A DNA stretch of 56,664 nucleotides from an uncultured virus (IMG/VR IMGVR_UViG_3300034023_001061). Its lineage: Duplodnaviria > Heunggongvirae > Uroviricota > Caudoviricetes. A program made the position numbers and the translations under genes. The stretch lies in the IMG/VR virus record IMGVR_UViG_3300034023_001061. One strand, 5' to 3'. The notes beneath the pieces were generated by a model, which saw only the letters and a program-made list of their open reading frames with translations, was not told the DNA's origin and did not search any database. Shown here in pieces: positions 1 to 56,664 of this stretch; the stretch's first letter is position 1; each line of letters begins with the position of its first letter.

Positions 1-157
1 GTCCATCGGTCGCGGGACCAGACGTGCAACAGCCCGCGGCGCGTCAACGCCTTCGCAGTGGTCGCCGCGCCGAGTCGGTAGGGGCAACCAGCGATGCCGT
101 TCGGTTGCTTCGCGAGCCACCGCAGCATCGCCAGCATCTTCGGTGTGACGGGCACGC

Positions 158-391
158 TCACCGCGCCGACGCGAGCGCAGCACGGCCCGCGTCGGTCAAC
201 CACACGCCCTCGCTGTTGACGATGCCGAAGCCATCACTCCCAATCTTCTCGGGGCCGCGGAGGATAAGTCCGCGTCTCAGGCACGCCCTCTTCGCGTTTA
301 CGTTGAGCGATGGGTGCGCGTAATACTTGCCGCGATTTCCCTCGCGTTCGATGGAGCGCAGCACCTTGAGCATCGCAGGCGTGAGTTTCAT
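158..391 (-). CDS. Small winged-helix-like hypothetical protein
   Basis: 77 aa with LRRGLI...WLTDAGRAAL pattern; class-B-like promoter motif just upstream. Confidence 0.55.
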   Translation of the reverse strand: MKLTPAMLKVLRSIEREGNRGKYYAHPSLNVNAKRACLRRGLILRGPEKIGSDGFGIVNSEGVWLTDAGRAALASAR

Positions 392-443
392 GGTGACCCT
401 TATACGCCGCGAGGGCGCTGGTTCTATCGCGCAATCGGCGGCG

Positions 444-842
444 CTACACGCGACCGACGGTGCGCTCGGTGACCCACTTCTGCGTGAGAAGATCGAAACG
501 CTGGATCTTCGCGCCCTTGTTGCCGTTGATGCCCTCGCGCACGATCCAGAGGGCGTCGCCCTCCGCGCGCCAAGCGTTTTCGCGCGTCGGAGCGTGAGAG
601 GGATAAGCCCCGACGCCCACCGCGCGCCACGCCTCGACGATGCGCGGTACGCGGTGACCGCTCCCCTCGCAGGAACCGTCGCGCTTCTGCTGCGGACCGC
701 GCCCGAGCGACTCCTGCCACGAGGCGCGACGGAGCGTCCCGCCGTGCTTGCGAAGCGCGAGGATGTTGTGCCCCGCTACCTCCTGCGTGGCGATCATCTT
801 CTGGCACACGGGGCACTCGCGGCGATCGGGTGTCTTGCTCAT
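444..842 (-). CDS. Hypothetical protein with CxxC (CPVC...CEGSG)
   Basis: ATG at 842 lies 7 nt after the class B motif CGTAGAGAAC-N14-CGTATGAT. Confidence 0.6.
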   Translation of the reverse strand: MSKTPDRRECPVCQKMIATQEVAGHNILALRKHGGTLRRASWQESLGRGPQQKRDGSCEGSGHRVPRIVEAWRAVGVGAYPSHAPTRENAWRAEGDALWIVREGINGNKGAKIQRFDLLTQKWVTERTVGRV

Positions 843-894
843 GGTGCGCATCATACGCCACGAGTTCGCCAGTTCTCTACGGCGCCGCGCCGAT

Positions 895-1422
895 TTACTT
901 CACCCCGATCAACTTCGCCGCCGCCTCGACGCACACCGGGTCGCTTCCGTTGACGGAGTAGAGCGGCACGGCGACGACTCGGAGGTTGTAGCGCACCACA
1001 CGATGCCCCACCTCGCCGGGGTAGTATCGCCCCTCCCCGTTCTCGATCACGAGGCGCACGTCGTCGACCTTGCGCATGAACGTCTCCGTCGTCGCGCAAG
1101 CGATCGCTCGACGCAGACGCACGTCGCCGTCCCACCCGAAGCGCGCGGCCTCCGCCGCGTCGATCACCACGCCGCTGCGCATCCCGCGGGCTCGCTCGCT
1201 CGGGCATTCACGGCGCCGTGTGAGGTAGCGACCGTTCTCGACGCGAACGATCACGATGTTGCTGTTCGCCATGCCGACGACCGGCGCGACGTGCCCGACG
1301 ATGGCGCGGTAGTCGCCGCTGTACGTGTCCACCACGTCGAGCCACGCCGGTCCCGGCAGGCCGACTCGCCGCGCCACCGTCTCGTGCTGTTCGTCGCTCT
1401 TCTTGCGCTGCTCGCTTGCCAT
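895..1422 (-). CDS. Hypothetical protein
   Basis: ORF from MASEQ, with AGAAGGGA upstream of the ATG. Confidence 0.5.
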   Translation of the reverse strand: MASEQRKKSDEQHETVARRVGLPGPAWLDVVDTYSGDYRAIVGHVAPVVGMANSNIVIVRVENGRYLTRRRECPSERARGMRSGVVIDAAEAARFGWDGDVRLRRAIACATTETFMRKVDDVRLVIENGEGRYYPGEVGHRVVRYNLRVVAVPLYSVNGSDPVCVEAAAKLIGVK

Positions 1423-1474
1423 GATTGCTCGGTTCCCTTCTGCGCAGTCGTTTCTCAGTCGTCCGCGGGCGGGG

Positions 1475-1951
1475 TCACTGCACGCACCGTGCGGCATCAA
1501 TCGCCACGCCGAGGAGGTTCGCGAGCGCCACCAGCGCCTCGACTTCGGTCGCTCGCTCGGTCTGAGCCAACGAGTGTCCGGTCTCGTCGCCCTGCACCGA
1601 CGCGAGCCATCGACCACTCGGGTAGCGGTGCGTTCCAACCGGCTTGAGGCCCCTCACCTTCATCGCCGCGTTGATGCTCGCCTTGAGCATCGCGATGCCC
1701 CTCACGTCGTCGGCGCCACGTTCGATCCTCGCCCTCACGTCGGCCTCGGTGAGTTCGCTCGTGACCACCACGCGCTTCGGGTCGAAGCCTTCGACGCCGT
1801 GCACCTCGCAGTACGTCATCCCACTGCCGTACGTCCCGCAATCGACGCGTCCCTTGCGCCCGCAGTCGAGGCACGTATTCACTCCATCACCGCGTTCGTC
1901 GATCCACACGTTGTCACCCTCCTCGCAGCGAACGTTTCGCCGCGCTTGCAC
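1475..1951 (-). CDS. Hypothetical Cys-rich protein
   Basis: 158-aa ORF with protein-like composition; CLDC motif. Confidence 0.5.
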   Translation of the reverse strand: MQARRNVRCEEGDNVWIDERGDGVNTCLDCGRKGRVDCGTYGSGMTYCEVHGVEGFDPKRVVVTSELTEADVRARIERGADDVRGIAMLKASINAAMKVRGLKPVGTHRYPSGRWLASVQGDETGHSLAQTERATEVEALVALANLLGVAIDAARCVQ

Positions 1952-2179
1952 CGACCACTATGACCGTCTCCGTTCCGCTGCTTGCTAGGCCGTTGCGGTC
2001 GCCTCGGTGTCGCCGCTCGGTTCGCTCGCGGAGTTCTGCCGCGGTGACGGGCGCCCGTCGCGCAGCGTCGATGCCCGCGCAGACGCGGCGGCACCACGCG
2101 GCGTGCCGCTCCGCGTTGCGCTCGCGGATCTTGCGATCGATGGCCTCGGCGTAGATGCCGAAGTCGGGGTACAACACGC

Positions 2180-2554
2180 TCACACCCCCGCGTCGAGGGC
2201 GCGGCGCGTCTCGCCTGTCGCGAGGGCCGACGGCGCTCCGAAGGTCACGACGCAGCCCACGTCCTTGCCGCAGTAGATCGAGTGCGCCACGAGGGCGTAC
2301 CCGATCGGGACCGCGGTGAGGTTGTCGAGCGCCGCCCCGCCCATCTCGCGGGGCGTTTTCACCGACTCGGGAAGCCCGCACACCTCGCCCGTCGAGAGGT
2401 TGACCGCGACGTACTCCGTGCGGCTCCCGCCGTCCCAGAAGGTGCCGTCGAGGTGAACGACCGACTTCTCGGACACGGAGCACTTGCGACCGCCCCACGA
2501 CGGGAAGGCGATGCGGGCGATGGCGATGGGCGTGAGCGGCTTCGGCGACTTCAT
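2180..2554 (-). CDS. Hypothetical phage protein (FWDGGSR motif)
   Basis: ATG 5 nt after class B motif CGTAAAGAAC-N14-CGTAAGAG. Confidence 0.7.
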   Translation of the reverse strand: MKSPKPLTPIAIARIAFPSWGGRKCSVSEKSVVHLDGTFWDGGSRTEYVAVNLSTGEVCGLPESVKTPREMGGAALDNLTAVPIGYALVAHSIYCGKDVGCVVTFGAPSALATGETRRALDAGV

Positions 2555-2614
2555 GGCGACTCTTACGTCGGCGGGCGTCGAGTTCTTTACGCGGCGCCTC
2601 GCATTTCTCGCGAA

Positions 2615-2698
2615 GGCTTGTTTTCAAGCACCGCGAGAGCAATCGGCGGGGCAGCGTAAAGAAGCGGCGGGCGGCGGACGTAAGAGTGGGCACCATGA
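2615..2698 (+). repeat. Repeat R1 copy 1 (palindrome GCTTG-TTTT-CAAGC plus class B promoter, to ATG)
   Basis: Near-identical to 3657-3739. Confidence 0.9.
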
Positions 2699-2937
2699 CG
2701 AACACGTCGCCCGCCGAACTCGCCGCTCAAGTCGCCGAACTCACGGAGGCGCTTCGCCTTCATCAAGAGGCACTCGCCGACTCCGCGAAGGTCAAGCACG
2801 AACTCGGTTTGGCGAAAACCTCGATCGAGGTTTACCGGGCCATGATCGCGGCTCTGAACGAGAACCTCACCGTCGCCAAGCACACCGAAGATGCCCTGCG
2901 AGCCGAGATCGCGTCGCTCCGTGGCGCGACCATCTGA
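2695..2937 (+). CDS. Coiled-coil hypothetical protein
   Basis: ATG at the end of R1; heptad-like composition. Confidence 0.7.
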   Translation: MTNTSPAELAAQVAELTEALRLHQEALADSAKVKHELGLAKTSIEVYRAMIAALNENLTVAKHTEDALRAEIASLRGATI

Positions 2938-2942
2938 TACGA

Positions 2943-3370
2943 CTCGCGGCGTTGAAGGGGCCGGGAACATGATCTACTCCGACGACGCCGTTACCGTTGT
3001 GGTCGCCGAAGTGACGGCGATCTACGCCGCGTGGCGCGAGCGCCGCAAGTTCAACGCGCGGGCGCCCGAGCCGAGCCTCACCGCAACGCTCGTCGCGGAG
3101 TACCTGCGCGACGGTGCGATCGGCGGGATGCGCCTCCGCGGGCTCGACGACTTGGTCGAGAAGCGCCAGCGGCTCGTGGTGCACAACGCGATGGAAACTG
3201 CCGTGCGCTGCGGGCTTCTGGAGCGGAGCAAGGGCGTGGGCCTTCGCGGGCGCGAGGCCAGCGTCTACGCGCCGAAATGAAATCGGCACGGCGGCGTAAG
3301 GTCGCCCGTTCTGGCGACGTAGAAGGGGCATCGAGGGCGCCGCGCCCCGAAGAAAGAATCGGACACCGTG
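2943..3370 (+). repeat. About 430-bp direct repeat copy 1 (whole gene plus R2 promoter/leader)
   Basis: Near-identical to 3940-4368. Confidence 0.92.
2969..3280 (+). CDS. Hypothetical protein, duplicated (copy 1), possible winged helix
   Basis: MIYSDDAV...VYAPK; a few aa differences from 3967-4278. Confidence 0.75.
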   Translation: MIYSDDAVTVVVAEVTAIYAAWRERRKFNARAPEPSLTATLVAEYLRDGAIGGMRLRGLDDLVEKRQRLVVHNAMETAVRCGLLERSKGVGLRGREASVYAPK

Positions 3371-3616
3371 AACACCGTGCAGACCCTCGCCTCGATCGCC
3401 GCTCTCTCGAACACCGACGTGACCGTCACCGCTCGCGTCACCAGCTACGGGGTCATGGCCTCGTTTCGACCCACGACGGACGACGGCATGACGGACGAGG
3501 TTTCGTCGAGCATGCGCGAGAGCATCGCCGCCGTGATGGCCGACGCGGGTTACCTCTCGATGGGCGCCTTCGGCGACGATGATCTCGGTTGCTGCACAAT
3601 GTGGATGCCCGCCTGA
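3368..3616 (+). CDS. Hypothetical cassette protein
   Basis: GTG start at the end of the R2 leader. Confidence 0.7.
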   Translation: MNTVQTLASIAALSNTDVTVTARVTSYGVMASFRPTTDDGMTDEVSSSMRESIAAVMADAGYLSMGAFGDDDLGCCTMWMPA

Positions 3617-3656
3617 GCGCCCCACTACCCACCGGCCTCCCCTGCGCGAGCACGGG

Positions 3657-3739
3657 AGGCTTGTTTTCAAGCACCGTGAGAGAATCGGCGGGGCAGCGTA
3701 AAGAAGCGGCGGGCGACGGGCGTATGAAGGGCACCATGA
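3657..3739 (+). repeat. Repeat R1 copy 2
   Basis: Near-identical to 2615-2698. Confidence 0.9.
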
Positions 3740-3900
3740 AGTTCAGCGAAGAAGAAATGCGGATTCTATGGGCAGCGATCTCTGCGCACGCTGACAACGA
3801 AGAGGACATGGAAGGCACCGACGGCTACGATCAGGGCAAGATCGATGCGGCGCGCGCCCTCGCGAACCGCTTCGATGCGCGGTACGCCGAACCGCCCTGA
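3736..3900 (+). CDS. Small acidic hypothetical protein
   Basis: ATG at the end of R1 copy 2. Confidence 0.65.
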   Translation: MKFSEEEMRILWAAISAHADNEEDMEGTDGYDQGKIDAARALANRFDARYAEPP

Positions 3901-3939
3901 GCGCCGCCCGCAACAGCCGCGCACCCTTACGGGCCGCGG

Positions 3940-4368
3940 CTCGCCGCGTTGAAGGGACCGAAGAACATGATCTACTCCGACGACGCTGTTACCGTTGTGG
4001 TCGCAGAAGTGACGGCGATCTACGCCGCGTGGCGCGAGCGCCGCAAGTTCAACGCTCGGTTGCCCGAGCCGAGCCTCACCGCGACGCTCGTCGCGGAGTA
4101 CCTGCGCGACGGTGCGATCGGCGGGATGCGCCTCCGCGGGCTCGACGACTTGATCGAGAAGCGCCAGCGGCTCGTGGTGCACAACGCGCTGGAAACCGCC
4201 GTGCGCCGCGGGCTTCTGGAGCGGAGCAAGGGCGTGGGCCTTCGCGGGCGCGAGGCCAGCGTCTACGCGCCGAAGTGAAATCGGCGGGGCGGCGTAAGGT
4301 CGCCCGTTCTGGCGACGTACAAGTGGCATCGAGGGCGACGCGCCCCGAAGAAGGAACAGGACACCGTG
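3940..4368 (+). repeat. About 430-bp direct repeat copy 2
   Basis: Near-identical to 2943-3370. Confidence 0.92.
3967..4278 (+). CDS. Hypothetical protein, duplicated (copy 2)
   Basis: Paralogue of 2969-3280. Confidence 0.75.
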   Translation: MIYSDDAVTVVVAEVTAIYAAWRERRKFNARLPEPSLTATLVAEYLRDGAIGGMRLRGLDDLIEKRQRLVVHNALETAVRRGLLERSKGVGLRGREASVYAPK

Positions 4369-4635
4369 AACACGAACAGCCGCACGCCCCGCCTCGCTCC
4401 CCTCGGGTCGCCCATCGAACTCACCTACGCCCTCATCGGCGACACCTACGGCGCAATGCGTCAAGCGACGAGTAGGATCGTTCGTGACGGCACCATCAGC
4501 GCATACGTTCCCGAGCACGCCGCACAACTCGCCGCGTGGCTCGACTCGGACGAGTGCGTGATCCCCGCGAACCTGCGTGCGCTCGGGAGCGCCGCCGTCA
4601 CCGCCGCGCAAGCGTTCGTGAGCGCGAGCAAGTAA
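4366..4635 (+). CDS. Hypothetical cassette protein
   Basis: GTG start at the end of the R2 leader. Confidence 0.7.
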   Translation: MNTNSRTPRLAPLGSPIELTYALIGDTYGAMRQATSRIVRDGTISAYVPEHAAQLAAWLDSDECVIPANLRALGSAAVTAAQAFVSASK

Positions 4636-4724
4636 ATCGGCGGGGCGCCGTAAGGTCGCCGCGAGTCGGAGCGTACAAGTGGCATCGAGGGCGTGACGCC
4701 CCGAAGAAGGAACAGGACACCGTG
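4634..4724 (+). repeat. R2 promoter/leader copy 3
   Basis: AAATCGGCGGGGCG..CGTAAGGTCGCC..CGTACAAGTGGCATCGAGGGCG-nnn-CGCCCCGAAGAAGGAACAGGACACC-GTG, as at 3280-3370 and 4278-4368. Confidence 0.9.
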
Positions 4725-4994
4725 GATACCATCACCGCACCCGCATCCGTCACCGCGATGGTCGAGAAGTTCCAGAGCGATTACGTCGCTCGCAAGGCCG
4801 CGAACCGCAAGGCCCGCGAGGCCCACATCCTCGGTGCGTCCGTTTCGTTCTGCACGCTCCCGAACGGCAGAACGTTCGCTGAGTGCTTCGTCACCGGCAA
4901 GACCTACCGCGGTCGGTCCTTCTCCTACTCCGTGCAGGCGTTCGGCGCGAGCGTCGAAGAATGCCTCCCGCGTATCGCTGCGCAACTCAACTGA
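4722..4994 (+). CDS. Hypothetical cassette protein
   Basis: GTG start at the end of R2 copy 3. Confidence 0.7.
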   Translation: MDTITAPASVTAMVEKFQSDYVARKAANRKAREAHILGASVSFCTLPNGRTFAECFVTGKTYRGRSFSYSVQAFGASVEECLPRIAAQLN

Positions 4995-5068
4995 CGCGCG
5001 CCCACGGCGCACGCACCCCGCCCCGTAGGCTAGCGCCGCGGGGCTTGCGGCGTTAGGAGACCCCGCCG

Positions 5069-5290
5069 ATGCACACCGACAAGAACCTCCGCTCCGCAAC
5101 CGCCGACCTTCTCGCCGCCGCGTGCGACTACAGCGCGCTCGCGCAGCGCATGGATCGCGGCTACCGCCCGTCGCCGAAAACGGTCGCGCGGGCGCTGCGG
5201 CGCCTCACCGACGCCCGTGCGCTGTTCAACGCGGCGCGGGCCGACGGCCTCGTCGCCACCGCGAAGGCGATGCTCGCGATTCTCACGTAA
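5069..5290 (+). CDS. Hypothetical protein
   Basis: AGGAG upstream of ATG; helical Ala-rich ORF. Confidence 0.6.
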   Translation: MHTDKNLRSATADLLAAACDYSALAQRMDRGYRPSPKTVARALRRLTDARALFNAARADGLVATAKAMLAILT

Positions 5291-5323
5291 GAACAGCCTC
5301 GCGAGCGGCGTAGAAGGGGCACC

Positions 5324-5929
5324 ATGAACACCACCGAGAAGTTCACGAAGTCCGTCCGCTCCCCCGCTACGATGCGCGAGGCGAACGACCCCATCGCCTT
5401 CGTGAATGCGCTCTTCGAGTCGCGCACGCTGCGCACTGCCGTGGAGCAGGCGCGCGAGCGCGGGTACAACACGCCCGTGTACCGCGACGGGATGCACTAC
5501 TCCGTGCTCAACGCGACGTGGACGGACGCCGGTCCCGTGCCCGAGACTGAGTTCGTCGGCGGCAAAATGTGGTCGATGGCGGACGAGAAGATCGCCCGAC
5601 GCAACGCCTACAAGGCACTCAAGGCGTGGGGATTTCTCGTCGATGAAGTCGAGACGTCGGATGGCCCCTGCTGCGTCGCTCGCGCGTGGTTCTCACTCGC
5701 CGCGGAGGAGGTCGTGACGCTTGCGCTCACCCTCGTGCGGCAGACGCGCTCGGCGTCGCGGGCGCTCGATCACGCCGCGTGGGCGTGGCTCGGGTACTCG
5801 CGCCGCGACGTGTCGATGGCGCTCTACGACGCCCACTCGCGCGGGTTGTGCGAGATTTACGAGAGCGGGTCGATCGTGGAGCTCCGCTTCCGCGACGAGA
5901 ACGGAGCGTTCTTCGACGCGGTGGCGTGA
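5324..5929 (+). CDS. Hypothetical protein
   Basis: ATG 7 nt after class B motif CGTAAG-N17-CGTAGAAG. Confidence 0.7.
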   Translation: MNTTEKFTKSVRSPATMREANDPIAFVNALFESRTLRTAVEQARERGYNTPVYRDGMHYSVLNATWTDAGPVPETEFVGGKMWSMADEKIARRNAYKALKAWGFLVDEVETSDGPCCVARAWFSLAAEEVVTLALTLVRQTRSASRALDHAAWAWLGYSRRDVSMALYDAHSRGLCEIYESGSIVELRFRDENGAFFDAVA

Positions 5930-5930
5930 C

Positions 5931-6239
5931 TCACCGCGGGAGTTTCCCGCGACCGTACTTCGCGCCCGCCGTGCGGAGACTATCGATAAACGACGGGCCG
6001 CGCTCGGGGATGTTCTCCATGCGGTACACCTCGCGGTCGAGCGCATTCAACTGCGCAGCGTACCTCGACACCGAGGGCCAGTCGCGTCGCTCCAGCGCGA
6101 TCGTGAGCGCCTCGTGGGCGTCGGAGGCTTGCCAGCGAAGGCTCGCGAGCCGCGATGCGTGCGACGTGACGTTCATCGGGCGCGTGCCGCGCTTGCGCTT
6201 CGGGTTGTGCGCCGCGGTGCGCTTCTTCGAGGTTGCCAT
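5931..6239 (-). CDS. Basic-tag protein (MATSKKRTAAHNP)
   Basis: Class C leaderless promoter; basic N-terminal tag ending in NP. Confidence 0.7.
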   Translation of the reverse strand: MATSKKRTAAHNPKRKRGTRPMNVTSHASRLASLRWQASDAHEALTIALERRDWPSVSRYAAQLNALDREVYRMENIPERGPSFIDSLRTAGAKYGRGKLPR

Positions 6240-6335
6240 GCCGTGACACTACACGAACGCAGCACCCCGCGCAATCGGCGAACAATCGCACACGGGCCGT
6301 AAGGTCGGCGGCGCTCGATGCGTAGAAGGGGCACT

Positions 6336-6668
6336 ATGAACGACGACGCATTCACCCTCGATATGATCGCCGCACTGCGCGAACTCGCGGACTGGAACTA
6401 GCGCGAGGAGGCCGAGTGCACGCTGCCTCGCAACACCTCGTTCGGCCTTCTGCGAGCGCGTGGTCTCGTCGCGACGAACACTACGGTTTGCGTGCACTAC
6501 CATCGAAGCACGGGTGAGACGACTTCGTTCGTCTCGCTCCGCGCGTGGCTCACGCCGAAGGGCCGCGCTGCGTGCGAGGCCATCTTCGGGATCACGCCAG
6601 TAGCGGACCGTCCCGACGCCGACGCGATACGCGCCGCCGAGCCAGTTTCCGTCACGAAGAACTACTGA
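6336..6668 (+). pseudogene. Winged-helix-like gene interrupted by an in-frame TAG at 6399-6401
   Basis: Class B promoter, ATG 6336; reads MNDDAFTLDMIAALRELADWN*REE...LRARGLV...WLTPKGRAA; resembles 158-391. Confidence 0.65.
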
Positions 6669-6681
6669 CGGCGAACGTCCG

Positions 6682-7227
6682 CTAGTGCACCGACTCGGGT
6701 GCGTCGCCGCGCTCGATGCGCGCCTTGATCTGCTTGCAGATCGCGGTGAGCGTGTCGGGCGCGAGCGGCTTCTCGTACGCGCCCATCGCGCTCACTGTCC
6801 GCGCTGCACGTTCCAGTTCGTCGGGCATCGCGCCGGTCACGAAGTACACCGCGACGCCGCGGGGGAGCGCGTGGGCCACGGTGATGCCGTTGTGCTGCGC
6901 GTGGCGGAGGTCGAGGTCGATGATCGCCGCCGCGAAGTCGCCCACGTCGGCCCGCTGCGCCGCGTACATCGCGTCGTCGGCGGTGCAGCACACGACCGTT
7001 TTCGTCCCCGTCTCCTCGCCGACGATCCCCGCGAGTTGCGTCGCGAGAAACTCGTCGTCTTCCACGATCAGCACACGGGGCTGCGGGTGAAGCGCCTCGA
7101 TCACGGCGTGCAAGCGCGCGATGCTCTCGGTGAGCGTCCCGATCGCAGCGTTCTTCGCGTTGAGTGCCCTCGCGTATCGGGCCGCGAGGTCGTCGGTGAT
7201 GGGGTCGGTTTGTGCGTCGGCGGACAT
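6682..7227 (-). CDS. Orphan response-regulator receiver (CheY-like) with N-terminal coiled coil
   Basis: RVLIVEDD, AIIDLDL, VTG and EKP receiver motifs. Confidence 0.88.
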   Translation of the reverse strand: MSADAQTDPITDDLAARYARALNAKNAAIGTLTESIARLHAVIEALHPQPRVLIVEDDEFLATQLAGIVGEETGTKTVVCCTADDAMYAAQRADVGDFAAAIIDLDLRHAQHNGITVAHALPRGVAVYFVTGAMPDELERAARTVSAMGAYEKPLAPDTLTAICKQIKARIERGDAPESVH

Positions 7228-7617
7228 CTAGCGTTTGCCTCTCGGCAATGATTCAATTACGCGGGCGGCGCTGTCAAGCGCGGCAATACCCTTAGTGATG
7301 CTCTCCATCTCGTCGATGCGCTGCTCGGTGACGCGCGCGAGAGCCTCCGCATGCGACGTTTGCAAGGCTTGCACAGTCGCCGCATGGGCCGCGTGAATCG
7401 CTTGAACTCTATCGCCGTGCTCCTTGTCGCGCGCGTGGATCGCCTCGTGCAGCGCGGTGTTCTGCCGCGCGTGGTAGACCACCACGCCGATCAGAACCCC
7501 GATGACCGCCTTCGATCCGCCCGCGTCGATCACCGCCCACAACGCGGGTGAGACCTGCGCGAGAAATGGTAGCGCGGGGAGCATGGGCACGAGTGTTTCG
7601 AGCATTACGCGAACCAC
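7228..7617 (-). CDS. Small membrane protein with coiled-coil tail (holin-like topology)
   Basis: Hydrophobic AVIGVLIGVVVY followed by coiled coil; start uncertain. Confidence 0.55.
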   Translation of the reverse strand: MVRVMLETLVPMLPALPFLAQVSPALWAVIDAGGSKAVIGVLIGVVVYHARQNTALHEAIHARDKEHGDRVQAIHAAHAATVQALQTSHAEALARVTEQRIDEMESITKGIAALDSAARVIESLPRGKR

Positions 7618-7674
7618 GATAACACACGCGCGGCGCGGTTGAATAGTGCGAACGGTGGTCCCGTCTCACCCACC

Positions 7675-8019
7675 ATGCAGCATCAAACTGGCGATTTACA
7701 CACCGCGGCGCACGACGACAGCGACGTTTCGACCGCCCACCGGCACCAGAGGATGCCCGACGTGCCGTTCCCGGCGCGCGGGGCGCGACTCTCGCGGCAA
7801 CTCGCCGCCGCAGCCGCCGTGCGTACGGTGACGCTCGCGGCCCTCCGTACGGCGGCACGCGCGCTCCGCACGGTGCAGAAGAACCCGCTCTCGTTTCCGA
7901 TCGCTACGCGTCTCGAAGCGCAGGGCGAGGTAGACGACTTGCTCGCGACGCTCGCCGACCTCGACGATCTCGTGAGCGGCAAGAAGACTCGCGTCGGCGG
8001 GCGCGACGTCGATGAATAA
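7675..8019 (+). CDS. Hypothetical protein
   Basis: ATG 9 nt after class A motif TGAAT-N17-CGTC. Confidence 0.55.
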   Translation: MQHQTGDLHTAAHDDSDVSTAHRHQRMPDVPFPARGARLSRQLAAAAAVRTVTLAALRTAARALRTVQKNPLSFPIATRLEAQGEVDDLLATLADLDDLVSGKKTRVGGRDVDE

Positions 8020-8047
8020 AACGCCGCGCCGAACGTCTATACGTGCG

Positions 8048-8425
8048 ATGGAACCTCGACACGGCGTACGTTTCACCTCCCCCGAAGGCGCGAGGGTCAC
8101 CGTTCTGGTTGACGGGGAGTTCCGCGCCAGCGACGTGACCGTGTGCGTCGGAGGGCGTACGCTCTCCGCGGGCAACGCCACGGTGGAACGGGTCGCCACG
8201 CGGCACGGGGCGGTGTTCTCCGAGGCGGTGGCGACGCTCCTCGCGAAGCACGCTGCGATCGTTCGCGAGGCGTGCGACGGGGCCATGCGCTACGACGGCG
8301 CGCTCGTGTGCGACGCGCTCGACGCCGTAGAGTGCGAGGTGAGGGAGAAGTGCGGCCCCGAGGATCGCGAGGCGTGCGCGCAGATGATCGTCGCCCGTGC
8401 GATGATCCCCACGGTGGTGCCGTGA
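8048..8425 (+). CDS. Hypothetical protein
   Basis: ATG after TGAAT-N16-CGTC; first gene of an overlapped operon. Confidence 0.6.
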   Translation: MEPRHGVRFTSPEGARVTVLVDGEFRASDVTVCVGGRTLSAGNATVERVATRHGAVFSEAVATLLAKHAAIVREACDGAMRYDGALVCDALDAVECEVREKCGPEDREACAQMIVARAMIPTVVP

Positions 8426-8510
8426 GCGCGATCGTCGAGGGCTTCGGGTGGCTTCTGATTTCGGTCGGCGTTCTCAGCGCGATTCGCGGGTGGTTCGTCG
8501 GAGGCGCGAA

Positions 8511-8831
8511 GTGAAACGTCCGTCCATCAGCGATTCAAGCGATCCCGACGATCGCCACATCTGCGATAACGCCGCCGCGGACTACCGGGATTATGAGTCG
8601 CATCTTCGCGACGCGATCCGGCAAGCGACGGAGGCGCTGGCCTTCTGGCATGAGCACGGCGAACCGATCCCAGGACTCCTCGTGGATGCGCAACGTTCGA
8701 TCGGTGCAGCTATCGTCAAGGGCGCCTACATCACCGCGCGGGCGCCGTTCGTTTCCGAAGAGGATCACGCGCGGTTCAAGATGTTCGGCGCGAAGCGCAA
8801 CGGTCGCAAGGTCGGTGAGGTGGTCAAGTGA
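8511..8831 (+). CDS. Hypothetical protein
   Basis: GTGA overlaps with both neighbours. Confidence 0.55.
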   Translation: MKRPSISDSSDPDDRHICDNAAADYRDYESHLRDAIRQATEALAFWHEHGEPIPGLLVDAQRSIGAAIVKGAYITARAPFVSEEDHARFKMFGAKRNGRKVGEVVK

Positions 8832-9250
8832 CGGCAAGAAGAATCATCACGCCCAACGAGGCGCTGGCGATCGAACTGCGGCATCCGTGCGACCCGGATA
8901 CGTTCGCCGATCTGGCGTTCACCGTCGCTTCGACCGGCGATGAACTCGCGAGACTCGACGACGTTCTGCGCTCCGTGGCGCACCACGGCGTCGTGCTCAC
9001 GCTCGACGACGGATCGACGGTCGTGCGAGGACACCCGTGGATCGATGCGCCGACCCATGAAGGCTTCTGGTGGATTCTCACCCCCGACGGCAAGCGCGAC
9101 GTGGTGCGCGTGGCGTTCTTCGGAACGTCGTGTGAGTACGTCGAGATCAACGACACGCGCGGGCACTTCCATATGCCTCCCGACGGCGCGCGGTGGCAAG
9201 CGATCGACACGCCCACCGTCCCGTCCGCGGCAAGCGAGGAGCAGCGATGA
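8828..9250 (+). CDS. Hypothetical protein
   Basis: GTGA/ATGA translational coupling. Confidence 0.6.
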   Translation: MTARRIITPNEALAIELRHPCDPDTFADLAFTVASTGDELARLDDVLRSVAHHGVVLTLDDGSTVVRGHPWIDAPTHEGFWWILTPDGKRDVVRVAFFGTSCEYVEINDTRGHFHMPPDGARWQAIDTPTVPSAASEEQR

Positions 9251-9993
9251 AGCCCGAAGAACAACTGCGCGAGCGCATCACGGCGGCGCTGCAATCGAGG
9301 CACGCGACCGACTCGGTGCGCGTCACGACGAACGTCAACGTACTCTCGGTGCCAACCGACGCAACGGGCATGGGTACGGCGCTGCGAACGTACCTGTTCC
9401 TCGAACGGGCGATGGTCGAACTCGACGGCATCAACCCGAAGGTCGCCGACGATCTCCGCGACCGCATGGACACGATCTGGCACGCCCTCACGGAGAGCGA
9501 GCGCGCGCTGCTCGACGCCCGCACCGAAGGCGCGTGGAGCGCCTGCGCCGTGGTGGGTCTCGACCACGATCGGACCACCGTTTCGCACCGGGAGAGCGAA
9601 CTCGACGCGCTCGTGTCGCTCGCAATCGCGCTCGGCCTCGACGCCGACGGCACGGACCCGCGGGCCACGATCGTTACGCTCACGGCCGAGCGTGACGCCG
9701 CGGTAGCGCGAGTCGATCGCCTGCGCGCCGACTCCGCCGACTACGAAGTTCTACTCGGTGACGCGATCGAGGCACTCAGGGCCACGATCGACGAGCGTGA
9801 CGCTGCTCTCGCCGACGCTGCGGCGCTGCGCCTCGCGGCGCGGGCGTACTTCGCCACGATCGACAACGCGCCGCCGTTCGGCGCTGGCGATCGATCGCTG
9901 CGCGAGCACGATGCGCAGTGCAAGAAAACCGCACACACGCTCGCCGTTCTGGCGGGCGCGCGAGTGCCGCAACGGAACGACGAGGAACGATGA
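9247..9993 (+). CDS. Coiled-coil hypothetical protein
   Basis: ATGA overlap; GAGGAG RBS. Confidence 0.65.
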   Translation: MKPEEQLRERITAALQSRHATDSVRVTTNVNVLSVPTDATGMGTALRTYLFLERAMVELDGINPKVADDLRDRMDTIWHALTESERALLDARTEGAWSACAVVGLDHDRTTVSHRESELDALVSLAIALGLDADGTDPRATIVTLTAERDAAVARVDRLRADSADYEVLLGDAIEALRATIDERDAALADAAALRLAARAYFATIDNAPPFGAGDRSLREHDAQCKKTAHTLAVLAGARVPQRNDEER

Positions 9994-10559
9994 CGATTCC
10001 CCTGAAGATCAAGGCGGTGTGTCTCTCGACCGGCTACGCCGAAGGTCTGCGATCGACGGTGATGTTCGTGTGGTGGACGGGCAAGCCGTTCACCAGCGCG
10101 ATCGACGCCGTGCGCTCGCTCGTGGCGGAGTTCCTGCGCGTGTGCGCGGCCCCGAACACGCCTCGCAAGGCGTGCTGCAACGACGTTCTCGCCGCGAAGC
10201 CGAACGCGAAGGCGTGCCCCGACTGCGGAGCGATGCTCACTGGCAAGCCGCACGATGCCGTGATGACCGACGTTTTCGACTGCGTGTGGCGCACCGACTG
10301 CGACGGCTGGTCCGCCGCGACCGACCCGCACATCGTCGACCGTGACGAAGAGCACGGGATTCTCGGAGGGTGGCGGTTCTTCGTTGGGATGCCCGCCGAC
10401 TGCGACGTGGTGAACGTCGACAACTTCGACGCGCTCATCCGCGAAGACAAGCGCGCCCGCGAGGTGGATTTCACCGTGACGCACGTCGGCAAGCGGGCGA
10501 CGCGAGCGTCGGCCCGTGGCAAGGTCGCGCCGACCGACGTGGCGGGAGTGGCGACGTGA
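9990..10559 (+). CDS. Zn-ribbon-containing hypothetical protein
   Basis: CC...CPDCG; ATGA overlap. Confidence 0.65.
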   Translation: MTIPLKIKAVCLSTGYAEGLRSTVMFVWWTGKPFTSAIDAVRSLVAEFLRVCAAPNTPRKACCNDVLAAKPNAKACPDCGAMLTGKPHDAVMTDVFDCVWRTDCDGWSAATDPHIVDRDEEHGILGGWRFFVGMPADCDVVNVDNFDALIREDKRAREVDFTVTHVGKRATRASARGKVAPTDVAGVAT

Positions 10560-10897
10560 CCTTCATCGACGAACAGGAATTCGAGCGGTTCAGCGACTCC
10601 GAACGGCTCGCGAAACTCAACCAGTTCGCCGCCGAGAACCGGCGCCTTCGTCAAATCCTCGACGGCGTTTCGCGCGCGACGAACACGAAGGGCGCGATCG
10701 TGGAACTCTTCGGTGCGATCGACCCCGGAGGGCGCGATGCGATCGGCATTTTGGTGTGCCGCCCCGACGTTGACGAGGCGGCGTTTATCGAGACGCTCAA
10801 GGAGTCGCTCGCCGCCCTGCTCGGCGCGGGCAGCGCCGACGTGACGTACGGCCCGACGAGAGTCACGGGCATCGAGGAAGAACGTGGCCCGCAATAA
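10556..10897 (+). CDS. Hypothetical protein
   Basis: GTGA overlap; GGGAG RBS. Confidence 0.6.
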   Translation: MTFIDEQEFERFSDSERLAKLNQFAAENRRLRQILDGVSRATNTKGAIVELFGAIDPGGRDAIGILVCRPDVDEAAFIETLKESLAALLGAGSADVTYGPTRVTGIEEERGPQ

Positions 10898-11744
10898 GCA
10901 CCCCACCGATTCCGACCGTCACGCTTGCGTCGCGGTCGCCGACCTCGCCGCGACGTGGTGCGGCACCACGCAACTCACCGTCGCCGTTTCCGTGCTGCGC
11001 GGCTTCGTGACGGGCGGTCGCACCCGTAAGGACTGCGAACGTGAAACGCTCGCGATCACCGGCCCGATGGGCTTCGGCCCGTACGGGTTCATCCCCGACG
11101 ATCAACGGGCGCAGCCCGCAGCGAACGCACTCAAGAATGCTCGCGATGCGTTTCTGCGCGCGTTCGAGGTGTGTTGCTGCGTGCCGCCCGAGTCGCTCAA
11201 CGCGAAGGAGTGGGCGAAGATCGAGCGCGCGATTCTCGGTCACGTCGAGAACACGGGCACCCTCGTCGGGCTCGCGAACGCGATCGACACCGCACGCTCG
11301 ACGTGGGACGGCGCTTCGTCGTCCGCACTCGTCGTGCGTGGTTCCATGCCGACGCCGCACTCGACGGAGCACGCGCGGCTCATCCTGCGCGGGCAACTCG
11401 TCGAGCGCATGAGGCTGCGACGCAAACTCTCCCCCGAGGCGTTGATCGTCACGATCAAGGAGGCGGGAGGCGATTTCTCGGTGGGGCAACTCAAGCGCGT
11501 CGAGAACGGCACCGCGGCACCGGCAACGGCCCGCAACGACGCGCTCACCCGTGCGCTCGGGTGCGAGCCATCGTGGGCCGACGACGTAGAGACGCAGGCT
11601 TACGCGCTCGCGGAGAAGTTCGCGGGGCTCGTGGCTCACGTTCGCGGGGATCGCTGGTTCGCCGACGTAGCGGCGCGTGACGGCGACGACGTGGCGTCGG
11701 CGATCACGCTCTGCGCGCTCGTTTCTACGCTGCGTAACTCGTGA
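10884..11744 (+). CDS. Protein with C-terminal XRE/Cro-like HTH
   Basis: RMRLRRKLSPEAL...SVGQLKRVENG...LTRALGCEP. Confidence 0.6.
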   Translation: MARNKHPTDSDRHACVAVADLAATWCGTTQLTVAVSVLRGFVTGGRTRKDCERETLAITGPMGFGPYGFIPDDQRAQPAANALKNARDAFLRAFEVCCCVPPESLNAKEWAKIERAILGHVENTGTLVGLANAIDTARSTWDGASSSALVVRGSMPTPHSTEHARLILRGQLVERMRLRRKLSPEALIVTIKEAGGDFSVGQLKRVENGTAAPATARNDALTRALGCEPSWADDVETQAYALAEKFAGLVAHVRGDRWFADVAARDGDDVASAITLCALVSTLRNS

Positions 11745-12580
11745 GCAACGCACTCCGCACTTGCCTCGACGCGCTTCGTTACGGGGCAGCATCGACAATC
11801 CACGTCGCGTCCGGCATCGGACTCGCGCTGCACCTCACGCGCGAAAACCCCGTCGTGGTCGGACTCGTCGCAGCGATGCGCTCCGGCGCCGACTCGCACG
11901 CAATCGTCGCGCGGGAGTTGCTCTCGCTCGCGGCAGACGGCGGCGATCCCGCATACGCGCACCAGTACGACGCGGCGATGTTCGCGTTGCTCTACGCGCT
12001 CGACGAAGTGGCGCCGTCGGTTGCGCTCGCGACGGTGAGTGCGCCGTGGCCCGACGCGATTCTGCGCGCATCGTGGACGCGCGGATTTGCGACGCGCATC
12101 CTGAATAACGGGCGACGTTCGCCCGTTCAACACTCGGAAGGTAGGACGAACACAATGTCGACGATTACCAGTGAATCCAGTCTTAGCGAGTGCGGCTTCT
12201 CTCAGCGGGCGCTCGACGCGCTCTCCGGTCTCGGGCTCGGCCCCGACGCCGCGGTGGCGTCGCTCGCCAGCATCGACGTGAAGACGTGCGGGGCGAAGAA
12301 GGCCGTGCTCTCGGAGCTCCAGCGCGCCGCGCAGGCCGCGGGCCTCTCGCTCCAGAACGCCGAGGGGCTCGTCCGCAAGACCCGCGAACCGAAGGAGCCC
12401 TCCGAGGTGTCGGAGCTCCCGACTACGGCGAAGATCGTGTCGCTCACCCTCTCCGACGAAGGGGTGGTGGTCACGCTCGACGCCGACGGCCAGCGGTTCG
12501 AGTACACCGAGGGCGCAGAGAAGGCCGCGACGCTGCGGCTCGGCGGCGTCGGTCGCATCGCGTTCGTGCCCGCGGGCTGA
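11741..12580 (+). CDS. Two-part ORF; internal start at 12155 gives an RNAP alpha-CTD-like protein
   Basis: Internal class A motif and RBS before ATG 12155; LSECGFSQRALDAL..LG...LSEL...GLSL resembles the alpha-CTD HhH fold. Confidence 0.55.
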   Translation: MSNALRTCLDALRYGAASTIHVASGIGLALHLTRENPVVVGLVAAMRSGADSHAIVARELLSLAADGGDPAYAHQYDAAMFALLYALDEVAPSVALATVSAPWPDAILRASWTRGFATRILNNGRRSPVQHSEGRTNTMSTITSESSLSECGFSQRALDALSGLGLGPDAAVASLASIDVKTCGAKKAVLSELQRAAQAAGLSLQNAEGLVRKTREPKEPSEVSELPTTAKIVSLTLSDEGVVVTLDADGQRFEYTEGAEKAATLRLGGVGRIAFVPAG

Positions 12581-12605
12581 TCTTCTCACTCCCCACCAGA
12601 ACGGC

Positions 12606-12642
12606 ACGCGGCGGAGCGTCGGACTCCGCCGCGTTTCCGTTT
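12606..12642 (+). terminator. Probable intrinsic terminator between convergent genes
   Basis: 11-bp stem ACGCGGCGGAG/CTCCGCCGCGT followed by TTCCGTTT. Confidence 0.6.
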
Positions 12643-13475
12643 CACACCTCCGCAGGCGGCGTCGTATCGGGCGCAGGAATCGTCACTTCGACGACTTCGC
12701 CGACGCGCGGGAACGTGAGCACCAGTTCGCCGCTCTCCTCGTCCCACGACACGATCGCCTCGCGACCCATCGACGCCATAACCGACGGGATGGCTCCGCG
12801 GAACGTGACGCCCGCGTTCGTCTTCGCTTCGATGAAGTAGCACCCCGACGACTTCGTGAGTCGCACGCTCTCACGCGAGCACCCGGCGACCATCACGCGC
12901 TCCTCGGTGCGGTCGGCGTACTCATGCACCCTCACCACGGGTCGGAGCACCACCTCCGCGGGCGCTGCGGAGCCGCCAGCGGGCGCCTCGCACCGCCCAC
13001 CGGGGCACGGGCCTCCGGGGCACTTGCTCGCGCCGCACGGGGCCTTCTTGCCCGTTCGCTTGAACGCATCACGGAACCCCGCGAGCACCATCGGGTCGAC
13101 ACCGAGCGACTCGACGAGGTCGAGCAGTTTCGTCGGGTCGACGTCTGCGGTCGCGTCGGCGAACGTCTGCACGGTCTTGCGGAGGCTCTTCGCGATCGAC
13201 TTCGCCCCCGCTTCGGCGACGAGCAGCGCGCACGCCTGCGAGCAGGCGAGCACGAACTCACGCGGCGTCGAAGCGGCGAGCGCCGCCATCAGGCCGTTCT
13301 TCGCCGCGCGGAGCGACTCCTCGGTGCGCAGGCGCTTGCGCTCGTCACGTTCGAGGTCGGCGATGCGGTCGGTGAGTTCGTCGAGGTCCGCGAGAACGTC
13401 GCCGTAGTCGGTGCCCTCGGCATCGTCGGCGGTCGTATCGTCGGGCGTGGTTTCGGGGGCGGTGTCGGTGGGCAT
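12642..13475 (-). CDS. Hypothetical protein (acidic N-terminus, coiled coil, Cys/Gly linker)
   Basis: GGAGGAA RBS before ATG 13475. Confidence 0.7.
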   Translation of the reverse strand: MPTDTAPETTPDDTTADDAEGTDYGDVLADLDELTDRIADLERDERKRLRTEESLRAAKNGLMAALAASTPREFVLACSQACALLVAEAGAKSIAKSLRKTVQTFADATADVDPTKLLDLVESLGVDPMVLAGFRDAFKRTGKKAPCGASKCPGGPCPGGRCEAPAGGSAAPAEVVLRPVVRVHEYADRTEERVMVAGCSRESVRLTKSSGCYFIEAKTNAGVTFRGAIPSVMASMGREAIVSWDEESGELVLTFPRVGEVVEVTIPAPDTTPPAEV

Positions 13476-13591
13476 CTCGGTGGTTCCTCCGCGCTGGTTG
13501 CGCGCGAGAGAGGTAATCACCGGGAGGGGGCGTGTCTAGGTACGGCGACGCCTCCCCCGCCGTACGTGGCGAGGGAGGCCGTCGGGGTGCG

Positions 13592-15562
13592 TCACTTCGG
13601 GTCGGTCACGAGCGATGCGGCGTTCGGGTCGGTGTTCGGGTCGCCCTTCGCGCGAGCAATGGCCTCGGCGACCTTCTTCGCCTTCTCCGCGGCCTTCTTG
13701 CGGGCATCCTCGACGGCCCCGTAGAGCGAGGCGACGCCCTTGATGGCGTCCTTCTCGCGCTTGTTCAGCGACGCCCACCCGATGCTCGCGAGCTTCATGC
13801 ACGCGAGGGCCAACGTCTCGTGCTGGTTCCCCTTGTTGTTGAGACCCTCACCGTACGCGGTGGCGAACCGTGCGCCGAGGGGCTTCTCGGCGAACTGCAC
13901 GGGGACGCGGGGCGTGCCGCTGCCGGTCACCGCGTCGGGCGACTCGCGCTCGGTGCGCTCGCCGTTGCCGCCGCCCGAACGTTCGCCGCCGCCCTCGTCG
14001 TCGCGATCGTCGACCGTCGAGTTCGACACGTACTCCGCGGAGGCGCGGCGGGTCGCGATCGCGTCGCGAACGCTCGTGGCGCCCGCGGCGATCATCTCGG
14101 CGACGATGCGGCTCACCTCGTCGGGCGAGGCGCCGTTGCGGCACACTTGCAGGACGGCGTTGATCGAAATCGCGTCGCTGAACACCGCGTCGATCACGTC
14201 GGCGTTCTGCATCGAGAGGCGTTGCCACGAGCGCACCACGTTCTCGGTCCGGTTGACGTGGCGAGCGATCTCGCCGTACGGAGGCGCGGGCGCCTTCGCG
14301 TCGTTGCGGTGGGCCTTCGCCCACTCGCCGATGCGGTGCATCGCCATCGTGTAGAGCCCGCGCTCGCCGATCACCTTGCGCCCGGTGTTTTCGAGCATCA
14401 CCTCGGCGGTGTACTCGTCGGCGTTCGCGGTGCCACGCCCGCCGCTCATCACCCTGAAGTCGGGGCGCCAGTTGGCGCCGAGCGTCTCACGGCGCTCCGC
14501 GACCACCGCGCGGAGGGCCTTCACATCGCGGGTGCCCGCGAGGCACTCCCACACGATCGCCCACCACACGAGGCGCGAGCGCCCGACCTTCGTGTAGACG
14601 TTCGTGTCGCCCTTGATCTGAACCACCTTGGGCTCGGTCTGCTGCCCGTCGATGAGCACCGAGAGCAGCATGTTCAGGTGATGCGCGGCGCGGTAGTGAC
14701 CGCTCGCGATGAAACCGTCGGTGTCGGCGTAGAGCGCACGGAGCTCCGAGGCGTCGGACGCGTCGGGGTCGACGAGTCCGCGGGTCGCGTCCGTCGGGGC
14801 GACGAACAGCCCGCCCTCGACGCCTTCCGCGACGATCTTGATGTCCTTCGTAGGGTCCGCGAGGGCCGGAACGCCCTTCGCCACGTTGCCGATGTTGCAT
14901 GCCTGCTTCGTGATATCCATGTCGTCTTCTCCTGCCCCTTCATACGCTCCCGCCGTCGGGATTCTTTCATCGACGTGACCGTTTTCTTCTCCGCGCATCA
15001 CTTCGGCGTACGCGCGCCTCGCGTGAAACAGTCGCGACATCACCGTGCCCTTCGGGATGCCTTGCTCCGCAGCGATCGCGGTGTACGCCTTGCCGTTCGC
15101 CCGCGCGATCAGCACGTCACGGTGGGCGGGCGAGAGCGTGTGGATCGCCTCGACGACGCGGGCCTCGTGCTCGCGATCCTGCGCGACGGCGCACGGGTCC
15201 GTTTCGTCCGCGGTCGTGGGCAACTGCGAGTCGTCGCAGTCGTCGATAGAAACCGCGAGAGACGCTTTACGATTGCGGCGGTGGTGGTCGATCGCGAGGT
15301 TCGCGACGATGCGATAGAGCCACGTCGCGAACGATGCACGACCGTCGAACTCGTCGAGGTGACGCCACACGCGGAGAAACGATTCCTGCACGATATCGTG
15401 CGTCGCTTCGGCGTCGCGGCACGCCCCGAACGCCATCGCGCGGGCGCGCGGCGTATGCCTCCTCACCAGTTCCGTGAACGCGGCGCGGTCGCCCGAACGG
15501 GCGCGATCCACGAGTTCACGGTCGTACAACGCCCCCTGCGCAGACTCGGAAACAGCACCCAT
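13592..15562 (-). CDS. ECF sigma factor fused in frame to a ParB/Spo0J-like protein (internal start 14920)
   Basis: Sigma region 2 (DIVQESFLRVW, FDGRASFATWLYRIVANLAID) and region 4 (GIPKGTVMSRLFHARR); then GQQTEP..GRSRL, ENTGRK and HTH EIARHVNRTENVVRSWQRL. Confidence 0.85.
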   Translation of the reverse strand: MGAVSESAQGALYDRELVDRARSGDRAAFTELVRRHTPRARAMAFGACRDAEATHDIVQESFLRVWRHLDEFDGRASFATWLYRIVANLAIDHHRRNRKASLAVSIDDCDDSQLPTTADETDPCAVAQDREHEARVVEAIHTLSPAHRDVLIARANGKAYTAIAAEQGIPKGTVMSRLFHARRAYAEVMRGEENGHVDERIPTAGAYEGAGEDDMDITKQACNIGNVAKGVPALADPTKDIKIVAEGVEGGLFVAPTDATRGLVDPDASDASELRALYADTDGFIASGHYRAAHHLNMLLSVLIDGQQTEPKVVQIKGDTNVYTKVGRSRLVWWAIVWECLAGTRDVKALRAVVAERRETLGANWRPDFRVMSGGRGTANADEYTAEVMLENTGRKVIGERGLYTMAMHRIGEWAKAHRNDAKAPAPPYGEIARHVNRTENVVRSWQRLSMQNADVIDAVFSDAISINAVLQVCRNGASPDEVSRIVAEMIAAGATSVRDAIATRRASAEYVSNSTVDDRDDEGGGERSGGGNGERTERESPDAVTGSGTPRVPVQFAEKPLGARFATAYGEGLNNKGNQHETLALACMKLASIGWASLNKREKDAIKGVASLYGAVEDARKKAAEKAKKVAEAIARAKGDPNTDPNAASLVTDPK

Positions 15563-15647
15563 GCGCCGCTTGTCGCACGCATCGTAATACAACGCAACAA
15601 AAAGCGTGACGTTGACGCGAGCGCCAAACGTAGGCACAATCGCCCGT

Positions 15648-15854
15648 ATGTCGAAGAAGGTGAAGAAGCCCGCGGTGGCGGTGGTCGAGAGCGAGCGGCC
15701 GACGGTGGCGTTGAACCTGCGGATCACGCCGTCGCTCTCGCGTCGCCTCGACTGCGAGGTGAAGCGTGTGCTAGCGGAGCGTCCGGGTGCGGTGATTTCG
15801 AGGTCGGATGCGGTGCGGGAGGCGCTCGCGCGGGTATTGCCCGCGGAGGCGTAG
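15648..15854 (+). CDS. Ribbon-helix-helix-like DNA-binding protein
   Basis: VALNLRIT..L..RLD...SRSDAVREAL; TTGACG-N17-CACAAT-N7-ATG; divergent from the sigma gene. Confidence 0.7.
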   Translation: MSKKVKKPAVAVVESERPTVALNLRITPSLSRRLDCEVKRVLAERPGAVISRSDAVREALARVLPAEA

Positions 15855-15859
15855 GCGGA

Positions 15860-16135
15860 CTACTGCGCGGCGGCGGGCTGCACGGGCGCGGGCACGGCGT
15901 TGCGCGTGATCTTGCCCGTCGCGAGGTCGAGGCGGTCGGCTTCGGTGAGGGCGTACTTGTGCCCGAGCATCGCGTTGATGCTCTGCTGGTGCTGCGACGC
16001 GGCGTCGGCCTCGACCTTCGCTGCGGCAAGCGCGTGCGATGCGGCGAGGGCGCGGTAGTGCGCCTCGCCGAACAGCGCACGGTCGTTCGGCGAGAGGGTG
16101 TCGGGGGGAGTGGGAACGTTCGGTTGATCGGACAT
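15860..16135 (-). CDS. Small hypothetical protein downstream of a fibre gene
   Basis: GGAGG RBS located inside a hairpin. Confidence 0.7.
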   Translation of the reverse strand: MSDQPNVPTPPDTLSPNDRALFGEAHYRALAASHALAAAKVEADAASQHQQSINAMLGHKYALTEADRLDLATGKITRNAVPAPVQPAAAQ

Positions 16136-16179
16136 GAATACCTCCGCGCCGTTGTACGCCGCGGCGCGGAGGTTATTCA
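16135..16179 (-). promoter_or_regulatory. RBS-sequestering hairpin overlapping a class A promoter
   Basis: 17-bp stem with one bulge: TGAATA(A)CCTCCGCGCCG / CGGCGCGGAGGTATTCA. Confidence 0.65.
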
Positions 16180-16187
16180 AGCGGCGA

Positions 16188-17702
16188 TCACGCGGCGGGG
16201 TTGATGACGAGGAACGCGATCGCGTAGTTCGTCGCGCCGGGGGCGCCGGAGAGTTCGATCGTGATCGTGTCCAGCGTGGGCACCGCCCGACGGATGTTCA
16301 CGGAGTTCGACGTTGCGGTCTGCATGTTCACGAAGATGAGCGACGACGTGGTGACGAGGGTGTTCGAGATCGTGAGCGTGGTCGCTGCATCATCGGTGAA
16401 TGTCACCACGCCGCTCGTCGCGTTCAGCGTCGCGCTGGTTACGCCCGTCGCGGTGCTGCTCCATGCGACGATGCCCGAGAGCGCGCCCGAACCGACTCGC
16501 TCGACACCGAGTACCGTGAGGGTGTCACCGGAGTCACGGAGCATCGTGCGCCCCGCTCCGCGAGGGCGCAGGGAGAGCGATACGTCAGCGCTGCCGGTCG
16601 CCGCGGCGTAAGGCGCGATCGACACGCCGCTCGTGACCGCTGCGGCGTTCGTGGCGGGGAGCACTTCGAGGCCGTTGAGGAGCGCCGCCGCCGCCGAAGG
16701 CGCTCGCGTGCGGATGCCGACCGACGCGAGGGTGCCCGCGAACGCGGGCACGATATCGACGCGCCCCTGCTCCGCACCGGGCGTCGCGACGGCCATGCCG
16801 CCCGAGACCTTGCCCATCGCCACGGGCGCCCCACCAGCGGGGAGTTCGACCTGAAACGCGATGGCAGTTCCGAAACCCGCCGCCGTCGTGCCCGACGACA
16901 GATGATTCAGGACCAGCACGTTCGTGTCCGTGTTCGTCTCCGCGTCGGTGCCGATGTACCCGAAACCGTCGGTCTGCATCCGCGCGGCGAGCACGCCACC
17001 GAGCGAGAATGCGATCGACGTGGCGTCGAAACGGTACGCTCCCGTTCCGGGTGACGCGGCGAACGACCACGACGGCTGCGCGTCGGTGCCGTTCTGCGCG
17101 TAGATGCTCGCGGAGAACGTCGGCGTCGCGCCGAGGATCACTTCGGTCGCCGACTTCGCGACGCCGATCTTCTGCACCACGGCGCCCGCGGTCGTCGGAG
17201 CGGTCGTCGTGGCCGTGCCCGCGGTCTCCGAGAGGTACACCGTCGCGCCGGGGGTGAACGCCCCGCCGCCAGTGATCGTGGCGCACTCGCCGAACTCGCG
17301 GACGACGCACGTCAGGGTGTCGATCACGTCGACCACGACGCCGAACGCGGGGAGCGTACCGTCGGAGGCGTCGGCGAGCACGACCGAGTTCGGGTTGATG
17401 CCCTTCGCGACGAGGTTTCCGACCGCGACGAGACTCGCCGTGTTCGAGAAGATCCCATCCACGCCGTCGACACCGCCCGACCCCGAGGAGAGCAGGACGA
17501 TGCGGTTGCCCGAGAGGTACGTGCCGGTCGACCCCTTGTAGTAGAGGGCGTCGTTTTCGTCGACGAAGACGAGCGTGCCGCGGAGCATCTGGTTGAACTG
17601 CGCGATGAGGGCGGCGCTGGCGCCTTCCTTGCCGGGAACTTGCGCCTCCGTGTCGACGTAGACGTTGAATGGGGATTGCGGACGCATTGAGGGGAGTGCC
17701 AT
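16188..17702 (-). CDS. Virion fibre/decoration-like protein
   Basis: G/A/T-rich beta protein with ADAS...FGVV...FTPGATVYLSET.G..TTTAP...VQKIG.A module; class C promoter. Confidence 0.65.
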   Translation of the reverse strand: MALPSMRPQSPFNVYVDTEAQVPGKEGASAALIAQFNQMLRGTLVFVDENDALYYKGSTGTYLSGNRIVLLSSGSGGVDGVDGIFSNTASLVAVGNLVAKGINPNSVVLADASDGTLPAFGVVVDVIDTLTCVVREFGECATITGGGAFTPGATVYLSETAGTATTTAPTTAGAVVQKIGVAKSATEVILGATPTFSASIYAQNGTDAQPSWSFAASPGTGAYRFDATSIAFSLGGVLAARMQTDGFGYIGTDAETNTDTNVLVLNHLSSGTTAAGFGTAIAFQVELPAGGAPVAMGKVSGGMAVATPGAEQGRVDIVPAFAGTLASVGIRTRAPSAAAALLNGLEVLPATNAAAVTSGVSIAPYAAATGSADVSLSLRPRGAGRTMLRDSGDTLTVLGVERVGSGALSGIVAWSSTATGVTSATLNATSGVVTFTDDAATTLTISNTLVTTSSLIFVNMQTATSNSVNIRRAVPTLDTITIELSGAPGATNYAIAFLVINPAA

Positions 17703-17780
17703 ACGCGCGACGATACACCGCGAATTTGGCAAACGTCAACGTGCAACCGTGCTTGTACGGTCGCGGCGACGCTGTTCTTC

Positions 17781-18002
17781 TCAGCCGCGCGTCGATTTCT
17801 TCGGCGGGTTCAGAAGTGCGGGCGGCACCATCCCGAGCGCCGACTTCGCGCGCTCGACGGCGTCACGCATTGAGCCGACGAAAACCTGCCCCGCGTCGAG
17901 CACGGTTTCGGCGGTGGCGACGTGATGTTCGACCTCGCGGATCGCGTTGGGGATCGCCTTGCGGGCACGATCGACGGTGCGCATGAGTTGCTTCGGGTTC
18001 AT
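17781..18002 (-). CDS. Hypothetical protein
   Basis: TTGCCT-N17-TACTAT-N7-ATG. Confidence 0.6.
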   Translation of the reverse strand: MNPKQLMRTVDRARKAIPNAIREVEHHVATAETVLDAGQVFVGSMRDAVERAKSALGMVPPALLNPPKKSTRG

Positions 18003-18041
18003 GCGAGCGATAGTACGCACCGCGACGGCGCGAGGCAACCG

Positions 18042-18806
18042 CTAGGCCAGCGCCTTGCGGTACTTCAACACCATGCGCGCGGCGGCATCTGGGGTGAGCG
18101 CGGGCAACTTGCGCCCGTCGAGCACCGGCCACACGCGAGCGATCTTGCTCAGACGATTGCCGATGTACGGGCCATCGGGGCGGTCGAATCCTACCTCCGC
18201 CGTCTGGTGGTACGAGTCCGCGTCGGTGAAACGTACGCCGTAGGCCACGTTGTGCAACTCGACGACGAAACTCGTGGCGCCGTAACGTTTTCGGTTGCGC
18301 TCGCGGACCTTCGCCGTCTCGGCTTCGACCTTGCGCAACCACGGGCGCTGCATCTTGTCGTACGCCGCCGACGCGCTCTTGATCGCACGTTCGAGGCGTT
18401 CCACGGCGTCGCGAACGGCCTTCGGGTGCGACCACGGGGTGTAATCGTGCGGGTCGATGCCGTGGCGGTCGTACAGCGCCTTGAGCGCGGTGTGGGCCTC
18501 CCGTTCCTGCGCATCGAGGTCGCGGAGCATCGCGCGGGCGGCGTCGTACTTCGGGTCCGTGCTCACCGCCCGCAGCGTGTCTTCGCCCTGCGAGAGCACG
18601 TCTTCGACGCTGGTCTCGCCGAAAAACACCATATCGCGCCCGTCGCCGGAAAACGTGTTGCCGCGCCCCGTGATGCGCCCCGTCGCGAAAATGTCCGCGA
18701 GTTCGTCGGGCGACACGCTGCGGTACAGGACGGGCGACACGCCGTCGATGTTCTCGACGCCGTTGCGCGTGTACGGGCGGCGACGTTTGCGGGGCGAACG
18801 CTTCAC
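18042..18806 (-). CDS. Basic-tag protein with putative ART-like fold
   Basis: MKRSPRKRRRPYTRNG, then LYRSVSPDELADIFATGRI...VFF...FVVEL...AEV with a helical insert. Confidence 0.5.
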   Translation of the reverse strand: MKRSPRKRRRPYTRNGVENIDGVSPVLYRSVSPDELADIFATGRITGRGNTFSGDGRDMVFFGETSVEDVLSQGEDTLRAVSTDPKYDAARAMLRDLDAQEREAHTALKALYDRHGIDPHDYTPWSHPKAVRDAVERLERAIKSASAAYDKMQRPWLRKVEAETAKVRERNRKRYGATSFVVELHNVAYGVRFTDADSYHQTAEVGFDRPDGPYIGNRLSKIARVWPVLDGRKLPALTPDAAARMVLKYRKALA

Positions 18807-19030
18807 GCGATCCTCGGCCTCGGAGCGCGGGCGATGCCCTGCGCGTACGCCTCGCGGGCGCGCTTGTCGGAGTCGGCGCCAGACAGGATGTACCCCAGAC
18901 CGAACCCTGCGGCGATGCCGAGCACGGTGACGATCCCCGGAACGCCGCGCGTCGGGCACGGGACGGGGTCGCCAGCGGCGGGGATCGTGCGAGGGGCGTA
19001 CGTGAAGAGGAGGGCAGCGTTCGCGTTCAC
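18803..19030 (-). CDS. Small membrane protein
   Basis: TM segment IVTVLGIAAGFGLGYIL; class C promoter. Confidence 0.6.
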   Translation of the reverse strand: MNANAALLFTYAPRTIPAAGDPVPCPTRGVPGIVTVLGIAAGFGLGYILSGADSDKRAREAYAQGIARAPRPRIA

Positions 19031-19061
19031 GGCGTCACGATACACGGGTCGCGGCGGCGTG

Positions 19062-19259
19062 TCACGCGTCGGGCGCGAGTCCGTACGTGCGGAGCCTCGC
19101 CACGCTGCGCAGGCGCCAGTTCTGCGAGTCCGAACGCACGGCACGGAGGTAGCGACGGAGCGCCCGGTTCGCCTCGACGACGGCCCGCTGCGCCTCCTCG
19201 GTGGGCGCGTCGGGCTCGCGTCGGCGTCGCTTCTGGAGTCGGCGGCGTAGGGCGTTCAC
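19062..19259 (-). CDS. Small Arg-rich protein
   Basis: GTG 5 nt after class B motif GTAAAG-N17-CGTAGAAT. Confidence 0.5.
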   Translation of the reverse strand: MNALRRRLQKRRRREPDAPTEEAQRAVVEANRALRRYLRAVRSDSQNWRLRSVARLRTYGLAPDA

Positions 19260-19291
19260 GCCATATTCTACGACGCGAGGCGCGAGAATCT

Positions 19292-19903
19292 TTACCGGCG
19301 CGAACCGAAAACCACCGCGAGGGCTGCGGCGAGGGCGACGCCACCGACGACGTACGCCACCGTGTTCCCCGTCGCTTCGGGCGCAGCGGACCACGCCGCG
19401 AGGGCGGAGCGGACGCGAGCACGCATCACGTCGGCGGGCCACGTTCTCGCATCCGGGGAAAGCTCAAAATGGACGTGATCGCGGTGGTCCTGGCTCCCGG
19501 TGTACCGATCCCACCGCGGGCCGTTGCGCGAAGCGGACCACTCGTACATCGACCACAGAACGTACTGGATGCCGAGGTACTCCGCGTTGCGCACGAGAAA
19601 ATTCGCGAGCGCGTCGCCGTTCGCGGGGCGGTTCGCGTTGTTGACGACCATCGCGTCAATGGCGTTGCCCTCCAAATGCGCGTCGTGACCGCCGTTCCGA
19701 CGATCGGACGGACGAACCATCCCACCCGACGAAATACCGGGCCACGCGCGAACGATTTCTTCTTTGAGCGCCACGAGCGCGGGCGTCGGTGACCATTGCT
19801 CACCGGGCGGGACGTTGACCGCGAAGCGATACGGGACTTGCGCCCGCTCGCCCGCTGCTCGGGTAGCGGCGTCGGGAACCCATACGTGCGTGGATGCGCT
19901 CAC
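19292..19903 (-). CDS. M15/LAS-type zinc peptidase-like cell-wall hydrolase with C-terminal TM anchor
   Basis: H-x6-D (AHLEGNAID) plus HRDHVH; GIQYVLW; C-terminal hydrophobic helix. Confidence 0.75.
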   Translation of the reverse strand: MSASTHVWVPDAATRAAGERAQVPYRFAVNVPPGEQWSPTPALVALKEEIVRAWPGISSGGMVRPSDRRNGGHDAHLEGNAIDAMVVNNANRPANGDALANFLVRNAEYLGIQYVLWSMYEWSASRNGPRWDRYTGSQDHRDHVHFELSPDARTWPADVMRARVRSALAAWSAAPEATGNTVAYVVGGVALAAALAVVFGSRR

Positions 19904-19935
19904 GCGCCGACGATACACGGAACGTTCGCGGGAGG

Positions 19936-20271
19936 CTACGCCCGAACGTACCGCATGAGTTCCGTCGCCCGCCCGTCGCGATGCTCGACGAGGCGCACGC
20001 CGTCGAACAACCGCCACAACGGCGTCGTCGTGTACCCGAACACAACGTACTCGCGGTTGTCGAGCACCTCGACGTAGCGTCGAAACAGCCCGTACACGAG
20101 CGCGCGAAAGGCATCCTCGCCAGTGTAGAACCGATACTCTAAGTGCTCGGCGTCGCCGCTAAATCGGTATCGGTTGTAGCCGCTGCGCTCCAGCACCCAA
20201 CAGTTGCCGCCCGCGTGGTGGAACTCCAGCGAGAAGCGCATCCACTTCGGGTGTCTCCCGGTGCGCCTCAC
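19936..20271 (-). CDS. Hypothetical protein
   Basis: GTGA overlap; aromatic-rich ORF. Confidence 0.5.
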   Translation of the reverse strand: MRRTGRHPKWMRFSLEFHHAGGNCWVLERSGYNRYRFSGDAEHLEYRFYTGEDAFRALVYGLFRRYVEVLDNREYVVFGYTTTPLWRLFDGVRLVEHRDGRATELMRYVRA

Positions 20272-20482
20272 TTCCCCTCCGCGAACTTGCGGAGTTGCTC
20301 CGCGGCGTCGTCGTACTGGCCGTTCTGCATCGCTTGAAGAATCTGCGCGATGCGCGTGAACGGCACGGCGGCGCGGGCACCGTACACCATCTGCGCGCTC
20401 GACTGCGCGCTGCACGCCGCAACGTGCAGCATGTGCAGCGTCGTGTTCAGGAACTCACTGCACGGCATTGCCTTCTCGGTGC

Positions 20483-20911
20483 TCACTTCTCGCCTCCCTG
20501 CGTCGCCTTCAACCGCTCCGCCGCCAGCATGGCGACCTCCTGCTTCGCATCGACGATGCGCGCGAGTCGCGCCGTCTCCTCGTCGTACAGCCGCGCCGCC
20601 TCGCGCATCGCTTCGCCGCGGCCCAACTTGTGAGCGTGGCGGTTCGTGCGCGCGACGGACAACGCGGCGAGCGCGGCGACGTACTGCGTCTCGGCGTCGG
20701 CGGTGCTCACCTCGACGTGCGAGAGCGAAACGCTCCCGACGCAGCCGACGATCCACACGGAGACGTGGCCCGACATCACCGCGGCGGGCGCGCGTGTCGG
20801 CGCCTCGCCCGTCGGAGCGCCCTCGCGCGGCCCGTTCCAGTACCGAACGACGGTGCCGACGGGGTGCGCCGCGTTCCATGCGTCGGCGGCGCGTGTCTCC
20901 GCGGCGCTCAC
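20483..20911 (-). CDS. Hypothetical phage protein (WNAAHPVGTVVRYW motif)
   Basis: Phage-like motif; GTGA overlap. Confidence 0.65.
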   Translation of the reverse strand: MSAAETRAADAWNAAHPVGTVVRYWNGPREGAPTGEAPTRAPAAVMSGHVSVWIVGCVGSVSLSHVEVSTADAETQYVAALAALSVARTNRHAHKLGRGEAMREAARLYDEETARLARIVDAKQEVAMLAAERLKATQGGEK

Positions 20912-21357
20912 GCCACCACCGCGTCGTCGCGCGTGACGGTGAGCGCGCGGTCGTTGAGCCCCGCCCTCGACGCGAGGCCACGCGAGGCGTCACGGAGCGA
21001 CTCGGCGTCGCTCGCGAGTGACTCGATCTCCGAAGAGTCGAGCACGGCGCCGGGTGCGATCGCCACGTTCACCTTCTCAGCGGTGTACATCCGCGAGCCG
21101 CGATCTTCGTCGACCTCGCACAGTTCGCACACGATCGTAACGCTCTCGACGCACGGGAACGCCGCGAGGATCGCGCGCGCCGCCTCGGTGAGATTGTCGA
21201 GCGCCTCGCGCTCCTGCGCCTGAGCGTGCGAGAGTTCGATGCGCGCGAGCATCGCTTCGGCGGCGGCGTCCTGTTCGGGCGTGGGTTCGTCGGAAGCGTA
21301 CTCGTCGCCGCCGAAGCTATCGGGGCCGATCGCGTCGTCGTAGCGGGTGGGGTTCAT
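20908..21357 (-). CDS. Acidic hypothetical protein
   Basis: ATG 4 nt after class B motif. Confidence 0.7.
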   Translation of the reverse strand: MNPTRYDDAIGPDSFGGDEYASDEPTPEQDAAAEAMLARIELSHAQAQEREALDNLTEAARAILAAFPCVESVTIVCELCEVDEDRGSRMYTAEKVNVAIAPGAVLDSSEIESLASDAESLRDASRGLASRAGLNDRALTVTRDDAVVA

Positions 21358-21419
21358 GCCCCTAGTACGACGGGCGGTCGCGGTTTCTTTACGACCGCCC
21401 GCCGATTTCGGGAGCGCGA

Positions 21420-21533
21420 TCAGCGCGAGGCGGCGGGGGCTTCGATGCCCCAGCCCACGGCGGCGGTCGAGGCGGGGGACTCGGTGCCCCATCCGAAGGC
21501 CAGCGCGAGGGAGAGTAGGATCGTGGTGAACAT
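21420..21533 (-). CDS. 37-aa signal-peptide-like ORF with two GWGxExPA repeats
   Basis: AAGGAG RBS; MFTTILLSLALAFGWGTESPASTAAVGWGIEAPAASR. Confidence 0.6.
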   Translation of the reverse strand: MFTTILLSLALAFGWGTESPASTAAVGWGIEAPAASR

Positions 21534-21880
21534 CGTGATGGCTCCTTGCGTGGTCGCCGACGTGGCGACGCACCGGGGGCACCCTACTCACGCAGCGGGG
21601 GCCAGCGCAAGGGGAAACTACACATCGCGCAGCGATACCCCGATGTACCTCGCCACGGCACGCCGAACGTCCTCTCGCAGTTCGTCGATCGTCTCGCCGT
21701 CCCGCGCGGGGCTCGCAATGTACTCGGCGCACGCACGCAGCGACTCGTCGCGCGTTTGCGCGGGCAGGCTCATCCAGTCGGTCGGAGGCGGAAGTCCAAT
21801 CGCAGAGGCGATATGGCAGTCGACGCCGACCATTGCCTTCGCAGCCATTTCGGCGATGTCATTCTCGTTCATTTTTCCTC

Positions 21881-23836
21881 TTACACCGGCCGGAGCGATG
21901 CCCCGCCCTTGAGAAGCCACGTTACACCAACCTGCGCCTTCACGCGAATACCGCCGCAGAAATCCGACGGCAAGAAATCGGTGCTCACCGTACCGCTCGC
22001 CACGGACGGAATCGTGCCCGTGGTGCGGCCCGCGCACGCGGCCACGAGGTCGGCGTCAGAGAGTTCGGTGGAGTACGTTCGTACTTCGCCGATGAGCGCC
22101 GACACGAGCGGGTAGAACGTGGGCGAGTACGCGCGCGTCGAACCGATGTCGTACGTGTCCGCGCTTGTGGGCGCGGTGTACGTTCCAGCGAGAGCAGCGA
22201 TCGTCTGCACCGCGCCGCCGCTGACGGAGTAGCGGACCGACTTGTCGGCCTTGACAACGATCGCGATCACGTAGGCCGATGACACGGTGAAATCGCTGCC
22301 AGTGAGCGCGACCTCCGCGGATGCGTTCAGACCCGCGAGATAGAGGCGCACTTGCCTGCGAGCGCCAGCGTTGTTGCCGACCGCGATATACCACCCTCTT
22401 ACGCCCGCCGTCGCATTGTGGGCAGCGATGATTTCTTGCCCGGTCGGCGTGGCGTTAGGATAGATGCACACGACGATCGACTGCCCCGGCCCGAACGCGG
22501 GCACCACCGCGGCGGCGCTCGCGGTGGCGTAGTCAGCCGCCGCCCAGCCCGTCGCCGACTCGCCGCCCATGTAGAACGCCGTTGCGTTGTAGAGATTGAG
22601 CCACCCCGCGACGCCGCCAGACGGTGCCACCCATGCGGGGATGCCACCGCTCACGGTCAACACTTGCCCCGCGGTGCCCACTCCGAGACGCAGCGGCGTA
22701 CCGCCAGCGTTCGCGTAGAGCATATCGCCCGCGGTTGTCATCGGGTTCGTGAGCGCGGTCGACGTTTGCCACGTCGCCGTACCACCCGACACGGTGAGAA
22801 CTTGCCCGACGGTGCCGATGCCGAGCCTACCAGCGGCACCGGATACGCCGCCGACGATCAGATCGCCGACCGTTGTCATCGGGCTCACGAACGCAGGCGC
22901 CGCCCACGAGGGCGCCCCACCGGACACGGTGAGCACTTGCCCCGCAGAACCGATCCCGAGCCGTTGCTGCGCGCCGCTCACGCCGCCCGTGATGACGTCG
23001 CCGAGCGTAGTCATCGGGTTCGCTTGAATCGTGACGGTTTGCCACGACGGGGCGCCCGAAATGTACTTGAGAAACTGCCCCTCGGAGCCGCCCGCGAGTC
23101 GCGTCGGCACCCCGAGAGTGCCGCCGTAGATCGTGTCGCCAGCGGTGGTCATCGGGTTGACGAGTGCCACGAACGTTGCCCACGCAGCGGTGCCACCGGC
23201 CACGGTGAGAACTTGCCCGTTCACGCCGATTGCGAGTCGCCCCGCCGCTCCGCTCACGCCGCCGAGAACGAGGTCGCCCGCGGCGTTCATCGGGTTCGCG
23301 AACCCGACTGCCGCAGCCCACGCGGGAGCGACACCAGCGCCGCCCGCGGTGAGAACGTAGCCCGCGGTGCCCGCGGCGAGGCGCGTCGCTACGCCACTCG
23401 CACCGCCGTAGATCGTGTCGCCGACGCTGTTCATCGGGTTGGTGAGCGCGGTCGTCCATGCGAGCGCGCCGCCCGTGACGCCGAGCACTTGACCGTTCGT
23501 GCCGATTGCGAAACGTGTCGGCGTGCCCAATGCTCCGCCCGCGAGAAGGTCGCCAGCCGTGGTCATGGGGTTCGCGAAGCCCACCGCCGCAGACCACGCA
23601 GGCACGCCCGACTTGACGGTCAACACGTAGTCGCTCGCGCCGATGGCAAGGCGCTGCCACGCGGATGCGCCGCGCGCGAGAAGGTCGCCCGTCGCTTGCG
23701 ATGCAATCGTAAGGTTGCTGGTCTGCGTGGCGATCGTGCCCGTACCCGAGCCCGTCGTGTCGCCCGTGAGCGTGACGGTGCTGCCAACGCCGCCGTTGTA
23801 CGACCCCTCGATGATTTGCGTGCCGCAGGTAATCAT
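21881..23836 (-). CDS. Fibre protein 2: about 8 repeats of ~43 aa plus C-terminal LamG/ConA-like domain
   Basis: NPMTTAGD..GG..RL.IG..GQVLTV..G.P.W repeats; IGEVRTYSTELS LamG-type ending. Confidence 0.8.
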   Translation of the reverse strand: MITCGTQIIEGSYNGGVGSTVTLTGDTTGSGTGTIATQTSNLTIASQATGDLLARGASAWQRLAIGASDYVLTVKSGVPAWSAAVGFANPMTTAGDLLAGGALGTPTRFAIGTNGQVLGVTGGALAWTTALTNPMNSVGDTIYGGASGVATRLAAGTAGYVLTAGGAGVAPAWAAAVGFANPMNAAGDLVLGGVSGAAGRLAIGVNGQVLTVAGGTAAWATFVALVNPMTTAGDTIYGGTLGVPTRLAGGSEGQFLKYISGAPSWQTVTIQANPMTTLGDVITGGVSGAQQRLGIGSAGQVLTVSGGAPSWAAPAFVSPMTTVGDLIVGGVSGAAGRLGIGTVGQVLTVSGGTATWQTSTALTNPMTTAGDMLYANAGGTPLRLGVGTAGQVLTVSGGIPAWVAPSGGVAGWLNLYNATAFYMGGESATGWAAADYATASAAAVVPAFGPGQSIVVCIYPNATPTGQEIIAAHNATAGVRGWYIAVGNNAGARRQVRLYLAGLNASAEVALTGSDFTVSSAYVIAIVVKADKSVRYSVSGGAVQTIAALAGTYTAPTSADTYDIGSTRAYSPTFYPLVSALIGEVRTYSTELSDADLVAACAGRTTGTIPSVASGTVSTDFLPSDFCGGIRVKAQVGVTWLLKGGASLRPV

Positions 23837-24051
23837 ACGCCGCCAGCCTCGGTCGACCAGCAGCCCGCGACGGGAGCGTCGTTGTCGCAGCGTGTCACCG
23901 CCACGAATCGCTCGACGAGCACGCCGGGGCGCATCACGTCGATCGTCAAGGTGTCGGCGTCAATCACTTCGACAACGTGCGCCGTGCACCGCTCAAGATC
24001 CGACGAGAGCGGCCTCGCGAGGTAGAAGAGAACGTGGTCCGTCGTACGCAT
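23833..24051 (-). CDS. Small protein between the fibre genes
   Basis: TGATG and ATGA coupling to both fibre genes. Confidence 0.6.
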   Translation of the reverse strand: MRTTDHVLFYLARPLSSDLERCTAHVVEVIDADTLTIDVMRPGVLVERFVAVTRCDNDAPVAGCWSTEAGGV

Positions 24052-27000
24052 CAGAGCGCCTCCACGGTGCAGTTGTCGAACGTCATCGTGACGGTGCCGC
24101 CCGCGGACGGATTCTGAGCCATCAGCACCACAAGGTCCCATCCCTTCGTATCGAACGGAGAGTACGCGAAGACGGCGCCGCAGGATCGAAAATCGCTATC
24201 CGACGGCCTCGCTCCACCAGTCCCTCGCGCAAACGCGAACACCAGCGTGCCTCCGTCCGCAGTAAGTTGGGTCCAGTCGTTTCCGTCGTAGAGCGGCGGC
24301 GACGCGGGCGTGCCGCTCGTGATCGCGGCGGCGGTCACAAAATTCTGCGAACCGATCGTGGTCCCCGCGTAGTACATCCCGTACTTCGACGCAGCCGACC
24401 CCGTATTCTCTAACGTAACGCACGGCGTCGTTCCGCCAGTTTTGCCGCTGAACGAGGCGAGCCGGAGCGTGACTCTGAATCGTGAGGCGACAACGCCGGT
24501 CGGCATCGGCACGCGCACGCGCGGAGCGGTGTACGTCCCGCTTGCGTAGCCTGCGGTGACGCCCGCCCCGATCGACAGCGTGACGACGCTGGCCGACGTG
24601 ATGGTCGCGGTGCCGTTGCCGTTCGTCGCGGCGCCAGTCGTCCAGTTGATCGTATACGTTGTCGTGCCAGTGGCCGACCACGACGGAGCAACGCCAGCGC
24701 CACCAGACGTAAGCACGTATCCCGCGGTGCCCGCCGCGAGCCGCGTGGGCGCCCCCGAGGCGCCGCCGACGATCAGATCACCGACGGTCGTCATGGGGTT
24801 CGTGAGCGCGGAGAACGTGGCCCACGCGGGCACGCTGCTCACGATCTGGAGTACCTGCCCTTCGGTGCCCACGGCGAGTCGAGCGGGCACGCCCGACGCG
24901 CCACCTTGAATAAGGTCACCGACGGTGGTCATCGGGTTCGTGAGCCCCGCAGCCCACGTCACCGTCGTGCCGTTCGATGCGAGGAACGTTCCGTTCGCTC
25001 CGATGCCGAGTCGCGCCGGAGCGCCGGAAACACCGCCGACGATCACGTCGCCGTCGGTCGTCATGGGGTTCGCGAAGCCCACGGGTGCCGCCCACGACGG
25101 TACGCCAGCGGCGAGCGTGAGCACGTTTCCGTTCGAGCCAGCCGCGAGACGCGTGGGCACGCCGCTCACGCCGCCGTACAGCGTGTCCCCCGTCGTGGTC
25201 ATGGGGTTCGAGAGACCCGCCGCCCACGACACGGCGGACCCGTTCGACGCGAGGAACGTCCCGTTCGCTCCGATCGCGAGGCGCGTTGCGGCGCCGGAGA
25301 CGCCGCCGACGATCACGTCGCCTGCCGTGGTCATCGGGTTAGCGAAGCCCACTGGCGCAGCCCACGCGGGCGCCCCACCGGACACGGTGAGAACCTGCCC
25401 CGACGTGCCGATACCGAGGCGTTGCTGCGCGCCGCTCACGCCGCCCGTGATAACGTCGCCGAGCGTTGTCATCGGGTTCGCTTGAATCGTGACAGTCTGC
25501 CACGATGGCGTGCCCGAAACGTACTTGAGAAACTGCCCCTCGGAGCCGCCCGCGAGCCGCGCCGGAGCACCACTCACGCCGCCAGCGATCATATCGCCCG
25601 CGGTTGTCATGGGGTTGACGAGCGCCGTGAACGTTGCCCACGCAGCGGTGCCACCGCTCACGGTCAACACTTGCCCTGCGGTGCCGATCCCGAGCCGCCC
25701 CGCTGCGCCCGAGACGCCGCCGAGCACGAGGTCGCCCGCGGTGGTCATCGGGTTCGTGTACGGCGTCGCCCACGACGGCACGCCGCCAGCGATCGTGAGC
25801 ACTTGCCCGGTGCTCCCGACGGCGAGGCGCGTCGGAGCGCCAGCGGTGCCGCCGTAGATCGTGTCACCTTCGGCGTTCATCGGGTTCGAGAGCACGGTCG
25901 TCCATGCGAGCGCGCCGCCCGTGACCCCGAGTACCTCGCCGTTCGAGCCGATGCCGAGTCGAGTGGGAGTGCCCGATGAACCGCCCGCGATCAAGTCGCC
26001 CGCGGTGGTCATCGGGTTCGCGAACCCGACCGCCGACGCCCACGCCGCGGTGCCGCCAGCGACGGTGAGAACCTGCCCCGCAGAACCGATCGCGAGTCGG
26101 CCCGCGGCGCCGGAAACGCCGCCGAGCACGAGGTCGCCCGCGGTGGTCATCGGGTTCGTGTACGGCGTCGCCCACGAAGGCACGCCTGCCGCGAGCGTGA
26201 GAACTTGACCGTTCGTGCCCACGGCGAGTCGCGTCGGGGCGCCCGCGGTGCCCCCGTAGATTGTATCCCCGACGGAGTTCATCGGGTTCGTGAGCGCGGA
26301 GAACGTCGCCCACGCGGCGGTGCCGCCGCTCACGGTGAGCACTTGCCCCGCCGTGCCGATGCCGAGTCGCCCCGCCGCTCCGCTCACGCCGCCGAGCACG
26401 AGGTCGCCCGCGGTGGTCATCGGGTTCGTGTACGGCGTCGCCCACGACGGAACACCCGCGGCGATCGTGAGCACTTGCCCGGTGCTCCCGACGGCAAGGC
26501 GTGTCGGCGCACCCGCGGTGCCGCCGTAGATCGTGTCACCCACGGCGTTCATCGGGTTCGTGAGTGCGCTGAACGTCACCCACGCGGGGGCACCCGCGTT
26601 GACCGTCAACACTTGCCCCGCGGTGCCGATCGCGAGTCGCGTCGCTGCGCCCGACGAACCGCCTGCGATCAGGTCGCCCGCCGTGGTCATCGGGTTCGCG
26701 AAGCCAACCGCTGCGGCCCACGCCGGGGCAACGCCCGCGCCACCCGCGGTGAGAACGTACCCCGCGGTGCCCGCGGCAAGCCGCGTCGCTACGCCGCTCG
26801 CACCGCCGTAGATCGTGTCGCCGACGCTGTTCATCGGGTTGGCGAAGCCGACCGCGGACGCCCACGCAGGCACGCCCGACTTGACCGTGAGCACGTAGTT
26901 CTCGGTGCCCACCGCGAGGCGCGTGGCCGTGCCGCTCACGCCACCCGCGATCAAGTCGCCGGGGTCCGTCATCGGGTTCGTGAAACCCGCCGCAGCGGCC

Positions 27001-27245
27001 CACGCTGGCACGCCCGCGGTGACGGTGAGAACCTGCCCGTTCACGCCGATTGCGAGGCGTTGCCACGCCGACGCTCCGCGTGCGAGGATGTCACCCGTCG
27101 CCTGCGATGCAATCGTGAGGTTGCTGGTCTGCGTGGCGATCGTGCCCGTACCCGAGCCCGTCGTGTCGCCCGTGAGCGTGACGGTGCTACCGCCGCCACC
27201 GCCGTTGTACGACCCCTCGATGATTTGCGTGCCGCAGGTAATCAC
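24051..27245 (-). CDS. Fibre protein 1: about 18 repeats of ~43 aa plus C-terminal beta-sandwich
   Basis: 17 NPM-led repeats counted plus one atypical first unit; same N-terminus as 21881-23836. Confidence 0.8.
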   Translation of the reverse strand: MITCGTQIIEGSYNGGGGGSTVTLTGDTTGSGTGTIATQTSNLTIASQATGDILARGASAWQRLAIGVNGQVLTVTAGVPAWAAAAGFTNPMTDPGDLIAGGVSGTATRLAVGTENYVLTVKSGVPAWASAVGFANPMNSVGDTIYGGASGVATRLAAGTAGYVLTAGGAGVAPAWAAAVGFANPMTTAGDLIAGGSSGAATRLAIGTAGQVLTVNAGAPAWVTFSALTNPMNAVGDTIYGGTAGAPTRLAVGSTGQVLTIAAGVPSWATPYTNPMTTAGDLVLGGVSGAAGRLGIGTAGQVLTVSGGTAAWATFSALTNPMNSVGDTIYGGTAGAPTRLAVGTNGQVLTLAAGVPSWATPYTNPMTTAGDLVLGGVSGAAGRLAIGSAGQVLTVAGGTAAWASAVGFANPMTTAGDLIAGGSSGTPTRLGIGSNGEVLGVTGGALAWTTVLSNPMNAEGDTIYGGTAGAPTRLAVGSTGQVLTIAGGVPSWATPYTNPMTTAGDLVLGGVSGAAGRLGIGTAGQVLTVSGGTAAWATFTALVNPMTTAGDMIAGGVSGAPARLAGGSEGQFLKYVSGTPSWQTVTIQANPMTTLGDVITGGVSGAQQRLGIGTSGQVLTVSGGAPAWAAPVGFANPMTTAGDVIVGGVSGAATRLAIGANGTFLASNGSAVSWAAGLSNPMTTTGDTLYGGVSGVPTRLAAGSNGNVLTLAAGVPSWAAPVGFANPMTTDGDVIVGGVSGAPARLGIGANGTFLASNGTTVTWAAGLTNPMTTVGDLIQGGASGVPARLAVGTEGQVLQIVSSVPAWATFSALTNPMTTVGDLIVGGASGAPTRLAAGTAGYVLTSGGAGVAPSWSATGTTTYTINWTTGAATNGNGTATITSASVVTLSIGAGVTAGYASGTYTAPRVRVPMPTGVVASRFRVTLRLASFSGKTGGTTPCVTLENTGSAASKYGMYYAGTTIGSQNFVTAAAITSGTPASPPLYDGNDWTQLTADGGTLVFAFARGTGGARPSDSDFRSCGAVFAYSPFDTKGWDLVVLMAQNPSAGGTVTMTFDNCTVEAL

Positions 27246-27248
27246 TCG

Positions 27249-27851
27249 TCAGTCGTCCGATCGCGCCGCATCGTCGAGGAGTTTGGACACGCCATCGCGC
27301 AGTCGCTCCTCCCACGCGCCCGTGAGCGTGCGGACGACCGAGAGGGCCTGCACCGTGTCGGCCGCAGCGGCGAGCGTCGACCCGGACGCGTGGTCGTCGC
27401 GCGAGGTCACGAGCACGCACCGCGGCCCGCGGCCCATCGACGCGAGCACGCTCAGACCGGAGACGCCGTGACCGAGCGTGAGGTCCGAAATAACCACCGC
27501 GGCGCGCACCTCGCTCCATACGGCGGCGGCGTTTTCGAGCGACGCAACGACGTGCGCGTGCGCACCGAGCATCGTGAGCGTCGAGGCGCACGTCGGATCG
27601 TCGGTGACCGCGTGCAGCGGCACACCGAGCGGCGCGAGCAGCGCCACCAGCGCGCAGAGCGCGGGCGGAGAGTCGTCGATAATCATGATGCTGCGACGAA
27701 GTTCGTGATCGCAGAGCCACGCTCGCAGGTGCGCGGTGAGGTCCGCGGTCTGCGATGCGAGTTCGTTCATGTGGTACGCCAGTCCGCGCATCAGTTCGCC
27801 CGCGAACGACGGCGAAGGCCCGTCGATTGGCGTGATAACGGAGTTCATCAT
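27249..27851 (-). CDS. Orphan response-regulator receiver
   Basis: IMIIDDSP, VVISDLTL..GVSG, LVTS. Confidence 0.8.
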   Translation of the reverse strand: MMNSVITPIDGPSPSFAGELMRGLAYHMNELASQTADLTAHLRAWLCDHELRRSIMIIDDSPPALCALVALLAPLGVPLHAVTDDPTCASTLTMLGAHAHVVASLENAAAVWSEVRAAVVISDLTLGHGVSGLSVLASMGRGPRCVLVTSRDDHASGSTLAAAADTVQALSVVRTLTGAWEERLRDGVSKLLDDAARSDD

Positions 27852-28177
27852 CGGACGACCACCCGAGCTACCGTCGCCGCGACTACGCCGAAAATGACGC
27901 TCACCAGAGCGGCGAGCGCGATGGCCTGCGAGCGCGTGGCTTCCAACTCGCGCAGCCGTCGCTCCACGTCATCGCGCAGCCGACGATCGATCTCCGCGCG
28001 CCACGTAGCGATATCGTCGAGTCGCGTGATGATTCTCGCCGTGACACCCTCCAGAGCGGTGTTCGCGCGCGATTGCTCCTTCGCGATTTCCGCCACGGAG
28101 CGATTGAGCGCCTCGATGCCGCCGAGGATCACTCGGCGGTGCTCCGCCCAGCTATCGCTGTCACTTGGATTCGCCAC
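27848..28177 (-). CDS. Coiled-coil protein with C-terminal TM (holin-like)
   Basis: Heptads followed by IALAALVSVIFGVVAA. Confidence 0.6.
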   Translation of the reverse strand: MANPSDSDSWAEHRRVILGGIEALNRSVAEIAKEQSRANTALEGVTARIITRLDDIATWRAEIDRRLRDDVERRLRELEATRSQAIALAALVSVIFGVVAATVARVVVR

Positions 28178-28607
28178 AGATCACTCCTCTCGCGACAGCG
28201 TAACCGTCGTGCCACGGGCTGATGCGCCACGCGATGCGTGACGGCGTTACACCATCTGCGTGCCGATACACATTCTCGAAACGTTCGACCCCGCGGTTCT
28301 CTGCGACGTTCGACGCCACAACGTCGTGTGAACTCGCCACGTCATCCGCCGACGCGAGGTAGCGCGACCACGGAGTCCCCTCGACTGCCTGCGCCTCGTA
28401 GCCGAGCCGCGCCCACCCGCCGCCGCCGACCGCGATAAAATGCGTGGTCGACACGAGGCAGTGCAGGATGTGATCGTCGGCGAGCGCCCACGACGCCGCG
28501 AGCGCCCAGCGCATCGCGGGAGGCGACGCGAGGTCGACGAGCGCGCAGAGGGCGCGGTCGATCTCCGCGAGCGTTGCGGCGGTGAGCGGTTCGGCGTCCA
28601 GACTCAT
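28161..28607 (-). CDS. Stand-alone PAS-domain protein
   Basis: W..LGY....V.G.PW..Y....D...RFENVYRHADG...I.W.......YAVAR. Confidence 0.75.
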   Translation of the reverse strand: MSLDAEPLTAATLAEIDRALCALVDLASPPAMRWALAASWALADDHILHCLVSTTHFIAVGGGGWARLGYEAQAVEGTPWSRYLASADDVASSHDVVASNVAENRGVERFENVYRHADGVTPSRIAWRISPWHDGYAVARGVICGESK

Positions 28608-28933
28608 TGCCCGCCCGCCTCGATTGAGAGCGTGGTCCCGAGCGTCGATGTGAACGTCATGCGAAACGTCGTGATCGGCTCATCGCTCCCGTCGATCGTC
28701 GGAAGCGATGCGCCCGCCGCCACCGGCACCGCCGTGATCGCCACCGCCGCGCCGAACAGCGTGCCGTTCGGAGACGATGCGACGGAGAGCGCCGTCAACG
28801 GGTTCGCGCCCGTGTTCGCGACGACGATGTTCCAGTTCGTCGCGTTGTTGATCGGCACGTCGAGCGTGCGCGGCGTCGCCGCTGCGAGCACGAGCGTCGT
28901 GGTGTAGTAGCACGTTCGCGACGGGTTCGGCAC
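28604..28933 (-). CDS. Small beta-rich, probably virion protein
   Basis: T/A/G-rich ORF coupled to the downstream operon. Confidence 0.55.
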   Translation of the reverse strand: MPNPSRTCYYTTTLVLAAATPRTLDVPINNATNWNIVVANTGANPLTALSVASSPNGTLFGAAVAITAVPVAAGASLPTIDGSDEPITTFRMTFTSTLGTTLSIEAGGQ

Positions 28934-28936
28934 GGG

Positions 28937-30052
28937 TCACTCCCTCGTCTTGGCGTTCGCGAACATCGTCCGCGCGGCGAGCGCGAGGAGTTCTTCGTTG
29001 ACGTGGTTCGCAGGGTTGAACGTGCCCATCGGCACGCGGTATTTCTTGAAGAGTCGCGTCACGAGGCGCCGCTGACGGTCCGGCGACAACGCGAAGAACT
29101 GACTCGTCGCCACCATGCCAGCGCGCTTGAGAAACGACCCCTCGTCGGCCCACTGGCGCGGGATTTGGCGCTTACGCTGCGACCTCGTGAGCGGGAGTCC
29201 AGACCTCGCCATGTCCTTGCGCGAGTCGCGAATGCGTTTCTGGAAACCGCGCTTCGAGTAGCGGTCGGGGTGAAACGACGCCTCTCGCTCGATCCAGACG
29301 CTCCAGCAGTGGTTGCGCACGGCGCGGATCGCCTGCTCGACCTGATAGCGCGACTCCAGTTCGGTGATCGCGCGGAGGTGCTTCGGGAGCGCGCGACGCA
29401 CCGCATCAGTGAGCGCGTAGAAATCGCCATCCTCGCCCGAGTCGGTCCACGCGGCGACGAGTTTCTCCAGTCGCTTCGGCGCGATCTTCGAGTTGACGCA
29501 GCACGGCGACGATCCCTCACGGTGAGGGAAGGGCATATCGTCGGCGAGGTCCATCGGGTGCACGCCCATGCGCTTCGCGTCGGCCTCGATCATGCTCGTG
29601 TACCCGCGCATCTCCGCCGTGAACGACGGCGTGTCGGGGCAGAGTTTGTCCTTCGCGTGGCGCATCCTCGCGCGAACGACCGAGCGCGGCACGGGCGTTT
29701 CGATCCCGCCCTTTCCCATGTGGGTGCGCACGATGAACGACGATTGGCACCTGTACGCCTTGCCGCGTCGCCCGTGCTGGAAGATCGTTTCGCCGAGCGG
29801 CGTCGCGCAGCCGATGACCATCGACGGCGAGGGGTCACCGCGCAGCGTCACCTCGCGACCGATCAGCTTCGACTTGCACCTGTACGGCGTGCCCGCCGAC
29901 TGCGTGAGCCACGGCTTCGGCACGCGACCGGGCTTCCAACCGCAGGCTTTACACAGCCCCGTCTCGCACTCGCGGTGTTCGTGCTTGGCGGCGCGCTTCG
30001 CTGCGCGGGCATCGTTTCGGAGAGCGCGGCGGGCGCGACGTTTGGCGGGCAT
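28937..30052 (-). CDS. Basic-tag hypothetical protein, Cys-containing
   Basis: MPAKRRARRALRND; class C and class A motifs upstream. Confidence 0.65.
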   Translation of the reverse strand: MPAKRRARRALRNDARAAKRAAKHEHRECETGLCKACGWKPGRVPKPWLTQSAGTPYRCKSKLIGREVTLRGDPSPSMVIGCATPLGETIFQHGRRGKAYRCQSSFIVRTHMGKGGIETPVPRSVVRARMRHAKDKLCPDTPSFTAEMRGYTSMIEADAKRMGVHPMDLADDMPFPHREGSSPCCVNSKIAPKRLEKLVAAWTDSGEDGDFYALTDAVRRALPKHLRAITELESRYQVEQAIRAVRNHCWSVWIEREASFHPDRYSKRGFQKRIRDSRKDMARSGLPLTRSQRKRQIPRQWADEGSFLKRAGMVATSQFFALSPDRQRRLVTRLFKKYRVPMGTFNPANHVNEELLALAARTMFANAKTRE

Positions 30053-30108
30053 ACGGCGACGTTACACGATTGCGCGGAGCGGCGCTACGGGGAACGTGCG
30101 GCGTTTAT

Positions 30109-31164
30109 TCAGCTACGGAGACGATTGCGACTCGACCCGTTCTTCGCGGCCTTGCGCCTCCGCTGCGGCGCGGGCTTGCCATACGCCGCGAGTTCCGCCT
30201 GAGCGGAGCGAACGAGCGATCGAACGTCCGAGGGGACCGGCACGCCCGCCGCCTCCCGCGCCGCCACGTCGTTGAGGAAATCCTGTGATAGTTCGGCGTA
30301 CAAGTCGTCCATCTTCTCACGCTTCGGCCCGCGCGACACGGTGAACGAACCCATCGAAATGAGGCGAGGAGCCGTCGCGACGGGCGGCACGCCGTGGCGG
30401 CGCTGCGCCTCTTGCAGAAGGCCGTTGAGACTGGAGTCCATCGCGCGCCACTCGCGACGTTTCTTGCCCTTCGCCAGAATCGACGGCGCTCGCCAGAAGC
30501 CCACGTCGCCGACGAAGATGCTCCCGTCACGGCGACGATAGAGCGAGAGTTCGTCGTGAACGCCCCACCCGTGTTTGCGCTCGATCGCGAGCAACTGGCC
30601 CTCCAGTTCGGCGTACTCCGTGCCCGTCATCGTCTGGAGCGGCTCGCCGTACTCGCGCACGAGCGCAGGCGTGCCGCCGTCGAGTTCCACGTAGGTCGTG
30701 CGCGGGATGATGCTGTACCCGAGACTCGCGAGTTCGTTCGCGATGCCCGCCTCTTGCCGAAGGTTGCGCGTCTGTTCGTCGCGCATCCACGGTCGGCCAT
30801 GAACGTTCGTCGCCGTCGCCAGCTTGACGACGCGCGGAGCATCGTCAGCCTCGATCTTGTACGCCGCGCCGAAGTTGCCAGAACCGAGCGGCTCGACGTA
30901 GCCGTACTGGCGCTTGCCGTCGCGGGTGAACGAGTACGATTGCGGCGCCAGTTTCAGTCGCGAGGCGATGCGAGCAGCCTCCGCGGTGTCGGGCCGTTTC
31001 CAGTGGTCACGGGACACGCGCGGCGGGTAGGTGATCGTGCGGGTGTTTCTGCGATCGTAGGCATCGTCGCCTTCGCCGACGCGCTCCACGTAGTCTTCGT
31101 CGCGGTATCGCTCCGCACGAAGCGGGTTGCGCGCACACGATCGGGTGTCCCGTCGAGGCTTCAT
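30109..31164 (-). CDS. Protein-kinase-like fold protein with basic tags at both ends
   Basis: LGSGNFGAAY, VVK, E helix, HDE, DVG; N-tag ARNP, C-tag AAKNG. Confidence 0.75.
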   Translation of the reverse strand: MKPRRDTRSCARNPLRAERYRDEDYVERVGEGDDAYDRRNTRTITYPPRVSRDHWKRPDTAEAARIASRLKLAPQSYSFTRDGKRQYGYVEPLGSGNFGAAYKIEADDAPRVVKLATATNVHGRPWMRDEQTRNLRQEAGIANELASLGYSIIPRTTYVELDGGTPALVREYGEPLQTMTGTEYAELEGQLLAIERKHGWGVHDELSLYRRRDGSIFVGDVGFWRAPSILAKGKKRREWRAMDSSLNGLLQEAQRRHGVPPVATAPRLISMGSFTVSRGPKREKMDDLYAELSQDFLNDVAAREAAGVPVPSDVRSLVRSAQAELAAYGKPAPQRRRKAAKNGSSRNRLRS

Positions 31165-32015
31165 CGCGACCCGCGCCTCGCGTGACTGCGATGCGGTTCG
31201 CTGCGACTCACGTAGGCGATCGCCTCGACGCGGCCCGTATCGAACTTGTGCCACTGAAACGAGAGCGCCACGTCTTCGACTTGCGCAGGCGAGAACGGGT
31301 CGTCGGCGTTCGATTGAGCGAGGTAGATTGCCGTGCGACCGCTATCGTGCATGAACGTGTGCGAGTCGATGACGGAGCCCCACTCGTATCCGTGTCGCGC
31401 GAGGATCTCACCGCACTTCGCGAGCGCGGCACCGATCGAACGGAACAGTGGCTTGCCGCCGACGTGCTCCGCGAGTTCACCGTTGATCGCCTCGGCGACG
31501 TGCTCCGGCATCGAACTACGAACGTGGATCTCTCCGCGCGTGGCGGGTCGCCTCGTCGCTGCGCCTCGCCCGTTCTTCTCCGCCTCGCGCCCCACGACGG
31601 CGGGCACCGGGGGCACCTCGCCGACGAGCCCCTCGCGCGAGGCGAACGTGCCCTCTTCGCGCACATCGAACTGGTCTACCGGGCCGTGAAGCCACGCGGG
31701 GTCCGCGTACTCCGCTTGACGGTAGATGCGCACGTCGGAACCGCGCCAGTGCACGCGAGGGGCGAGCGCGGCGTTGTAGACCGCGACGGTGCGACCGCGC
31801 TCCTTGATGACGAGCACCGACACGCCGTAGCGCGGAACGTGGCGCTTGACGCCCTTGAGCCACTGTTCGATGCCGCGCCACGCACTCGCGCGCGAGAACT
31901 TCTCGGTCCACGGCCACGCATCTTCGCCCCCGTCGGGGTAGGTCACGTCGAACGTGACTGTTCGTGCGGGAGCGGGGTTGTGAGCGGACGGACGTGTGAC
32001 TCGTCGAGAGTTCAT
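31161..32015 (-). CDS. Two-domain basic-tag protein
   Basis: N-tag SAHNP; internal EAEKNGR; ATGA overlaps. Confidence 0.7.
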   Translation of the reverse strand: MNSRRVTRPSAHNPAPARTVTFDVTYPDGGEDAWPWTEKFSRASAWRGIEQWLKGVKRHVPRYGVSVLVIKERGRTVAVYNAALAPRVHWRGSDVRIYRQAEYADPAWLHGPVDQFDVREEGTFASREGLVGEVPPVPAVVGREAEKNGRGAATRRPATRGEIHVRSSMPEHVAEAINGELAEHVGGKPLFRSIGAALAKCGEILARHGYEWGSVIDSHTFMHDSGRTAIYLAQSNADDPFSPAQVEDVALSFQWHKFDTGRVEAIAYVSRSEPHRSHARRGSR

Positions 32016-33205
32016 CGCGAGCCCGCCTTGCGCGCCGAGCGTCGCCCGTTCTTCTGCGACGGGCGGAAGGCGGGATCGGACCGCATGATTACTTTGCCGC
32101 TCGGTGTGGTGAACGGTCGGTAGGTCATACCGCCCGGACCTCCCATGTAAGGCCCGTGGTCGTCGATGCCGATCGTGGCCGTCGCCCTGCGACCGTCCCA
32201 TAGAGTGGCCGTTACCATGACGGTCCCCGGCACGGAGTGATCGAACGACCATGCGGGGTCGGCGGCGAGATCGAACTCCACGGAGAGGATGCCGCGAGCG
32301 GTATCCTCAAGACGCCGCGCTTCATCCGCGCCGATGGCCTTGGTTGCCTTCATTGATCGTCGCCCGTTCTTCTGCGCTTCGCGATCGAGGAACGTGAGAC
32401 TCACCACGCTGCCCTGCCGCCAGTAGTCGAGGAACCTGTACTGGTGCGCGTGGTAGAATGCCATCTCCACGTCGCGCTCGCTCATGCCGAACATCCCCCA
32501 CACGGGAGACTCCAGCGTGCGCAGCCCATTGCCGGTCGCGTTGTGAATGTCGCGGGCGATGTACGTGAACGTTTCGTCGTCGATGTGAAGTCCGCGGCGC
32601 CGCCCTTCGGCGTTGACGTTTCTGTCGCCCGACACCTTGTACGGTTCGTCGAGCACGCTCCACGCCACGAGGGCATCGAACAGGCGCAGCGACACGGAGT
32701 CGCGCTCCTTCTGGTCCCACCGCACGCCGCCCGTAAACTCGGCCTTGTCGCGGAGGCGCGGGTGCCCGTCGTCGTCGTAGACCGTCGCCACGTCGAACTG
32801 GTACGGCTTGCGCCTGAAGTTGCAGGTTCCGCCCTCGCGGTCGCACTCGTCGCGCACCATCTTCACTGCCTCGCGCAGCGTCCGACTGGCCTTGAGCGCA
32901 TCGTAGAACTCGCGTGCGTGCTTGTAGCGGTCGCGCGACTTCGGCACGGGCACGGTGCGCGAGAAGAGTTCCGACGCATCGCCCCTCGTACGCTTCACGC
33001 CGTCCACTGCGATCACGCGCTTCGACTCGATACGGTGGGGGAACTGCCTATCCTCGGAGTGCACGGTGACGTCGCCGCCGTCGTGCTCCTGAATCGAGTC
33101 AACGTAGATCGTGCGAACGAGCGGCTCGAAGTCCGCGCGGTACGTGACGGAGTGCTTGCGGTCGGGGTTGCCGGTTGCGCGGCGGCGGACTCTCGTGGCG
33201 GGCAT
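32012..33205 (-). CDS. Multi-domain basic-tag protein
   Basis: N-tag RRRATGNP; internal and C-terminal QKNGRRS. Confidence 0.7.
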   Translation of the reverse strand: MPATRVRRRATGNPDRKHSVTYRADFEPLVRTIYVDSIQEHDGGDVTVHSEDRQFPHRIESKRVIAVDGVKRTRGDASELFSRTVPVPKSRDRYKHAREFYDALKASRTLREAVKMVRDECDREGGTCNFRRKPYQFDVATVYDDDGHPRLRDKAEFTGGVRWDQKERDSVSLRLFDALVAWSVLDEPYKVSGDRNVNAEGRRRGLHIDDETFTYIARDIHNATGNGLRTLESPVWGMFGMSERDVEMAFYHAHQYRFLDYWRQGSVVSLTFLDREAQKNGRRSMKATKAIGADEARRLEDTARGILSVEFDLAADPAWSFDHSVPGTVMVTATLWDGRRATATIGIDDHGPYMGGPGGMTYRPFTTPSGKVIMRSDPAFRPSQKNGRRSARKAGSR

Positions 33206-33319
33206 ACCGGCGACGCTACACGATCGCCCGAAGTTCCGCTACGGCGAACGTCGCCCGTTTATTCACTCCGCCGTTTCCCGCTAGACGCGCGACGCGGCGC
33301 GGCGTAGGATCGCGGGACC

Positions 33320-33496
33320 ATGCGTAAACTCGTTCTTCTCGCCGCACTCCTCAACGCTTGCGACGACGCCGTTGTCGCGCCCCGCGACGCCACGCTCGAC
33401 TCGCCCGAGTCCGATGCGGTCACCGTGTTCGACGCCTCGCAGGAGCCGCTGAACGCTCCCGCCGACGTGCTCGACGCGGGCATCGACGCGCGCTGA
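33320..33496 (+). CDS. Small lipoprotein
   Basis: MRKLVLLAALLNAC lipobox; acidic DA/DAG tail. Confidence 0.7.
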   Translation: MRKLVLLAALLNACDDAVVAPRDATLDSPESDAVTVFDASQEPLNAPADVLDAGIDAR

Positions 33497-33527
33497 ACAT
33501 CCACGCCGCCGCTCACGTACAACTCCC

Positions 33528-33869
33528 GTGAGCACCACCCCCGACCCCAGCGCCATCACCTACTACGCCCATCGTCGCGTTCGCGCCGACGGCCTCGTCT
33601 CGTATTTCCACGCGTCGCCGAGTCGGTGGTGGGTCGAGTTGCACGGCAGTACCGAGCCCGTCGTGACGATCCGACTCCGCGAACGTACCGCTGCGGACGC
33701 GCCGTCGTCCTACTTCGCGTGGCTCAGGTTCGATCGCCCCGAGCGATACGCGATGGTATGGCCGTCGGAGGGGCAACTCGAAATGTGTTTTCCGGGCGGC
33801 TCGCAAGCGGAGGCCGACCGCGGTCTCGGACGCAAGGTGAACTTGATCGTCGAGGAGGTGACGACGTGA
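33528..33869 (+). CDS. Hypothetical protein (paralogue A)
   Basis: TGAAC-N17-CGTA upstream; similar to the next gene. Confidence 0.7.
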   Translation: MSTTPDPSAITYYAHRRVRADGLVSYFHASPSRWWVELHGSTEPVVTIRLRERTAADAPSSYFAWLRFDRPERYAMVWPSEGQLEMCFPGGSQAEADRGLGRKVNLIVEEVTT

Positions 33870-34187
33870 GCGCCGACCCTAGTTCGCACGCCTACTACGC
33901 CCACCGCATCGTGCGGCGAAGTGGCGTACTCGCACGCGACCCCGAAGCGCGAGCGGCTTCGCTTCTACGGCGGCAACGACCCGATCGTGGCCGTGAGGTT
34001 GCGCGAGCGTACCGACGCCGACCCGCCGTCAACGTACTTCGGGTGGCTCGCAACGGGAGGGAGCGCCTACGAAATGGTGTGGCGCTCACGCACGCACTTC
34101 GAGGCGTGTTTCCAGTACACTTCCGACGAGGCGGCGAGCAAGGGCCGCGGGCGTCGGGTCAACCTCGTCGTCGAGGAGGTTCCGTAA
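33866..34187 (+). pseudogene. Paralogue B, frameshifted near 33914
   Basis: YYAHR lies in one frame; RLRERT.AD.PS.YF.WL...VNL.VEEV lies in another. Confidence 0.6.
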
Positions 34188-34753
34188 TGCGCTGGCTCAC
34201 CTCAGATTTGCACGTCGGACACACGAACATCATCACGTACTGCAAGCGTCCGTTCCCCGACGTAGCGGCGATGAACGAGGCGATCTTCTCGCGCTGGCGG
34301 GCGTCGGTCGCGCCCGACGACGAGGTTTGGGTTCTCGGCGACGTGGTGCTCGGGCACGACTGGCGCGAGTCGCTGCACGCCATCGCCGCGCTGCCAGGGC
34401 GCAAGGTGCTCGTGGCGGGCAACCACGATCGGTGCTGGCACGGGCACGGCGCGAAGCACGCACTGTACGTCTCCGACTACGCCGTCGCCTTCGACGTTCG
34501 GCAAGGCACGCAGCGCCTCACGATCGACGGCATCGAGTGCGACGTGTCGCACTTCCCGTACGTGGACGAAGAGCGCGAGCGGCCCGACAAGTACGCGCAG
34601 TGGCGCCCGCGCGACGAAGGGCGACCGCTGTTGTGCGGCCACGTTCACGAGAAGTGGCGGCGGCGCGGGTGCGAGGTGAACGTGGGCGTGGACGTGTGGG
34701 ACTTCGCCCCCGTCGCGGAGACCACGCTCGCGGCGATGCTGCGGGCGATTTAG
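34187..34753 (+). CDS. Calcineurin-like metallophosphoesterase
   Basis: SDLHVGH, LGD, GNHD, SHFP, CGHVH, NVGVD. Confidence 0.92.
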   Translation: MRWLTSDLHVGHTNIITYCKRPFPDVAAMNEAIFSRWRASVAPDDEVWVLGDVVLGHDWRESLHAIAALPGRKVLVAGNHDRCWHGHGAKHALYVSDYAVAFDVRQGTQRLTIDGIECDVSHFPYVDEERERPDKYAQWRPRDEGRPLLCGHVHEKWRRRGCEVNVGVDVWDFAPVAETTLAAMLRAI

Positions 34754-35400
34754 GACGCGCTCTTGCGCTGCTCGTACGATGCGAGCGCATCGTCTGCCGT
34801 GGGCTGCAATTTGTCGAGGTTGATCGCCATGTAGTCGCTGTTCTTGCCGAGGCGCTTGAATCCGATGCGACTCCAGTGCTCGCGCAGTTTTCGGAACGCC
34901 GCCGTCCGCTCGGGCGAGAGAGTCGGCGCGTCGGTCGATGCGAACTGCAAGGGGAACGCCTTGCCGATCGCGTAACCGCACCCCGCCCCGAACGTCTTCA
35001 CGAACCGCATCGCCGCCATAAGCCCGACGCCGATGCCGCGGTGCGCTTCATCGACCTTCACGAGTTCGACGATGAGCGTGTCGATGCCGTTCGATGCGTC
35101 TTCGATAAGATCCTCCACCTCGTCGCGAGCGAAGCCCGTCGCGGGGTCGGCGATCGCGTTCATGTACGACACGAGTTAGCCGTCGATCGCGTCGCAGGCG
35201 TCCATCGCTTCGTGGTAGGCGCCGCACGCCAGAACACGCCACCCGCGAACCTCGCCGACGATTTTCTCGCGGTCGTCGTCGCCGACGAAAACGATCTTGC
35301 CGTCGATGCGCTGCAAGACGTGCTCGAACTCGTCTTCGACGTTTGCGAGACTGCTCTCGATGCCGAAGCGAACCCTGTACTGGTCGATGTAGTGGCTCAT
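34750..35400 (-). pseudogene. GNAT-like acetyltransferase split by an in-frame TAA at 35176-35178
   Basis: ...GGC TAA CTC GTG...; VDEAHRGIGVG and HWSRIGF motifs. Confidence 0.65.
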
Positions 35401-35431
35401 GCCACGTTGACGCCGCGATGGTGGCGACTAT

Positions 35432-36481
35432 TCACCGAACGCCGCAGTCCATCGCAGCGCGAACGTACGCGGCGTGACTGTATCGGTTCTCGGCGTCGGC
35501 GAAACTCTTGGCCGCTCGGTAGACGCGCGTGACGCAGTTCGGGTTCAGAATCACCGTCTCCGACGCCATCGGCTGAAACACGTCGTAGCCCGATGCCTTC
35601 GCGTAGGCGTACGCCTCGCGCACGAACTCCAAGTGCGAGAACGAAGGATCGCCGGGAGTAATGCTCGCGATCCACGCAGCACGCATCGAACGACCGTTCG
35701 CCGCCGCGAGTGCGTGCATACGGTCGACCATCCGATCGAACCACGCAGGCTTCGACGACGGCGCAAAACCGAACCTATCGGTGACGTTTGCCGACCACTC
35801 CAGAATCGACGCGTCAAGGCGCACTTCTACCGCGAGCACGTTCTTGCCGTACGAGGAATACGGTGTGGTCGTGGTGTAGAAGCCCTCGCCGAAGAAACCC
35901 TTGTCGGTGCGACTGCCATACATCGCAGGGTCGGGCTTCTGCTCCGCGAGCAAACGCTTCACGTTCGCCGCGGTCGAACCGTGGAAGTATCGCCGCGTGC
36001 GAAGGTCGAACTCGCGCACGGTGAGGCGCCACGGAGGCACGTCGCCCACCCCGTACCACGGGGCAACTCGATCCATGCAGTCGGCGCTCACGGTGGAACG
36101 CCCGTTCTTCTGCGCCCGTCGCCCCGCGCGCTTGCTCTCGAACGTCGCGATCACGTCACGGAGCCACGGCGCCACCGGGTCTTGCCACCCGCTCTTGCGG
36201 TAGGGGATCGACGGCGTGCCACCCCACAAGAGCCAAGAAACCGCCGCAGGCGACTTCGGGTCGCGCATACGCTTCGCCGACTCGGCCTTCGCGACGCCGT
36301 GGCGCGCGAACCACCCGCGCATCTTCTTCGCCTTCGCGTAGTCGATCGGTTCGCCGTCGGCGAGACGTTCGGCCCACCGCACCGTCTCACCGCGCAGCCC
36401 CTTGCCCGCGTAGCCCTCGCGGACCAGCGCGAGCCCCTTGCGGAGCGCGGAGCGTACGGCGGCGGGCGCGGTGGTGCTCAT
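35432..36481 (-). CDS. Phage head-associated domain plus H-Y-E-type ART domain, joined by QKNGR
   Basis: RKGL...KMRGWFARH...SWLLWGG; then YFHGS...FGEGFYTT...YG...GYD...ETVILNP. Confidence 0.75.
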   Translation of the reverse strand: MSTTAPAAVRSALRKGLALVREGYAGKGLRGETVRWAERLADGEPIDYAKAKKMRGWFARHGVAKAESAKRMRDPKSPAAVSWLLWGGTPSIPYRKSGWQDPVAPWLRDVIATFESKRAGRRAQKNGRSTVSADCMDRVAPWYGVGDVPPWRLTVREFDLRTRRYFHGSTAANVKRLLAEQKPDPAMYGSRTDKGFFGEGFYTTTTPYSSYGKNVLAVEVRLDASILEWSANVTDRFGFAPSSKPAWFDRMVDRMHALAAANGRSMRAAWIASITPGDPSFSHLEFVREAYAYAKASGYDVFQPMASETVILNPNCVTRVYRAAKSFADAENRYSHAAYVRAAMDCGVR

Positions 36482-37041
36482 CAGCCGACCAGATCGCCCC
36501 ACGCTCGGATGACGAACTTCTTCTTGGCGACATCGTAGATCACCGTGGCGATGTACGGATCGCCCATGTTCACGCAGAGGAACCGCGTGTCGCCGAAGTA
36601 GCGATCGACCCACAGGCCGTCGTCGCGACGGATCGCCTCGACGCCGTGAGCGTCGAGCACGCGGTCTACGCGCGCGAGTACGTTGCCGACGAAACTGCCG
36701 CCGTACATCGCGGCCTCGTTCATCGCGTCACGCAGCGACTCCGCGTCGGCCTTCGTGAACGTTCGCCCGTCGTGCCTCGCGTGCGGCGAAACCAGCGCGT
36801 AGATTGCAGCCGACGACGGGGCACGAGACACCTTGCGGGCGCTCGCGATCTTCTTGACGCGGGGCTTGCCGGTCTTGCCTCCGCAGATCGCGCACTCCTT
36901 GCCGCGGGGCCAGTGATAGAGTTCGTGACTCATGCGGACGCCGCGCCATCGGCTATCGGCGCTCTTGCCCGCCTCCCAGAAGCACGCCTCGTGAACGAAC
37001 CCGCCGCCAGTGGAGTACCCGATCGTTTTCGCGCTGCTCAT
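36481..37041 (-). CDS. Two-domain hypothetical protein with basic linker
   Basis: HEAC...CAICG, basic linker, then HGVE..NMGDPY..T. Confidence 0.65.
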   Translation of the reverse strand: MSSAKTIGYSTGGGFVHEACFWEAGKSADSRWRGVRMSHELYHWPRGKECAICGGKTGKPRVKKIASARKVSRAPSSAAIYALVSPHARHDGRTFTKADAESLRDAMNEAAMYGGSFVGNVLARVDRVLDAHGVEAIRRDDGLWVDRYFGDTRFLCVNMGDPYIATVIYDVAKKKFVIRAWGDLVG

Positions 37042-37094
37042 CGTGGCGACGATGCTACGCACAAGTGGTGCGCGCGAGCAAGCGATTACGCGGC

Positions 37095-37670
37095 CTACCA
37101 GTTCTTGACGATCCTCACGAGTCGCGCGTCGTTGTGCGGCTTGAGCACAACTTCGTGCTCGTGTCCGAAGCCGCGAGAGGCCAGCGGCGTATCGTCCTGC
37201 GCGTGGTGCGCGAGAACGTCGCTCGCCGCCACGTCGTACACGGCGACGAACTTCGCAGCGCCGGTCACGTCGTCGGTGGTGACGGAGAGGCCCGACGTTT
37301 CGTCCGCGGACTCGCCCTTGAGTCGCCGGTACATCCGCGCATGGTCGCCGCCGTGATGCGAGACGAACGCCCGCTCGACCCCGGCGTCCCACGCGCTTCG
37401 CTGCGCTTGCGGCAACGACTCGTAGTCGCTCAGAAGCGCGTTCTTCGCGTCGCGTGTGCCATAGAACACCCACTCGTTTAGGGACGGGTACAGGGTGTCT
37501 AGCGCAGAAGCGTAGGCCCGCTCGCGGAACCCGTTTCGCTGCGAGCGCCTCACGCTACCGGGCCGTGCGATCGCCGAGCACCCGCACACGACGCCGCGCC
37601 CGCGGTCGTCCGTGATCGAGCACGCACGCCCGCAACCGGCGCAGCGAACGCGACGCTTGCGCGCGGTCAT
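37095..37670 (-). CDS. Basic-tag R-S-E-type ART-like protein
   Basis: Tag RRSQRNG; MYRR...LSVTTD...EHEVVL. Confidence 0.65.
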   Translation of the reverse strand: MTARKRRVRCAGCGRACSITDDRGRGVVCGCSAIARPGSVRRSQRNGFRERAYASALDTLYPSLNEWVFYGTRDAKNALLSDYESLPQAQRSAWDAGVERAFVSHHGGDHARMYRRLKGESADETSGLSVTTDDVTGAAKFVAVYDVAASDVLAHHAQDDTPLASRGFGHEHEVVLKPHNDARLVRIVKNW

Positions 37671-38263
37671 CGGCGATGTTTGCCCATCCGACGCGAGCCG
37701 TTACGCTCTGCACGGCGACGCTCCGCCTCATCGATGTCCGGGGTTTCGTTGAACGTAAGAAAACGACCCTCGCCGACGCGCTTGTGCATCCGCGCGAGAC
37801 GTTCGTCGCCCTGCCAGCCGGGGATCGCCTCGATGCGCCCCGCCATCTTGGCGCGGTAGTTATCGCGATCGAGGTGACTCTCCATCGCCTCTACCACCGA
37901 TGTTTTCAGCGCCTTTGATGCCTCGCGAGACCGCGCGCGAAGCCATGCAAGCCGAGCCGAAATAGGCGGCACCGCGCCACTGTTCCGCAGACCCGTGAAC
38001 CACACGTTGTAGTCGACCTTGTCTCGCATCGTCATCGCATCCATCGCGTCGGCGAGACGGTCGTCCACGAACTCGCTTGCAGCGAACAACGACGTAACGT
38101 CGGGCACCCTCAGTTTCTCGTAGTGAAACTCGGTGATCTTGGCCGACGATTCGCCGTGAATGGCACGGAACTCGTAGCTGTAGTGCCGTTCGCCGCGAAT
38201 CTTCTTTGTCTCGAAGCGAACGATCTCTTTGGCCGTCGCGCTGGTCTTCCACTCGTCTGCCAT
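37667..38263 (-). CDS. Hypothetical protein with C-terminal tag (AERNG)
   Basis: TTGCGC-N18-TAGGAT-N6-ATG; shares a module with 38307-39302. Confidence 0.65.
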   Translation of the reverse strand: MADEWKTSATAKEIVRFETKKIRGERHYSYEFRAIHGESSAKITEFHYEKLRVPDVTSLFAASEFVDDRLADAMDAMTMRDKVDYNVWFTGLRNSGAVPPISARLAWLRARSREASKALKTSVVEAMESHLDRDNYRAKMAGRIEAIPGWQGDERLARMHKRVGEGRFLTFNETPDIDEAERRRAERNGSRRMGKHRR

Positions 38264-38306
38264 TCGTCGATCCTATCGTCGGTGCGCGGTCACGCGCAAG
38301 TTGAGC

Positions 38307-39302
38307 CTACCGCCGACTCCGCGGCGCCTTGCGGGGCTTCGCCGCCGAACGTCGCGCGGCACGCCGACCGTTCGTCGCAGCGCGGCGGCGCAGCGGCCCG
38401 AGCGCGGCTTCGACCTCCGCGTCCGTCGGGTAGTAGAACGGGACGCCGAAATCCTTCATCATCGCGCGCACCATGCGGAGTTGCGCCTCCGACGTGGCAA
38501 CGCCGTCCGCGATCTGCGTTGCGAGCGTGCGGGCGAACTCAGCCGCGTCCGCGTTGCCCACGCGCTTCGCGATGGCGTACGCCTCGCGCAGTGCCACCGG
38601 GCGCCCATCCCGCGGGTCGTAGGCGTCGGGGGCGACCGCACGCACGGGACCGGGCGCGGAGGGCGCTGCGGGGGCCGTGGGGCGCTGCGGCGGGGGTACG
38701 GACGGGGGCCGAGCGGCGGGGGCCGACGCACCGATGCCAGCGCGACGTTCCATCTGCTCGATATGCTGGTGCTCGCCTTCGGTGAGAACCTTCCTCTCGT
38801 CGGCGCGATTGTGCATCCGCGCGAGACGTTCGTCGCTCCGCCAGCCGGGGATCGCCTCGATGCGAGCCATCGTATCGAGGCGGTATCGGCCACGATCGGG
38901 GACGCTTGCGTTGCGCTCGTAGAAGTCGGGCATCTTCGCGTACTCGGCGCGCATCGAATTGACGCCCTCGCGCCAGTTCTCACGCCAGTTCTTCGTGCGG
39001 TTGAAGCCCTTCTGCCCCTGCGCCCTCTTGTTCACCGTCTCCCCCGACACGGTGCTGATAAGCGAGAGTTGCATCGACCCTTCGCCCTTGCCGACGCCCT
39101 TGTCGCCGCTGCCGATCGTGGACGACACCTTGATCGCGACCTTGGGGCCGAGAGGGAGTCGGTAGATGCCCACATGGTTCGGGTCGCGCACCCACGGGGT
39201 GCCGAGCGTTTCGAGCCACGCTTCGAGGTCGGCGCGGGAGATTTCGACGTAGGTCGACGCGTTCGGGAACGAGCGGCGGGCAGTTCTCTTCGGGGTTCTC
39301 AC
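38307..39302 (-). CDS. Multi-domain basic-tag protein
   Basis: N-tag RRSFPNA; C-tag RRRAATNGRR. Confidence 0.7.
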   Translation of the reverse strand: MRTPKRTARRSFPNASTYVEISRADLEAWLETLGTPWVRDPNHVGIYRLPLGPKVAIKVSSTIGSGDKGVGKGEGSMQLSLISTVSGETVNKRAQGQKGFNRTKNWRENWREGVNSMRAEYAKMPDFYERNASVPDRGRYRLDTMARIEAIPGWRSDERLARMHNRADERKVLTEGEHQHIEQMERRAGIGASAPAARPPSVPPPQRPTAPAAPSAPGPVRAVAPDAYDPRDGRPVALREAYAIAKRVGNADAAEFARTLATQIADGVATSEAQLRMVRAMMKDFGVPFYYPTDAEVEAALGPLRRRAATNGRRAARRSAAKPRKAPRSRR

Positions 39303-41650
39303 TTCGATTGCTCCGTGCGCAGTTCGCGCGCGTTTCCGACGATCTCACGAAGCCCCGAAACGTAGTAGAGCTCACCGGGCTTCGCGGGGATTCCTCGCGC
39401 GGGGTCGCCTCGCAGGTTGAGCGGTCGCGTGACCGAGACGTACCAGAGGTTGAGTTCCTCTTGAACGTCCTTCGGGTTCTTCGGGCGGCGCTTCTGCCAC
39501 CCGTCGATGCCGTACTTGAACGTTTCATTGAGGATGAACACGCGGTTCGCCTCGCCGCCCTTGATGCGGTGAACCGACGTGAGCACGAGTCGCCCCGCAA
39601 GGTGCGCCTTGTACTCCTGCGGCGACATCGCCTTCACGTCGCCCTCGGTCGGCGCGATTTCCTTCAGGCGACGTTCTACTTCGGACGGGGTGTCGATGCC
39701 GGGGAGTTGCGTGAGGCCCGTGCGGTCGGGGTTCCAGAACGCGTTGTAGATGAGGTCGACCATCACGACTTCGTGATCTTCGTCGATCATCTGCGAAATG
39801 TTGCGGAACTCCTTCCCGCTTCGACGTTGCAGTTCCGTAAGGCGCTCCCTTACCTCCGCGGATCGCGTGGCGCGCTCACGTTCGTGCCAGTTCTGGAGCG
39901 CCTCGATGAACACGCCCATATCGTCCGAGTCGCGCGTGCGCGCTCGGATCTTGTACATGATCTCCTTGAGTTCCTTCGCGATCGAACTGCCCTCTCCGAG
40001 AATCCACGGGGTGATGCCCTGCGAAATCGCGATGAGCGCCATCGGCACGAGCGCCATGTTCACGCGAGTGATTACGATATCGCCGCGGCCCCACATCTGA
40101 ACCATTTGGCGCGAGTCGATGCGAGCGCACGTTCCTTCGGGGGTGCCTTCGGGCACCTCGAACTGCGGCACCAGTTTTCGCGCTTCGGCTGCGGAACACG
40201 CGGGCACGCGATACGATACGGAGAGCGGCAGAACCGTCGCATTCAACTGCTTGATGAGGCGCTTGATGGCGTCCGAGTCTGCTCCGCGGAATCGATACAC
40301 CGCCTGCTTGGAGTCGCCCACGACGACAACGCGTCCACCGGGCGCGAGACTGCGGAACACGAGCGCGAGTTGCGCCTTGTCCATGTCCTGCGTTTCATCG
40401 ACGAAGATCACGTCGTACCGACGTTCGGGTTCCATGTCAGGCGTCGCCGCGACCACGAACGTCATGTCGCGGAACGAAATGAACGGAAGTCTACCGTTCT
40501 CGGTGATCTCGTCGTACGCCGCGAGGTCTTGCGGCCTCGCGATGCTGCGAGCGTATTTGGCATTGGCGGGCGGCTCTGTGAGTCGCGCGCGCTGCGCAGC
40601 ATGAACCCACCGCAGCACGTTCGCGTGCGTGAACCGCTGCGGCTTCGCCTGCGTGCCGCCGATGTACTCCCACTCTCGCGGGTCGCCCGACTCGGGGAGA
40701 AGAAGGTCGTGGTCGACTTGCACGGCGCGGATTTCGTCGTCACTGAGGGCGACGTAGCACTCGCAGAGCGAGCACAACTTCTCGATGCCTTCGAGAACGT
40801 CACGGAGCTTGTCGCCGCCGATTTGTTCGGGCACCGCAGCCCTCATCACCGCCTTGTCGCGAAGGTAGTCGAGGATGCCGGAGCTCTTGTGCTTCTTGCC
40901 CGCGGCGTAGCGAGCGTGCCAGTATCGCCGCAGGATCGAGTAACCGTGCGCCGAGAGCGTCGCGACCGTAACGTTCGTGAGGTTCGCGGGAATGCGAGCG
41001 TCGAGTTCCTTCTGAATGCTCGTGTTGAAGGCCACCACGAGAACGGAGAGGGAAGGGTCGATGTGCTTGAGAGCTTCGATCAAAACCGTAGTTTTTCCCG
41101 CCCCTGCGACTGCCTCGATCACGAGGTGTCCGACGCCGTTGCGGATCTCATCGAAGATCGCCGTCTGGTAGTGCGACCACTTGCGTTCGGCTGTTGCGAC
41201 GGCCTTGCTGCGCGAGTCTTCGGGGCGCGCTTCGAGCACCGCGCCTACGGGCGTTGAAGCCTCCTTGACGATCGCATCCTTCGGAGCGTCGGGCACGATT
41301 GCCAGTTCCCGACTCGACGGTGCTTCGTTCACGGGAATCGCGGGCTCGACCACCGTCACTTGTCGCGCGACGGGAACCGTGGGGATCGCGGCGCGCTCGG
41401 CTGCGTCCTTCGCCTTGTCCGCTTGCGAGAACACTCCGATGCTGGAACCGTTCAGGAGCGCCACGAAGCCCGCGGGACGAACGAGCGGCTCGCCAGCGAT
41501 CATCGTAACTGCGACCACGTTGTCGCCGATCGTCGTGCTCCACGACGTCGGGAACCCGAAGTTGCGCGTCCACACCGTCGGGGTGCTCCCGTTGCGGTGC
41601 GACTTGCGCGAGCGGACGATGCGGGGCGAACGGCGGGCGGAGCGACGCAT
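39299..41650 (-). CDS. SF1 UvrD/Rep-like helicase with tagged N-terminal extension
   Basis: AVAGAGKTT, VDETQD, VGDSKQAVYRFRGA, SYR, SVHRIKG, YVSVTR. Confidence 0.93.
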   Translation of the reverse strand: MRRSARRSPRIVRSRKSHRNGSTPTVWTRNFGFPTSWSTTIGDNVVAVTMIAGEPLVRPAGFVALLNGSSIGVFSQADKAKDAAERAAIPTVPVARQVTVVEPAIPVNEAPSSRELAIVPDAPKDAIVKEASTPVGAVLEARPEDSRSKAVATAERKWSHYQTAIFDEIRNGVGHLVIEAVAGAGKTTVLIEALKHIDPSLSVLVVAFNTSIQKELDARIPANLTNVTVATLSAHGYSILRRYWHARYAAGKKHKSSGILDYLRDKAVMRAAVPEQIGGDKLRDVLEGIEKLCSLCECYVALSDDEIRAVQVDHDLLLPESGDPREWEYIGGTQAKPQRFTHANVLRWVHAAQRARLTEPPANAKYARSIARPQDLAAYDEITENGRLPFISFRDMTFVVAATPDMEPERRYDVIFVDETQDMDKAQLALVFRSLAPGGRVVVVGDSKQAVYRFRGADSDAIKRLIKQLNATVLPLSVSYRVPACSAAEARKLVPQFEVPEGTPEGTCARIDSRQMVQMWGRGDIVITRVNMALVPMALIAISQGITPWILGEGSSIAKELKEIMYKIRARTRDSDDMGVFIEALQNWHERERATRSAEVRERLTELQRRSGKEFRNISQMIDEDHEVVMVDLIYNAFWNPDRTGLTQLPGIDTPSEVERRLKEIAPTEGDVKAMSPQEYKAHLAGRLVLTSVHRIKGGEANRVFILNETFKYGIDGWQKRRPKNPKDVQEELNLWYVSVTRPLNLRGDPARGIPAKPGELYYVSGLREIVGNARELRTEQSK

Positions 41651-41683
41651 GGCGGGACACTACCGCGGAATCGTGCCGAACGT

Positions 41684-42094
41684 CTACCCCGTTCTCAGAC
41701 CGAAGCCGTCGGCGGCGAGACGCCACACCATCGCCACCCACGCCTCCGCTACGGGCAAGCGGTCGCGCATCGCCGCTCGAAGGTCGCTCAGGCTCACTAC
41801 GTCGCCCTCCCACGCGAACATCGGGCGTGTCGGTGGCGAGCGGACTGCTATGCAGTCGAGGTACTCCGCGAGAGCGACGTACAGGTCCGCATCGATCGCA
41901 GGCATCACGCCGATCGTTGGCGTCCGATGCGGAGGAATTTCGCCGCTATCGCCACGCGATGCGCAGACCGAGGTGTGGATAACATACGCCTTGATCCACA
42001 CGTCACCAGCGGCTCTCACGTACGGGTTGTTGAACCCCGCGGCGACCGCAGCGTCGATCAGTCGGTTGGCGACGGCGTCGAGTCGATTGCTCAC
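41684..42094 (-). CDS. Hypothetical protein
   Basis: GTGA-coupled operon member. Confidence 0.55.
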   Translation of the reverse strand: MSNRLDAVANRLIDAAVAAGFNNPYVRAAGDVWIKAYVIHTSVCASRGDSGEIPPHRTPTIGVMPAIDADLYVALAEYLDCIAVRSPPTRPMFAWEGDVVSLSDLRAAMRDRLPVAEAWVAMVWRLAADGFGLRTG

Positions 42095-42955
42095 GTTTTC
42101 TGCCCCTCGATTCTCGCGATCTCGGCCCTGAGAAGATCGTTCGCCTCCTCGGCCATCGCGAGCATCAGCCTGATCGGCTTCGACTGCTCGCGCTCAATCA
42201 ACCCGCCCTGCACGATGCCCTCTTGCAGCAAGAGCACCACGAGCGCCCACACGCCGTCGGACTCGTCACGGAGGTATCGGTTCTGCTCGCCGATGCACCC
42301 GGCGCTCGGCTCGCGACCGGGCCACGGTGCGCGACGCAGCCCCTTGATCGTCGCCTTCACGCCCGCCTCGCGCAACCACGCGACGATGCGCCGTGCCTCG
42401 TGCTCGAACACCACCGGCTTCTCGTCGGGCCAGTGCAGCGCGGGAACCCACGGTGTCGCCGGGAACCTGCGAGCGACAACGGAGTCGCCCTCGCGGAGCA
42501 CGGCTTCGACCCACGGGCGCTTGCGGCGGGCGAGGCGCGCGTCGGCCGACTCCGCGGTGTGCTCGCCGAGAAACACGCGCGTCTCGTCGGGGTCGATCGC
42601 GTAGAGGCGCATCAGTCCCGCCACGGCGTCGCTCCCTCCCACGCAGCGCAGAAGTCGCGCAGCGCATCGTTGCATCGCGCTTCGATCGCGCGCGTTTTCG
42701 GCGTCTCGTTTTCGGGGTAGCCGTCAACGTAGAACCTGCGCTGGTACGAGACGTAGCGCAGTTTTCCTCCGTGCCCGAGCGCGCCGACGATGCGCAACTC
42801 GGTCGACGGACGCTCGCCGCGGGCTACCCGTTCAGACTCGTGCCGCACGTACTCCTCGCGGGAGAGGATGCGCAGTTCCGCGCCGTTCGCCGCCAGCGTG
42901 TCGTACAGCGCGGCGAAGAACGGTGCCACGAGCTCGGCCTGCTTGCGTTCGTCGC

Positions 42956-43186
42956 TCACGTCCGCGCTCCGTGGGCGCAGTGCTCGTGGCACTCGTCGGG
43001 CGAGGCGTCGTGCTCCTCGCAGAACGTGCAGCCCTTGCGCACGTCGGAGTGCGCGGTGCCGCCGCACTGCGGGCACCACGACCCGTAGTCGTCGGTGTTC
43101 GCGGTTGCGAGGGTGAATACGTGCCCGCGGACGCAGTGCATTGCGGCGCGGCGGTTGCCGCGAGCCTCGGTTACGGTGAATGCCAT
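42956..43186 (-). CDS. Small Cys/His-rich zinc-finger protein
   Basis: CVRGH...WCPQC; class B promoter. Confidence 0.65.
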   Translation of the reverse strand: MAFTVTEARGNRRAAMHCVRGHVFTLATANTDDYGSWCPQCGGTAHSDVRKGCTFCEEHDASPDECHEHCAHGART

Positions 43187-43246
43187 GCGACTTGTACGAG
43201 CGGAGCGAGCGAGTTCTTTACGTCGCCTCGCCGATTTCGTCGGCGG

Positions 43247-43807
43247 TCATCGCTTGCCGCCCGCGGTGGCGGGCAGCGTGTTCGTGAGCGAGTGCGTGCG
43301 CCCGACGTTCTGCGCGGCGCGGAGCGCACTGAGGAGGTGCGGCGCCACCACGCCGCTCTTGCGGCCCTCGACGGGCGGGAGCGGCATCGCTGCGAAACGG
43401 TAGCCGTTCTCCACCGTCTCGAACAGTTCCGCGAGTTTCGCGCGGTGGTGCTCGTAGAGTTCCACCGCGGAGAGAACCGCCGACTCCGAGCCGCGGAACT
43501 TCGTGGTCTTGCCGTCGGTGCGAAACTTCTCGTTCGCTCGCCCACGGTAGAGGGTCCGCCCGATGCTGAATGCCGCGCAGCCCGCGAACACCGCGCAGTG
43601 AACCGAGAGGCGCTCCTCGTACTCGTGCGCGTACGTTACGCACTGCTCGATCTGCGGTTCGCTCTCGGGGATCGACACTTCGGCGCCGTACTTCGCGATG
43701 TAGCGATCCATCACGCGGCGCGCGTTCTCGCGCTCCTCGGCGGTGGCGGTTTCGCACGACGCGATGGCGTGCAGGCGGCGGAACGTTTCGCGCGGGTTCT
43801 CACTCAT
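43247..43807 (-). CDS. DUF2786-like protein
   Basis: RRLHAIA...T.EE.ENARR.M....AKYG. Confidence 0.6.
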   Translation of the reverse strand: MSENPRETFRRLHAIASCETATAEERENARRVMDRYIAKYGAEVSIPESEPQIEQCVTYAHEYEERLSVHCAVFAGCAAFSIGRTLYRGRANEKFRTDGKTTKFRGSESAVLSAVELYEHHRAKLAELFETVENGYRFAAMPLPPVEGRKSGVVAPHLLSALRAAQNVGRTHSLTNTLPATAGGKR

Positions 43808-43879
43808 CTTGCTCTCCCAACGCCGCGAGCCCGCACCGCGCGAGTTGCGCAGGTACGGGCGTCGTGGCGGCGGCGTGCC

Positions 43880-44083
43880 TCACTTCGTGATGCGGACGAC
43901 CTTCCACCCCTGCACGCTGGCGTTCATGCGGAGGAGGCCGTGCGCCGCCTTGCCCGCCGTCATGCGGACCTTGCCACTCTCGTCGATGGCGGCGATCCAC
44001 CCGGCCTTCGGGGCGCGGCCGAAGCAACCGCGCATATCTTCGAGTGCCTTCGCGAGCGAAACCGTGTCGGTCGTGTTCTTCAT
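43880..44083 (-). CDS. Hypothetical protein
   Basis: ATG 7 nt after class B motif. Confidence 0.6.
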   Translation of the reverse strand: MKNTTDTVSLAKALEDMRGCFGRAPKAGWIAAIDESGKVRMTAGKAAHGLLRMNASVQGWKVVRITK

Positions 44084-44130
44084 GGTGTCTCTTCTACGCC
44101 CGTCGGGGCGCCGTTCTTTACGACGCCCGA

Positions 44131-44358
44131 TCATTTTTCCGCGCAGTGCTCGCAGTCGCACGGCTCGGCGCTCACCACGTCGCGCAGGAGCGCCGCTACG
44201 GACTCGCGGTGTACGCAGTGCGTCCCCTCGTACGCCCACCCCGGACGCAACTCCGCCCACAAGCTAGGCACTTCATCGACCGTCTCGTCCCACGCCGAGA
44301 GAACGCGCGGGTGCGCGAGGATTTTCTGCCACGACTTCGTTTTCGTAGGATTGCGCAT
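44131..44358 (-). CDS. Hypothetical protein with C-terminal CxCxxC
   Basis: ATG 5 nt after class B motif. Confidence 0.6.
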   Translation of the reverse strand: MRNPTKTKSWQKILAHPRVLSAWDETVDEVPSLWAELRPGWAYEGTHCVHRESVAALLRDVVSAEPCDCEHCAEK

Positions 44359-44427
44359 GCGCAGTTATACGCACCGCAACGACCCGCTTCTTACACGCCC
44401 CCGAAGTTTTCTTCGAGCGGGCAGAGC

Positions 44428-45477
44428 CTACCGCGTGCGGCGCCGCACGGACCGGCGACCGTTCTGCTCGCTCCTGCGGTCGTCGGGCAACTGGCCCACC
44501 GAGAACAGGTTGCGGTCGGGTTCGCCCTCGCGCGGGAGCGGGCGCTTGCGCCAGTACATCACGAGGCGACGGAACGCATCGAGTTCCCGCTGCGCAGACG
44601 CGATCGTGGCTTCGATGCGCTCGCGGTCGAACTTCTTCGTCGCGTTCTCGGCGGCGCGCTGCATCGACTCGATCAACTCGCCGAGCGCGGCGACGTTCTT
44701 CACCGTGCCCGCGGGCGACAACTCGAAGGGCGGGAACGCAACGCCGTCGCAACGTCCCTCGATGCCGCCCTGATAGCGGGGGCGCTCGTAGCCGTGCAGC
44801 ACCATCACGGGGAGGTCGCCGCGCCCAGCTTCGAGCTTGATGTTGCGGAAACACACGGGGCACGTTCCGGTGTTGTCGCGAGTCCGCGCCTCCGCGGGAA
44901 CGTGCTCCTCGACGTTCAGGAAACGATTCACGCGCGCAACCCAGTCGGTCTCTTCGTCGAGCCACGAGGTCAACTCGTACGTCGAGACACCGGGCGCGCG
45001 ACGCTTGCGACCGCTGGTTACGTCTACGACGTAGGTGCCGTGGCCCCGCATCGGCAGAAGCTCCACGGACTTGCCGTCGAGCGATGCGCGGATCGCGTCG
45101 ACCGCGACGACGCCCTCGTAGGTGACGTACCAGTAGCCATGCGCGACGTCTTCGGCGCTTCGGCGAACGTCGGAGAGGAACACGGCGCCCGACTTGAACT
45201 TCGCGGGGATCTTGTCGACCACGCGAGTGCGGAGCGCGCTGGCGAGCGTCGCGAAACTCTCTTCGTCGTCGGCGTATGCGTGCGCTGGCCTGTTGTCTCC
45301 GACGCGAGCGAGCGCGACGAACTCCTCCGCGTGCCCACCGATCGCTTCGAGAACCGCCGCCAGTTGCGCGAACGTGAGCGATGCCGTCGCGCCCTTGCGG
45401 ATCTTGAGCATCACCTCGCGCAACTTGTCGTCGGAGAGCGGCTTGCCGTTGCGGACGTGGTGTCGCGTGTTCTTCAT
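44428..45477 (-). CDS. Basic-tag protein with Zn-finger (CPVC..HGY..C.G)
   Basis: N-tag HHVRNG; C-tag EQNGRRSVRRRTR. Confidence 0.7.
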   Translation of the reverse strand: MKNTRHHVRNGKPLSDDKLREVMLKIRKGATASLTFAQLAAVLEAIGGHAEEFVALARVGDNRPAHAYADDEESFATLASALRTRVVDKIPAKFKSGAVFLSDVRRSAEDVAHGYWYVTYEGVVAVDAIRASLDGKSVELLPMRGHGTYVVDVTSGRKRRAPGVSTYELTSWLDEETDWVARVNRFLNVEEHVPAEARTRDNTGTCPVCFRNIKLEAGRGDLPVMVLHGYERPRYQGGIEGRCDGVAFPPFELSPAGTVKNVAALGELIESMQRAAENATKKFDRERIEATIASAQRELDAFRRLVMYWRKRPLPREGEPDRNLFSVGQLPDDRRSEQNGRRSVRRRTR

Positions 45478-45523
45478 GTCCGTCCCCTTTATGCCCGATG
45501 CGCAGTGCGCCCGCAATGGCCGA

Positions 45524-45916
45524 TCACAACGCCACGCCCGCGGCGTCGTACCACCGCACGGCGCCGACGCCCGACAACGTGAGGTCGTCGATGGTGCCGA
45601 ACGCCGCGCCTTGCGGCACGCCGTTGTGCGCGCGATGCTCGCGGAACACGGGGTCGAGCACCCACCCATCGAACGACGGCGAAACGATCACGGGCAAGCG
45701 CACGCACTCCGCGGCGGTGAATTGACTGCCGAGCGATACCAGTCGCCCCGTGATGCTCCGTGGTTGCGCGAACCACGAGAACGCACCTTCGCTGCGCTGG
45801 TGTCGCCCCGCGTGAACGCGGCGCACGTCGTCGGGCTCGATGCGAACGTCGGTGATCCCGAGTGCGGCGACGATGGTGTTGAGTCGGGCGGCGAGGCGCT
45901 CGCGTGTGGTCGGCAT
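45524..45916 (-). CDS. Hypothetical protein
   Basis: TGAAT-N17-CGTC upstream. Confidence 0.6.
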   Translation of the reverse strand: MPTTRERLAARLNTIVAALGITDVRIEPDDVRRVHAGRHQRSEGAFSWFAQPRSITGRLVSLGSQFTAAECVRLPVIVSPSFDGWVLDPVFREHRAHNGVPQGAAFGTIDDLTLSGVGAVRWYDAAGVAL

Positions 45917-45964
45917 ACGCTACCGACGTGCGCTGCGAGCGCCGTATTCAGCGGGAGCGCGGCA

Positions 45965-46540
45965 TCAGGGGCGCCCGGTGCCCCACCGGATCTGGCCGAA
46001 CTTGCTCCGCACGCTGGCCGCGGTCATCACCGCGACGCGGCTCGCGGGCACGCCCTCTTCGACCATCGCCTTGCGCTCGTCGACCGCATCCTCGCGGAAC
46101 TCGTTGCCCGCGTGCACGAGCCCGGTGACCTTGTCGACGACGTAGTAGCCGTACTTCGCGCGACCGTTGCGGACGCTGGTGCGCTTCTGAACCGACACGA
46201 CGTTCTTCCATCCGACGATCGGAGTATGCCCGAGAGCCCTCTGCTTGACGCCGGTTGCCTCGCTGCGCTTGCGCGATGACGTTCGACGGGCGAGCAACCA
46301 CTTGATGCCTTCGCTCGGATTGCTACGATCAGTGATCCACGCGGTTGCGGAGTACACGCGACCATTCTTCGACGCATATGACACAGTGTCACCGAACTCG
46401 ATGCTTCGCATGAGCGATTGCGCTTCGTCTCGCGTCATACCATCGGTTCGTTCAGCGAACCTCGCGTCGTAGACGCTACCGTTGCGGACGGAGGCGAACT
46501 TCGCGGGGCGCTTCTTCGGAGACTTCTTCGTGGTTGCCAT
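45965..46540 (-). CDS. Two-domain basic-tag protein
   Basis: SVRNG occurs twice; class C promoter. Confidence 0.7.
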   Translation of the reverse strand: MATTKKSPKKRPAKFASVRNGSVYDARFAERTDGMTRDEAQSLMRSIEFGDTVSYASKNGRVYSATAWITDRSNPSEGIKWLLARRTSSRKRSEATGVKQRALGHTPIVGWKNVVSVQKRTSVRNGRAKYGYYVVDKVTGLVHAGNEFREDAVDERKAMVEEGVPASRVAVMTAASVRSKFGQIRWGTGRP

Positions 46541-46578
46541 GCTGCGACGCTACACGAACGCCGCCAGAACGCAACCGC

Positions 46579-47736
46579 TCAGTCGCTTCTGCGTCGGCAC
46601 GGTGGCGAACGCTTGATGCCAGCCTCGTGCAGAACCGCCGCGAGTTCTTCGAGCGCGCGTTCGTCCGCATCGTCGCGACGCGGGTTTCGGGCGAGCCGCG
46701 TGTAGAGGTCGAGCGTGTTGCTGAGACCTTCGGGGTGCAGGCGGTCGATGCCGTAGAAGGCTTCGTAGAGCTCACTGGCCGTCTGCAACCGAGGGTCCGC
46801 GACGTTGTGCATCGCCTTGCCGTCGCGGAGCACCACCACCTCGTCGCCGCGCAGGCCGCACAGCGTGAGCGGCGCCTCGACGCCCGCGATGAACGTCATG
46901 CGCGGGAACGTGGCCCGCACGCGCTCGACGAGCGTGACTTGCTCCGCGGGCGGGAGGTGCGCGTCGATCGCGTCGATGATGCACACGCCATCCATCGCGG
47001 CGTAGAAGTCGGCGGGCACCGTGCGCCCCGCCTTGACCTCGCGCACCACCCACCGGGCGCACAAGTCGGCGACCCACGCGGCGATGCCGTTCGCGCCGCT
47101 CCCGAGGCGCCGCAGGGGCACGCCGTCGACCTCGACGTGATCCTCGCCCATGCGGACTCGCTCCGCGCCGAGAATCGCCGCCAGCGCGCCGCACGTCCCG
47201 TCGTACGCGCCGCCGTAGAGCGCGGCCCACTCCGACTCGCCGACGAACGAGGCGATGCGTAGCAGTTCCGCGAGAACGTGTCGCGGTCGCAGAAGGCACG
47301 CCCGGTCGCCGAACACGGAACCGATATGCCGCCACCCGTTGAAGCCGTCGCAGTCGTCGAGGCGGTTGTCGCCCACGTTGTCGTCGCGCACGCGGTCGGC
47401 GCCGTACGCGACGAAGAACCCGCAGAACGTCGGTTCCCGAGACTGCACCGGGTTCCAGTGGGCGCCGTCGCGGGAGAAGTACGTCGCGAACGGTTCTTCG
47501 CCCGTATTGATGATCGCCATGCCCTCGCGGCACCCGTCGCGTACGATCGGGTAGATCGGTCGCGTCGGCGCACCCGCGTAGACGTTCGGCCCTGCGAGCG
47601 CGACGGCGGCGCCTCGCAGCGCGGACGTGACGCCCTCGCCGACGAGCGCGAGGAACTGCCCGCCGCGAGCGGGCGGGAACCGTACGCGAACGTCGGCGAA
47701 CGGGCCGATGTTGTGCAGCCGGAGCGAGCCGATCAC
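46579..47736 (-). CDS. ABC/OLD-like (AAA_21-type) ATPase with degenerate Walker motifs
   Basis: LRLHNIGPF, VAYGA.R, LGSG, IIDAIDAHL; Walker A reads GEGVTS. Confidence 0.75.
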   Translation of the reverse strand: MIGSLRLHNIGPFADVRVRFPPARGGQFLALVGEGVTSALRGAAVALAGPNVYAGAPTRPIYPIVRDGCREGMAIINTGEEPFATYFSRDGAHWNPVQSREPTFCGFFVAYGADRVRDDNVGDNRLDDCDGFNGWRHIGSVFGDRACLLRPRHVLAELLRIASFVGESEWAALYGGAYDGTCGALAAILGAERVRMGEDHVEVDGVPLRRLGSGANGIAAWVADLCARWVVREVKAGRTVPADFYAAMDGVCIIDAIDAHLPPAEQVTLVERVRATFPRMTFIAGVEAPLTLCGLRGDEVVVLRDGKAMHNVADPRLQTASELYEAFYGIDRLHPEGLSNTLDLYTRLARNPRRDDADERALEELAAVLHEAGIKRSPPCRRRSD

Positions 47737-48122
47737 GGCGCCACCGGAGCGGGAACCGCGGCGGCGATGGCGACGGTCGCCATCGTGTGGTGGGCGATCT
47801 TCGCCCACTCCGCGTTGATCTTGCTCGCGAGGGCGGTGGCGTCGAGCGCCGTGCGCTTGCCGTGGAACACCCCCGCTTCGATCGCGGCCTTCGCCTCGCC
47901 GAGACCGAAGCCGGTCGCCGCGCGGAGCGCCTTGATCGCGTCGACCCTGCTGTAGCGCCCGGTGCAGTTCGTGTAGTCGGGCGTCGTGAACGCGACGACG
48001 TACACGGTCCCGGCGTGGGTTTTCGCCGCGAGCGTGTACGCCTCCGCGAGCACGGCGTCGCGGTCGGCGGGCGTGAGGCAGGCGATCGCGGTTGCGAGTT
48101 CGGTGAGGTTCGGCGTGTTCAT
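47733..48122 (-). CDS. Ribosomal L7/L12 C-terminal-like protein
   Basis: RVDAIKALRAATGFGLGEAKAAIE. Confidence 0.75.
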   Translation of the reverse strand: MNTPNLTELATAIACLTPADRDAVLAEAYTLAAKTHAGTVYVVAFTTPDYTNCTGRYSRVDAIKALRAATGFGLGEAKAAIEAGVFHGKRTALDATALASKINAEWAKIAHHTMATVAIAAAVPAPVAP

Positions 48123-48404
48123 GCGCCTTCTACGTCGCCAGCGCCGCCGTTCTTCACGGCGCGGCGGCGATTTACTGCACCGCGAACCAGCCGAGCGCGT
48201 ACACGATGTTGTTGCCCACCACGAGCGCCAGCGTGGCGTAGAAGATAACTCGCGCGGGCGAGACGTTGTGCTGCACGATGCGCTGCAACTCCGGCGCGAT
48301 GCTGCGCTCGCGGTCGAGTTCCGCCCGCAGCGCGACGTTCTCCGCGACCACGCGCTCGTAGTCGGTGCGCGGCACCGTGTCGTCGGGCGACGTTCGGTAG
48401 TCAC

Positions 48405-49631
48405 TCACACGCGCCCCACGTTCGCGACGCCGAGCATCGCCATGTTCATCACCCCGAGCGAGAAGAGCCCGCCGAGCACCGCATACTTCGCCCACGACGG
48501 GAGCGGCGGCACCAGCGTCGCCGCGAGCACGCCCGCCAAGGCATCCTTCGCCGCGTTCGGCCCGAGCGCCGCGATCTTCGCCTGCGCTTCGGCACGGGCG
48601 CGGGCCACCTCGACTTGCGCGGCGTGGCGCGTCACTTCGTTCGCGGACACGAGGCCCTCCGCGAGTTCCGCGACGTGCTCCAGCGCCTCGCGCCCGAGAC
48701 GCTTGCGCATTTCGCCAACCTCGACGCCGTACGTCTTAGGCGTGAGCACCCGCGCGATCGCTTCGTCGGAGCACGGGCGGCACTCCTCGACGCGCGCCTC
48801 CTTCGGGAGCGCCTCGCGCTTCGCAGTGCCCCACGAGCGCCACTCGCCGCTCGCGTGATGGTACGCCTCCCACACGTCGTCGCCCGACGCCCGCATGCGC
48901 AGCGGGAGTGCCCACCCGGAGCGCTCCGCGCGCCTCGCCTCGACACGTTCGGCGAACGCCCGCGCCGCCGCTTCGGGATCGTCGCCGTCGATCGTGTGCG
49001 ACCGGAACATGCCGATCGGCGCTTCGATCACGCGCTCCGTCGTGACCGTCGTCGTGCGAGTGAACTGCGGCGCGAGTTCCCGCAACCACGCGGGCACACG
49101 CGCCCGCACCTCTTCGGTGACGATCGTCGTTGCCGTCGCGGCATAGTCGCCTTCGGGCATCGGCACCACCACGTCTCGCGTGAAACGATGCACCTCGCGA
49201 ACGTCGCGCTCCCCGAGGATCACCCGTGCCCACGTTGCAAACCCGTCGGTCGGCGTGTTGCGCTGGTACAGGCTCCGCTCGCGAGGCTCCGCACGCCAGC
49301 GCCACCCGACCATATCGCGCGTGAACCAGAGCGACGTTTCGCGCGCGTTGCGGACGTTCTCCGGGTTCTTGCGCCATCGCCAGCCTTCGACGAACTGCGC
49401 GGGACCGATCGCGCCCGCGAGCGCGACGCCGAGACGCGGCGCGGGGGCCAACGTCGCCGTGAAGCCTCGCCCGCGCAGGTACTCCAGAAACGACGCGCCG
49501 CGCATCACCTCGCGCCCCACGGCGGGGCGAACGATCGTCGCGCAGACCGACGCCGCGCCGACGCGCAGGGTGATGCTCCCGCCGTCGCGCTCGCCTTCGG
49601 CGTTGCTCCGCCACTTGAATGCGATGTTCAT
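48405..49631 (-). CDS. Hypothetical protein with C-terminal TM
   Basis: ORF from MNIAFKW; hydrophobic C-terminus. Confidence 0.55.
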   Translation of the reverse strand: MNIAFKWRSNAEGERDGGSITLRVGAASVCATIVRPAVGREVMRGASFLEYLRGRGFTATLAPAPRLGVALAGAIGPAQFVEGWRWRKNPENVRNARETSLWFTRDMVGWRWRAEPRERSLYQRNTPTDGFATWARVILGERDVREVHRFTRDVVVPMPEGDYAATATTIVTEEVRARVPAWLRELAPQFTRTTTVTTERVIEAPIGMFRSHTIDGDDPEAAARAFAERVEARRAERSGWALPLRMRASGDDVWEAYHHASGEWRSWGTAKREALPKEARVEECRPCSDEAIARVLTPKTYGVEVGEMRKRLGREALEHVAELAEGLVSANEVTRHAAQVEVARARAEAQAKIAALGPNAAKDALAGVLAATLVPPLPSWAKYAVLGGLFSLGVMNMAMLGVANVGRV

Positions 49632-49636
49632 CGTGC

Positions 49637-49924
49637 TCACCAGTAAACGTGGACGCAAAAGGCGTCGCTGAGAACGTCGTGCAGTTCGTTGAGAAGCGGG
49701 CCGTCGTAAGGGCTCAAGAAGTCGTCTTCGTTTTCCTTGCGGTACTTGCGATCGAGACGGACGAGCTCCCTGTTCTTCGCGCCGTAGTGCTTGAGCACTT
49801 CTCGCAGAGACTCGTCGAGTAACGATCCTGCTTCGGCACCGCGTCGGCGTTCGAGAAACGCGACGAGCGCGTGAGCGTCGTAGTACGACTCGGCCTTCGG
49901 CGGCGTTATCGTCCGATCGCTCAC
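49637..49924 (-). CDS. Hypothetical protein
   Basis: GTGA coupled to upstream gene. Confidence 0.55.
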   Translation of the reverse strand: MSDRTITPPKAESYYDAHALVAFLERRRGAEAGSLLDESLREVLKHYGAKNRELVRLDRKYRKENEDDFLSPYDGPLLNELHDVLSDAFCVHVYW

Positions 49925-50385
49925 GAGGCCACCGCCACCGTGAGGGCGCCGATGATCGAGTCGAGTTCCGCCCGGTCGGCGGGCGACGTGATCGTCGGCG
50001 AGAGGCGCAGCGCGACGAGGCGCTCGACTTGCTCGCGGACGGCCTGCGCGGCAGTCGGCGAGAGAGGCTCGACGTGGCGCACGAACGGCGGTTGACGCGG
50101 TTGCGACGGAGCACCGTACACCGGGATGGTCACGAGTTTTCGATCCAGCGGAGGGATCGTGTTGAAGGGCTTGCTTGTCACGCCCTTGCGACGGCCCGCG
50201 CCCCGCGATTATTCACGACGCCGTGCGATTCTCTCCGCCCGCCGTTAGCAGCGCGAGCCCGCACCGGAGCACGTCGGCCCGCGTACCGACGGCGCCCGAA
50301 ACGCAGTTGCGCCACCGCTCGCATCGCGCGTCGCACGGGCGCCACCCCTCGCGGAACACCGCCATCGTCACTCGCAGCGCGAGGC

Positions 50386-51072
50386 TCACCGGCACCTCGC
50401 CACGACGATCGAGCAGTTGTCGTCGCCGCCCATCGCCATCGCTTCGTTGTGCGCATCGACGGCGAAACGTTCGATATCGCCGCCCGACGCATCCCACAGC
50501 GACGCGATCGTTTCGTCGTCGATCATGCCGTGCAGCCCGTCGGAGCATAGCATCACGGCGTCACCGGGGAGCGTGGCGATGCGCGCGATCGTCGGTTCCC
50601 ACGCGACGCGACAACCGCCACCGAGGCATCGCGTGAGCATGCTCTGCACCGCGTGGTCGCGCGTGAGTGAGATCGCGTTTCCGCGCCGCAGAAGGTACGC
50701 CCGCGAGTCGCCCGTGTGACCCACGACGACGCATCGCTCTTCGACGCGCACCGCCACGAGCGTGCAGCCCGCATCATCGGGCACGAGCGCCACCGTGCGC
50801 TGCGCGAGTCGGAACGCCTCTTCGAGCACGCCCTCCGCACGTTGCGACCGCACGCGCTTCGCGTAGTCGAGGAACGTTCGCACCGCCGCCTCGGAGGCGA
50901 CTTCGCCGTGAGCGTGCCCGCCCATGCCGTCGGAGAGAACGAGAAGCTCTTCGCGGATGCCCACGCAGTCTTCGTTGTTCGTGCGCACGCGACCCACCCC
51001 CGTGAGCGCGACGGCGTTTGTCTCGCGGACGATTCTCGGAGCGGGCGCGACGGGCAGTCGCAGTTGTCTCAT
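50386..51072 (-). CDS. PP2C-family Ser/Thr phosphatase
   Basis: GRVRTNNED, SDGMGGH, GDSRAY, LTRDH, CSDGL, GGDDN. Confidence 0.95.
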   Translation of the reverse strand: MRQLRLPVAPAPRIVRETNAVALTGVGRVRTNNEDCVGIREELLVLSDGMGGHAHGEVASEAAVRTFLDYAKRVRSQRAEGVLEEAFRLAQRTVALVPDDAGCTLVAVRVEERCVVVGHTGDSRAYLLRRGNAISLTRDHAVQSMLTRCLGGGCRVAWEPTIARIATLPGDAVMLCSDGLHGMIDDETIASLWDASGGDIERFAVDAHNEAMAMGGDDNCSIVVARCR

Positions 51073-51095
51073 AATGGCGACCACGATAACACCGA

Positions 51096-51650
51096 TTATC
51101 GCGGCGCGCGAGTCACCCGATCGTACGCTTCGACGATCGCCGGGAAGTCGGCGCGGTACGTGCCCTCCGTGAGCAGTTGCTCGCGCGTGCTCCACACGGC
51201 CTCGCCTTCGGCGCCGCCACGCAGTCGTGCGCCGCTGGCGACCTCCGCAGCGAACACCGAGCAGCGGTGCCCGCCGATGCTCGCCACGAGCACGAGGCGC
51301 AGGTTGATCGCCTCGACGCCGCCCTCTTCGCGTGCCTCTCGCACCGCCGTCTCTTCGGGCGACTCGCCGGGTTCGGCCTTGCCGCCGAGGAGTTCCGGTT
51401 GCCCGTTGTGCTTGCGCGACTTGATGGTCGCGAAACGTCCGTTGCGCTCGATCAGCACGCACGACGAGAGCGTCGCCGGTTCGCACGGCGGCACGGGTTG
51501 ATCGTCGGCGCTGAATCGCGTTACTGCGTCGCGCGAGTAGACGTTGAACGTGCGGTACTTGCGCCCGTTGTCGAGGCGCTCCGCCCACCGTGCCAGCGCG
51601 CAGTTCGCGCATTGCCACACGCCACCGGAGCGTTTCCATGCGTGTCTCAC
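51096..51650 (-). CDS. Nudix hydrolase
   Basis: GGKAEPGESPEETAVREAREEGG Nudix box. Confidence 0.92.
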   Translation of the reverse strand: MRHAWKRSGGVWQCANCALARWAERLDNGRKYRTFNVYSRDAVTRFSADDQPVPPCEPATLSSCVLIERNGRFATIKSRKHNGQPELLGGKAEPGESPEETAVREAREEGGVEAINLRLVLVASIGGHRCSVFAAEVASGARLRGGAEGEAVWSTREQLLTEGTYRADFPAIVEAYDRVTRAPR

Positions 51651-52222
51651 GACGCCCCTCCGCGGGCCACGCCCTTGCGGACACGATCGGCCTCCGCTCG
51701 CATCTGTTCGTCGAGCCCGTGCGCCGTGAACTCGTGCATTTCCTCCTTCTGCGCGCTCACGAACTCGGCGTAGGCGGCGTGCGCCTTCGCGGCGCGCAGT
51801 TCCACTGCCGAACGTGCGATCGTGGCGTGGGCGTCGCAGACAAGCGGGATCGCATCGAGTTCCGTCGGGTTATGCACCCGCCAGTGCTTCGGGAGGTCGC
51901 CCGTGAGGAGCGCCGTCACGTCGACCGACGGACGGGTGAATTGCGCGTAAGGGAGCGGCGCGGTCGGTTCCGCGGAGCAGTACAGGCATCGGTCGGCCTG
52001 CGCGAGCGTCACGATCTCCTCGCGCCGTCGCTCGCGGACGGTGAGCGCCCGCTGCGGTGGCGGCACGGAGGGCTCCGTCGCCGTGGTCGCGTCGAGGCTC
52101 GGGAGCGCCGCCGTGGGGCGCGCAGTGGCCTTCGCGCGTCGTTGCCGCGCCCGCCATACCGCGTACACCGCCGCCACCGCTGCAAGCATCACGGCCAGAA
52201 GGCTAATGTCGTACTTGTTCAA
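51647..52222 (-). CDS. Membrane-anchored hypothetical protein with Cys motif
   Basis: N-terminal TM; CLYC...CDAH. Confidence 0.6.
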   Translation of the reverse strand: MNKYDISLLAVMLAAVAAVYAVWRARQRRAKATARPTAALPSLDATTATEPSVPPPQRALTVRERRREEIVTLAQADRCLYCSAEPTAPLPYAQFTRPSVDVTALLTGDLPKHWRVHNPTELDAIPLVCDAHATIARSAVELRAAKAHAAYAEFVSAQKEEMHEFTAHGLDEQMRAEADRVRKGVARGGAS

Positions 52223-52676
52223 GTTGCCTCTCGATTGCTGTTGCGATGCGCGTCACGCTGCGAACGTAGATCGCCGAACGTAGGCGCGCTCTACGATATC
52301 TACGCCCGCGAGGCACCGCGCATTCACCGAACTGGTAACGATTCAACGCCCGCGGTGTAGCGCGACAACGGCGCAGGGCCGACGCGAGCGACCGGGCGGC
52401 GCACGTCGCCTGTTGCCAGTCGTCGGTGCCGTACGGGTTGCACGCCGCCAGCGAAGCCCGCGCGTTGCGTAGCCGGTAGCCCGACTCGACGAACACGATC
52501 GCGTGCAGCGTGGCGCAACGTGTGACGCCCGCGTCGGAGCAAGCGTAGTCGACCATCTTCGCGCGCACGACGAACGTGTCGCGGGCCAGCGGGTCGTGCA
52601 GCGTGCGGGCGACGGAGGGGAACAGCGCCGAGAGCGCGAGGGCGACCGCGTGGGCGGTGGGGAGGGAGACGGTCAC
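52203..52676 (-). CDS. SLT-like lytic transglycosylase with N-terminal signal
   Basis: AIVFVESGY...ALNRY; class A promoter. Confidence 0.6.
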   Translation of the reverse strand: MTVSLPTAHAVALALSALFPSVARTLHDPLARDTFVVRAKMVDYACSDAGVTRCATLHAIVFVESGYRLRNARASLAACNPYGTDDWQQATCAARSLASALRRCRATPRALNRYQFGECAVPRGRRYRRARLRSAIYVRSVTRIATAIERQLEQVRH

Positions 52677-52707
52677 TCCGAGTAGACGCGAGTGACGGGG
52701 CGGGGAT

Positions 52708-53211
52708 TCAGCGGCGCGACTTCTTGGGCTTGCGGGCGACGCGCTTCTTGGGCGTGTTCGCTTCGAGCCACTCGTCGAGGTCCGAGTCGTTGCGAACGGA
52801 CGAACTGAGTCCGTACGCCTTGCCGTTGTAGCCGTCGAGCCAGAGGATCATGCCGCTCGCGGTGATGTAGGGCGCTTCGTCGTAGCTGCGACCTTCGCTG
52901 TCGAACACGTCGCGGAGGCGCTGCACGTCGGCCACGCTCTCGACGGAGTACGGCACGGAGAGCACGTCTCCGCCGTCGTACGAGCCGCCGTTGATCTGCC
53001 GGACCTTCGCCTTCTTCGCGACCGCTTCGGACGCCTTCTGTTCGAGCGCCATCACCATGCTCGTGAGGTCGTCCATGTGCGGACGCTTGTACTTCTTGAG
53101 CAGCCCCTTCGCGAACTTCTTCGCGTCGGCGTCGCGATCACCCTTGGCGTCGTCGTCGAAGTTGTCTTGCTCGAACGTGAAGTCGACCGTGCAAATCGCT
53201 CGTGTGAACAT
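52708..53211 (-). CDS. Hypothetical protein with basic C-terminal tail
   Basis: TTGACA-N18-TCCGAT-N6-ATG. Confidence 0.65.
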   Translation of the reverse strand: MFTRAICTVDFTFEQDNFDDDAKGDRDADAKKFAKGLLKKYKRPHMDDLTSMVMALEQKASEAVAKKAKVRQINGGSYDGGDVLSVPYSVESVADVQRLRDVFDSEGRSYDEAPYITASGMILWLDGYNGKAYGLSSSVRNDSDLDEWLEANTPKKRVARKPKKSRR

Positions 53212-53332
53212 ACCCGCATCGGAGCACGGGAGGGGGGGGGGTGTCAACGGCGAAAACGTCGCTACGCGGGGAGCGCGTGGCGGGGATTCGCGGCGCTTGC
53301 CCGTGCGCGGCGTGCTCGCGTAGAGTCGCACG

Positions 53333-53854
53333 ATGCTCACCCGCAAGCCCGCTCGCCGACGTTCGCTCCTCAACCCGGAGCCGACGATTCTCTACCCCGA
53401 CGGGATGCGCCCGGTGCGAGCCCCGTTCATCATCGGCGCCGAGTACAGTTTCGACAACTTCGTCGATGGCGTTTTCGTACTGAGGTTGGGGTATCGCGGG
53501 GCGGCGTTCGTGCTCGATCGTGCTGGCGCTACGCCGCAGACAGGCGCGGGGCCGGTGGGCATCCACGACGAGGCGGAGTTCTTCGCGATGAAGCCTCGCC
53601 TCGTTCGCGTAGACCGCCAGCGGATTGCATACGACGTGCAGAGCGTTTACACGCCGCTGCTCGACCCCGACGATGATCCTCGCGAGGCCGTGAGTCGCAG
53701 CGCCGAAATGTTCGCGCACATCACGGGCACGAAGAAGGTCTCGCTCGGTCGCACGAAGGCGTCGGTTGAAGCCGCGCGCAAGCAACTTCGGCGCGACGTT
53801 CGCGCCTTCGCCGAAGCGAACCGCATCGACCCGTACGAGGGCCGCGCCCTCTAG
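53333..53854 (+). CDS. Basic-tag protein (MLTRKPARRRSLLNP)
   Basis: TTGCCC-N18-TAGAGT-N6-ATG. Confidence 0.7.
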   Translation: MLTRKPARRRSLLNPEPTILYPDGMRPVRAPFIIGAEYSFDNFVDGVFVLRLGYRGAAFVLDRAGATPQTGAGPVGIHDEAEFFAMKPRLVRVDRQRIAYDVQSVYTPLLDPDDDPREAVSRSAEMFAHITGTKKVSLGRTKASVEAARKQLRRDVRAFAEANRIDPYEGRAL

Positions 53855-53882
53855 GCCGCGCCGACGCCGTGGATTCAGTGGT

Positions 53883-54503
53883 TCAGAATCCGGGGTCGAA
53901 ATCGTAGGCGAGCGCGAGACTGTACTCGCGGTGCTTGATGTCGAGCTTCATGCGCTTCGCCGCCGCTTCGATGGCCTTGCGGTCCTTCGGGTGTACTTCA
54001 TCCCACCGCAGCCCGCGGGAATGGTGCGCCGTTCCGCTTACGCGAGCCACGTTGCCGTACCGATCGTTCCCGAGTTTTCGGGCGAGCGCGCGGAGCTCGA
54101 TGAACTTCTCGTCGTCGAGCTTCGCCTTCGCCTCCTGCTTCGCCTTCGCGGCGAGCCCCGCGGGCGAACGGCAGTAGTCGCACGGGCCTGCCCAGTGCCC
54201 GGTGTCTTCGTTGTAGCCTGCGTCGCACTCACACGCGGTCGGAGCGGCCTTCGGCTCGGGCGCGAGAAGCGATTCGGGCGACGCGCCTACGGACGTCATA
54301 CGCATCGTACCGCCGCCGGATACGGCGTACCACGATCCGATTTTGTAACGCTCACCCATCGTCTTGCGCGCAAACTTGCGTGCGCCAGCGAGGGTCTTGA
54401 AGTGTCGCGTCGCACTGTACCCGTCCGACGACTTGAGATAGATGGTGATCTCGCCGGAGTTGCGAACCGAACGTCGGACTCGCGTCTTGCTTTTCTTGCT
54501 CAT
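53883..54503 (-). CDS. Basic-tag protein (MSKKSKTRVRRSVRNS)
   Basis: TTGTGC-N17-TATGAT-N8-ATG. Confidence 0.7.
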   Translation of the reverse strand: MSKKSKTRVRRSVRNSGEITIYLKSSDGYSATRHFKTLAGARKFARKTMGERYKIGSWYAVSGGGTMRMTSVGASPESLLAPEPKAAPTACECDAGYNEDTGHWAGPCDYCRSPAGLAAKAKQEAKAKLDDEKFIELRALARKLGNDRYGNVARVSGTAHHSRGLRWDEVHPKDRKAIEAAAKRMKLDIKHREYSLALAYDFDPGF

Positions 54504-55051
54504 GGGGTAGGATCATACCGGAGAGCGCGGGGCGGCACAACTTCGTTGTTGCTGCGCCTTCTCACCCATCGCTCCGCCACCACTTGCCGCCGTTGAACCG
54601 GAAACCGTTCGCTCGAAGCCACGACTTCTCGGCATCGGCGGTGTGCCGACCGAAGCGGTCTGCCATCCACCCGTACTCGTACTCAGAATGCGGAGGGTTG
54701 CCCGATAACACGACGCGTCGCAGTCGCTCCGTCGCGAGAGACGGCGGAGCGTCGGCGAAATACTCTCCGAACGTGGTGGAACTAATCGTTCTCACTCGCC
54801 GCGCGCCCGCGATCGTTCGAGTTCCGTCGCGGTCGCCGACACCAGCGCCGCGACGGCGGCGAGGGCGTCGTAGAGCATCGGGAGAGCCGCCGCGCGGCAC
54901 CCCGCGCCGTAACGCATTTCGGCCTCCGCAGCGGCGAGAAGGCGCCTCGCTTCGGCCAGCGCCGAAGCCTCGCGGTCGGTGAGTTGCCCGCTCACTTGCG
55001 GTTCCGCCATTGGGCGGTAGTCACGATTTGCCCGAGCGGTTGCGCCGCTAT

Positions 55052-56434
55052 TCACGGCGGAAGGGGAGCGGATTTTCGGACCGCGACGGCATCGCGCTTC
55101 TCCTCTTGCCACGCATATCGGTATCCGTCGGCGCGTTGCAACACGCCGCAGTGTTTCCAAATCACGTCGATCCTCTTGTCTTTAGCGCAAATGGCGAATT
55201 GACCATTCGCCCGCACGGCAACGCGCCCGACGTACGTTCCAGCGTACTTGCCTCGCGGCGGTGTAGCACGGACCATATCGCCAGTGCGGAATCCACGCAC
55301 GGACTTCTCGCGCATCTTCGGAACGCCGCGAGGGAAACCGTAGGCGTCCGAGTGTTGCCGTTGGTACGTGCCGCGCCCCGTGCTGTAAACGTAGAGCGTT
55401 TGCGTGTCGGCACCAATCACACCGCCGACGTTACCCGCGCACACGGCGTCGTTGGCGTGCGTCTTCGGAACGTTGAAACGGTGGCGGTTCCACTTCGTTC
55501 GCCCGCCACTTGACGCCTCGACGGGCACCCCGAGAGACCGCAGCGCGCGATCGAGCGCCCATCGGGTCGAGTTCACCGCCGCCGCGTCGCGCAGCGACTC
55601 CTTGAGTCCTGCGAGAATGCGCGCCGCGCGTTTCGGGTCACGTTGGAGAAACACCGCCAGTGGTTGCGCGCCCTTGCGCTGGTTGCAGGGAACGCAGGCG
55701 GGCACGAGGTTGCTCGGGCGACTGCTTCCGCCGCTCACCCGCGGCACGACGTGATCGAGGTTCAGCGCCACGTTCTCGGCGTCGCAGTAGGCGCACGAGC
55801 GACCCCACTTCTCCAACACCCACTCCCGAGTCTCGTAACCTGCGAGCGTGCCTTGCCGGTATTCCACGCCGCTGATCTCCGGGTTCTGCATCAACTGCGT
55901 GTCGAAACGCACCCGCTCCACGCTCACGGCGGCGACGGGATACCAGCGCATGAGACGACGAGTCCATGAGAGCGTCGTTTCGACGCGGTGGTTGAGAGAC
56001 GGTCGCAGCGTGCCCTTCGCGGGTCGGCGATTGCTGAAACGCGCCGGTCGGTAGCGAAGGTTTGCTAGGCGACGGCGCCTTCTGCTAGACGATCGCCTCT
56101 CCATCTGCCCGCGGATAACGTCGCCGCGGTGCGTGAGTTCCATCTTGAACAGGACGACGCGCGTCGGGCCGTCGCCTTCGCTGGCGGCGGGAACCTCGCG
56201 GACGACGGCGATGCCCGTCGTCTTGCTGCCGGGATCTTCGCAGACCCGGACGGGTTGCACGTCACCACCGACACGATCCTTGAGACGGATCACGAACGGC
56301 GTGTGATGCGCCACCACCGCACGCCCCGCACGGAGCAACTGGCGTGCTCGCGCGGGATGGCACGGCATCAGCGGAACGCCGCGCTTGTCCAGTACCGGAA
56401 CCCACGCTTCTTCGGAACGATTCTTCTCGATCAT
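55052..56434 (-). CDS. iscB: IscB RNA-guided endonuclease (IS200/IS605 OMEGA)
   Basis: PLMP; RuvC-I EDPGSKTTG; Arg-rich bridge helix; RuvC-II VERVRFD; HNH CAYC..DHVVP..N...C..CN; RuvC-III THANDA. Confidence 0.96.
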   Translation of the reverse strand: MIEKNRSEEAWVPVLDKRGVPLMPCHPARARQLLRAGRAVVAHHTPFVIRLKDRVGGDVQPVRVCEDPGSKTTGIAVVREVPAASEGDGPTRVVLFKMELTHRGDVIRGQMERRSSSRRRRRLANLRYRPARFSNRRPAKGTLRPSLNHRVETTLSWTRRLMRWYPVAAVSVERVRFDTQLMQNPEISGVEYRQGTLAGYETREWVLEKWGRSCAYCDAENVALNLDHVVPRVSGGSSRPSNLVPACVPCNQRKGAQPLAVFLQRDPKRAARILAGLKESLRDAAAVNSTRWALDRALRSLGVPVEASSGGRTKWNRHRFNVPKTHANDAVCAGNVGGVIGADTQTLYVYSTGRGTYQRQHSDAYGFPRGVPKMREKSVRGFRTGDMVRATPPRGKYAGTYVGRVAVRANGQFAICAKDKRIDVIWKHCGVLQRADGYRYAWQEEKRDAVAVRKSAPLPP

Positions 56435-56664
56435 TGGCGTTACCGCCTCAGTTGGGGCCTTGCGGCCTTGTCGTGACGGAACCGCGAGGCACCGCGGTTC
56501 GCTCCCCTCGTGAATGTCGATCGTCGCCCATGTGCGTACCCGTTTCTGTCTGACCCGACGTGACTACTGCACGCACTGCAAGTGGGTACGGACTGAGGAA
56601 GCATCCGTACGTTGCCCGAGGCAAGCGTTCCGATCGACGTAGCGAGGCTCGAACGGGTTGCCAA
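56435..56664 (-). ncRNA. omegaRNA (HEARO-like) scaffold; 5' guide lies beyond the window
   Basis: Directly upstream of iscB; CTACGT, GTACGGA-TGCTTCCTCAG-TCCGTAC hairpin, ACATT..GAGGGGAG, terminal hairpins. Confidence 0.8.

Follow-up and report, generated by a model that had tools for sequence, protein, structure and literature searches.

The tagged genes and their context

The window, the whole stretch of 56,664 nucleotides analysed here (IMG/VR record IMGVR_UViG_3300034023_001061), is part of the incomplete genome of a tailed, probably temperate phage. The 87.9-kb viral contig to which it belongs ends in a repeat and is itself probably incomplete; it has a G+C content of 67%, and carries an integrase, virion structural proteins and a phage phosphoesterase. 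No scaffold, capsid, portal or terminase was recognised on this probably incomplete contig. A codon-usage caller placed 147 genes on the contig, 89 of them inside the window. Start codons are heuristic, and the starts of the initial annotation were adopted for two genes (32015 and 45477).

About one fifth of the proteins of the contig carry a short basic, Asn-containing tag at their ends or between their domains. A hand-curated list for the whole contig comprises 21 N-type and 16 C-terminal or internal sites on 28 of the 147 genes; 16 of these genes lie in the window, or 17 with the minimal MRNP of gene 44131-44358, and the motif extends beyond the window to the rest of the contig. Twelve of the tagged window genes share one orientation and lie in a single block (28937-46540); on that strand, two phrog_23837 virion structural genes follow immediately downstream of it.

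In what follows a slash marks the position behind the Asn, and sites lie on the minus strand unless stated otherwise. N-type leaders open genes 5931-6239 (MATSKKRTAAHN/P, 6201..6239), 18042-18806 (GTG start, KRSPRKRRRPYTRN/G, 18759..18806) and 28937-30052 (MPAKRRARRALRN/D, 30011..30052); a sigma70-like -10 element is located 6 nt before the ATG of the first, and the promoter motif CGTGTAACGTC 5 nt upstream of the third. The kinase-like gene 30109-31164 has a leader (MKPRRDTRSCARN/P, 31123..31164) and a C-type tail (QRRRKAAKN/GSSRNRLRS, 30112..30165). Gene 31161-32015, which our own caller started at 31946, has a leader (MNSRRVTRPSAHN/P, 31974..32015) and an internal site (REAEKN/GRGAATRRPA, 31542..31589). 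Gene 32012-33205, preceded by a promoter motif, combines a leader (MPATRVRRRATGN/P, 33164..33205), an internal spacer between module 1 and the second module fused to it (REAQKN/GRRSMKATKA, 32336..32383) and a C-type tail (SQKN/GRRSARKAGSR, 32015..32059).

Further along the block, an internal spacer (SKRAGRRAQKN/GRST, 36092..36136) separates the conserved head module of gene 35432-36481 from a module X, and gene 37095-37670 bears an N-type tag at Asn46 (RPGSVRRSQRN/G, 37530..37565), preceded by a Cys-rich stretch. A C-type tail closes gene 37667-38263 (ERRRAERN/GSRRMGKHRR, 37670..37723), and gene 38307-39302 has both a leader (GTG start, RTPKRTARRSFPN/A, 39258..39302) and a tail (RRRAATN/GRRAARRSAAKPRKAPRSRR, 38310..38390). 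The UvrD-type helicase gene 39299-41650 (UvrD-helicase, 7.6e-23) opens with MRRSARRSPRIVRSRKSHRN/G (41588..41650). Gene 44428-45516, with its start at 45477 or 45516, has the leader MKNTRHHVRN/G (45445..45477) and the tail DRRSEQN/GRRSVRRRTR (44431..44481), next to the weak minimal leader MRN/P of gene 44131-44358 (44347..44358). Gene 45965-46540 has a promoter motif, a leader (MATTKKSPKKRPAKFASVRN/G, 46478..46540) that has an 85-nt DNA repeat in common with that of L001:1863, and an internal site (VQKRTSVRN/GRAK, 46154..46192). Outside the block, leaders are found on gene 53333-53854 (plus strand, with promoter motif; MLTRKPARRRSLLN/P, 53333..53377), whose paralogue L001:3898-4413 is untagged, and on gene 53883-54503 (MSKKSKTRVRRSVRN/S, 54456..54503). 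A weaker match, GAKRN/GRKVGEVVK (plus strand, 8787..8828), is a probable C-type tail of gene 8490-8831. All 22 peptides listed in the initial annotation (13 N-terminal leaders, five C-terminal tails, four internal sites) were re-derived by direct translation.

A single spacer unit

The N-type tags follow a position-specific consensus, R-R-[S/A]-x-[R/K/H]-N-[P/G/S]. Among the 21 curated tags, R stands at -5 in 19 and at -4 in 11, S at -3 in 13 and A in four, and R or H at -1 in 17; the Asn is followed by P (9), G (6) or S (4). The same consensus emerged from an independent, mechanically picked set of 18 (R at -5 in 13, R at -4 in 11, A or S at -3 in 13, K or R at -1 in 13, then G 10, P 7, S 1). 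At the 16 C-terminal or internal sites the Asn is always followed by G, with R at +2 in 11, R at +3 in eight and S or A at +4 in nine. The initial annotation had described the signal as a basic patch with N-G or N-P: its basic, Asn-ended character stands, but the signal is not just that, given its position-specific consensus.

Since the core R-R-S is repeated in the tails behind the C-terminal and internal N-G, all forms of the tag are pieces of one spacer, N-G-R-R-[S/A]-x-[R/K]-N-[P/G/S], and such pieces bound every one of the modules. Two modules on one polypeptide have the whole spacer between them; in separate genes, the upstream protein terminates in the first half (N-G-R-R-S-x-R, then a variable end and stop), and the downstream protein opens with the second (Met, extra basic residues, R-R-S-x-R-N-[P/G/S]). 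Complete two-Asn spacers are found in L001:12135-12881 (DN-GRRSAP-NG), P0027 (QQN-GRAAKRRPAAR-NP), P0053 (LN-GRRRSGRAKR-NT) and P0020 (RN-GRRAHR-NG).

The tag is far commoner than in any of the backgrounds used. A strict N-tag, defined as N-[GPS] at residue 30 or before with at least four R/K within the preceding 12 residues, occurs in 14 of the 147 genes, versus a mean of 0.97 (maximum 5) in 500 whole-protein shuffles and of 2.44 (maximum 8) when only the first 30 residues were shuffled; interior 30-residue windows scored 11/516 (2.1%) and alternative-frame ORFs 8/470 (1.7%). A strict C-tag (N-G within the last 18 residues with at least three R/K behind it) occurs in seven genes, versus 0.44 and 0.89 in the two shuffles and 2/470 alternative-frame ORFs. 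A looser pattern also catches probable false positives, such as one within a Nudix domain. The carriers are mostly unrelated, as the initial annotation had held: all-against-all BLASTP links tagged genes to each other in only two paralogue groups, and two further groups each join a tagged and an untagged gene.

Conservation lies at the peptide level, another point on which the earlier reading was right. The codon variation of the tags is about what codon usage predicts, with 431 shared codons at shared residues versus 432.7 expected in the C-terminal and internal tags and 263 versus 218.9 in the N-type tags (ratio 1.20), and the Gly behind the Asn is encoded by all four codons (GGC 7, GGG 9, GGT 5, GGA 2). 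The word R-N-G occurs 21 times in frame, 12 in the other sense frames and six in antisense; R-R-S-x-R-N five times in frame and once in antisense; and N-G-R-R six times in frame, once in another frame and twice in stretches called intergenic. R-N-P is unskewed (in frame 7, other frame 2, antisense 7, intergenic 2).

Module boundaries in relatives and in structure models

Comparison with homologues places the spacer exactly at module boundaries in four unrelated families. In gene 32012-33205, Asn13 and Asn280 are invariant in 6/6 sequences down to 58% identity, while the tails vary in length and sequence, a sign of selection on the Asn, and at its internal spacer 5/5 orthologues terminate with N-[G/P] and a basic tail. 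The head module of gene 35432-36481 is the head of 18 of 21 homologues, and in all 18 the spacer follows and then differing modules, about a dozen in all; nine of the 18 linkers have Ala instead of Ser. Over 152 residues, the module of gene 37095-37670 and the C-terminal module of P0015 share 78% identity; the homology begins at the R-R of the tag and the portions upstream are unrelated, that is, the same module stands behind different leaders. Small stand-alone PHROG families and separate podophage genes also begin where internal tags lie. Relatives thus swap modules exactly at the spacer, even when they are 87% identical, and a given module can be found fused or on its own with the break at precisely this point, in agreement with the junctions originally noted.

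The spacer is a lineage-specific add-on, which distant homologues of the same modules lack. Gene 44428-45516 has a 91% orthologue with both tags, and 23 homologues (27-39% identity) that have neither leader nor Asn and begin with the conserved core; in two paralogue pairs within the phage, one copy is tagged and the other untagged.

In the kinase-like family, the kinase fold of gene 30109-31164 has all its catalytic residues, which are invariant, and the Asn is retained in 42 of 50 aligned relatives, followed by Pro in 30 of the 42. Some relatives have leaders of only three to five residues (MKRN/P, MTRKN/P), like the MRN/P of gene 44131-44358 and too short for a binding patch. In the structure model, pLDDT is 54 in the leader, starts at 91 in the confident fold and then drops to 64 and 50 at the C-tail, so that both ends are low-confidence or disordered and flank the fold; in the head-domain model the internal tag lies directly behind the last helix. 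In the kinase model, order begins at the Asn of the leader, with R-N-P already ordered (block 11-20, pLDDT 91). As the segment N-P-x-R-A-E-R is conserved in the family and modelled as ordered, this Asn may belong to the fold.

Proposed role of the spacer

The tagged proteins are built from modules of the 'polyvalent protein' type: kinase-like, ADP-ribosyltransferase-related, helical 'head', UvrD-type helicase and many of no assigned kind. ART-PolyVal was found in the relatives P0014 and P0018, and relatives carry fusions to SNF2, C5-methylase, ddrB-ParB, NUDIX and InPase. PMC5512222 predicts that polyvalent proteins are delivered with phage DNA, and are packaged and proteolytically processed; the tagged repertoire fits such delivered effectors, as originally suggested. 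The tag marks the interchangeable units of proteins deployed by phages against the defences of the host.

Our leading, tentative reading, to which we give a probability of about 0.4, is that the spacer is a sequence-specific processing or sorting site. It would be recognised by one phage- or host-encoded reader protein, most likely an endopeptidase that trims leaders and tails and splits modules that are fused; its cut would fall behind the Asn or between R-R and S/A. Every module would thereby mature to an identical product, whatever its fusion partner. The extra basic stretch would attach precursors to DNA or to an acidic partner in head assembly, and the precursors would thus travel with the genome into the next cell. 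T-even internal proteins have only a packaging-directing leader in common (PMC12373910), and the comparison drawn in the initial annotation is apt: the spacer is proposed to be functionally analogous, but differs in sequence, occurs at both protein ends and also serves as an inter-domain joint.

Proline at P1' hinders most endopeptidases, and the Pro behind the Asn in nine of the 21 N-tags therefore argues against a cut after Asn. A cut between R-R and [S/A] is as good a candidate, since the C-terminal tails represent the opening half of the spacer. Counted against processing are the lack of a recognised peptidase, the ordered Asn of the kinase, the very short leaders and the promoters of individual tagged genes, as is the absence of the motif from a low-GC polyvalent protein that has the same head module and is encoded beside a portal gene. 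Neither Pfam nor PHROGs revealed a protease or any other peptidase on the contig; HExxH occurs there twice, no more often than chance would give, and one of the two occurrences yielded nothing in an atlas look-up. The earlier interpretation is partly supported overall.

The main rival, which we consider rather unlikely, is an uncleaved flexible linker or tail: disordered, histone-H1-like arms would bind nucleic acid (DNA or RNA) and so anchor the enzyme modules on it, with Asn-Gly or Asn-Pro merely capping the folded module (as a helix C-cap or N-cap) and the terminal halves being leftovers of gene fusion and fission. The leaders have a net charge of +3 to +20 and no hydrophobic stretch, and the longer ones contain SPKK- and KPAAKR-like strings, as H1-type tails do. 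Helix-favouring residues precede the C-type sites (A/S at -3; E/Q/A at -2), a homologue of the head module in PaBG is annotated 'putative DNA-binding protein', and the ordered kinase Asn and the missing protease agree with this explanation. Generic electrostatic arms, however, need neither R at -5, nor S/A at -3, nor a two-sided invariant Asn; such a cap or arm is dispensable for folding and function in distant homologues of these modules, and leaders as short as MKRN/P retain the Asn yet cannot bind nucleic acid.

It is improbable that the spacer is a regulatory modification site through which modules are switched on or off together, with R-R-S-x-R phosphorylated by the phage's own kinase(s) and reversed by its PP2C phosphatase, or with the arginines ADP-ribosylated by ART modules and cleared by an ADP-ribosylglycohydrolase. 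Besides the kinase-fold protein, the contig does encode a second kinase-like protein (L001:6878-7621, judged by eye), a PP2C (window 50386-51084, 4e-13) and an ADP-ribosylglycohydrolase (L002:134-580, 2.7e-19); ART-PolyVal occurs in relatives, and an Arg-flanked Ser stands at -3 in 13 of 21 sites. Ala replaces Ser in 4/21 N-tags, 9/18 head linkers and 4/16 C-type sites, which is incompatible with a phospho-acceptor, and a small Ser or Ala behind R-R better fits a protease subsite. Moreover, the invariant residue is Asn, and modification leaves the placement exactly at every module boundary unexplained.

It is very unlikely that the tags direct export or transfer through a secretion machine of the host or of an element instead of loading into the capsid, in the manner of the Arg-rich C-terminal signals of type IV secretion substrates. 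The C-terminal tails are Arg-rich, and polyvalent proteins also occur on conjugative elements that use type IV secretion (PMC5512222), but Pfam and PHROGs disclosed no secretion gene on the contig, be it for a relaxase, a coupling protein, VirB4 or another component, and the contig is a virus record with phage genes; most tags are N-terminal or internal, and the leaders lack the hydrophobic core of Sec/Tat signals.

We give equally little credence to a DNA-level linker kept as homology for module shuffling, whose peptide would be functionless. Shuffling at the spacer, the slight excess of codon sharing in N-type tags and the one leader pair with a common 85-nt repeat would suit it, but codon sharing in the other tags equals expectation, Gly uses all four codons, most occurrences of the motif words are in the coding frame, the Asn is invariant in orthologues as adjacent residues drift, and homologous recombination would have only a short unit, about 20 nt, to act on.

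Over-extended starts or spurious frames, conceivable given heuristic starts, Arg-rich spurious ORFs at high G+C and the 8/470 alternative-frame ORFs that pass the N-tag test, are a barely credible source of the tags: the controls contradict this, orthologues in public databases show the same leaders under independent gene calls, start errors cannot produce internal and C-terminal sites, and most leaders have no in-frame start just past the Asn, with promoters adjoining the ATG of the leader. A sigma70-like promoter abuts the ATG in 6 of 19 strictly tagged genes versus 11 of 128 others, and such promoters would also suit early or moron-like expression, not late co-expression with heads.

Anatomy of the Spacer

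The 13 N-terminal leaders, five C-terminal tails and four internal sites on which the initial annotation had based its shared peptide tag all translate as listed. Curation of the whole contig, including the parts outside the window, yields 21 N-type sites, in which a leader precedes the asparagine, and 16 C-terminal or internal sites, in which N-G is followed by a basic tail, on 28 of the 147 genes. These lists were picked by eye, and an uncurated, mechanically taken set gives the same pattern. Strict N-tags (N-[GPS] at residue 30 or earlier, with at least four R/K in the preceding 12 residues) occur in 14 of the 147 genes, against a mean of 0.97 (maximum 5 in 500) after shuffling of whole proteins and of 2.44 (maximum 8) after shuffling of the termini only; the same definition is satisfied in 11 of 516 interior windows and 8 of 470 alternative-frame ORFs. 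Strict C-tags (N-G in the last 18 residues followed by at least three R/K) are carried by seven of the 147 genes, against means of 0.44 and 0.89 in the whole-protein and terminus-only shuffles, and by 2 of 470 alternative-frame ORFs. The tagged proteins are largely unrelated, since just two paralogue groups connect tagged genes.

The tag had been described as a basic patch followed by asparagine. Its basic residues are confirmed, but the peptide is position-specific rather than merely basic. With Asn as position 0, the 21 curated N-type tags have R at -5 in 19 cases and at -4 in 11, S (13) or A (4) at -3, R (14) or H (3) at -1, and P (9), G (6), S (4), D (1) or A (1) at +1. The 16 C-terminal and internal sites share A (8) or S (7) at -3, R (6) or K (5) at -1 and G at +1 (16), and continue with R at +2 (11) and +3 (8) and S (5) or A (4) at +4. 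A third set, the 18 linkers behind the conserved N-terminal module (hereafter the head module) of gene 35432-36481 and its homologues, was taken mechanically as the first N-[GPS] past a conserved anchor; it has R at -5 (13) and -4 (11), A (9) or S (4) at -3, K (7) or R (6) at -1, and G (10), P (7) or S (1) at +1. Because the tail after N-G repeats the N-type core, all forms are parts of one unit, N-G-R-R-[S/A]-x-[R/K]-N-[P/G/S]. The whole unit with its two Asn stands in L001:12135-12881 (...DNGRRSAPNG...; the prefixes L001: and L002: denote coordinates on the same contig outside the window) and in the database homologues P0027 (QQN-GRAAKRRPAAR-NP), P0053 (LN-GRRRSGRAKR-NT) and P0020 (RN-GRRAHR-NG).

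The Spacer at Module Borders

Comparison of homologues in four unrelated families shows this conserved, position-specific spacer to bound exchangeable modules. First, gene 32012-33205 (-) has five homologues (58-90% identity, 279-291 aa), all of which carry a basic leader ending in R-N-[P/T] and end just past an N-[G/P] with a basic tail that coincides with the internal site of the window protein. Asn13 and Asn280 are invariant in this family and the tails vary in length and sequence; the window protein has gained a second module, ending in the same tail. Second, the head module is found in 18 of 21 homologues of gene 35432-36481, and in 18 of 18 the spacer is followed by differing sequences, of about a dozen kinds as judged by eye without clustering. 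In P0014 and P0018 it is ART-PolyVal that follows (5e-12 and 2e-15), and in P0015 it is the module of gene 37095-37670 (BLASTP, 78% over 152 aa), the homology opening at the R-R of the tag and the upstream parts being unrelated. Two homologues consist of the second module alone, after a basic leader lacking Asn.

Third, the kinase-like gene 30109-31164 has 123 representative clusters of relatives in an exhaustive HMMER search, 116 of them at E<=1e-10, and many matches are embedded in proteins of 500-2183 aa. In an alignment of 60 of these 123 clusters, from which most very long proteins and the weakest matches were left out, Asn occupies the exact N-boundary position in 42 of the 50 rows that reach it, followed by P (30), S (5), D (3), T (2), M (1) or A (1). 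At least two R/K lie within the eight residues before this Asn in 32 of the 42, which are divided between internal junctions (16) and leaders of 3-35 residues (26). The joint from the kinase to the next module reads ...R-R-N|P, ...R-E-N|P, ...R-S-N|P or ...P-N-P-N|G, and in P0027 (87% identical) the whole spacer links the kinase to an upstream module without counterpart on the contig. Fourth, both tags of gene 44428-45516 are kept in a 91% orthologue, whereas 23 homologues at 27-39% identity start at the conserved core (e.g., three residues before it) and lack N-G plus tail at their end; several of these distant homologues continue into other modules, InPase in one case.

Internal tags also fall where small stand-alone PHROG families begin. 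In marine podophages, the modules that follow the residue-169 tag of L001:13180-14100 exist as a pair of separate small genes. Within the phage itself, two paralogue pairs each comprise one tagged and one untagged member, namely 5324-5929 (+) and 32012-33205 (-), with 28% identity over 199 aa, and L001:3898-4413 (-) and 53333-53854 (+), with 35% over 158 aa. Moreover, the otherwise different tagged proteins 37667-38263 and 38307-39302 (-) have in common a segment of 47 residues (55% identity; 69 nt at 92.8% DNA identity), which suggests exchange of a sub-module. Taken together, these comparisons show the spacer to be an add-on of this lineage that is carried along with modules and delimits them.

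Identity and Structure of the Modules

In the kinase-like family the Gly-loop, Lys, Glu, Asp and D-x-G are invariant. The model of the window protein is confident (pLDDT 91.3, pTM 0.88), and its top structural matches are all protein kinases (Foldseek probability 1.00, E ~1e-6), with a TM of only 0.3-0.45. Pfam domains were recognized in six of 25 large kinase relatives (SNF2 with Helicase_C, C5 DNA methylase with ddrB-ParB, NUDIX, ART-PolyVal, PAPS reductase) and in none of the other 19; a Pfam search of 12 further relatives gave a single match, InPase in P0153. P0011 had looked ParB-like by eye, which Pfam did not confirm. The head module recurs in a Nodularia-phage protein (Hva1_TUDOR, head module, InPase) that RefSeq names 'minor head protein', that is encoded directly after terminase and portal, and that has no basic-Asn joints; in phage PaBG it forms a small 'putative DNA-binding protein'. 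A search with the head fold against 48,161 chains gave nothing convincing (best Z 4.8, rmsd 3.0, 80 aligned).

The numbering of the models is that of the protein minus 1, the start codon being absent from the minus-strand sequences used. Confidence in the kinase model is low for residues 1-10 (mean pLDDT 54) and high for the block after them, which contains R-N-P (91); at the other end, the last helix stops at 327 and the tail bearing the C-type Asn scores poorly (64, 50). The model of the two-module protein shows the head domain (pLDDT 75-91) closing with helix 103-119; the tag Asn is model residue 125, within a low-confidence stretch after this helix, and the second module is poorly modelled.

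Relationship to Known Systems

Judged by their domain matches, the tagged modules belong to the repertoire of polyvalent proteins. ART-PolyVal, the distinctive kinase, InPase, ddrB-ParB, SNF2, methylase and NUDIX all occur among the modules or their relatives, and the phage context (virus record, integrase, virion structural PHROGs) agrees. The main text of the founding paper predicts packaging or transfer of polyvalent proteins together with DNA, as well as their processing by peptidases; it describes 2-15 unrelated domains per polypeptide as well as small cassette-like ORFs beside large fusions (Iyer, Burroughs, Anand, de Souza, Aravind 2017, PMC5512222). Proteins of the window mostly have one to three modules (32012-33205, 35432-36481), L001:13180-14100 has three, and relatives reach 2183 aa. 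The words 'linker', 'arginine-rich', 'basic residues', 'low-complexity' and 'disordered' do not appear in that main text, and its three mentions of asparagine concern active sites. The literature searched, with subscription journals and the supplements of PMC5512222 outside its scope, holds no description of the spacer motif, which matches no known one and works at both ends of modules and between domains.

In architecture, the closest system is the junction motifs of polymorphic toxins (CdiA, Rhs, MuF), in which a conserved N-terminal domain and a short conserved peptide precede a hypervariable C-terminal module that close relatives exchange precisely at the motif, just as in the head-module family (18 of 18). 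The junction motif of CdiA is VENN. The phage motif is different, and it stands on both sides of modules and at the start of single-module genes. Among polymorphic toxins, MuF-toxins belong to temperate phages (PMC5576092); the Phage_Mu_F domain had no Pfam match among the contig genes and relatives searched.

By analogy of function, the leader of T-even internal proteins (Ip1-3, Alt) would come closest, being likewise a short N-terminal leader common to otherwise unrelated proteins, and the tagged phage proteins are also of a counter-defence-type repertoire. The T4 capsid targeting leader is hydrophobic and acidic, its consensus ends in (L/I)-x-E and it is cut after Glu by the gp21 protease. 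The phage tags, in contrast, are Arg/Lys-rich, end in [R/H]-N followed by [P/G/S], do not match the T4 consensus, and also occur as C-terminal tail and inter-domain joint; neither a T4-type prohead protease nor head genes were recognized on the unclosed contig. T-even internal proteins are portrayed in PMC12373910 as unrelated, non-essential and fast-evolving, with the leader as their sole common part, usable to list the repertoire. In phiKZ-like giant phages and SPN3US, with its prohead protease, a single protease is reported to trim many different proteins of the head interior at a common short consensus, which would parallel the spacer if it is cut and its proteins lie inside the head. Giant-phage prohead cleavage sites are not known to be Asn- or Arg-based.

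Phages have in polyvalent proteins and delivered effectors an extensive arsenal against bacterial immunity, most of it unexplored; as to the delimitation, exchange and release of the domains, the founding paper only proposes peptidase processing. A spacer marking every module would provide a sequence handle for listing an effector repertoire, as the T-even leader did for ip genes, and a concrete, mutable site for probing processing and virion loading. It may also represent a new protease or self-cleavage specificity, and could be of use as a portable tag to bring cargo into capsids or to make cleavable fusions.

Processing Site or Linker?

We tentatively regard the spacer as a candidate processing or sorting site, with a probability of roughly 0.4. 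An R at -5, a small residue at -3, an invariant Asn and then a small residue or Pro, on unrelated folds and on both sides of modules, point to a single protein that reads them. A short basic peptide between two identical sites, whose halves stand on the separate products where genes are split, is the architecture expected of a processing site, and cleavage would let each module mature to an identical product in any context. The candidate bonds would be those after Asn or between R-R and S/A, and the extra Lys/Arg stretches could tether precursors to DNA or to an assembly partner. Several observations argue against processing. No capsid, portal, terminase, scaffold or peptidase was recognized with Pfam and PHROGs among the 147 genes of the unclosed contig, where the zincin-type peptidase domain (MPTase) had no Pfam match and a protease motif scan returned two HExxH and two HxxEH strings, about chance level. 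In addition, the Asn often precedes Pro, its segment is ordered in the kinase model, some leaders are too short for binding patches, and many tagged genes have sigma70-like promoters of their own.

An uncleaved nucleic-acid-binding linker with Asn caps is possible but on the whole unlikely. The longest leaders, at 46478-46540 (-), L001:1863-2012 (+) and L002:5064-5141 (-), contain SPKK- and KPAAKR-like strings (MATTKKSPKKRPAK..., MATKKKSTRKRPSK..., MATTRKSPKRAAARKPAAKRR...), which we take to resemble histone-H1-type DNA-binding tails. Even as a mere DNA-binding linker, the spacer would account for where and how polyvalent proteins recombine.

A fuller version of the processing model, which we consider doubtful, casts the spacer N-G-R-R-S-x-R-N-[P/G] as a portable plug in a hitherto undescribed system of sorting and processing, whose flanking modules would be loaded with phage DNA and freed from their neighbours by putative Asn-directed cleavage, through either a dedicated peptidase of new specificity or slow Asn-Pro/Asn-Gly self-cleavage inside the virion. 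If true, it would explain the free assembly and disassembly of polyvalent proteins in more than 100 protein clusters. Self-cleavage at N|P is found in switch proteins of flagella and T3SS. In asparagine peptide lyases (the subject of PMC3207474), self-cleavage runs through a succinimide. Asn attacks its own backbone in Asn-Pro and Asn-Gly contexts, and a following Pro is no obstacle to the chemistry; the known cases require a folded catalytic environment, whereas the phage sites flank unrelated folds.

A modification site for the phage kinase/PP2C or ART/ARH enzymes is improbable, being weakened by the replacement of Ser by Ala. It is very improbable that the spacer is a secretion signal: the 21 leaders are short (6-49 residues) and charged (net +3 to +20), but none has a hydrophobic core, with at most five and mostly one to three hydrophobic residues per 8-aa window, which rules out a Sec/Tat signal. 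Contractile-injection-system cargo leaders were rejected as well, no sheath, tube or baseplate genes being found with Pfam and PHROGs, and by eye the motif fits neither 2A-type ribosome skipping nor N-glycosylation sequons.

Equally little speaks for a DNA recombination linker, which the codon data contradict. At the C-terminal and internal sites, codon sharing (431) is that expected from codon usage (432.7), and all four Gly codons are used after Asn; sharing among the N-tags is slightly above expectation (263 observed, 218.9 expected), and one leader pair is a true DNA repeat. The earlier claim of conservation at the peptide level stands. Most occurrences of the motif's words are in the reading frame of the genes, although R-N-P alone is unskewed (seven in frame, seven antisense). 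An artefact of composition or annotation, finally, hardly deserves credence beside the enrichments over shuffled proteins.

Promoters and Genomic Context

The motif CG[TC]GTA[GA][ACG]GTC occurs five times on the contig, at 30068, 33222 and 46556 (-), 53317 (+) and L001:1846 (+), in all five cases 5-6 nt before the ATG of an N-tagged gene. These sites lack a Shine-Dalgarno sequence, some have a TTGCG-like -35 about 17 nt upstream, and they look like sigma70-type promoters yielding leaderless mRNAs. Of the 147 genes, 17 have a TAnnnT hexamer 5-9 nt ahead of the start, namely 6 of 19 strictly tagged genes and 11 of 128 others (Fisher p 0.011).

The window corresponds to bases 18653-75316 of a single 87,860-bp contig, a virus record of about 67% G+C. 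Such a composition produces hundreds of spurious ORFs, hence the use of a codon-usage caller trained on the contig; the resulting 147 genes, 89 of them within the window, are our own calls with heuristic starts. In IMG/VR, two contigs identical in sequence to the phage (87,611 and 46,603 bp) were the sole matches in viral-contig scans, and megablast of window 28000-48000 against deposited phages and plasmids found no close DNA relative. Scans for related loci found nothing in metagenome contigs and, in genome contigs, nothing except one weak match (23% identity) in a Rhodothermales MAG. Back-translated Q-K-N-G-R-R-S hit 19 IMG/VR loci, of which two are the same phage and the other 17 are non-coding frames or chance; at one of them, L006, the real genes lie on the opposite strand.

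According to Pfam and PHROGs, the left end encodes a tyrosine integrase together with an Xre repressor; also recognized are a lysozyme/tape-measure-like domain, a phage phosphoesterase, a UvrD-type helicase, a class-V aminotransferase and two large paralogous phrog_23837 'virion structural' proteins at 21881-23836 and 24051-27245 (-). The latter (651 and 1064 aa) have a common N-terminus and many internal repeats at 70-80% DNA identity. Pfam at E<=1 gave nothing usable for 25 tagged or large proteins, and atlas look-ups of ORFs 36481-37062 and 16188-17702 returned scores of 0.80-0.88, to be taken as leads only. In the protein of gene 13592-15727 (-), an ECF-type sigma factor whose regions 2 and 4 span residues 86-237 is joined to some 470 further residues that have no explanation. 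Enzymes of reversible modification are also encoded: a PP2C at 50386-51084 (-), a Nudix at 51096-51620 (-), an ADP-ribosylglycohydrolase at L002:134-583 (-) and the kinase-fold protein, besides a second kinase-like protein with a Gly-loop at L001:6878-7621 (+), seen by eye only.

Two IscB-like genes, at 55052-56434 and L002:10945-12312 (both -; RRXRR 6e-63/6e-64 plus HNH), lie within a repeat of 1.65 kb whose two copies share 84% identity. Neither Rfam nor a tRNA scan had a match in the window. The contig stops inside the second copy of this element and is not closed, so the genome probably continues. A small cassette-like duplication is also present at 2969-3280 and 3949-4278 (+), where a DNA repeat of ~437 bp (94.5%) includes a pair of genes with 96% identity over 103 aa.
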